Shown here: piece by piece, positions 1 to 27,804 of the stretch | How positions within the stretch are numbered: the first letter of the stretch is position 1 | Layout of the letters: each line of letters starts with the position of its first letter | DNA from: Candidatus Thalassarchaeaceae archaeon | GTDB taxonomy: Archaea > Thermoplasmatota > Poseidoniia > Poseidoniales > Thalassarchaeaceae | NCBI GenBank assembly: GCA_030747675.1 | Contig: JASLKH010000023.1 | Location: 1-27,804, forward strand | DNA: 27,804 nt | Direction of reading: 5' to 3' | Program-made: the position numbers and the translations under genes | Notes under the pieces: generated by a model | The model's input: only the letters and a program-made list of their open reading frames with translations | Databases searched by the model: none | Told to the model about the DNA's origin: nothing

Positions 1-2
1 TT

Positions 3-143
3 GAACAACAATCTGCACAAAAAAGTCACGATAATGCAACACCTTCACCACAAGTTAATGCTCCAAATTCAGCGTGTCAATCTTGTGGGAATCAAGTCCA
101 AATCGGATGGATGGCTTGCCCGCATTGTGGAAATAACCTCTGA
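3..143 (+). CDS. 3' end of a zinc-ribbon domain protein (5' truncated by window edge)
   Basis: Frame 3, not in the ORF track, reads EQQSAQKSHDNATPSPQVNAPNSA-CQSC-GNQVQIGWMA-CPHC-GNNL* with TGA at 141-143. This is a CxxC-x10-CPxC zinc ribbon after a low-complexity linker. Confidence 0.8.
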   Translation, partial: EQQSAQKSHDNATPSPQVNAPNSACQSCGNQVQIGWMACPHCGNNL

Positions 144-154
144 AGTTGATTCGA

Positions 155-709
155 ATGGCCCTTACTGTCATCGACGCAAATGATTCAAATGCAGGAGAAG
201 CTCGAATCGTAGTTGGTGTGATTGGAACTATAGTTTCATTCTTTTCTATTGCATTTGCTGCAGATCTGACTTTGGCTTGTTGTTTTTGGTTTTTAATATC
301 AATAATCATTACAGTTTCTGGCTTTGACGCAAAGAAAAAAGCAGCAAATATGCAACAAGTTGTATATATCCCAGAACCAAAACAAGTGCAACAAGTCATC
401 CACCACCTCTACCCTCAACCACCCGTTGTACAACCTCGCCTCGCACCCGTACATATTTCAAAAACCAGCACACACAATTCACCAGCGACATCTCAGGAAG
501 ATTGGGCAATGGATGCTCGAAATTTGGAAATGGCCAGAGATTGGGAAAAGGCAGCACAAGCTTACCAAAAGGCAGGTCTGTATGCTGAAGCCGGAAGAAT
601 CCGGAAAAAACACATGGAGAAGGATGATTCTGGAGTCAATATTCAGATTCAAGGTGGCGATACTATTCACGACAGTGTCGTCATGCGAGATGATTCCTCA
701 CAACTCTAA
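155..709 (+). CDS. Hypothetical membrane protein (2 TM helices, Q/P-rich linker, short helical-repeat-like C-terminal domain), ~184 aa
   Basis: ATG at 155, 11 nt after the upstream stop. Two hydrophobic stretches (IVVGVIGTIVSFFSIAFA; LACCFWFLISIIITVSGF), then a QQVVYIPEPKQVQQ linker and EDWAMDARNLEMARDWEKAAQAYQKAGLYAEAGRIR. Confidence 0.7.
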   Translation: MALTVIDANDSNAGEARIVVGVIGTIVSFFSIAFAADLTLACCFWFLISIIITVSGFDAKKKAANMQQVVYIPEPKQVQQVIHHLYPQPPVVQPRLAPVHISKTSTHNSPATSQEDWAMDARNLEMARDWEKAAQAYQKAGLYAEAGRIRKKHMEKDDSGVNIQIQGGDTIHDSVVMRDDSSQL

Positions 710-1114
710 TTAATCATCAATCCTCAATAAATCAAGAGGGATTGCGATTGGTGGCATATGATCGCTAAATCGATGGCGACTTGTTTTTGGAGGAAATACA
801 CAGTTTGAAAGCGCCATGTCAATCACCTCCTGTTTGGTCAAATATTCAAGCTGACTTGCGGGCCAAATATCCAATTCGATTCCATCATCGGACAAGTAAT
901 CGACTTTGATGACTGGTAATCGAGACAGCCCGATTCGCATACCGACATGGTATCTGTGATGACCATCAAGGATAGTCCCCGTATCTCGGTCAACCAGTAG
1001 CGGTTTGGTATATGCACTCCAACGTAATGTCATTTCATGTAATACATCGACATTCTTTGGTTTAACTTCCTCATGTGGTTTGAGCCAAGTAATTGAAACC
1101 AACTCGACGTCCAT
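710..1114 (-). CDS. ParB/sulfiredoxin-fold protein, compact SerK-like (putative small-molecule kinase/NTPase), ~134 aa
   Basis: Motifs LKPHEE, KPLLVD, ILDGHHR, and TKQEVIDMA..VFPPKTSRH match my recollection of the ParB/Srx serine kinase SerK family. ATG at 1114 preferred; GTG at 1135 is an alternative. Confidence 0.7.
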   Translation of the reverse strand: MDVELVSITWLKPHEEVKPKNVDVLHEMTLRWSAYTKPLLVDRDTGTILDGHHRYHVGMRIGLSRLPVIKVDYLSDDGIELDIWPASQLEYLTKQEVIDMALSNCVFPPKTSRHRFSDHMPPIAIPLDLLRIDD

Positions 1115-1164
1115 GGAAGTCGCAAGTAATCGCACTTCTAATCTCTTTGCAAAGCGATAGCATC

Positions 1165-2526
1165 ATGACTCTTCCACCACGCCGAAGGCGTGGTATGACC
1201 TCAAAGGTTTGGTTGGAGGGGGCACTAGCCGACGTCCCAGGAGAACCATTTGGTGATAGCCTAATCAAATGGAAAATGGGGCTTCCTGAGGCACTTCGCG
1301 AGGTGGTTAACAGAATTGCCACTGCAGGTGGGGGAATCTGGCTTGTTGGGGGCTCTGTCCGAGAGGCGATCCTTGGCCGGAAACAAAATGATTACGATTT
1401 AGCAACAACTCTTCATCCAGATACCCTACTAAACGAAATCTTTCCCAATTCCTTACCTACTGGTGTGCAATTCGGCACAGTGACCGTGCGAATTGAAGGT
1501 TACAAAGAAATGTTTGAAGTGACCACTCTTCGAACAGAAAGTGAATATGGAGATGGTCGGAGACCAGATATTGTTGACTTCGGTACTTCACTAGAAATTG
1601 ACCTTTCACGTAGGGATTTCACTATGAATGCTATCGCTGTAGATCTAAGTCGTGAATTAATTCATGACCCATTCAATGGAATGAGTGACCTTGTAACTCA
1701 GAATCTGAAGGCAGTGGGTACTGCCAAACAGAGACTCGGTGAAGATGGACTACGAATATTGAGGGGATATCGATTTATGGACCAAGGTGAATTGGGTATT
1801 TGGGAACCCGATATTGAATTAGAAAATGCACTTCGAAAGCAGCATAAAATGCTAGAGAAGGTTGCTAATGAACGAATTTGGGTTGAATTTTCCAAAATTC
1901 TTCGAGGAGTAAATGCTGCATTCGTTTTGGAACGAATGAGGAGTGATGGAATCCTTAGCCAAATATTACCTGGATGGGATGCAGATACCGCATTACAGCA
2001 TATCCTAGAAATATCTAGCGAAGATGTTGCGATATGCCGACTCGTGCTTCTAGCCGTAGAGGTCCCTCACACTCGTTGGCGAATTCTCGAACATGATTTG
2101 AGGACACTGACGCTTTCTAACCAAAACCGCAAGAGATTCATGAATATTCATCGATTAATTGGACACTTACCCAATCCAAATGATGAGGCAGAATTACGAC
2201 GATACCGCATGGGTTCCGGTGAATACTTGGACTCACATCTGGCGATTGAAGCAACTCTCCAACCAGATATGTGTGAATTGATAAAAACTGCTTTGGCCAA
2301 ACTTCCTGCCTTGCGTGCTGGAGATAAGCCACTCCTAAACGGTCACGCAATTGCGGCGGCAACCGGTTTACCAATGGGACGAAGATTAGGTAAACTGAAA
2401 GAGTGGCTTTTCAGAATGCAAATTGAATCCAATCTTGCTGACACAACCAGTGTGTTAACTCTACTCGATGTGATAGATTGGGCGGGCGGTGATCCTGAAC
2501 TATGGCCTGGCCCTGAATGGCCATAG
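1165..2526 (+). CDS. cca: Class II tRNA nucleotidyltransferase (CCA-adding enzyme / poly(A) polymerase family), ~453 aa
   Basis: WLVGGSVRE..LG...DYDLAT (motif A, DxD), EVTTLRTESEY.DGRRP loop, DLSRRDFTMNAIA (motif B), EDGLRILR (EDxxR template motif), ERIWVEFSKIL. ATG at 1165 avoids overlap with the divergent gene. Confidence 0.88.
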   Translation: MTLPPRRRRGMTSKVWLEGALADVPGEPFGDSLIKWKMGLPEALREVVNRIATAGGGIWLVGGSVREAILGRKQNDYDLATTLHPDTLLNEIFPNSLPTGVQFGTVTVRIEGYKEMFEVTTLRTESEYGDGRRPDIVDFGTSLEIDLSRRDFTMNAIAVDLSRELIHDPFNGMSDLVTQNLKAVGTAKQRLGEDGLRILRGYRFMDQGELGIWEPDIELENALRKQHKMLEKVANERIWVEFSKILRGVNAAFVLERMRSDGILSQILPGWDADTALQHILEISSEDVAICRLVLLAVEVPHTRWRILEHDLRTLTLSNQNRKRFMNIHRLIGHLPNPNDEAELRRYRMGSGEYLDSHLAIEATLQPDMCELIKTALAKLPALRAGDKPLLNGHAIAAATGLPMGRRLGKLKEWLFRMQIESNLADTTSVLTLLDVIDWAGGDPELWPGPEWP

Positions 2527-2528
2527 TA

Positions 2529-2936
2529 TCAATCTTGTAATGACTCGATGTATTCATCCGCAGTCAACAATTGGTCTTCATCGAAATCATGGGGCTTGAT
2601 TAAAAGAATCCAACCTTCTGAATATGTGTCATCCCAAACCAAATCCGGCTGAGCCTCTAGTTCATTGTTGACTTCAACAACTTTCCCTGCACAGGGACTG
2701 TGGAAAGTCTCACTTTGATCCATTGAACGGAGTGAAAGCAAAACGTCATGTTCAGAAAATTCATCATCGACTTCTGCTGGAACAACTCTAATGATTTCAC
2801 CTAACTCTTTCACCAAACAATCTGATACGCCTATTTTCCAGGTTCCTTCTTCTTTGTCAACAATTTGCATCCAGAGATGGGTACGTGTGTACTTCCTGTC
2901 TCCCAATACGCTAAATTCGAGATAATCATCTGCCAT
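2529..2936 (-). CDS. Glycine cleavage H-protein-like (GcvH fold) lacking the lipoyl lysine, ~135 aa
   Basis: YTRTHLW, IGVSD..VKELGEI, SP.AGKVVEVN.EL...PDLV..D.Y.EGWI..IK and LLTADEY match GcvH. The E-S-V-K lipoylation motif reads R-S-M-D. Confidence 0.8.
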   Translation of the reverse strand: MADDYLEFSVLGDRKYTRTHLWMQIVDKEEGTWKIGVSDCLVKELGEIIRVVPAEVDDEFSEHDVLLSLRSMDQSETFHSPCAGKVVEVNNELEAQPDLVWDDTYSEGWILLIKPHDFDEDQLLTADEYIESLQD

Positions 2937-3006
2937 TATCGTCCCTCGTTGCCGCGGCGGCAGCAAAGCATTATTTCAACAAATCGCTCTTGAATTCCTC
3001 TAATTA

Positions 3007-3021
3007 ATCACTTAAAGTGAT
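3007..3021. promoter_or_regulatory. Perfect palindrome ATCACTT-A-AAGTGAT in a divergent promoter region (candidate transcription-factor operator)
   Basis: 7-bp perfect inverted repeat with a 1-nt spacer, seen directly between the gcvH-like and acyl-CoA dehydrogenase starts. Function is inferred. Confidence 0.4.
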
Positions 3022-3076
3022 GAGTTTTGACATTGTATTATCAATGGGTGCCCAGTGTCGAGGGTTGAGTGGTTAG

Positions 3077-4255
3077 ATGAACTTCCAAGATTCTGAAGAA
3101 CAAAGCATGATTCGTGAGATGGTTAGAGACTTTGCTGAAGAGGTATTAGCGCCAACATGCTTGGAGCGAGATAAAAAACAGCAACCCCCCTTACAAGAAT
3201 GGGCACAGTTCATTGAATATGGATTGCAGTCATGCACCATCCCCGAAGAATTTGGAGGGGTTCCACTAGATGATATCACTGAGGCAATTATTGTTGAAGA
3301 GTTAGCTCGTGTAGACCCCTCATTTGCAGTATTTTTCTGTGTCCACGTGGGACTTTGTGCGAAAACAATTGTGTTACATGGAAACGATGAGCAAAAAGAA
3401 AAGTATCTGCCGATGCTTGCTACAGACAAAGTTGGTGCCTATTCACTTTCCGAAGCAGGAGCCGGTACTGACGCTGCCGCAATGTCTTGTAAGGCCAAAC
3501 TTTCTGATGATGGGACCCATTACTTACTAACTGGGGAAAAAATGTGGGTTACTAATGGTGTTAGTGCGGACATTTACGTGCTATTTGCAAAAGATGTTGG
3601 ACACCCAGATTATGGTGTAAAGAAACATGGAGGCACAACTGCATTCATCGTTGAAAAAACGTTTGAAGGTTTTACCGTTGGTAAGAAAGAAGACAAACTA
3701 GGGATCCGAAGCAGCGACACATGCACATTAGTTCTTGAGAATTGTAAAGTTCCGGTTGGAAATGTACTCAAAGAATCAGGTAGAGGTTTCCCTATTGCAA
3801 TGAATGCGTTAGATAATTCTCGGATTGGAATTGCTGCACAGGCGTTGGGAATCGCACAAGGGGCATATGAAGCGGCTCTCAAATACGCGCATGAGCGTGA
3901 AGCTTTCGGAGTTGCTATTGCTCGCCATCAAATGATCACTACCTATCTTGCAGATATGGCAACTCAGGTTGAAGCTGCTCGCTTGATGACTTACAAAGCA
4001 GCATGGACCAAAGAACAGCACTACAAGCATGGGGGGCATCGCCATTCAAAAGAAGCAAGTATGGCGAAATTATTTGCTGGAGACACTGCAATGTGGGTTG
4101 CAGAAAGGGCCGTACAAGTTCTAGGCGGATATGGGTACACTACAGATTTCCCCGTTGAGAGGTTCTTCCGTGATGCCAAGATTACTCAAATTTACGAAGG
4201 GACACAAGAAGTACAACGATTAGTAATCGGTCGAGCAATTGGTCAAGAACTCTGA
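3077..4255 (+). CDS. acd: Acyl-CoA dehydrogenase (short/branched-chain type), 392 aa
   Basis: AYSLSEAGAGTD, LTGEKMWVTNG, KKEDKLGIRSSDT, LD.SRIGIAAQALGIAQGA, QVLGGYGY and RDAKITQIYEGTQEVQR (catalytic Glu in YEG). Confidence 0.95.
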   Translation: MNFQDSEEQSMIREMVRDFAEEVLAPTCLERDKKQQPPLQEWAQFIEYGLQSCTIPEEFGGVPLDDITEAIIVEELARVDPSFAVFFCVHVGLCAKTIVLHGNDEQKEKYLPMLATDKVGAYSLSEAGAGTDAAAMSCKAKLSDDGTHYLLTGEKMWVTNGVSADIYVLFAKDVGHPDYGVKKHGGTTAFIVEKTFEGFTVGKKEDKLGIRSSDTCTLVLENCKVPVGNVLKESGRGFPIAMNALDNSRIGIAAQALGIAQGAYEAALKYAHEREAFGVAIARHQMITTYLADMATQVEAARLMTYKAAWTKEQHYKHGGHRHSKEASMAKLFAGDTAMWVAERAVQVLGGYGYTTDFPVERFFRDAKITQIYEGTQEVQRLVIGRAIGQEL

Positions 4256-4975
4256 TTAAATGGGAATTAAATTACCATCAAACTTTGTCCCTGGATTGTA
4301 TTTCACCGGACTTTTACCTTGGTAAAAGACCGTCGCATCTGCCCCAATGAGTAATCCTTCGGTGCCATTCCATTTGAGAAATGACCCCTCCCATAAACCA
4401 AGTACAGGTAGTGTATTCTGCTCATGGTATTCAGATAAACGCTGGGCGCGTGTTTCTCCAAAATGCTCGTAGAATTCATCACCATCTTTCATCCAAATTT
4501 GTCCATCGTGATAATGCGGATTAATTTGAAATGGTATTATTCCAAAAGTTTCGAATGAAGACGGTGCAACGATTGGCATGTCATTGGTTGTTTGCATTGA
4601 AGGTGATGCGACATTTGAACCCGCACTAACCCCCATATACGGCATCCCATCTGAGACTCTTTGACGAATTGGTCCAATCAATCCATTTCGATGTAAGTCT
4701 CGCACCAACAGAAATGTGTTGCCACCTCCAACATAAAGGCCTTGAGCAGATTCAATTGCCTCAATTGGATTGGAGAATTCTTCAATCCCCCTGATTTCGA
4801 CACCACAAGATGCAGAAAACTCTCTTATTCTTGAGGTGTAATCTGAATGATTTGAACTGGCATAAGGGATGAACAAAATCTCATTTATCCCAGCAAAATG
4901 TTCTGCCATTAGTTCATGGTAAAGTCGGCGGCGATCTGCTGATCTCAAACCTCCACTCCCAAGTAGTAATTTCAT
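4256..4975 (-). CDS. pepE: Alpha-aspartyl dipeptidase (peptidase E, family S51), ~239 aa
   Basis: LFIPYA, YVGGGNTFLL, YMGVSAGS (nucleophile Ser), FQINPHY (His), GETRAQRLSEY (Glu). GGTGA lies 5 nt before the ATG at 4975. Confidence 0.92.
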   Translation of the reverse strand: MKLLLGSGGLRSADRRRLYHELMAEHFAGINEILFIPYASSNHSDYTSRIREFSASCGVEIRGIEEFSNPIEAIESAQGLYVGGGNTFLLVRDLHRNGLIGPIRQRVSDGMPYMGVSAGSNVASPSMQTTNDMPIVAPSSFETFGIIPFQINPHYHDGQIWMKDGDEFYEHFGETRAQRLSEYHEQNTLPVLGLWEGSFLKWNGTEGLLIGADATVFYQGKSPVKYNPGTKFDGNLIPI

Positions 4976-4976
4976 C

Positions 4977-5960
4977 TTAGTCACCACGAAGCACAGATTG
5001 GTCATTGCACAAACTCATCGCAATTTGAGATATAATTACTTCATTTGATTCTTGAAGTGATGTTACTGCCGCAAGAACTTCTTCAGAAACAATTCGGCCA
5101 TGTAAATCCTCAATTACACGTGTTTTGGCCAGAGAATCTGAAGAGTTTAAGATTGTAAGTCGAAGGGAATCCACTGCAGGTTCTTGACGTGAACGTAACA
5201 ACCTTGGAAGAAGTAGGTTGTCTTCACTTGATTGAATCGAGGCTACAACATCTGGCCAATTAAACCATTCAGTACTTTTGAGACGCTTGGCCAATACATT
5301 GCGCATCTCGGCATCAGGTGACTTGCATAATTTTGCAATTGTAGATGTGTCATTAGAATCTATCAAAGATGGTAGACATAAATTTGCTGCTGCAGCACTA
5401 ATTTCAGCACCATCGGGAATTACATTGAGGGATTCTACGCTCATGGATAACATCTCCATCCTCTTTATTGTCGCTTCTCTAACTCGAATGTGTGAATCAT
5501 TGAGGGTCTTTTCAAATAATTTCAAATCGCCAGAACGCTCTACAGCCATTCGCCTAATCGCATAATCATCCTCGTCGATAGCTGCTGGAATTGATCCAAT
5601 ATCGATTTGGAGGCGACTCCTCCACGAGGCCCGGCAAACTGTAATGTCATCATCATGACAAAGAGTTTCCAATATGGCAAGAGAGGACACTCCTAACCGT
5701 GGTGCAACTTCGGCTGCAAGGAGGCGCATTGTTACATCATTATGAACAGTCAATGTTACAACAAAGTTCTTGTCGTCAGCAGAAATCCAGCGACGAAATG
5801 CTTCAATTGCTTTTTCACGAAACCATGAATCTGAATCGTCTAGAAGGGGAATAAAACCCACTAGAGCTTTCGCATCATCGATATCGAAAAGGCGACGTAC
5901 CGCTCGTCGTCTTTGGCGCACATCCTTGTGCTTCAATCGGTCTAACTCGATTCGTAGCAT
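4977..5960 (-). CDS. HEAT-repeat protein, ~327 aa
   Basis: Repeated L.D.D..VR..A units (LKHKDVRQRRRAV, LLDDSDSWFREKAI, LNDSHIRVREATI, CKSPDAEMRNVLA). ATG at 5960 follows a GGGGG run. Confidence 0.8.
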   Translation of the reverse strand: MLRIELDRLKHKDVRQRRRAVRRLFDIDDAKALVGFIPLLDDSDSWFREKAIEAFRRWISADDKNFVVTLTVHNDVTMRLLAAEVAPRLGVSSLAILETLCHDDDITVCRASWRSRLQIDIGSIPAAIDEDDYAIRRMAVERSGDLKLFEKTLNDSHIRVREATIKRMEMLSMSVESLNVIPDGAEISAAAANLCLPSLIDSNDTSTIAKLCKSPDAEMRNVLAKRLKSTEWFNWPDVVASIQSSEDNLLLPRLLRSRQEPAVDSLRLTILNSSDSLAKTRVIEDLHGRIVSEEVLAAVTSLQESNEVIISQIAMSLCNDQSVLRGD

Positions 5961-6001
5961 TGTGCCCCCATGCTCTGGGTATCCACGGCCCCGTATAGCG
6001 T

Positions 6002-7042
6002 TCACGGGACAAGGTCGCTGTGGCGACCGTAACCACCGAACCGTTCTTCATCCTCATCACTTTCAAGTTCACCAGGATGGATTAATTGAACGTCAAGAAG
6101 TGCAACTAGAATTGGCCAGACTTCAACCAACCAACTCATTTCAGCCATCATTAAATCAAGTGCAGGATGCATGTCTCCATCCAAATTATCAGAATCTAGT
6201 ACCCATGGTGGTTCATCTTCAAAATAAGCACCATCTAGAACAAGTGGAGGTATATCACTAGGTAAATCATCTAATGATTTTGCAAGATTCGATAATTTAG
6301 ACCGCGTATCTTGGTCAAACAAATTCATTTCATCTCCAAGAACTACACATTCACGGAGCAGTTCTGCGATTCCAGCAGTATCCAAAGGCTCTGGTTCTGT
6401 ATCACTAATATCAACAGGGCCAAATAATACACCACCCAAATCAGTGTCAAACCAATTATCTGATTGCCGTTCTCTTTTGACCAATCTCTGCGCAACTTGG
6501 CCACCGATTGGGGCTACTGCAAATCCTCCATCTGCCATCCGCCTTTCAAGCCATGATGGCAAAGAAGGTAATGCACCAGTAACCAATACTCGATCTAAAG
6601 GTTCAGGTAAGTGAGGGGGGCAACGATTTGTAGCCTGCATCTTGCGAACTCTGACTGAATGTGTAGTTGCAACAGATGCAATACGTTCCCTTACATAATC
6701 AACAACTTCACGTGAAGGGTCTACGACCACAACCTCTCCTTCTGGCCCAACAATATGGGCAATGAGGGCAGCAATATAACCACCTTTAGCACCGAGAATT
6801 AACACCTTTTGCCCTTGAGATAATTCAAGGTGGTGCAGCATTGTAACTATCATGTGTGGGGCAGAAATTGTTTTGATACCGCCCCTAATTGTTTCCAAAA
6901 AAACCAATGGTCTATCGTGCCAAAAAGGTTCAGAATCATAATCTGTGAAATCTGAAATATCAACTGAATGCATAGCTGCAGAAACATCTCCAGTAATTGG
7001 TATACCTGCCGATTCTAGGTTTTCTAACAGTCTCCCAATCAC
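6002..7042 (-). CDS. pcm: Protein-L-isoaspartate O-methyltransferase-like protein with acidic C-terminal extension, 346 aa
   Basis: TISAPHMIVTMLHHLEL..GQKVL.LG..GGYIAALIAHIVGPEG.VV.VD, LDRVLVTGA, GGFAVAPIG. GTG start follows a GGGAGGGG purine run. Confidence 0.8.
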   Translation of the reverse strand: MIGRLLENLESAGIPITGDVSAAMHSVDISDFTDYDSEPFWHDRPLVFLETIRGGIKTISAPHMIVTMLHHLELSQGQKVLILGAKGGYIAALIAHIVGPEGEVVVVDPSREVVDYVRERIASVATTHSVRVRKMQATNRCPPHLPEPLDRVLVTGALPSLPSWLERRMADGGFAVAPIGGQVAQRLVKRERQSDNWFDTDLGGVLFGPVDISDTEPEPLDTAGIAELLRECVVLGDEMNLFDQDTRSKLSNLAKSLDDLPSDIPPLVLDGAYFEDEPPWVLDSDNLDGDMHPALDLMMAEMSWLVEVWPILVALLDVQLIHPGELESDEDEERFGGYGRHSDLVP

Positions 7043-7139
7043 TCGTTCTCCCCTCCCACGCCAAGTTATTTTCAGCCCTCACACAAAAGGCTGCGTAAGG
7101 GTTTACCTCATATCCTTAATGCCCCCCCACGTATTCATC

Positions 7140-7212
7140 GGGCTCGTGGTCTAGCGGTTATGACGTCGCCCTTACAAGGCGAATATCACCAGTTCAAATC
7201 TGGTCGGGCCCA
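7140..7212 (+). tRNA. tRNA-Val(TAC): tRNA-Val (anticodon TAC), intronless, CCA not encoded
   Basis: Acceptor stem GGGCTCG/CGGGCCC, D-arm GTCTAGCGGTTATGAC, anticodon arm TCGCC-CTTACAA-GGCGA, T-arm ACCAG-TTCAAAT-CTGGT, discriminator A7212 followed by CTA rather than CCA. Confidence 0.97.
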
Positions 7213-7917
7213 CTACTCTTCTGACCAATTCACGTCAGTGCCAAGTGATGCCTTTTCCTGCTCATCAAGAGTAGTGGCCACTTTACTCTCTGCGTCCCAA
7301 TCTGCACCATCTTGCCAAGAATCAAGGTCTGGATTAAGTGATGAAAGAGCAACTGAAAGGTCAATCTCTACTTCTTCATTTTCCGTCGAAGATTCAGTCG
7401 CATTGCGAATTTTTTCAAGACGATCGAAATGGGTATCCCATGCTTCAATCGCCTTTTGCATAGCGAATATGGTGAACGAATGTTTGTTACTAGCACGGTC
7501 CCCACCTCCAAACTCACCCTTCCTAACAAGATACGAATCACCGATACATACTGCAACATAAACAGTCCCTACTGGCTTGAATTGATCGCCACCTGTAGGG
7601 CCTGCAATGCCAGTAATCGATATGCTCAATTCACTGCCTGAATTCTTCCTTGCACCTTGAGCCATGTCAAGAGCGACGCTGTGGCTAACTGAACCTTTTT
7701 TCTCCAGCGTGGAAGGGTTTATTCCCAACTGAGTTATCTTCGATTCATTCGAATAAGTGACCCATCCCTGAGTAAACCATTGAGACGCTCCAGATATATC
7801 TGTAAAGGCAGAGGCAAGTAATCCACCAGTACAAGATTCTGCAACAGACAGGCTCCACTCATACTTACGTAGACGCCGCACTAAGCGGGCGGCGAGCATG
7901 GAGGCTTCCTCACTCAC
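7213..7917 (-). CDS. cinA: CinA C-terminal domain / NMN deamidase (PncC) with acidic tail
   Basis: VAESCTGGLLA, GAS.WF..G.VTYSNESK, SITGIAGPTGG..KPVGTVYVAV. Start is either GTG 7917 or ATG 7899. Confidence 0.9.
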   Translation of the reverse strand: MSEEASMLAARLVRRLRKYEWSLSVAESCTGGLLASAFTDISGASQWFTQGWVTYSNESKITQLGINPSTLEKKGSVSHSVALDMAQGARKNSGSELSISITGIAGPTGGDQFKPVGTVYVAVCIGDSYLVRKGEFGGGDRASNKHSFTIFAMQKAIEAWDTHFDRLEKIRNATESSTENEEVEIDLSVALSSLNPDLDSWQDGADWDAESKVATTLDEQEKASLGTDVNWSEE

Positions 7918-8012
7918 ATCTTATCGGCGTCGACGGGCGTTCTTAGGGGTTCTGCTTGAGGTTTTGAGCGTTATTTGACTTCATGGGGGTTCAGTAATTG
8001 CTTTGAACGGTC

Positions 8013-9596
8013 GTGCAAGCCCTATGGCCTGTGAGCGAAGCCGACTGGTCAACTATCTACCAGAAAGTGACCCAAGCGGGTCTACTTCCTGGGCGTTCGG
8101 TACGTGAACGATTGTTGGAACTTCCCGATATTGATCGCTTAGTCGATGCTGCTAAAGCAATTGGGAAAAAAGGAATTCTAGATGAAAGTGCTTTGGATGC
8201 TTTACTAATAGAGATGGAGCCTAAGCCTGCAAAGAATACCGATAAAGTAGTTGCACGAACCATTGCACCTGTTTCAACTCCTGAACCTACAACTGCTGCA
8301 AGAATTCACGACTTAGACCATTACAAATTGGCAGATTTTCCAATGAATGCAAAGGATCTCGATTCTGAAATTAATGTCCATTTTGACATCACAGGAAAGA
8401 GTGTGACTGAGGGTAAAAAAGAAGATATAAACTCCTGTTTTAGCAATCGATTAAAGCAGATCCGAAAGATGATTCTTGATGGAGGTTTACCCAACCGGCC
8501 GATTTCTGCAAATGATGCTGTTCGGCAGCGCCGACGGTTCTCAACCAGTGATGACACCTGTACTATTATTGGACTAGTAAATGGTCCTCGAACAACAAAA
8601 AATGGACACTTGATATTCAGTATTGAAGATAACTCTGGAGAATTGACTTGCTTGCTTTCACAACGTGATGAAGAAAGTGAAAATCAAGAAATTGTACATG
8701 CAGGACTGATGCCTGATGATGTTATTGGTGTCAGTGGACATTTTAGCCAGACAGGAGATCTCTTTTATTGCGAAAATCTCCATTTTCCTCCTCTTAATCA
8801 GCATCAAAGAAGGTCATCTGGAGAAGACCAAGCCGTCTCTGCCGCCTTTATTTCTGATTTGCACTTAGGTAGCAAAACATTCTTGGAATCACAATGGCAC
8901 AAAATGATTCGTTGGTTCAATGAAGACCCCCTGGCACAAACAATACGATACCTTGTGATTAGTGGAGATGGTGTTGATGGTGTTGGAATATATCCTGGAC
9001 AAGAAAAGGAATTGAATATCTCTGATCTGTTCAACCAATATTCACGCCTTGGAGAGATGTTGCAAGAACTTCCAGACTGGGTAGATGTACTATTACTCCC
9101 TGGAAATCATGATGCTGTAAGGCCCGCAGAACCGCAACCAGCATTAGACCCTGAATTACAAACTGATTACAATAATACAATTTTCGTTGGAAATCCTTGT
9201 GATTTCAGCCTACATGGAGTTAGGGTTCTTTCCTATCACGGTGTTTCAATCATGGATTTCGTATCGTCGCTTCGTACTGTAACTTTTGAGAAACCAGAAG
9301 CAGCAATGAGGGCCATGATAGACCGGCGACATCTTGCACCTTCATGGGGGGGGAAAACGCCACTTTCACCTGAACCAGAAGACCGATTAGTTATCTCAGA
9401 TATTCCCGACATATTTGTCACAGGACATGTACATGGCCATCATACTGAGAATTACAAAGGAGTTAATTTAGTCCACAGTAGCACTTGGCAGGATCAAACT
9501 AGCTACCAGAGGATGCTAGGGTTCCAACCTAAACCATGTATCTTAACAGTCGTTAACTTACACACACATGCAACTGCTTCAATCCCGTTCGTCTGA
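8013..9596 (+). CDS. polD1: Archaeal DNA polymerase D small (proofreading) subunit DP1, 527 aa
   Basis: OB-fold (IIGLVN..RTTKNGHLIFSIED.SG) followed by calcineurin-like phosphoesterase motifs FISDLHLGS, SGDGVDG, PGNHDAVR.AEPQP, YHG, RRHLAP.WGG, GHVH and TWQDQT.YQ. Confidence 0.95.
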   Translation: MQALWPVSEADWSTIYQKVTQAGLLPGRSVRERLLELPDIDRLVDAAKAIGKKGILDESALDALLIEMEPKPAKNTDKVVARTIAPVSTPEPTTAARIHDLDHYKLADFPMNAKDLDSEINVHFDITGKSVTEGKKEDINSCFSNRLKQIRKMILDGGLPNRPISANDAVRQRRRFSTSDDTCTIIGLVNGPRTTKNGHLIFSIEDNSGELTCLLSQRDEESENQEIVHAGLMPDDVIGVSGHFSQTGDLFYCENLHFPPLNQHQRRSSGEDQAVSAAFISDLHLGSKTFLESQWHKMIRWFNEDPLAQTIRYLVISGDGVDGVGIYPGQEKELNISDLFNQYSRLGEMLQELPDWVDVLLLPGNHDAVRPAEPQPALDPELQTDYNNTIFVGNPCDFSLHGVRVLSYHGVSIMDFVSSLRTVTFEKPEAAMRAMIDRRHLAPSWGGKTPLSPEPEDRLVISDIPDIFVTGHVHGHHTENYKGVNLVHSSTWQDQTSYQRMLGFQPKPCILTVVNLHTHATASIPFV

Positions 9597-12500
9597 GGTC
9601 TCATCGAATAGAGTTTCTTCGGCCCCGAAGGAAAAATAATCCAACTCATTTTTCCGAGTTCTAATAAATGCGAAAATAACTGCAATAATTACACCCAAAA
9701 GTGCAATTTGTACAACTGGATCTTCAATTAATTCACTGATACCTTTGCCATCATTTCCCTGTTGATCTTCCGAATCACCATTTGAATCAAGGTCATCTCC
9801 ATCAGAGGGGGGATTCGAAACATCTTCTTCCTGAATAATGAAATTAACATTTGAAGTGTTGGTATTCCCTGATGCATCGGAAACTGTGACAGTTAGTGTG
9901 TAATTCTCAAGGGCTACAAGGTTGGGATTGAGTGTAATTGTCATTTCATGGTTTTTACGGAGAGCAAGTGTGTCACCAAGGAAATTTTGATCTACCACTT
10001 CCACAGATTCGGTAGCATCTTCACTCGTGTACCACGTTACTCTCAAAGAGGATGAATCGATGATTTCAACTGCCAAATTCAGTATATCAGGTGGAGTGGT
10101 ATCCACTTCATTTGTTGTGTTGAAAGAAATTGTAACAAGTGATGCATCCATAACCAATATTGAGCAATTGTAAGTTGATCCAGGGTCCAAATCTGCTACT
10201 TGTATCGCATGTGATAGCGATGCTTCGCTAGTAGTAAAATTCTCACCACCACAGGTAATTGTGCCGTTGGCAGATTTTGTGGTCGACCATTCAATGATAG
10301 CAGAGGAGGATGTAACACTAGATACACTCACTCCGAATACTTGTTGTGCAACATCTGGGAGTTCTATGCCTGTTAAAACTGCAAATTGTTGAGAGTTTAC
10401 ATCATACCCCCCTAACATTGTATTTTGATCACCATCGAATACAATATCTAGCACATTTGGATCATAATCTATGCCGTCTACATCACTTGGATCTTCGCCC
10501 CCACCAAGGCGCCAGACTTTGGCATCAGCATCTACATCTCTCCATTTCCCTGGACCAAACCCATCTTGGCTTCCTGACACAATAACGAAGCGGTAATCTG
10601 GAATGTCAGACCCAATAATTGATTTAGAAACTGTGATAGTTATTGTTTTAGTAGAAACGTCACCATTTACTTCAATTCCTTTTGAACTAGTTTCTCCACT
10701 TAGTGCATTAATGGATTTCACTGCACCAGGTTCACCCGTTGCTGAAATAGCCACTTCCCATGCCCAATCCTCATGAATGATAGCATTCGCACCCTCCAAC
10801 ATATCTGTCTCACCCCACAGGTAATCTCCTTGGTCGACATAAATTTGAACAATTTGATGACTGAACCCATTAGCTAAACTCCAGTAATCAGTCATCTCTG
10901 CAAACGTTAATTCAAAACGGGCATTCCATGAGCTCTGACTGACTTTGAGTTGAGTAATGTCGAACAGTCCCTCCCCTGGTGAGAAATCACTAGCTGTGGG
11001 GTAGGTAATATCTCCCTTTCCGTTTTCATCGCCAATTGTTTCGTTAAAGTCAAGGAGAGTTACCCACTCTTCCAAATCGGGTAATATCATTTCAGCAGGT
11101 GCAGGTGGAGCGATTTCAAAATCTGTGCCGTCTCCATAATCTGTGGTATTGTGCCAAGCAGTCACGACCTTGACACGAGTAGAATATCGTGGAGCAAGGC
11201 CAATTTCAGACCAAGGGATTTGGAACTCATAAACATTGTCGGCCGCACAACCACCAAGCACCGATTGACCAGAGAAAATCCATTGCTCATTGTCTCCCAC
11301 CATCCCTCCTGCTTCAAAAATATCATACTTAGATTGCCCATCTTCCCTCAATTGGTCAAAATTAAATGATATCATGTGCTTTGCTGGAAAACCAAGTACG
11401 GAATTGCCGTAATAAGTTCTGTAATTAGTTTCAACCTCATTGAAGTTGATGGCATTTGGTTGCATGAAGTAGATGGATAAATCAGGCATTGCATCCATGT
11501 CCATCAACTCCCAATCTGCTGGTGTACTCCCCATATCGACTCTGACGTAAACATTTGATGCATCATAACCAAGATGGAATGATTCAATATCCAAAACATC
11601 ACCAGTATTTGTTGCATTGTACAAGGCTGCACCATCCCATTCACCAGGTAAAGCAATCCCATCAATCATTGGCTCAATCACGCCACCATAGGGCTCATCC
11701 GGCAAAGCAGGGTTAGTCCACAAGTCCTGTAAATAAGGAGGTAAATCGAGATTTACAGCACGATAAATATTGGAAAGATGAACTTTGAAGAGAACATCCC
11801 ACATCTCATCATACCCGCTATCTTGATCTAAGCCATACCACCAATACCAGTCACTGCCTTCAGCAATATACAGACTCTCCCATGCATCCATCAAACCGGA
11901 GTGATTGGGGTTCTCTACTTCAAAGGCAACCAAGGCTTGACGCGCCTCTACAGTGCGCTGCCAAGCAAGACTCTCCTCAGCCTCTCCTGCCCATGTCGAG
12001 AGTGTACCATCAATCCAAGAACCTGTTCCAATGACATCAATTTCTGGTAAAGTGAGATTCATCTCAAGGAACTCCCCTGGTGTTGTTGTCACCACGGTTG
12101 GATGCGTGCTCAATCTACCGAACCATTCCTCTGTAAATGGGCGGCCGTTGTCTTGGTGCTGGAACTCAGACATAAACATCCAATTTTCACCATCGAGAGC
12201 AACGGTGAGCAGATGCTCGCTGGGGTCTTTACCCTCATCCAATAGTTGTTGACGAATGTTGTCACAATATGCAAGGAAATCGGAGACTGCCGCCTCTGGG
12301 GTCATCGAACCATATTGGAAAGCGATTCGATCACTGATTACACGGTCTCTGAAGATGGTTGCAACATCCCCTACCATCCAAGGTGTCGCAAGGTTAGAAG
12401 CGACGGATACATCGATAGTTTGCCCCGACATGTCAGTCGATTCCTCAAGGTTGATTTCGTCAGTGACCATCCACTCGATACCAACATCGGCGACTGGTTG

Positions 12501-14078
12501 AACCATGTCAGGAGAGACGGATTGTTCACTGGGCCACATACCGACTGGTCGGAATCCCAATTCTTGTTCAAACAAATCCATCCCAGTCTGCAAGTGGTTA
12601 GTGACATCTTCTGGCCACGAATCTTTGTTGACTCTAATTCCATCTTCAAAGGTCCATCCATCCATCATCAATAACGGCATGATTGGATGATAGTACGGAG
12701 TTGTTGTCAGCTCAATTTGACCGCTGGTAGCCAATTCTGAGTACATTGGAAGAATGTTCGACATGTGGTTTTCTTGGGCATCTAAAACATATGTCAAGTC
12801 GGTCAAAGTATACTGCCCATTTTGCATGAATAGATCAATTAGACCTTGGTCAAGGTGGCTTGAATTGTAATCTCCTTGGACATAGGATGGGCTGAACTGA
12901 TAGAGATACCATAATACTTGCAAATCAAGGAAGTCCTGTGGACTCAAGAGGGTGTCATCCATAATAGTAGCAGGTTTCAGATTGTGCAATGTCATCCCAT
13001 GTAATTCTGAATATCGTTGACTGGAAGGGTAAACCCAACCTACTCGTGAATCATCTGAAGAGACATTGTAAATCCACCCCGAATTCCAAAAAGATTGGAA
13101 TTGCATTGTGTGTAATTCCAATGCTGTAGCATTTGGATATCCACCAGTATTCCATGAACGACGAGCAATGTCGGTATGTACATCTAATACACCATTTTCT
13201 GAATAATCAAGTAATTGCTCAATAAATGAGGGGACCAAATTGTACGTGACTTTTGTATCAGTTCCAGAAAGGATACCTGGGCTGTCGACATATTCAGTCA
13301 TTGCATGTACTCGGACCCAAGGCATCTCAACCATTCCTGTCAACTTATTTTTGTAATATGGTTGATGTTGGTGGAAAACAATTGCCAAATTGAGGGCATC
13401 GTCGACCTTCTCAAGTGGGGTGTTTGAAGTTAATACTTCTACATCAGCACTTGATTGAGAAGTTGATCGGTTTTCAATTTGGTACCAATGAGTAAAGGTT
13501 TCAGCACCATTTTCTGAAGCAGGATTTTCTTGAGGGAAGGATGTCCACACATTACCTTCATCTTGCCATTGCGACCAAGCGATCACTCCGATATTTTCAG
13601 GTGATCCGATATCGCTCCATGGAATTGAAAATTCAGTGATTTGGTTGCCAGACCAGCCAACATATGCATCGGGTATAATAGAGGATTCAACCCACGCACT
13701 TCCGTCATAAAATTGGATTGAAAAATATGATGCGTCTTCAAGAACAAATGCGAAATCTGCCGCGAATGGGAGCGTTTGAGCGAGGTTCCAATTTCTTGAA
13801 AGAGGGCTCCCCCCAAAACTTGTATTTAGATAAATAAACAAATCTGCACCCTCAGATTCACTTTCCCAATCAGTACCAGACCATGCAAAGAACAAGTTTG
13901 TGCTATTCCATGTCATTTGGAAGTTTACTGAATTAGAATCTATTGACGAAAGTGTGTCAGAGGGCCAATCTGACAAATCACCATCGACCGTAATTTCATC
14001 AGGAATTGTTGCGGTGACTAAACTAAGCCAAGCAGGTGCCAGAAAAAGAACGGCGATTAGAATTGCACCTCGACGCAT
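9579..14078 (-). CDS. apu: Secreted, C-terminally membrane-anchored GH57 amylopullulanase (DOMON-like / glucodextranase-C-like and Fn3-like modules), ~1499 aa
   Basis: Signal peptide MRRGAILIAVLFLAPAWLSLVTA. GH57 conserved regions HQHQP, ELTTTPYYHPIMPLL, GMWPSEQ (Glu), VALDGENW (Asp), AEGSDWYWW. Then GDE.G.G..TYPT..DF...LFDI, two Fn3-like units, an acidic linker and a TM helix (IALLGVIIAVIFAFI). Confidence 0.92.
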   Translation of the reverse strand: MRRGAILIAVLFLAPAWLSLVTATIPDEITVDGDLSDWPSDTLSSIDSNSVNFQMTWNSTNLFFAWSGTDWESESEGADLFIYLNTSFGGSPLSRNWNLAQTLPFAADFAFVLEDASYFSIQFYDGSAWVESSIIPDAYVGWSGNQITEFSIPWSDIGSPENIGVIAWSQWQDEGNVWTSFPQENPASENGAETFTHWYQIENRSTSQSSADVEVLTSNTPLEKVDDALNLAIVFHQHQPYYKNKLTGMVEMPWVRVHAMTEYVDSPGILSGTDTKVTYNLVPSFIEQLLDYSENGVLDVHTDIARRSWNTGGYPNATALELHTMQFQSFWNSGWIYNVSSDDSRVGWVYPSSQRYSELHGMTLHNLKPATIMDDTLLSPQDFLDLQVLWYLYQFSPSYVQGDYNSSHLDQGLIDLFMQNGQYTLTDLTYVLDAQENHMSNILPMYSELATSGQIELTTTPYYHPIMPLLMMDGWTFEDGIRVNKDSWPEDVTNHLQTGMDLFEQELGFRPVGMWPSEQSVSPDMVQPVADVGIEWMVTDEINLEESTDMSGQTIDVSVASNLATPWMVGDVATIFRDRVISDRIAFQYGSMTPEAAVSDFLAYCDNIRQQLLDEGKDPSEHLLTVALDGENWMFMSEFQHQDNGRPFTEEWFGRLSTHPTVVTTTPGEFLEMNLTLPEIDVIGTGSWIDGTLSTWAGEAEESLAWQRTVEARQALVAFEVENPNHSGLMDAWESLYIAEGSDWYWWYGLDQDSGYDEMWDVLFKVHLSNIYRAVNLDLPPYLQDLWTNPALPDEPYGGVIEPMIDGIALPGEWDGAALYNATNTGDVLDIESFHLGYDASNVYVRVDMGSTPADWELMDMDAMPDLSIYFMQPNAINFNEVETNYRTYYGNSVLGFPAKHMISFNFDQLREDGQSKYDIFEAGGMVGDNEQWIFSGQSVLGGCAADNVYEFQIPWSEIGLAPRYSTRVKVVTAWHNTTDYGDGTDFEIAPPAPAEMILPDLEEWVTLLDFNETIGDENGKGDITYPTASDFSPGEGLFDITQLKVSQSSWNARFELTFAEMTDYWSLANGFSHQIVQIYVDQGDYLWGETDMLEGANAIIHEDWAWEVAISATGEPGAVKSINALSGETSSKGIEVNGDVSTKTITITVSKSIIGSDIPDYRFVIVSGSQDGFGPGKWRDVDADAKVWRLGGGEDPSDVDGIDYDPNVLDIVFDGDQNTMLGGYDVNSQQFAVLTGIELPDVAQQVFGVSVSSVTSSSAIIEWSTTKSANGTITCGGENFTTSEASLSHAIQVADLDPGSTYNCSILVMDASLVTISFNTTNEVDTTPPDILNLAVEIIDSSSLRVTWYTSEDATESVEVVDQNFLGDTLALRKNHEMTITLNPNLVALENYTLTVTVSDASGNTNTSNVNFIIQEEDVSNPPSDGDDLDSNGDSEDQQGNDGKGISELIEDPVVQIALLGVIIAVIFAFIRTRKNELDYFSFGAEETLFDETSDERD

Positions 14079-14137
14079 GGTGCCTGCGAGGACATTCAGC
14101 ATCAAAGGTTTTCCACCCCCACGGCCGAAGACCATTC

Positions 14138-15427
14138 ATGCGCGAGTCGGGAGTGCTGTGTCACGTTGCATCTCTACCGTCTGGAAAACTTGGCCCTGAT
14201 GCATTTACATTCATTGATTTGATTGCTGAAGCAGGTGCAACAGTCTGGCAAGTCCTCCCTATTACCCCCCCTGATGAACATCGAAGCCCATACGCATCAA
14301 CAAGTGCATTTGCAGGTCATGTTGCATTGTGCGACCCTACATTTGAAGAATATCCAGATCATGAATTAATTCGTCAATGGCTAAGTGTCAATGCACATTG
14401 GGCATGGGATTGGGGGCTTTATGATGCACTCAAAGAAGCTCATGATGAAGCTCCGTGGTATGATTGGCCTGAACCACTTCGCAATCGACATCCAAAGGCT
14501 ATTGAAGAGGCCTTAGAGAAATATATGCCACAAGTCAGAGGGCGCATTATGAATCAAGTTCGATTTCAAAGAGACTGGATGATTCTCAGGCATTATGCTT
14601 CTCAAAAAGGTGTCAAATTATTTGGTGATTTACCGATTTTCGTGGCTAAAGATTCTGCTGATGTGTGGGTCCGACCGCATTTATTTCATCATGATGTTGT
14701 TGCAGGTGTACCACCTGATTATTTTTCTGAAAATGGTCAACGTTGGGGCACGATGCTCTATGACTGGGATGCACATCGTCAAGAAGAGTGGATGTGGTGG
14801 CAAATGAGAATGGCCAGATGTTGTGGATTATTTGACATCGTACGTATTGATCACTTCCGTGGTTTTGAATCTGCTTGGGCGATTCCAAATGCAGATTTGC
14901 ATGCAAAAAATGGTACATGGGTTGAAGGACCAGGGGATGAAATTTTGCAAGTATTGATGGATGTAGCAGGTGATACCATGATTGTAGCTGAAGACTTAGG
15001 CATCATTCCGGATTCAGTTATTCAACTTCGCAAGAGACACAACCTTCCTGGAATGGCAGTTCTTCATTTTGCATTTGATGATGAAAATATTGACAACCCT
15101 CATCGTCCAGAAAATATTTCTACTGACAAAATAGTGTATACTGGAACTCATGACAACGACACATCTGTAGGCTGGTGGAATGAAAGTTCTGAAATAAGGA
15201 AAGAGCGCGTATTGGAATTAGGTCTTGCAGGAGAATCTCCTTGCCAAACTCTGATTCGGATTGCCATTGAATCTTCAGCTATTTTGGCAATAATTCCATT
15301 GCAAGACTTAATTGAAGAAGACACAGGAAGTAGAATGAATACACCGGGAACCACTACTGGGAATTGGCAATGGAAATTTGATTGGACTGATTTGACCAAT
15401 GGAAATTGGAATTTATTGAAGCGTTGA
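14138..15427 (+). CDS. malQ: 4-alpha-glucanotransferase (amylomaltase, GH77), ~429 aa
   Basis: SGVLCHVASLP, WQVLPITP, SPY.STSAFAG, LFGDLPIFV..DSADVW, AGVPPDYFSENGQRWG, RIDHFRGF, IVAEDLG, YTGTHDNDT, RMNTPGT..GNW.W. No signal peptide. Confidence 0.95.
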   Translation: MRESGVLCHVASLPSGKLGPDAFTFIDLIAEAGATVWQVLPITPPDEHRSPYASTSAFAGHVALCDPTFEEYPDHELIRQWLSVNAHWAWDWGLYDALKEAHDEAPWYDWPEPLRNRHPKAIEEALEKYMPQVRGRIMNQVRFQRDWMILRHYASQKGVKLFGDLPIFVAKDSADVWVRPHLFHHDVVAGVPPDYFSENGQRWGTMLYDWDAHRQEEWMWWQMRMARCCGLFDIVRIDHFRGFESAWAIPNADLHAKNGTWVEGPGDEILQVLMDVAGDTMIVAEDLGIIPDSVIQLRKRHNLPGMAVLHFAFDDENIDNPHRPENISTDKIVYTGTHDNDTSVGWWNESSEIRKERVLELGLAGESPCQTLIRIAIESSAILAIIPLQDLIEEDTGSRMNTPGTTTGNWQWKFDWTDLTNGNWNLLKR

Positions 15428-15432
15428 TTTTC

Positions 15433-15455
15433 TGAATTTGTAATAGTCAAATTCA
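15433..15455. promoter_or_regulatory. Inverted repeat TGAATTTG-N7-CAAATTCA between malQ and glgP
   Basis: 8-bp perfect inverted repeat 5 nt after the malQ stop, seen directly. Its role (operator, terminator or RNA stabiliser) is unknown. Confidence 0.3.
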
Positions 15456-15478
15456 TAGGACTGTGGAAGCGGACCGAG

Positions 15479-17122
15479 ATGGTTCACATGAGTATAGCCT
15501 ACCTCTCTGCCGAAGTTGGCTTTGAAAGTGGCCTCCACACATATTCTGGGGGCCTTGGAGTACTAGCAGGAGACCACATTAAATCTGCTGCCGATGCAGG
15601 AATTGACCTGATTGGTTGCACTCTCCTATACAGAGAAGGATATGGGCGTCAACACTTGGACAATCATGGAAACCAAACTGAAACATTTAGTGAAATTGAT
15701 CCACATGAATATCTTACCGACACAGGTATTGAAATTTCGTTGCCCTTAGATGGAACAATACTTCACTCCAAAATATGGGTCTATAAAATCAAGAATATCC
15801 CTACTTATTTCCTCGACACTCGACATCCGAGTAACTCATCCAAGCATGCTTCGCTTGGAAACAGGTTGTATGGTGGCGATGATGAAACTAGAATTCGACA
15901 AGAGTATTTGCTTGGCGTGGGAGGAATTAGGGCATTACAGGCAATGGGTCATGACATTTTAGGGCTACATCTCAACGAGGGGCATTGTACATTTGCAATG
16001 TTTGAAATGCTGCATCAAGGTTGGACAAGGGAGCATCTATCCAATTGCTGCTTATTCACTACCCACACCCCAGTTCCCGCTGGCCACGACCGTTTTGAAT
16101 GGAATTCTGTGAAAGAGGTTCTAGGCAAATTACTACCAGAGGATGCAACCAATTTGTGTAATTCTGCAGGTGATCCAGAAAATGGAAGAAGGTGCTCAAT
16201 GAGCCACCTTGCTGTAGCACTATCTGGTCCAGTAAATGCTGTTTCAAATCTGAATGCATGGGTTGCATCTTCGATGTTTGGCGAGCAACACATTTCACCA
16301 ATCACAAATGGTGTCCATCATACTACATGGACATCTCCTCCAATGGCAGAACTTTTTGATGAACATCTTTCAGGATGGAGAAACAAACCAACATCACTAG
16401 GACATGCAGGCAGCATCCCTACTGGGGGGCTATTGGCTGCTCGAGAAGAATGTCGCACCGTCCTTAGGGAACTCGTACTAGCAACCACAGGAGTTCAATT
16501 AGAACAAGGACGACTCACAATCGGATTCGCTCGTCGATTTGCCACATACAAGCGTGCAAACTTAATATTCAGAGATATCGAAAGATTGCGTGAAATTGGT
16601 TCAGGAAAAATCCAATTTGTATTTGCCGGAAAGGCCCATCCTCGAGATGAAGGTGGAAAGCAGCTTATTCGAGACATTTTTTCAGGTGCTACTGAAGTTG
16701 AAAACGATATCCCAATTGCCTTCTTAGAGGATTATTCAATGAATACTGGTTTAGCAATGACCAGTGGAGTGGATATCTGGTTAAACAACCCAATTCGACC
16801 ATTAGAGGCCTCGGGGACTTCCGGAATGAAGGCTGCGATGAATGGTGTTCCAAATTGCAGTATTCTTGATGGATGGTGGCCAGAGGGTTGTGAACATGGA
16901 GTCAATGGATGGGCCATTGGTAAAGGTGAGGATGATCGAGATGATTTGCGCGATGTTGAATATATTTACCATACCCTAGAGCACGAAGTTTTACCCATTT
17001 GGAGGCAAGGACCCAATCGTTGGGCGGATCTGATGCGTGCTTCAATTACCACTAGTGCAAGGTTTACTGGTGCGCGAATGATAGATGAATATCGCCGCTT
17101 TTATGAAGCATTTGAGAAATAA
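15479..17122 (+). CDS. glgP: Alpha-glucan (glycogen/maltodextrin) phosphorylase, GT35, short form, 547 aa
   Basis: AYLSAEVG, YSGGLGVLAGDHIKSAAD, LNEGH, FTTHTPVPAGHDRF, TNGVH, GFARRFATYKRA, AGKAHP, EASGTSGMKAAMNG (PLP-binding Lys). Confidence 0.95.
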   Translation: MVHMSIAYLSAEVGFESGLHTYSGGLGVLAGDHIKSAADAGIDLIGCTLLYREGYGRQHLDNHGNQTETFSEIDPHEYLTDTGIEISLPLDGTILHSKIWVYKIKNIPTYFLDTRHPSNSSKHASLGNRLYGGDDETRIRQEYLLGVGGIRALQAMGHDILGLHLNEGHCTFAMFEMLHQGWTREHLSNCCLFTTHTPVPAGHDRFEWNSVKEVLGKLLPEDATNLCNSAGDPENGRRCSMSHLAVALSGPVNAVSNLNAWVASSMFGEQHISPITNGVHHTTWTSPPMAELFDEHLSGWRNKPTSLGHAGSIPTGGLLAAREECRTVLRELVLATTGVQLEQGRLTIGFARRFATYKRANLIFRDIERLREIGSGKIQFVFAGKAHPRDEGGKQLIRDIFSGATEVENDIPIAFLEDYSMNTGLAMTSGVDIWLNNPIRPLEASGTSGMKAAMNGVPNCSILDGWWPEGCEHGVNGWAIGKGEDDRDDLRDVEYIYHTLEHEVLPIWRQGPNRWADLMRASITTSARFTGARMIDEYRRFYEAFEK

Positions 17123-20100
17123 TCACTCATTGCCATCTCGACGAATTCGTATCACCAATGTCAACAAAAATGCACCTGCACACAATACCAATATCCCCAG
17201 GAATACACGTATTATTTGCGATGTCGAGAGACCTTCAGATGAACTACTACCTGAATCAGTAGTATCATCCAATACCTCTGAACCATTTTCATATACACAA
17301 GATGCATTATCAATCGTCGCCCCAGGATTAAAATTCAAAGCAGAGGAATTAGTACATCCTTCAATAAAAGGCGTGTTATTGTCTTCGGGCTCAGGCTCAG
17401 GCTCAGGTTCAGGTTCAGGTTCAGGTTCAGGTTCAGGTTCAGGTTCAGGCTCAGGTTCTGTATTGTTCGTTTCATTATCTAGCCAAATTAGTGTAAACGT
17501 GTGCTCAATAATAGAATCTGGGCAATCGTGCCAGTTGTCTTCCTCACCGCAATTCAAGATGGTTGCTTCAAAGGTGAGGTTGATTTCAGTTCCATTTGGA
17601 ATTGTTTCGTCAAAGGAAAGTTGCCAGGAGAAGTTGTAGGTTGCTTCTGAGAAAATCAGGTAGTACCACTCGATATAGCCAGCAAAACCAGTGACTAGAG
17701 GATGATCTGCTGTGGCATTGACTCCAGGATAGTGCATACTTTTGTCACACGTATTCACAAGATCGAGAGTGACGAAATGGGTCTGATTAACTGTTAGGTT
17801 GTCTAAGATTAAGCAATGCCCATCAGGCTCAGGTTCCGGTTCTTCAACCTCAACTTCATAATCGCAACTACCATCATTCACTATTGCGTATGAATCAAAA
17901 TTGTCCGCCAACGAATCTGTGCATCCATCTAGAGGGATGGTTGGATGTTGGAAATCCCAATCAGTTCCAGCAGCCCAGGGGTTTGAGCAATCGGGTGAAT
18001 ATGCGCCCGCTCCAATTGCAGCAATGGCTGATTCAGGAAGGGGACAGAAATTTTGATTTGCTGGATCAATCAACTGTGATTCAACACTACCCCCTGCATC
18101 GATATAGCCATTGAAATTCTCAGAATATAAACCTGGAACTGGAAAGTCCGAGTAATTGTCCTGTCGATGTGCAGCAATCCTGTCTGCTGCATTTGCGAAA
18201 AATGTCGAGTTTTCATTTCCACCATCTGCAATGACAACAATGTTGTTCTTACCATCACCTGATGCTCCGGGTTCTACACCAAAGACAGTGTTGTGTGAAA
18301 TATTGTGATAATCTCCCTTGACCATTATTCCTCCAGCAACATTCCATGCCACATTGTGATGTACAGTTGCATTCCGACCTTCGTTGGTACCACCCATGGG
18401 GCCATCCATCCGGATACCATATTTTGGTGTGTCATGAATCCAATTATGAGCTATCATTGCATCTATTTGTTGGCCCATCATCAGTTGGACAACTGCGCCG
18501 TCAGTCTGCAGGTGTCCGGTGTTTGAAATATCGTTGTATTCTATTCTCGCGGCATTGCCTGGATTGATGACTGAGGATGCACCCACATTGTGAATCGTGT
18601 TATTTGAAAATACATTATTGCTCCCTCCAAAGTAGACGGTAGTCATCAGACTTACAGAATCTGTAGAAGTCCAATCAATGTGGTAGAAGTAGCTATTGTT
18701 GACTGTGTTACCACCACCATAGAGTTCGAAAGCACCTCCATCTGTGTAAAGGAATGCACAATTTTCTATTCGGCTTCCAGAGGTTCGATCAAATCGGGTA
18801 ATCCATCGTTCAGAAGTGTCTTCCCCGGCAATTCCGAGACTTCGCTTTGATGTACTAGGGTAAAGCAAGGTTGTATTTCGAATGACCGAATCATCACAAT
18901 TATCGAACTTGAAGGTGCTCGCAAAGAATTCGAAGCCTTCGATGAGGACTTCACTACTCTCTGAGCAAGTAATAGAATAGGGCTGAGTCTTGACTCGAAT
19001 GTTCATCTCACTCGGGTTTTGGCCATCTGGAGGCATGAAGTAAATCGTTGTATTCTCGCGATCAAAGAACCATTCACCGGCCTTATCGAGCAACTCAAGT
19101 TTACCTTCCAAGAAATAGCGATGATGTTTTGTCTTCCAACCACTTACTGGTTCGTAATGCATCATTCCTGTACTCTCATTGTAATCTGTGATGACTCTGC
19201 TCCACGATTTGAATGAGCCTACATTGAGAACTGCAATTGAACCGATTGGATTAATTCCACTTGAATTCAGGCCAATATGACCCCCATCTACTGGGCCAGC
19301 ATCGATGATTTGTCCATTCTCATAAGGGTAAACCCAACTGTTATTCTCATCCTTGTATTTGTCACGATCAATTGTTCCTTGCGCCCAATTATGAGTGATG
19401 TTGAACACGCTTCCATCATCGAATTTTGCATTTGGCCAACGAGCAGGAACCATCTCTTCTCGATCAACGAACAATTGCCATGCATCGACACCGACATCGA
19501 TGCGATGAATCGTCCCTTCATCTGTCGTACTGAAATTTTCCCAGGCGCCACCTAAGTCTGATTGAACGTCAGCCGAACCATCAAGTATCACACGAGAACC
19601 GTCTGTTTTAATCTCAATTTGATCTAGATTTGAAACGGATACAGAGCCCTGATAATTCCCACCATGTACGATGACTTGGCCTCCATCCTCAAGTTGGTCG
19701 ACTGCATTTTGTATCGTCTTCAATGGGCACTGAGTGGTACCAATGTATGCATCATTTCCATATGAGGCATCTACAGCTAGTGGCATCCCATCACCCCTTT
19801 CACCAAGGATGCAGGCACCTGTAATGTCGGAATTTGGTAGAAGGAAGACTGCGACACTATGCGCAGGTAATGTGAAGCGATGGTCTTCATCCATACTAAT
19901 TTCATTCAATGAATCATTAGCAATCCATTGCAAATCCAAATCAAAGTCAGCAGGTGCTATACCCCGATTCATCGCAATGACTGCTTGGTCAGACTCGGTC
20001 GTCATCGACCACGCGATTGTATCAAGACTGCTATGTAGAGACTGATAGGTTCCGCGTCTCAACGCATCCGATTCATGTCTTAGTTGACCCAATGCGCTGA

Positions 20101-21916
20101 TGTTTTCGAAAAGTTGGGTCTCACGTGGATTGTGATCTGCTGCATGGCGCCACAGATGTCGATTATCTGGATCTGCACCACCATACTCTCCATACTCATC
20201 ACCCTGGTAAATCATCGCTGCGCCAGGAGTTGTAAGAAGCCAAGTGAAGGCCTGTAGTGCAGCCTCGTAGGGAGTATCTGTCCCTGGTTGACCTGGAAGT
20301 CCATCCTCGACCCATTGATTCCATGCCTGCGTGGTTCCTGTATCTGCACGGCTGGTGAATCGTGGCACATCATGACTGCCGACAAAAGGTACCATGATCG
20401 CATCTTCAGCATATTGTACCTGACTTTGTGCAGTCCAGTAATCGAGGTGATGATAATCCATATCTCCTGTGGTGAAAACATTGTCTACAACTGCATGATA
20501 GAGAACAAAGTCAGCCTGGCCATCAAGAGCATTTTGGCCGATGTAACTGTTGATTGTCCCATACTCATTGGCATTGTCAGCCAAATCATGGCCAGCCCAA
20601 CCCATGGCTGTCTCACCCTTGAGATAATAGTCCGTTCCCGCAGTCTCGAATCTCTCATTAATTCGAACTGCTAAATTGGTCATGGCAAGATCATCAACAT
20701 GCTTGACTGCATCGATTCTTCCACCATCTAAGTCAAAGGTTTCAATCCACCACATAACGTCAGCAATGAATTGCTCACTGGCATTACGTACTCGCCAATT
20801 GACATCTGGCATGTATGGGCGGAACATGCAATCTAAGCGATTTTCGGTCCATCCACAATTCGCTTCCCCACAGAGACAGCCTTCATTGAACCAATCAGGG
20901 TTCTCACTGTAATATGGATGGTCTTCGTGCACATGATTGACGACAAAATCACCCATCACACGAATACCGGCATCATGTGCAGCATCAACCATTGCCTGCA
21001 AATCATGGACTGTGCCTAGTCTAGGATCAATTGACCTTGCTTCAATCGGCCAATATCCATGGTAGGCTGAGACTTCATGTTGATTATCAGAGGCCAATTC
21101 TGTTCCATTGGAAACTGTGTTGAATGGCGTTAACCAAAGCGCATTTACACCAAGATTGGAAAAATATCCAGATTCAATTTTTTGGGTAACGCCCACCAAA
21201 TCTCCACCCCTCCAATCTGCACCCTGTGTGGCTGAAGTGGAAGGAGGGTCATTGGAAAGATTCCCATTGACAAATCGATCTGTCATTACCATGTAAATGA
21301 GTGCATCATCCCAGATGAATTCAGATTGTGGTCCGCTCCAAATGGGCAATAATAAATCATCAGCAATATTGCCATCTACATCAGCCCCAGTAATATGCAG
21401 TGTGTTTTTTCCTTCAGCCAATGTTGTGATATCTAGTGTCCATGTCCATGTTGCTTCATCCCAAAGACCTGGGGCCAGAGCCAACGGAGTAGATTCGGGA
21501 GCACCGCCATCTGAACCTGCATGCCACAGAACCGTTAGGACATTGTTCTCAATTGAATGTGTAAACATCGGCTTTGATGAGTCGGGCACCCGAACAATAC
21601 TATTCTCAAAATCATCACAATAACCACGATATGGTTCAGTTGGGTCGAAAATCCAATTGTCATCGACAATTAATTTGTAACAATACATTCCTGGTTCAAT
21701 ATTTAGAGAAACGCTCCATTGGCCATTGTTTTCTGACAAATTTGTGCGTACAGCCCAATCATCCCATTCACCTGAAACTTGAACTGATGTTGCAATTCCT
21801 GACCAAGAAAAATCAGTCGGGGATTGACGTTGACGAACAGTGTCTCCGTCAGCAGAAACATGCAGGGGGATTATCGCTGCTAACAGCAGGGCAACCAGAA
21901 AAATAGCCTTACGCAT
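17123..21916 (-). CDS. Large cell-surface multidomain alpha-amylase: signal peptide - CBM48-like - GH13 - DUF1565/parallel beta-helix - GCTD repeat - Cys-rich Ig-like module - (EP)n - GCT repeat - TM, ~1597 aa
   Basis: Signal MRKAIFLVALLLAAIIPLHVSA. Glycogen-binding-like module VQVSGEWDDW...YCYKLIVDDNWIFDP. GH13 motifs IYMVMTDRFVNG, YHGYW, DFVVNH, RIDAVKH (Asp), KGET (Glu), SHDVPRF (Asp). Beta-helix region ~18000-19780. C-terminal TM FLGILVLCAGAFLLTLVI. AGGAGTGA lies 4 nt before the ATG. Confidence 0.88.
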   Translation of the reverse strand: MRKAIFLVALLLAAIIPLHVSADGDTVRQRQSPTDFSWSGIATSVQVSGEWDDWAVRTNLSENNGQWSVSLNIEPGMYCYKLIVDDNWIFDPTEPYRGYCDDFENSIVRVPDSSKPMFTHSIENNVLTVLWHAGSDGGAPESTPLALAPGLWDEATWTWTLDITTLAEGKNTLHITGADVDGNIADDLLLPIWSGPQSEFIWDDALIYMVMTDRFVNGNLSNDPPSTSATQGADWRGGDLVGVTQKIESGYFSNLGVNALWLTPFNTVSNGTELASDNQHEVSAYHGYWPIEARSIDPRLGTVHDLQAMVDAAHDAGIRVMGDFVVNHVHEDHPYYSENPDWFNEGCLCGEANCGWTENRLDCMFRPYMPDVNWRVRNASEQFIADVMWWIETFDLDGGRIDAVKHVDDLAMTNLAVRINERFETAGTDYYLKGETAMGWAGHDLADNANEYGTINSYIGQNALDGQADFVLYHAVVDNVFTTGDMDYHHLDYWTAQSQVQYAEDAIMVPFVGSHDVPRFTSRADTGTTQAWNQWVEDGLPGQPGTDTPYEAALQAFTWLLTTPGAAMIYQGDEYGEYGGADPDNRHLWRHAADHNPRETQLFENISALGQLRHESDALRRGTYQSLHSSLDTIAWSMTTESDQAVIAMNRGIAPADFDLDLQWIANDSLNEISMDEDHRFTLPAHSVAVFLLPNSDITGACILGERGDGMPLAVDASYGNDAYIGTTQCPLKTIQNAVDQLEDGGQVIVHGGNYQGSVSVSNLDQIEIKTDGSRVILDGSADVQSDLGGAWENFSTTDEGTIHRIDVGVDAWQLFVDREEMVPARWPNAKFDDGSVFNITHNWAQGTIDRDKYKDENNSWVYPYENGQIIDAGPVDGGHIGLNSSGINPIGSIAVLNVGSFKSWSRVITDYNESTGMMHYEPVSGWKTKHHRYFLEGKLELLDKAGEWFFDRENTTIYFMPPDGQNPSEMNIRVKTQPYSITCSESSEVLIEGFEFFASTFKFDNCDDSVIRNTTLLYPSTSKRSLGIAGEDTSERWITRFDRTSGSRIENCAFLYTDGGAFELYGGGNTVNNSYFYHIDWTSTDSVSLMTTVYFGGSNNVFSNNTIHNVGASSVINPGNAARIEYNDISNTGHLQTDGAVVQLMMGQQIDAMIAHNWIHDTPKYGIRMDGPMGGTNEGRNATVHHNVAWNVAGGIMVKGDYHNISHNTVFGVEPGASGDGKNNIVVIADGGNENSTFFANAADRIAAHRQDNYSDFPVPGLYSENFNGYIDAGGSVESQLIDPANQNFCPLPESAIAAIGAGAYSPDCSNPWAAGTDWDFQHPTIPLDGCTDSLADNFDSYAIVNDGSCDYEVEVEEPEPEPDGHCLILDNLTVNQTHFVTLDLVNTCDKSMHYPGVNATADHPLVTGFAGYIEWYYLIFSEATYNFSWQLSFDETIPNGTEINLTFEATILNCGEEDNWHDCPDSIIEHTFTLIWLDNETNNTEPEPEPEPEPEPEPEPEPEPEPEPEDNNTPFIEGCTNSSALNFNPGATIDNASCVYENGSEVLDDTTDSGSSSSEGLSTSQIIRVFLGILVLCAGAFLLTLVIRIRRDGNE
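17384..17458 (-). repeat. In-frame hexanucleotide tandem repeat encoding (EP)12E linker
   Basis: Plus strand shows 11 TCAGG(T/C) units plus one TCGGGC unit. On the minus strand these are 25 codons, E(PE)12. Confidence 0.95.
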
Positions 21917-21920
21917 AGTC

Positions 21921-22694
21921 TCACTCCTGAGGGAAGAGGTTGTTCGCAGTCTCAACTATTTCGTCTATATGTTTACACAGAAAACCTTTGACAAACTCAT
22001 TTGCAGGGTCATTGTAAACATCTAACGGTGCTCCGTGTTGTTGTAGAACACCTTGATCAAGGATAGCAATTCTATCTGCCAATGTCATCGCCTCAATTTG
22101 GTCATGTGTTACATACACAGTTGTGGTTCCAAGTGTATCATGTAAACGACGTATCTCTGCTCGCATTTGATGTCTGAGTTCAGCGTCGAGGTTAGACAAG
22201 GGTTCATCCATCAACAGTACCTTCGGTTGACGAACAAGTGCACGCCCCAATGCCACTCGTTGACGTTGACCGCCCGAAAGTTCCTTGGGTTTCTTTTCTA
22301 ATTCACTGACGAGGCCCAACATATTAGCAGCCTCTAGGACACGTTGGACTATTTCCTCATTGGACAAACGATCTGTTCCTTTTACCATGCGCAGACCAAA
22401 GGATAAATTCTCGGCAACAGTCATGTGCGGATAAAGTGCATACGATTGGAAAACCATGCCCAATCCACGTGCTCCAGGTGGTAAGTCATTAATCCGTGCA
22501 CCGTCTATTTGTATCTCACCTTCTGTGACATCTTCAAGTCCAGCTAGCATTCGTAAAGTAGTTGATTTACCACAACCTGATGGACCAAGTAACACAAGGA
22601 ACTCTCCTTCTTTCACTTCGAGATTCAAGCCCTTTACGGCTTCAAAACCATCATCATATCGTTTAGTCACATTTTCATAATTTACATCACCCAT
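21921..22694 (-). CDS. malK: Carbohydrate ABC transporter ATPase (MalK/MsmX family) lacking the C-terminal regulatory/TOBE domain, 257 aa
   Basis: Walker A GPSGCGKST, Q-loop VFQSYALYPH, signature LSGGQRQR, Walker B/D-loop LLMDEPLSNLD, H-loop YVTHDQIEAM. The protein ends 17 aa after FVKGF. Confidence 0.92.
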   Translation of the reverse strand: MGDVNYENVTKRYDDGFEAVKGLNLEVKEGEFLVLLGPSGCGKSTTLRMLAGLEDVTEGEIQIDGARINDLPPGARGLGMVFQSYALYPHMTVAENLSFGLRMVKGTDRLSNEEIVQRVLEAANMLGLVSELEKKPKELSGGQRQRVALGRALVRQPKVLLMDEPLSNLDAELRHQMRAEIRRLHDTLGTTTVYVTHDQIEAMTLADRIAILDQGVLQQHGAPLDVYNDPANEFVKGFLCKHIDEIVETANNLFPQE

Positions 22695-22698
22695 TTTA

Positions 22699-23952
22699 TC
22701 ACCCCTTTACACTCCCTGCACTTAATCCCTCGATGAGGAACCTCTGGAATACGATGAAGAGGATAACAACCGGGATACTAACCAGGAGGCTTGCTGCAGC
22801 AAAATCACCCCACATTGGATTCTTTGACATAATCATGCTAGCTAAGCCAACCGGTAGTGTGAACTTTTCGTTGTCCGACATAAAGGTCAATGCTAGCAAA
22901 TATTCATTCCATGCTGCTAAGAAACTGAATAACGCTGTCACAGCAACAGCGGGTAATGAAAGTGGAAGTATTACTCGACGGAAAACCTGCGCCTGACTGC
23001 ATCCATCAAGAAGAGCGGCTTCCTCAAGTTCTCGCGGAACTGTGTCAAAGAAACCTTTGAGCATCCAGACACATAAGGGCAGAGCAGTTACTGAATATGC
23101 AAGAATCAGACCCATACTAGTATTCAGCAACCCAAGTGTTTTCATAACGAGATAATATGGGACTAAAATAATAATTCCGGGAAACATTTGTACAAGCAAA
23201 AATGAGAACATTGCTTGCTCTCGGCCCCTGAACTTGAACCGGCTGAAGGCATAACCTGCTGGAATTGCCAATGCTAAGCCGAGCAAGGTTGTACCTATAC
23301 TGATGACCAATGAGTTTCGAGTCCATATCCAAAATTCTGATTCGGGGTCCAACTGATTACTAAAATGGTGCTTGAATTCCCATTGTGATAAATCCATGTC
23401 AGCGCCGAGGATATTTCCTGGAGACATTGCAACATTTAGTATCCATAAGACTGGTAGGAATATGAGCAACACTGCATGTAATAACAACGCATGTGATCCA
23501 ATTATCTCAATTCGATTTTTCACAATCTTGTTCCGGGCTAATCCGAACTCAGCCTGTACTTGTGTAATTCTTCCTTTTGCCCAACTAGAAATCTCTGGAG
23601 ATGAAATCCACCACAAAGTCAAACCTGCCGGCAGAAGAACCCAAAAAGTTGCCCACAAATCAATCAACATTCGATCTCCAGCTCCAAATTTTACAATACC
23701 AAAGATCAATGTCAAACCTGCACAACCGAGGGTTGCATCCCGCTTGTACTTGTTATCTCCATCCGGCAACACATATCTCAGGAGGAGTAAGCAAAGGGCG
23801 CAGACAAGGCTTATTTTCAAACTGAACGAATCATTTCGCAACCAATCAATAACGGCCAGAACACCAGTCACACAACTCGCGATTATAAGCCAAAGCCGGA
23901 GTGCTGAAACCTCTGCAGGGACGTACCACTGACGGGCAATATCTGAACTCAT
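22699..23952 (-). CDS. malG: Carbohydrate ABC permease (MalG-like) with ~145-aa hydrophobic N-terminal extension, 417 aa
   Basis: NSLVISIGTT..LALAIPAGYAFSRFKFRGR, LLVQMFP, EAA loop VPRELEEAALLDGCS, AWNEYLLA, TLPVGL. The start overlaps the upstream stop (ATGA at 23949-23952). Confidence 0.9.
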   Translation of the reverse strand: MSSDIARQWYVPAEVSALRLWLIIASCVTGVLAVIDWLRNDSFSLKISLVCALCLLLLRYVLPDGDNKYKRDATLGCAGLTLIFGIVKFGAGDRMLIDLWATFWVLLPAGLTLWWISSPEISSWAKGRITQVQAEFGLARNKIVKNRIEIIGSHALLLHAVLLIFLPVLWILNVAMSPGNILGADMDLSQWEFKHHFSNQLDPESEFWIWTRNSLVISIGTTLLGLALAIPAGYAFSRFKFRGREQAMFSFLLVQMFPGIIILVPYYLVMKTLGLLNTSMGLILAYSVTALPLCVWMLKGFFDTVPRELEEAALLDGCSQAQVFRRVILPLSLPAVAVTALFSFLAAWNEYLLALTFMSDNEKFTLPVGLASMIMSKNPMWGDFAAASLLVSIPVVILFIVFQRFLIEGLSAGSVKG

Positions 23953-26636
23953 GCACTGGCCTCCGTAGCATTAGTTCGTTTCATATAAATCCAAGAGAAA
24001 GCAATTAGCATCAAGAAGATGATTACTGACCATGCAGCAGCAAGACCATAGTTCCCTCCACTTGCGGGGGCAAAGGCTACGTCGTAGACATACGTAATCA
24101 AAATGTCAGTTTCTCCAGGTTGACCTTGCCCTGCCTCTGGCTTACCTCCAGTCAACAAGTAAATTACATTGAACATGTTAAATGTCCAAATAAATCCAAG
24201 TAAAGAAAGAGGTACAATTGCACTCTTCAAATTTGGTAAGGTCAAATATCTAAATTGAGCCCAAGTTCCAATACCATCGACTTCTGCAGCTTCGTACATA
24301 TCACGAGGTAATGCCTGTAATGCCCCGCTTAATGACATCATCATGAAGGGGACACCCAGCCAAATATTGACTAAAATAACCAATGTTTGGGCTTCAACCA
24401 CTCTCGAAGAATCGTCAAGGAACATGATTTGAGTTCCAAGTAAATCATTAATCAGACCTGCAGGCTCCAACATACCCTTCCAAATTAGAACTGAAATGTA
24501 GGATGGAATCGCCCAAGGAAGGAGCAATGCAGTACGGTAAGCAACTCTCCCTCTGATTCTTGAATTGTTTAACAACATAGCCAATGCCAAGCCTAAACCA
24601 ACATGGAATACAACATTAGCTACTGTCCAAATTAGAGTGAACCCTGTCACTCGAAGGAAACCTGCGGATGTAAATACATCAATGAAATTTGCAAGTCCAA
24701 CAAAAGATTCCTCACCAAGGTGGCTTTTGTTAGCATCAGTAAATGATAGCCAAATCCCGTAACCTATTGGATAGAAGGTCAGAACTGCGAGTGCCAAAAG
24801 CGCTGGCGCGACATATACATGTGCTAATCGGCTACGAGTTTTTCCTTCTCTGGCATCTAACCATCGAAGACCTGCTAACAAGATTGTCAAAGAGAGAACT
24901 ATCGATACAATAGCGAAGAGAATGGGGGACATGTCGGGAGGTGGGGGTACTTCATCTGCAACATTTGTTTCACCTCCAAATGATTGAGTTGAAAGAACTT
25001 CGTCTGAGGCAAAAGCAACAACTTCAATGAAATGTAATTTCGCAGGTATCATGCCAGTAAGGTTACAACTCCATGTTCCTGCTGAGGAAGGTATTACTGC
25101 AATACCCTGATTATTGCGGAAGGCAGGAGTTCCATCAAAAGAGCAATCATCATATGATTCTCCGAAATTTGGTTGAGATAACTCTGTAATGTCGCCAACA
25201 AAGACCGAGGAATGGGAAACATTGTCAACTTTGATTTGATAATTTGTTGCATCCAATGTCGAATTAATGGTAATGGATATTCTACGATATCCCTCAATTA
25301 AAGATGGTTGTTGTGATGATTCGATTTCATCCAGCATGTCCTCTAACTCTTCATCTGCATCTCGTAACGCATCTAGTGAATCCACATCACCATACGCTTG
25401 CTCAATAGCAACTGAGAGAGGAGTGTATACCATTGCCATGCCAAGAGTTGTTGGGGCTGGAGTACCTACTGAAGTTTGATTGAGGTATCCTGAAATTACA
25501 GGATTCGATTGGATTTCAGGATCAGAATTTAGAATTACTTTGGTCGGCATCGTGTAGGTCTCAAGTGCAAATGATTTCTGAACATCAGTGGATGAAAGAT
25601 GTAGTGCCAACTCGACGGCTGCTATTTTTTGTGTACTTTGTTTACTCACGGACCACCCTTTGTAAGTGACCAATGGGGACATCCGTAATCCTGTATCCGA
25701 GACAATTGGTAGCAATGTCTGACCTATGTCCAACCTACTTGCTTCGTATGCTGGCCAGTTCCATGGTCCATCGACAATCATTGCTGCTTTCGATTGAATA
25801 AACTGAGACTTCATTGTTTCAGCTTTGGTTCCTAAAGCAATCAATCCTAAACTTTCAGGGTCATCTGAATCCTCTAAGTTCATCAACCAATCCATTGACT
25901 CTGCCGACCCATTGGAATCTAAAGTGGGAGTTCCATTCGAATCGAATAGAGAACCACCGAAACCGGATTGGATAGGAAACCACCAATACGCATCCTTGAT
26001 GGGTATTGCTAATCCATAAACATCACCAGAAGTCAAATTTTGGGCAGCTGAAATCAAATCTGATGTAGTCCAAGATGAATCAGGGTAATCCAATCCTTCA
26101 GAATCAAATAGGCCTTTGTTGTAAATTAAAGACAAGCAATCTTGACTAGCAGGGACACCATACAGTGAATTTCCAAAACGCATTGCATTCAAGGAATCTG
26201 AATCGAATGACTCCCGTTGAGCAGGTGTCAAATGGGGACGAAGGTCTTCAAGTAAGGGATATCCGTCGACCCTGACGTCTCCAATACTCCCCAATTGATC
26301 ACTAGAAAGACGTACCAAATCGGGTGCTTGACCACCAATTGCTGCTATCTCGAATTGGCTATTCATGTTTGAATATGCCTTTTGTGTTACTTCTACAGTG
26401 ACATTAGGGTACTGTGATTCAAATGAATAAATTGCAGCCATAAAAGTTGACTCTTCCTTGCTATCTGTAGAAAAAGAATACCAAACGTCAAGGGTAATAT
26501 CTTGACTTTCTGAAGGAGAATCTGCGCTACTTTCAGACTGCTCTTCAGAACCAATGCATCCAGGAGTGAGCAAAATTAGGCCGAGGATGATGACCCCCCA
26601 ACGCCTGCTCATAGACATGAATGGGCGAGGTCGCAT
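23949..26636 (-). CDS. Fusion of maltodextrin-binding protein (MalE-like SBP family 1), Fn3-like spacer and MalF-like permease, 895 aa
   Basis: Lipobox-type signal (RRWGVIILGLILLTPG-C27). SBP motifs GGQAPDLVR, LYGVP, LIYNKGL, AAMIVDGPW. Spacer ~24950-25320. Permease with YVAPA..TFYPI, LLPWAIPSYIS, LVNIWLGVPFMM, EAA loop LPRDMYEAAEVDG and FNMFNVIYLLTGG. Single uninterrupted frame. Confidence 0.9.
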   Translation of the reverse strand: MRPRPFMSMSRRWGVIILGLILLTPGCIGSEEQSESSADSPSESQDITLDVWYSFSTDSKEESTFMAAIYSFESQYPNVTVEVTQKAYSNMNSQFEIAAIGGQAPDLVRLSSDQLGSIGDVRVDGYPLLEDLRPHLTPAQRESFDSDSLNAMRFGNSLYGVPASQDCLSLIYNKGLFDSEGLDYPDSSWTTSDLISAAQNLTSGDVYGLAIPIKDAYWWFPIQSGFGGSLFDSNGTPTLDSNGSAESMDWLMNLEDSDDPESLGLIALGTKAETMKSQFIQSKAAMIVDGPWNWPAYEASRLDIGQTLLPIVSDTGLRMSPLVTYKGWSVSKQSTQKIAAVELALHLSSTDVQKSFALETYTMPTKVILNSDPEIQSNPVISGYLNQTSVGTPAPTTLGMAMVYTPLSVAIEQAYGDVDSLDALRDADEELEDMLDEIESSQQPSLIEGYRRISITINSTLDATNYQIKVDNVSHSSVFVGDITELSQPNFGESYDDCSFDGTPAFRNNQGIAVIPSSAGTWSCNLTGMIPAKLHFIEVVAFASDEVLSTQSFGGETNVADEVPPPPDMSPILFAIVSIVLSLTILLAGLRWLDAREGKTRSRLAHVYVAPALLALAVLTFYPIGYGIWLSFTDANKSHLGEESFVGLANFIDVFTSAGFLRVTGFTLIWTVANVVFHVGLGLALAMLLNNSRIRGRVAYRTALLLPWAIPSYISVLIWKGMLEPAGLINDLLGTQIMFLDDSSRVVEAQTLVILVNIWLGVPFMMMSLSGALQALPRDMYEAAEVDGIGTWAQFRYLTLPNLKSAIVPLSLLGFIWTFNMFNVIYLLTGGKPEAGQGQPGETDILITYVYDVAFAPASGGNYGLAAAWSVIIFLMLIAFSWIYMKRTNATEASA

Positions 26637-26642
26637 ATTGAT

Positions 26643-27329
26643 TCATTCCCCATCTTTGATGGGGAATGGTATATCTGGGAATATATGTGGCCAAAGCGAA
26701 CGACAATCTTTTTCTCGAACATGGGGGACGCCCGCATCTTCAAATCCAGTAATTGCACTTTCTTTCAAACCATTGAATCCAATGAAATGACTTCCGGGAA
26801 TTTGCATGGATAAATCAGTGACATTGTCACCGATGCTGACAATTTCAGAGGGTGAGAACTGGTTAATTCGAGCAAGTTTAGACACCATTTCACCCTTTCC
26901 ATGAGCAGGGACTCTCACAACACCATCATCTAGCAAAAATCCATCTTCATCATATTGAAATCCATTTGAAACCCAATCATCGACTTTGAGGAGTTTGGCA
27001 ATAGAACCAATCAGAAGATCTACTCCTGCACTCACAATAGCAACATACACGCCTTGTTCCTTTAGTGCCTCAACCAAATCTCTAGCCCCATCCATCAAAG
27101 TAACGCCTTGATAGCAACGCATCAATTCATCACGATGAATAGTTGATTGTACTGATTTCCATTTCCCTATATCATCAGCCATGAATTCTTTATCTGTAAG
27201 CTCACCACGGATAAATCGATCAAGCATTTCACCACTATCGGTGCCAAAGAAATCATGAATTATTCTCCATGATGATACGGTGTCAATTAGAACGCCATCA
27301 CAATCAAAACAAACAGCCTTGATTGCCAT
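26643..27329 (-). CDS. HAD-superfamily phosphatase (subfamily IB, phosphoserine-phosphatase-like), 228 aa
   Basis: Motif I FDCDGVLID, motif II VSAG, motif III K (HGKG), motif IV SIGDNVTD. GGTGA lies 4 nt before the ATG, and the stop is 6 nt before the next gene's start. Confidence 0.88.
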   Translation of the reverse strand: MAIKAVCFDCDGVLIDTVSSWRIIHDFFGTDSGEMLDRFIRGELTDKEFMADDIGKWKSVQSTIHRDELMRCYQGVTLMDGARDLVEALKEQGVYVAIVSAGVDLLIGSIAKLLKVDDWVSNGFQYDEDGFLLDDGVVRVPAHGKGEMVSKLARINQFSPSEIVSIGDNVTDLSMQIPGSHFIGFNGLKESAITGFEDAGVPHVREKDCRSLWPHIFPDIPFPIKDGE

Positions 27330-27333
27330 GAAA

Positions 27334-27338
27334 TCACC
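27334..27338 (-). promoter_or_regulatory. GGTGA Shine-Dalgarno-like site (representative; similar sites at 22699-22705, 21921-21928, 4981-4985)
   Basis: GGTGA or GGAGTGA found 4-5 nt upstream of four ATG starts. In malK and the amylase the TGA is also the upstream gene's stop codon. Confidence 0.65.
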
Positions 27339-27363
27339 AAAATATAGGGAAAGACGGGAGATT

Positions 27364-27439
27364 AATCCCCCTTCCTGCCGAAGCAGGAAGGGGGACTCAA
27401 GCGGGCACTTGCGCGCCCACTTGCCACCCTTTAGGTGGC
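27364..27439 (-). ncRNA. Candidate structured RNA element: three stacked hairpins with GCAA (GNRA) and C(UUCG)G tetraloops
   Basis: Minus strand: GCCACC-UAAAG-GGUGGC, AA, GUGGGCGC-GCAA-GUGCCCGC, UUG, AGUCCCCCUUCCUGC-UUCG-GCAGGAAGGGGGAUU. The G-U wobbles pair only on the minus strand. No family recognised. Confidence 0.55.
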
Positions 27440-27460
27440 CCCTGTGGTTATCTTAACGCC

Positions 27461-27802
27461 TCAGAATTGCGGCGAAATTGATGGTGGGTTGAACGAAGCA
27501 GTCCATGTCATCAATGTATACGAATTCCCACCAGCAGGATTGTACGATAGTATAATCGTAGCATCCTCAATGACTTCATTGCCATTTGCTGGATCTGTCA
27601 TTCGAATCTGAATGAAGTCGTTCGCACCGAATCCGGTGGAACAATCGACATTACAGTTGATTGAATCCTTGAACGTCACCAATTGATCGCTGTTAGACGG
27701 AACGAATCCGTATACACCAGCTGGGTTTGCTAGGCTAGTAGTATGTGTCTGTGCGACACCAGTGGAGTTCAACCACTGTACCTTCACAAACACAGCCTGT
27801 GT
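27461..27802 (-). CDS. C-terminal part of an uncharacterised protein (5' truncated by window edge); possibly pilin/archaellin-like or another exported beta-rich protein
   Basis: The frame stays open to the window end (..TQAVFVKVQW..). Composition is T/S/N/G-rich with a CxxxC pair. The pilin guess is weak because the diagnostic N-terminus is outside the window. Confidence 0.5.
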   Translation of the reverse strand, partial: TQAVFVKVQWLNSTGVAQTHTTSLANPAGVYGFVPSNSDQLVTFKDSINCNVDCSTGFGANDFIQIRMTDPANGNEVIEDATIILSYNPAGGNSYTLMTWTASFNPPSISPQF

Positions 27803-27804
27803 TG

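Follow-up and report, generated by a model that had tools for sequence, protein, structure and literature searches.

The window, i.e. the whole stretch of 27,804 nucleotides that was analysed, is one 27.8-kb contig of a genome bin with 100 contigs and 78% completeness, and its GC content is even along the contig (0.41–0.48). Within 9579..27329 lie eight contiguous genes, an arrangement claimed earlier and confirmed gene for gene, in position and family, by the ORF list and by Pfam (Glyco_hydro_57, SBP_bac_1, etc.) and TIGR model searches (Table 1). Membrane and signal segments were located by a 19-residue Kyte-Doolittle hydropathy scan. No further credible ORF was found within the locus among those of at least 100 aa, the remainder being antisense or out of frame inside the eight. 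The absence of a regulator gene inside the locus, also claimed earlier, is borne out by the ORF list and the Pfam families of the eight proteins; the only clear match to a TrmB-type regulator in the host genome is on another contig. The GH57, MalQ and GH13 genes probably start later than their longest ORFs. More specifically, the recorded database form of the GH57 protein has 1499 aa, in agreement with a start at M20 (14078), and 31 of 46 alignments with MalQ relatives begin at residue 35–39.

Table 1. Genes and other features of the locus, with strand and main sequence matches
Feature	Position	Strand	Description
GH57 amylopullulanase-type enzyme, longest ORF	9579-14135	-	1518 aa; Glyco_hydro_57 1.5e-46, Glucodextran_C 5.1e-50
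GH57 enzyme from M20	9579..14078	-	1499 aa; probable true start
GH57 enzyme, domain order			Sec signal, binding-module-like N-terminal domain (aa ~40-230), GH57 catalytic domain, Glucodextran_C
Glucodextran_C module of GH57 enzyme	aa 1029-1255		followed by fn3/Ig-like domains and acidic linker
GH57 enzyme, C-terminus			predicted membrane helix and cytoplasmic tail (hydropathy and translation)
GH77 4-alpha-glucanotransferase MalQ, longest ORF	14036-15427	+	PF02446 3.3e-126; TIGR00217 241 bits vs 205.65
MalQ from M35	14138..15427	+	~429 aa; putative start; transcribed divergently from GH57 gene
GT35 alpha-glucan phosphorylase, short	15479-17122	+	547 aa; TIGR02094 507 bits vs cut-off 191.7
GH13 amylase, longest ORF	17123-21955	-	1610 aa; AMPK1_CBM (CBM48-type) and Alpha-amylase
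GH13 amylase from M14	17123..21916	-	1597 aa; probable true start
GH13 amylase, domain order (1610-aa numbering)			Sec signal, CBM48-type module aa 46-123, GH13 catalytic domain aa 223-593, beta-helix insert, Cys-rich module with PE-repeat linkers, C-terminal membrane helix aa 1584-1602
Beta-helix insert in GH13 protein	17846..19798	-	~650 aa (aa ~720-1370)
ABC ATPase, MalK/UgpC-like	21921-22694	-	257 aa; without C-terminal regulatory domain
MalG-like permease	22699-23952	-	417 aa; MalG model 1e-57 over aa 145-417
SBP fused to MalF-like permease	23949-26636	-	895 aa, one frame; SBP_bac_1 1.5e-23 and BPD_transp_1
SBP-MalF, domain order			lipobox-like signal LLTPGC, SBP ~aa 46-440, extra ~120-aa domain, linker helix 572-590, MalF-type core
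HAD-IB phosphatase	26643-27329	-	228 aa; N-terminal DxDG motif, without signal peptide; Pfam Hydrolase/HAD
Intergenic region upstream of HAD	27330..27460	-	GC-rich hairpin and TATA-like 'ctatatttt' (sequence read)

The HAD gene is the first of a tight minus-strand array, with 6 nt to the next gene, and the MalG gene overlaps the SBP-MalF gene upstream of it by 4 nt. Since the spacing from HAD through SBP-MalF, MalG and MalK to GH13 is −4 to 6 nt, these genes probably form a single operon. A second unit consists of malQ and the phosphorylase gene, and GH57 is the third; the GH57 and malQ start codons are just 2 to 59 nt apart, and no obvious TATA box was seen when the sequence between these divergent starts was read. 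In the region ahead of HAD, the hairpin probably terminates the giant gene upstream. The TATA-like element is located ~15–22 nt ahead of the HAD ATG, and the region is the probable promoter of the array. HAD had been counted as a member of the locus. This holds in 37 of the 60 related loci where the contig leaves room for the gene and fails in the others, and its best model is phosphoserine-phosphatase-like (TIGR01491 137.6 bits, below the cut-off of 151.9; TIGR01488 86 vs 45).

In both large hydrolases, GH57 and GH13, the hydropathy scan marks a signal-like segment at the N-terminus and another segment at the C-terminus. In the GH57 protein the C-terminal scan segment (1466–1484) overlaps with the hydrophobic stretch seen next in the translation, and the fn3/Ig-like matches are below the Pfam cut-offs. 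The protein aligns with the solved Aquifex amylopullulanase (5.6e-49): WPSEQS and LDGEN are kept, and the conserved regions and the catalytic Glu/Asp pair line up with the Aquifex enzyme, whose catalytic residues are E256 and D352 according to an excerpt of the source (PMC12106739). The enzyme could be a plain amylase instead of an amylopullulanase, as the sequence alone does not reveal dual specificity. Of the 151 genomes of the host's family, 65 contain relatives of the protein, spread over 8 of 13 genera (61 strong matches, 4 with the N-terminal module only).

The GH13 protein has the regions DFVVNH, GGRIDAVKH, GE and FVGSHD with the full catalytic Asp/Glu/Asp set, and its nearest solved proteins are Anoxybacillus/Geobacillus alpha-amylases (7e-41). 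Its insert is modelled as a GH141-like right-handed parallel beta-helix (AF2 model pLDDT 89.1; top fold match BT_1002 GH141, E 4.7e-16) and is probably a second glycan-active module. The module family has 2833 representatives, and stand-alone genes encoding it in other members of the host's family are the probable source of the insert. As an insert in GH13 proteins the module is rare and occurs sporadically, in a few scattered genomes: in 2 of 64 related loci having a GH13 match and, in the family sample, only in G131 and G142.

The target of the locus might be a mixed or decorated algal glycan, with the specificity set by the beta-helix module, the GH57 N-terminal module and the neighbouring giant surface protein. 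The fold of the beta-helix resembles that of GH141 and GH120 enzymes, whose substrates are fucose- or xylose-containing glycans, and acidic and basic columns of the module are conserved across 54 sequences. ORFs of ~4500–4700 aa in the same genomes also contain the N-terminal module of GH57, and such a giant ORF adjoins the locus. In addition, an excerpt of Tully 2019 (PMC6336850) lists pectin beside starch and glycogen. However, the insert is absent from 62 of the 64 loci and thus cannot define a conserved locus function, and the CBM48, GH13, GH57, GH77, GT35 and MalEFGK-type parts all indicate alpha-glucans. We therefore find an algal glycan target improbable.

Judged by its sequences, the importer set is complete. 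The fused SBP-MalF is matched as a single continuous protein in 72 of 80 related loci. The top solved match of the SBP part is 6ffl_A (1.8e-33), a chain of 388 aa with the deposited name 'maltose/maltodextrin transport permease homologue', which we take to be a Bdellovibrio protein. A second match of the SBP, to a galacto-oligosaccharide binding protein model (8.6e-35), scores far under the cut-off of that model. The fusion covers positions 262–517 of the MalF model, and in its MalF-type core another five segments exceed the scan threshold, six being expected for MalF. Translation and hydropathy give a consistent topology with the SBP outside, a linker helix, a cytoplasmic loop and the MalF core. 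The MalG-like permease has four added membrane helices at its N-terminus (aa 17–113) before the six-helix core, an extension kept in 78/78 related loci. The ATPase matches positions 1–236 of 357 in the UgpC model and 1–235 of 369 in the MalK model, and 66 of the 67 related loci encode it with 255–265 aa. It is important to note that the MalF, MalG and MalK model matches (1.4e-57, 1e-57 and 7.3e-102) are all under the equivalog cut-offs, and that MalK-type ATPases of this family serve sugar importers in common. The MalE/MalF/MalG/MalK-type matches suggest maltodextrin as the imported sugar. Licht et al. reportedly described in 2019 a fused MalE-MalF maltose/maltodextrin ABC transporter in Bdellovibrio bacteriovorus. 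As in the window, the binding protein there is in frame at the MalF N-terminus, whereas the window host is archaeal and has no outer membrane, and in its protein an additional ~120-aa domain separates the SBP from the linker helix.

MalQ and the phosphorylase are predicted to be cytosolic, as no signal peptide was found in either by the hydropathy scan. The phosphorylase spans positions 98–684 of the 816-position Thermococcales MalP model with 414 bits, the equivalog cut-off of that model being 1500 bits. It carries the pyridoxal-phosphate lysine motif EASGTSGMK at aa 443, its solved relatives are 20yr/9l6i (9e-92), and the short form is found in 47 of 49 loci. In bacteria MalQ and GT35 phosphorylase are employed in glycogen as well as maltodextrin turnover. 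This, together with the missing signal peptides, would fit a locus that serves chiefly the cell's own storage glycogen, mobilised by MalQ and phosphorylase, while the transporter recaptures leaked sugar. Against it, both hydrolases bear export signals and C-terminal anchors, and in the host genome (78% complete) the GH57 and GH13 matches are one each, with no second protein of either family as a possible branching enzyme. The glycogen-synthase N-terminal domain has only a 28-bit partial match in a 433-aa frame of that genome, which also counts against a storage role. A storage function is thus unlikely.

Synteny across Poseidoniales was checked on 80 loci retained from 214 relatives of the fused SBP-MalF in genome_contigs. 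Their lineage titles below phylum are Poseidoniales groups, save one Thermoplasmata and one Verrucomicrobiales (L079), and the nearest relatives of the window are titled Thalassarchaeaceae / MGIIb-P. Seven genes, HAD excepted, recur with identical order and orientation in 43 of the 80 loci, and the other 37 are mostly interrupted by contig ends. Where the contig has room, the neighbours are MalG (72/72), MalK (67/67), GH13 (55/55), phosphorylase (44/44), MalQ (44/44) and GH57 (43/44). The pattern is far beyond chance, because the same order is seen in dozens of independently assembled genomes.

The earlier note had named a chimeric or mis-binned contig at the DP1/apu junction as what would refute it. 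A single contig of an incomplete bin, and the one related locus in a bin titled Verrucomicrobiales, could raise the suspicion that assembly or binning had wrongly joined the locus to archaeal core genes at this junction, or that it was acquired there from a foreign source very recently. However, DP1 is next to GH57 in 11/11 related loci from three genera, the gene order is repeated in many independent assemblies, GC is uniform, and both Poseidoniales families have the fused SBP-MalF at full length (in 7 of 21 and 20 of 42 genomes sampled). The chimeric locus is rejected on these grounds, and the probability of an artefact or recent acquisition is negligible; it is refuted for practical purposes.

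Our results indicate, with a probability of about 0.85, that the locus serves Poseidoniales (Marine Group II) in capture and catabolism of alpha-glucans (starch, glycogen, maltodextrin) and is vertically inherited across both families. The route proposed earlier, from surface depolymerisation through ABC uptake to cytosolic MalQ and phosphorylase, is supported by intact motifs, export and anchor signals and a complete importer. The two hydrolases would leave the cytoplasm via their Sec signals and be anchored to the membrane's outer face, each by a single C-terminal helix, a localisation predicted from signals and helices read in the sequence. GH57, which has all the amylopullulanase motifs and the two catalytic residues, and GH13, with its glycogen-binding CBM48-type module, would jointly cut alpha-1,4 and alpha-1,6 glucan bonds to maltodextrins. 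In the host and a few other genomes the GH13 enzyme additionally bears the GH141-like module. The dextrins would be brought in by the CUT1 ABC importer, whose SBP is joined to the MalF N-terminus via one extra membrane helix, so that the receptor stays tethered to the channel. Inside the cell, GH77 MalQ is expected to disproportionate dextrins and free glucose, and the short GT35 phosphorylase to yield glucose-1-phosphate. Two genes of the PGM/PMM family are present elsewhere in the host genome, and the product of either could turn glucose-1-phosphate into glucose-6-phosphate; none of three glucokinase families (ROK, PF02685, ADP-dependent) was found in this 78%-complete genome.

Related systems are known. 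In Pyrococcus/Thermococcus the MD system of Thermococcales has mdxE-mdxF-mdxG, amylopullulanase and mdxK clustered, with MalP and glucanotransferase encoded elsewhere. Like the window, this system combines an archaeal CUT1 maltodextrin importer with the clustered gene of a large GH57 amylopullulanase that is anchored in the membrane. In contrast, the window host is mesophilic and planktonic, and its locus adds a second surface enzyme (CBM48-GH13), includes MalQ and phosphorylase, and has no TrmB-type regulator. Its glucanotransferase is GH77 and not GH57, the SBP is fused to MalF, MalG has 4 more helices, MalK is without the regulatory domain, and the 547-aa phosphorylase is far under the 1500-bit Thermococcales equivalog cut-off. 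The Escherichia coli mal regulon (MalEFGK2, MalQ, MalP and the periplasmic amylase MalS) follows the same logic, from extracytoplasmic amylase to binding-protein-dependent uptake, and MalQ and phosphorylase likewise give glucose and glucose-1-phosphate. Unlike it, the window has no MalT-type regulator and no outer-membrane porin, its MalK is without the domain coupling the E. coli transporter to regulation, and its hydrolases are membrane-anchored giants. With Sus-type PULs of Bacteroidota, which also have surface glycan-cutting enzymes clustered with a dedicated importer, the resemblance is in gene clustering only: no SusC/TonB-receptor or SusD family was matched by Pfam among the eight window proteins, the host has no periplasm for sequestering products, and there is no hybrid regulator. 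The labels 'PUL-like' and 'selfish' that were given to the locus earlier go further than its sequence supports.

Most components had been described earlier as non-standard in architecture. This stands for the SBP-MalF fusion, the MalG extension, the MalK truncation and the 547-aa phosphorylase, which are mostly order-wide, and for the rare GH13 insert. It does not apply to the GH57 protein, because this is built on GH57 and Glucodextran_C domains as in the Thermococcales enzyme. The claim of novelty is weakened by earlier reports on MGII. In the excerpts of these sources, an MGIIa genus is credited with GH13, GH57 and GH77 (PMC6864105), the order Poseidoniales with a maltose transporter and its glucanotransferase (PMC6461757), and MGIIa and basal MGIIb with starch/glycogen hydrolases (PMC6336850). 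Since the enzyme families are known in the group, the novelty of the locus is modest and its interest lies in the unusual protein designs.

Eight genes fill positions 9579-27329 with almost no DNA left over (see table), on a contig (C23, 27,804 bp) that is the window in its entirety and belongs to a genome bin of 1.68 Mb in 100 contigs, 78% complete. Pfam and NCBIfam assignments agree with the families that the earlier note had read from the sequence, and its statement that the locus lacks an internal regulator also holds, none having been found. For three genes the probable start lies inside the longest ORF, namely at M20 in the GH57 protein (the recorded form has 1499 aa), at M35 in MalQ, where alignments begin at residue 35-39 in 31 of 46 relatives, and at M14 in the GH13 protein.

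Genes of the alpha-glucan locus and the gene upstream of it, with coordinates in the window
Feature	Coordinates	Strand	Product and match
DNA polymerase II small subunit DP1 (upstream of the locus)	8013-9596		
GH57 + Glucodextran_C; fn3/Ig-like matches under cut-off	9579-14135	-	1518 aa; 1.5e-46 and 5.1e-50
GH77 MalQ	14036-15427	+	463 aa ORF; 422 bits
Alpha-glucan phosphorylase	15479-17122	+	547 aa; TIGR02094 507 bits vs cut-off 192
CBM48-type module + GH13 catalytic domain	17123-21955	-	1610 aa
MalK/UgpC-like ATPase	21921-22694	-	257 aa
MalG-like permease	22699-23952	-	417 aa
SBP_bac_1 + MalF-like permease, one frame	23949-26636	-	895 aa
HAD-IB phosphatase	26643-27329	-	228 aa

The genes for HAD, SBP-MalF, MalG, MalK and GH13 follow one another at spacings of 6, -4, 4 and about 4 nt, and the 131-nt intergenic region before HAD holds a hairpin and a TATA-like element near the HAD start. 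This tight spacing and the upstream region make it likely that the five genes form one operon with a near-leaderless first gene. The genes for GH57 and MalQ diverge at 14078-14140, their start codons being 2 nt apart in the longest ORFs and 59 nt apart with the probable starts; in this gap neither AT-richness nor an obvious TATA box was seen. The stop codons of the phosphorylase (+) and GH13 (-) genes abut at 17122/17123 with zero spacer, so a terminator has no room between them. An ORF at 27461-27802 (-), truncated where the contig stops, was considered as a regulator and rejected: it forms the C-terminus of a giant surface protein. In L032, a related locus, this upstream neighbour of HAD reaches at least 2987 aa (87-9050) and is there truncated by the end of the locus. 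The protein contains beta-helix-like repeats and, near the C-terminus, an archaeal type IV pilin N-terminal domain (Pilin_N, 5.1e-08). Weak GH57 matches lie upstream of the giant-protein neighbour in several loci. On the other side, window positions 1-9596 carry housekeeping genes: a PolyA_pol/CCA-adding-type nucleotidyltransferase, glycine cleavage H protein, acyl-CoA dehydrogenase, S51 peptidase, a HEAT-repeat protein, PCMT methyltransferase, CinA and DP1.

The GH57 protein scores 159.5 bits with Pfam Glyco_hydro_57 against a cut-off of 21.2 and has no family in the NCBIfam search. Its catalytic domain aligns at 5.6e-49 with AaApu, the solved Aquifex aeolicus amylopullulanase, and retains all five conserved regions (HQHQP/HMHQP, GQIEL..PYYHP/GKGSV, WPSEQS/WPPEAS, LDGENW/LDGENCW and AEGSDWYWW/AEGSDW). 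The catalytic Glu (nucleophile) and Asp (acid/base) are kept, aligned with E256 and D352, the residues defined as catalytic for AaApu in PMC12106739. By family match and conserved motifs the protein is a predicted amylopullulanase-type enzyme. Its N-terminal module has no Pfam match, and the protein atlas offers only leads below 0.9 (Glucodextran_C-like, CBM9-like); matches to this module (aa 31-217) are found as well within ORFs some 4500-4700 aa long in the same genomes. In the GH13 protein the Alpha-amylase catalytic domain is matched at 130.8 bits (cut-off 22), and a pattern search finds DFVVNH, GGRIDAVKH, KGE and FVGSHD, the GH13 conserved regions I-IV, with the Asp/Glu/Asp set. The closest solved domains are those of Anoxybacillus/Geobacillus alpha-amylases (5a2b, 4e2o; 7e-41) and of cyclodextrin glucanotransferases. 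MalQ is matched by TIGR00217 (241.3 bits vs 205.65) and PF02446 (422.3 bits vs 25). The phosphorylase matches TIGR02094 at 507.4 bits vs 191.7, has 'alpha-glucan family phosphorylases' as its nearest solved relatives (9e-92) and carries the pyridoxal-phosphate lysine motif, EASGTSGMK, at aa 443.

A signal peptide and a C-terminal anchor had been proposed for both hydrolases. The hydropathy scan finds the matching segments, signal-like at the N-terminus and hydrophobic at the C-terminus, in the GH57 and GH13 proteins, from which we infer that both are exported and membrane-anchored. The same scan gives neither kind of segment in MalQ, phosphorylase and MalK; HAD has one internal segment above threshold (aa 96-114) and lacks an N-terminal signal. 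Inside the cell MalQ would release free glucose from imported maltodextrins. Glucokinases of the ROK, PF02685 and ADP-dependent types were not found in the window's own genome (78% complete), which has two PGM/PMM-family genes. Could the locus serve stored glycogen instead? The same genome, at this completeness, has a single GH57 match and a single GH13 match, and the only sign of glycogen synthase in it is a 28-bit partial match to the N-terminal domain; this argues for outside glucans, not stored glycogen, as the probable substrate. The observation of the earlier note is confirmed, and alpha-glucan use, the function it assigned to the locus, is a well supported prediction.

The importer genes encode a complete CUT1 set: a binding protein, two BPD_transp_1 permeases and one ABC ATPase. 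Binding protein and MalF form a single 895-aa frame without an internal stop, in which a lipobox-like signal is followed by the binding domain (about aa 46-440), a domain of about 120 aa with no Pfam match, a linker helix (572-590), a short basic loop and the MalF-type membrane core. In this topology the receptor would face outwards, and the MalF core would have its N-terminus inside, as the fusion demands. Among solved structures, the binding domain is matched best by 6ffl_A, a chain of SBP size deposited as 'permease homologue'. Four additional helices (aa 17-113) stand at the N-terminus of MalG, ahead of the part spanned by the NCBIfam model (aa 145-417 only), and for this extension Pfam gives nothing except one match at 0.082. 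MalK, with 257 aa, aligns to the 369-position MalK model over positions 1-235 only, so the C-terminal regulatory (TOBE-like) domain is absent. All four NCBIfam equivalog cut-offs are missed (MalF 195.7 vs 392, MalG 196 vs 261, MalK 340.9 vs 568, MalE 72.2 vs 291 bits); judged by these scores, the importer proteins are relatives, not equivalogs, of MalE, MalF, MalG and MalK.

Synteny across Poseidoniales genomes had been named as a check, and the gene order passes it. In tblastn searches of the window proteins on 80 loci, kept out of 214 SBP-MalF relatives in the genome collection, the seven genes from SBP-MalF to GH57 have the window's order and orientation in 43 loci. Where the contig leaves room, MalG is present in 72/72 loci, MalK in 67/67, GH13 in 55/55, phosphorylase in 44/44, MalQ in 44/44 and GH57 in 43/44; HAD is found in 37 of the 60 loci with room for it. 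The protein designs are kept as well: the fusion is one continuous match in 72/80 loci, the MalG extension is found in 78/78, the short MalK (255-265 aa) in 66/67, with one at 354, and the short phosphorylase in 47/49. The concern that the contig is chimeric or mis-binned at the DP1/GH57 junction was not borne out. DP1 adjoins GH57 in each of the 11 related loci chosen around GH57 (L004-L014, from three genera), GC along the contig is even (0.41-0.48), and together with the 43/80 gene order and the occurrence of the fusion in both families of the order this leads us to reject a chimera.

Among 151 sampled genomes of the same family, GH57 relatives occur in 65, of which 61 are strong matches and four come through the N-terminal module alone, inside giant ORFs (genomes G006, G053, G111, G133). 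The matches span 8 of the 13 genera in this sample and are absent from the sampled genomes of the other five (0/15, 0/15, 0/13, 0/14 and 0/14). Across 301 sampled genomes of the phylum, full-length fused SBP-MalF was confined, besides the window, to the order's two families (7/21 and 20/42 genomes). Thirteen genomes outside the order match it by halves only; three of these were inspected, G314 and G228 having separate SBP and permease ORFs and G302 a MalF-MalG fusion. The ORF of G302, a genome from another family of the phylum, (L108, C50:1305-6197, -) has 1630 aa with two BPD_transp_1 stretches and an Ig domain and looks like a MalF-MalG-type permease fusion. The SBP-MalF fusion is not universal in the window's family: the genome G013 has SBP (642 aa) and MalF (523 aa) as separate ORFs, which may be the ancestral state or a secondary split. 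The locus of this genome (L110, G013:C36, genus g13) is divergent, with a GH57 41% identical and an SBP with a MopE-like metal-binding motif.

Titles of the 80 loci that name a lineage below the phylum read Poseidoniales, Poseidoniaceae, Poseidonia, Thalassarchaeaceae or MGII, with two exceptions, one Thermoplasmata and one 'Verrucomicrobiales bacterium' (L079); several others have phylum-level archaeal names only. L079 (NZEQ01000026.1) holds the full locus in the same order, its seven genes at 51-78% protein identity, and upstream of it lie HAD and the giant-protein end, as in the window. The L079 contig has probably been mis-binned in the public genome. The closest relatives of the window proteins are titled Thalassarchaeum, MGIIb-P or Thalassarchaeaceae. 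A homologue search with the GH57 body returned close relatives only (where a lineage was named, it was MGII or Euryarchaeota) and is thus uninformative on outgroup or gene transfer. To judge from these comparisons, the locus is an order-wide trait that has been kept vertically.

One part of the GH13 protein behaves differently. The segment at aa ~720-1370, modelled as a beta-helix, is absent in most GH13 relatives: among the 64 loci with a GH13 match only L046 and L049 align through it (78% identity over residues 1-1387 and 72% over 1-1366), and in other loci the catalytic part, to about aa 706, runs directly into the C-terminal module. The insert segment is matched in 24 of the 151 family genomes at E <= 1e-20. 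At 80-83% identity and inside ORFs of 1427-1550 aa it occurs only in G131, of the same genus, and G142, of genus g6; elsewhere in this sample its relatives, at 41-55% identity, lie in other ORFs, including those of genera without the glucan locus. A search among 1.84 billion representatives gave 2833 relatives (356 at <= 1e-30, 1341 at <= 1e-10), most of them N-terminal domains of 700-1300-aa proteins. In 26 relatives that were scanned, a type IX secretion tail was seen in 6 and a GH141_M match in 8, two of these above cut-off. The closest representative, P0004, has 1702 aa with the module at 825-1466, a GH141_M match near residue 150 and, as an odd combination, a Cu/Zn superoxide dismutase domain at the C-terminus.

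For the insert, AlphaFold2 gives a model with a mean pLDDT of 89.1 from 54 sequences. Its best fold match is the GH141 enzyme BT_1002 (E 4.7e-16, TM 0.43-0.54, 11-14% identity), the second being the GH120 xylosidase XylC (1.2e-11). By sequence the insert falls short of GH141 (GH141_M 25.3 bits vs the Pfam cut-off of 27), and its likeness to GH141 is one of fold only. Several Glu, Asp, Arg and Asn columns of its alignment are invariant or nearly so, a pattern that suggests a catalytic or a binding site. We read the insert as a rare, sporadic addition of a second putative glycan-active module to the GH13 protein; the module probably came from members of its family that stand alone as genes in the order.

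In its logic the locus equals the E. coli mal system and the Thermococcales maltodextrin cluster. Its importer set shares its components with MalEFGK2; its MalK is without the C-terminal regulatory domain. The phosphorylase is a shorter relative of the Thermococcales maltodextrin phosphorylase, since it reaches 413.8 bits where the MalP equivalog model NF041129 needs 1500 and covers positions 98-684 of 816. Unlike a Bacteroidota-type PUL, the locus has no SusC-like or SusD-like family in the Pfam matches of its eight proteins. The closest parallel to the fusion is the Bdellovibrio MalE-MalF type, where binding domain and MalF core are likewise joined in one frame via a membrane helix. BT_1002 resembles the insert in fold, whereas the sequence of the insert does not place it in GH141.

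The claim of novelty stands in part. The enzyme families were already on record: Orellana et al. 2019 (PMC6864105) name GH13, GH57 and GH77 as reported for MGIIa genus M members. For the gene order and protein architectures we found no description in the papers searched; the supplements of Tully 2019 and Rinke 2018 may list these genes per genome. The new elements are descriptive, namely the fixed layout of seven genes, the tethered design of the importer, the short forms of MalK and phosphorylase and the rare GH13-beta-helix chimera.

We give roughly one chance in four to a further reading, in which the Poseidoniales importer is a distinct tethered design for a periplasm-less cell (receptor-channel fusion, four-helix MalG addition, MalK without regulatory domain) and, in a handful of genomes scattered over two genera, the surface amylase has become two-headed via a captured GH141-like module, whose family also stands alone in the order. 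If this is true, the two-headed amylase could remove from the same particle a further glycan that is not a glucan (algal material containing fucose or xylose), and the 80-83% identity of the module across two genera would mark recombination between MGII lineages. The protein designs extend known transporter and CAZyme themes and open no new one; they are of interest to specialists of both.

Among the archaea of the surface ocean, Marine Group II is one of the most abundant groups; its members are uncultured, and most discussion treats them as protein and lipid consumers. The locus adds a conserved, mechanistically readable alpha-glucan route, by which algal and cyanobacterial storage sugars, or glycogen from lysis and grazing, would be used. 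Its presence in 8 of 13 genera, with no match found in five, agrees with the view in the literature that MGII lineages are set apart by their use of carbohydrates. It also supplies targets for gauging how much storage-glucan carbon passes through archaea: two predicted secreted enzymes, a binding domain and marker genes for metatranscriptomes.

Follow-up and report, generated by a model that had tools for sequence, protein, structure and literature searches.

What does a very stable, branched RNA fold do in the 131 nt that separate the stop codon of a giant ORF from the ATG of a HAD gene? The window analysed here is an entire contig (C23, 27.8 kb, or 27,804 nucleotides) of a 1.68-Mb, 78%-complete assembly of a Thalassarchaeaceae archaeon, and this short spacer, which holds the whole element, lies close to one of its ends. 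A sequence-only reading had described the region 27330–27460 as a GC-rich triple hairpin directly upstream of an operon, and had offered a cis-regulatory leader or attenuator, a small RNA, a stabilising 3' or 5' structure and a mobile remnant as possible roles. The triple hairpin itself is beyond chance: the sense strand is the minus strand, on which positions 27439–27366 form three adjacent perfect hairpins, and RNAfold gives this strand an MFE of −71.1 kcal/mol (z = −5.97), a stability equalled by none of 200 shuffles; the values for the plus strand are −58.7 and z = −4.0. When the 282 intergenic regions of the assembly were compared, the element was the most stable 110-nt segment (−66.8, the runner-up reaching −58.7), and a genome scan found three adjacent strong hairpins only here. 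The GC content of the element is 60–76%.

Read in the sense direction, the element opens with a conserved, single-stranded, purine-rich box, AAGAUAAC followed by CACA (27454–27443), which is immediately 5' of the structure and in which A6, C7, A9 and A11 are invariant (alignment A2). A GGG (27442–27440), invariant in 27 distinct sequences, is the candidate 5' strand of a closing helix, P1. Hairpin 1 (27439–27423) has a GCCACC/GGUGGC stem of 6–7 bp and an A-rich loop of 3–5 nt, and its six pairs are all invariant in the same 27 sequences. Hairpin 2 (27422–27399) has 10 bp and a GCAA tetraloop in the window; the loop varies among relatives (UUCG, GCAA and others), and compensatory changes affect 7 of the 12 pairs in the model, with 98.4% of alignment cells paired. 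It is followed by a GAG linker (27398–27396), part of an invariant UGAG (T55, G56, A57, G58) that may pair with the CUC of the 3' flank, and by hairpin 3 (27395–27366), made of 15 bp and a UUCG tetraloop, where 8 of 11 model pairs show compensatory changes and 99.7% of cells are paired. The 3' flank (27365–27356) consists of a linker, 5 nt long in the window and variable in both length (3–7 nt) and sequence, and of CUCCC (27360–27356; C94, T95, C96, C97 and C98 invariant), which is a candidate for the 3' strand of P1 or for the partner of GAG. A pyrimidine-rich tail with a single U4, a degenerate U-tract, occupies 27355–27339, and the ribosome-binding site and start codon of HAD follow (27338–27327), with GGUGA (27338–27334) and the ATG (27329–27327) exactly where they had been placed. 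The stems of 6, 8 and 15 bp initially described, with spacers of 2 and 3 nt, differ slightly from those given by RNAfold (7, 10 and 15 bp, separated by 0 nt and by GAG), and the description is otherwise correct. The three G–U pairs exist as described, hairpin 1 having one of them and hairpin 2 the other two. A kink-turn (L7Ae-binding), the hallmark of which is tandem sheared G–A pairs beside a 3-nt bulge, was rejected, the candidate AG/GA positions at the base of hairpin 2 behaving like Watson–Crick pairs, with compensatory changes (columns 33–64 and 34–63).

A covariance model, R1, built from 17 syntenic intergenic regions, matches 16 of the 151 sampled genomes of the family: 12 of the 15 from the genus of the window, both of those from genus g8, and one contig, g1-like in appearance, of a g3 genome. 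The g3 genome in question (G061) has two HAD copies, on C40 and C191; the one on the element-bearing contig is 79% identical to the HAD of the window and the other 65%, which suggests that the contig was mis-binned or transferred, and g3 is not counted as a third genus. A metagenome pattern scan combined with R1 extended the set to 36 matches, 27 of which are distinct in the alignment, and the element is found at the same site in two genera of Thalassarchaeaceae, uncultured Marine Group IIb archaea. We discarded 24 metagenome pattern matches that proved to be hairpins of other kinds (one example precedes a bacterial cold-shock-like gene), and a scan of genome contigs with too loose a pattern, which returned mainly chance hairpins in GC-rich bacteria. 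An unrelated contig (metagenome Ga0164242; L171:135-330(+), L219) carries four consecutive tetraloop-capped hairpins, the first with the stem GCCACC/GGUGGC; it is not matched by the model.

In the alignment, 99.3% of cells are standard pairs, and 15 of the 32 pairs undergo compensatory changes. None of 500 shuffles attains any of five covariation measures, and the signal is lost when the partner columns are slid by 1–3 positions. Covariation is confined to hairpins 2 and 3: hairpin 1, the junction bases and the candidate closing helix are invariant, and so, in the 27 distinct sequences, are the basal 4 bp or so of each arm. R1 scores are 78–123 bits on the sense strand and about 21 bits on the antisense strand, a gap which, together with the G–U pairs, fixes the minus strand as the sense strand. 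The selection at the RNA level that the sequence-only reading had proposed for the minus strand is supported by compensatory changes, G–U pairs and sense-strand scores alike. Mean pairwise identity is 0.84 in the element, where 43 of 113 columns are invariant, 0.64 in the last 105 nt of the upstream gene, 0.80 in the first 90 nt of HAD, and 0.59, with a single invariant column, in the spacer before HAD. In conclusion, the element is a real, strongly covarying RNA structure.

This structure belongs to no family that we could recognize. With Rfam 15 at the gathering threshold, the sole match in the whole window is a tRNA at 7140–7212, and permissive scans (E up to 10) of the element and of a consensus-like relative stayed far below gathering (best 24 bits versus 79). 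Rfam 15 gave no match to hammerhead, twister, SRP or tRNA, in agreement with the absence of such signatures noted earlier, nor to twister-sister, pistol, hatchet, HDV or known riboswitches. A sigma-70/terminator scanner, a tool uninformative for archaea, returned nothing at the element, and nothing relevant was found in the literature on Poseidoniales riboswitches. The element is absent from RNA catalogues and was previously uncatalogued. It is present in one copy per genome, in its own genome (G000) as in relatives, always at the same syntenic site, and a scan of viral contigs with a specific pattern gave 0 matches; the single copy and the constant position refute the idea of a MITE- or REP-like remnant.

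The position of the element is best understood from the gene that precedes it. In the window this giant ORF is cut by the contig end, and its last 113 codons with the TGA stop (27463–27461) occupy 27802–27461 on the minus strand. Its orthologues, found in six genera, are open frames of about 4,500–4,700 amino acids, with HAD always next and in the same orientation; the giant ORF is also located at L163:7859-17917(-) and L164:37-8034(+), and its sole Pfam match, some 150 amino acids before the C-terminus, is to an archaeal type IV pilin N-terminal domain. The stop codon is TGA in all 36 unique sequences, and the element begins 5–14 nt after it (median 10), whereas the distance from the element to the HAD start is 21–56 nt, and about 110 nt in genus g8. 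The description of the element as upstream of the operon is only half of the picture: a HAD gene does follow, but the element also starts 7 nt past the TGA of a co-oriented ORF. A role as a locus-boundary marker is refuted, as a co-oriented gene of about 4,600 amino acids ends 5–14 nt upstream every time. These positions indicate that the element is intercistronic and that its location is tied to the end of the giant gene. Stop-codon read-through or recoding was considered and rejected, because the structure starts 16–25 nt past the stop and the window has a further in-frame stop after it.

Downstream, tightly packed genes on the minus strand (27329–17123) encode HAD, an SBP–permease fusion, a permease, an ABC ATPase and a 1,610-amino-acid GH13 amylase, with gaps or overlaps of at most 6 nt except for a 35-nt overlap ahead of the amylase ORF. 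The HAD ORF is at 26643–27329, minus strand (PF00702/PF12710), and Pfam matches support an alpha-glucan locus and the SBP–permease fusion. Most members of the genus have a fourth hairpin in the spacer that separates the element from HAD (for example L013:1607-1652(+), L008 and L015). The 3' base of this hairpin pairs with the first three bases of GGUG, with a UA-to-CG covariation, and it would add translational control of HAD in the species that carry it; it is missing from the window, where the spacer is about 20 nt shorter, and from several lineages. A separate hairpin of 11–12 bp (26669–26643, minus strand) spans the HAD stop (26645–26643) and a G-rich stretch 6 nt before the SBP–permease ATG (26636), and may mask the SBP–permease ribosome-binding site.

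Simpler structures preceded by the same box are present elsewhere in the genome of the window. At four other loci, a stop codon is followed by 20–35 nt, the box, a GC hairpin of 15–18 bp, and a run of 7–10 U. Here the box is AAGAU(A/G)AC, located 4–6 nt before a single GC stem that begins with G's, in the sense orientation relative to the upstream gene; the hairpin has a UUCG-type loop and the U-run often continues GUUUCAAAU. These box, hairpin and U-run modules are at C19:6952-6991 (-), C35:34222-34259 (+), C99:16031-16064 (+) and C83:231-258 (+) of G000 (loci L271–L273; relatives L274–L295), and the genes ahead of the four modules encode an MC1-like chromatin protein, two membrane proteins and a pilin-like protein. 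When the 57 box-like sites of the genome are ranked by the stability of the fold downstream, the four modules and the element take the first five places by far (−29 to −35 kcal/mol, the next being −18). The MC1 module is kept across the genus, with a nearly invariant box and a hairpin that varies even at its base. All 7 sampled genomes of this genus contain a box followed by a hairpin-sized gap and T7; in the 12 other genera there were two matches only, in one genome, neither with a hairpin. The module looks like a terminator or a 3'-end protector with an upstream box, and as far as could be found it is undescribed. The same genome also has, between convergent genes (G000:C47:24758-24795(-)), a 17-bp UUCG hairpin followed by U7-GUUUCAG and devoid of the AAGAUAAC box, hence this box is not obligatory for hairpin/U-run units.

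The element shares with the modules the box (27454–27443), the orientation after a stop codon, and a stem that starts with G's shortly after the box, features that are conserved in its relatives. It differs from them in having three hairpins instead of one, a degenerate pyrimidine tract instead of U7–10 (no run of T longer than 2 occurs in the 95 nt next to the box), and a constant core where the base of the module hairpin is variable. We propose, with a probability that we put at about 0.45, that the element is a branched, U-poor derivative of this genus-specific 3'-end module, and acts as a leaky terminator or as an RNA-stability barrier. It would be the 3'-end module of the giant-gene transcript, placed inside a longer co-transcript: the single-hairpin module, with its box, GC hairpin and U-run, would have given rise to a three-hairpin branched derivative at the giant-gene locus, where the U-run would have largely decayed and where no promoter appears to fit before HAD. 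RNA polymerase would mostly read through into the HAD, ABC-transporter and amylase genes, and the stable fold, as a leaky terminator, an exonuclease barrier or both, would uncouple the level of the 14-kb mRNA upstream from the level of the operon RNA that follows it, and so set their ratio.

Several observations support this proposal. The position of the element tracks the giant gene, with a near-constant distance to its stop and a variable distance to HAD. In 29 of 36 sequences the stretch from the element to the HAD start is devoid of U4, the window having one, and the spacer before HAD holds the ribosome-binding site and no conserved TATA-like box. The scarcity of U4, the lack of a TATA-like box in this short spacer and the tight packing downstream make read-through the simplest account of how the HAD, transporter and amylase genes would be transcribed, although a promoter inside the coding end of the giant gene is possible. 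From these features we infer read-through, co-transcription and a barrier or terminator function, and among the roles initially listed for the element the attenuator and the stabilising 3' or 5' structure fit best. Two observations point the other way. The core of the element is more constrained than the module hairpin, as the base of the MC1 hairpin varies in the same genomes; this invariance, and an identity of 0.84 compared with 0.64 in the adjacent coding sequence, exceed the needs of a simple stability barrier, and suggest that the invariant hairpin 1 and the junction may have an additional sequence-specific partner, either a protein or a tertiary fold. In addition, genus g8 has the element, yet no box, hairpin and U7 module was found there, which makes derivation from the module family uncertain.

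In Methanococcus maripaludis, it is U4 tracts that define the U-tract terminators, which act together with aCPSF1/FttA; neither a hairpin nor a preceding box is part of the definition. Termination there is the more efficient the more U4 tracts there are, and is weak where U4 is missing (PMC8716108). The element resembles them by its location just past the stop codon (36 of 36 sequences), and the single-hairpin modules of the genus resemble them by ending in U7–10, the signal that sets efficacy in M. maripaludis (PMC8716108), but the element itself mostly lacks U4 (29 of 36) and has three long GC hairpins and an invariant core. The element and the modules together suggest that, in this lineage, some 3'-end signals contain a hairpin preceded by a conserved box, an arrangement that falls outside the current U-tract/aCPSF1 picture of archaeal termination. 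In bacterial operons, intercistronic stem-loops and REP sequences, such as those in the Escherichia coli malE–malF spacer, stabilise upstream mRNA segments. The likeness is that of a very stable structure between genes that are presumably co-transcribed, in a sugar-uptake locus, with a predicted block to 3'-to-5' decay and differential expression as the outcome; however, REPs are multi-copy and bacterial, whereas the element is single-copy, archaeal and branched, with a core of invariant sequence. Marine Group II archaea count among the ocean's most abundant microbes; to our knowledge none has been grown in culture, so their gene regulation is known only from sequence. The element lies where a surface-protein gene of about 14 kb meets a polysaccharide-uptake operon, and is listed in no catalogue.

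The invariant core raises the main alternative, that of a cis-regulatory sensor in the leader of the HAD, ABC-transporter and amylase genes: a metabolite or a regulatory protein would be bound by hairpin 1 and the junction, and read-through or translation thereby controlled, as in a riboswitch-like or protein-dependent attenuator. We regard this as less likely than the leaky terminator or stability barrier. Specific binding sites usually show themselves as an invariant core amid arms that covary, the conserved structure is supported by covariation, as that of an aptamer would be, and the downstream genes form a coherent sugar-uptake pathway. In addition, the fourth hairpin of most relatives pairs with the start of the ribosome-binding site, and the invariant CUCCC can pair with either GGG or GAG but not with both at once, which could constitute a switch. 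The pairing probability of GGG (27442–27440) with CCC (27358–27356) is 0.18 in the window and 0.21 on average, and a mean of 0.33 is obtained for the rival GAG/CUC, by which hairpin 3 is lengthened beyond a bulge; because the GGG and CCC strands are both invariant, covariation cannot test the closing helix. The three hairpins are established; the four-way junction is a plausible candidate, its closing helix having a low predicted pairing probability. The search for a pairing that would switch with an expression platform yielded none, GGG/CCC versus GAG/CUC being the sole competing pairing; no pairing joins the core to the fourth hairpin, both co-fold in MFE structures, and this hairpin is absent from the window and several lineages. 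Furthermore, nearly all invariant bases can form Watson–Crick pairs, leaving few unpaired conserved positions for a pocket, the variable distance is the one to the supposedly regulated start and not the one to the upstream stop, and HAD orthologues in genera with no detected giant-gene homologue have no such leader. Junction riboswitches (purine three-way, SAM-I four-way) are similar in that covarying helices emanate from a conserved junction with a ribosome-binding site downstream, with which a hairpin pairs in relatives of the element. Unlike metabolite riboswitches, the element has one locus per genome in two genera only, a narrow lineage, and it has no Rfam match (E up to 10) and few unpaired conserved bases. 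The more ambitious version, a new class of archaeal regulatory RNA in which a junction sensor with a CUCCC pairing switch gates read-through out of the giant surface-protein gene and into the operon for alpha-glucan uptake, is unlikely; were the sensor reading true, it would mean a conditional terminator/antiterminator in Marine Group II archaea, built on an undescribed box–hairpin module.

The other alternatives concern the processing or the nature of the element. The box and the structure might be a processing signal cut by an endonuclease (aCPSF1, RNase J, RNase P or RNase Z), so that the co-transcript is split and the end of one product protected, an RNA of about 105 nt being possibly released as a by-product or sRNA. 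The conserved single-stranded box directly 5' of a structure at five loci and the cloverleaf-like shape speak for cleavage, as would, if it derives from RNA, a metagenome contig (L173) that ends 2 nt past the element on the sense strand; but neither ARAGORN (27200–27600) nor Rfam detected a tRNA-like feature, no D- or T-loop motif is present in the arms, and no more than 3 bp are available for a candidate acceptor stem. We consider it rather unlikely, and it overlaps the leaky terminator or stability barrier, with which it is compatible rather than exclusive. A length of about 105 nt, strong covariation and high conservation are also reminiscent of stand-alone structured RNAs, but an independent small RNA gene with its own promoter, lying between these genes by chance, is improbable: the 5–14 nt after the stop leave no room for a promoter, the 30–40 nt upstream are coding and have no conserved TATA-like motif, no strong U-run terminator follows the element in 29 of 36 sequences, and the element was never found outside the giant-gene/HAD pair. 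Least probable of all is an element acting as DNA, with hairpin 1 serving as operator to a transcription factor that responds to sugar, or with the whole region being a MITE/REP remnant, a recombination site or a cruciform. The inverted repeat of hairpin 1 is perfect and invariant, without covariation, so that for this arm taken alone RNA and DNA are inseparable; nevertheless, the spacing of its half-sites varies from 3 to 5 nt, which makes an operator unlikely, the other arms have G–U pairs, model scores are strongly strand-asymmetric, and the element is single-copy per genome, with no terminal repeats and no viral-contig match.

The comparison with sister genera is in keeping with an element attached to the giant gene. 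HAD orthologues are present in all 13 sampled genera of the family, and no comparable structure was found before HAD in the genera where no giant-gene homologue was detected, which argues that the structure follows the giant gene and not HAD. Genera g2, g3, g6 and g10 have the giant gene and HAD and are unmatched by R1; with filters off, the covariance model gave only weak matches at the syntenic spot (E 0.002–0.05), so the fold is not conserved there. Different GC-rich hairpins with stable tetraloops occupy this place (L224, L226, L227 and L228 in g6; L231–L234 in g3; L235 in g2; L236 and L239 in g10). The g3 array begins with CAGGGCCACC, as does hairpin 1 of the element. In g6, the hairpin series ends in a hairpin with a U-rich tail, followed by an AT-rich spacer of 150–250 nt, and at L224 and L228 this terminal hairpin/U-rich unit is in tandem, in 2–3 copies.
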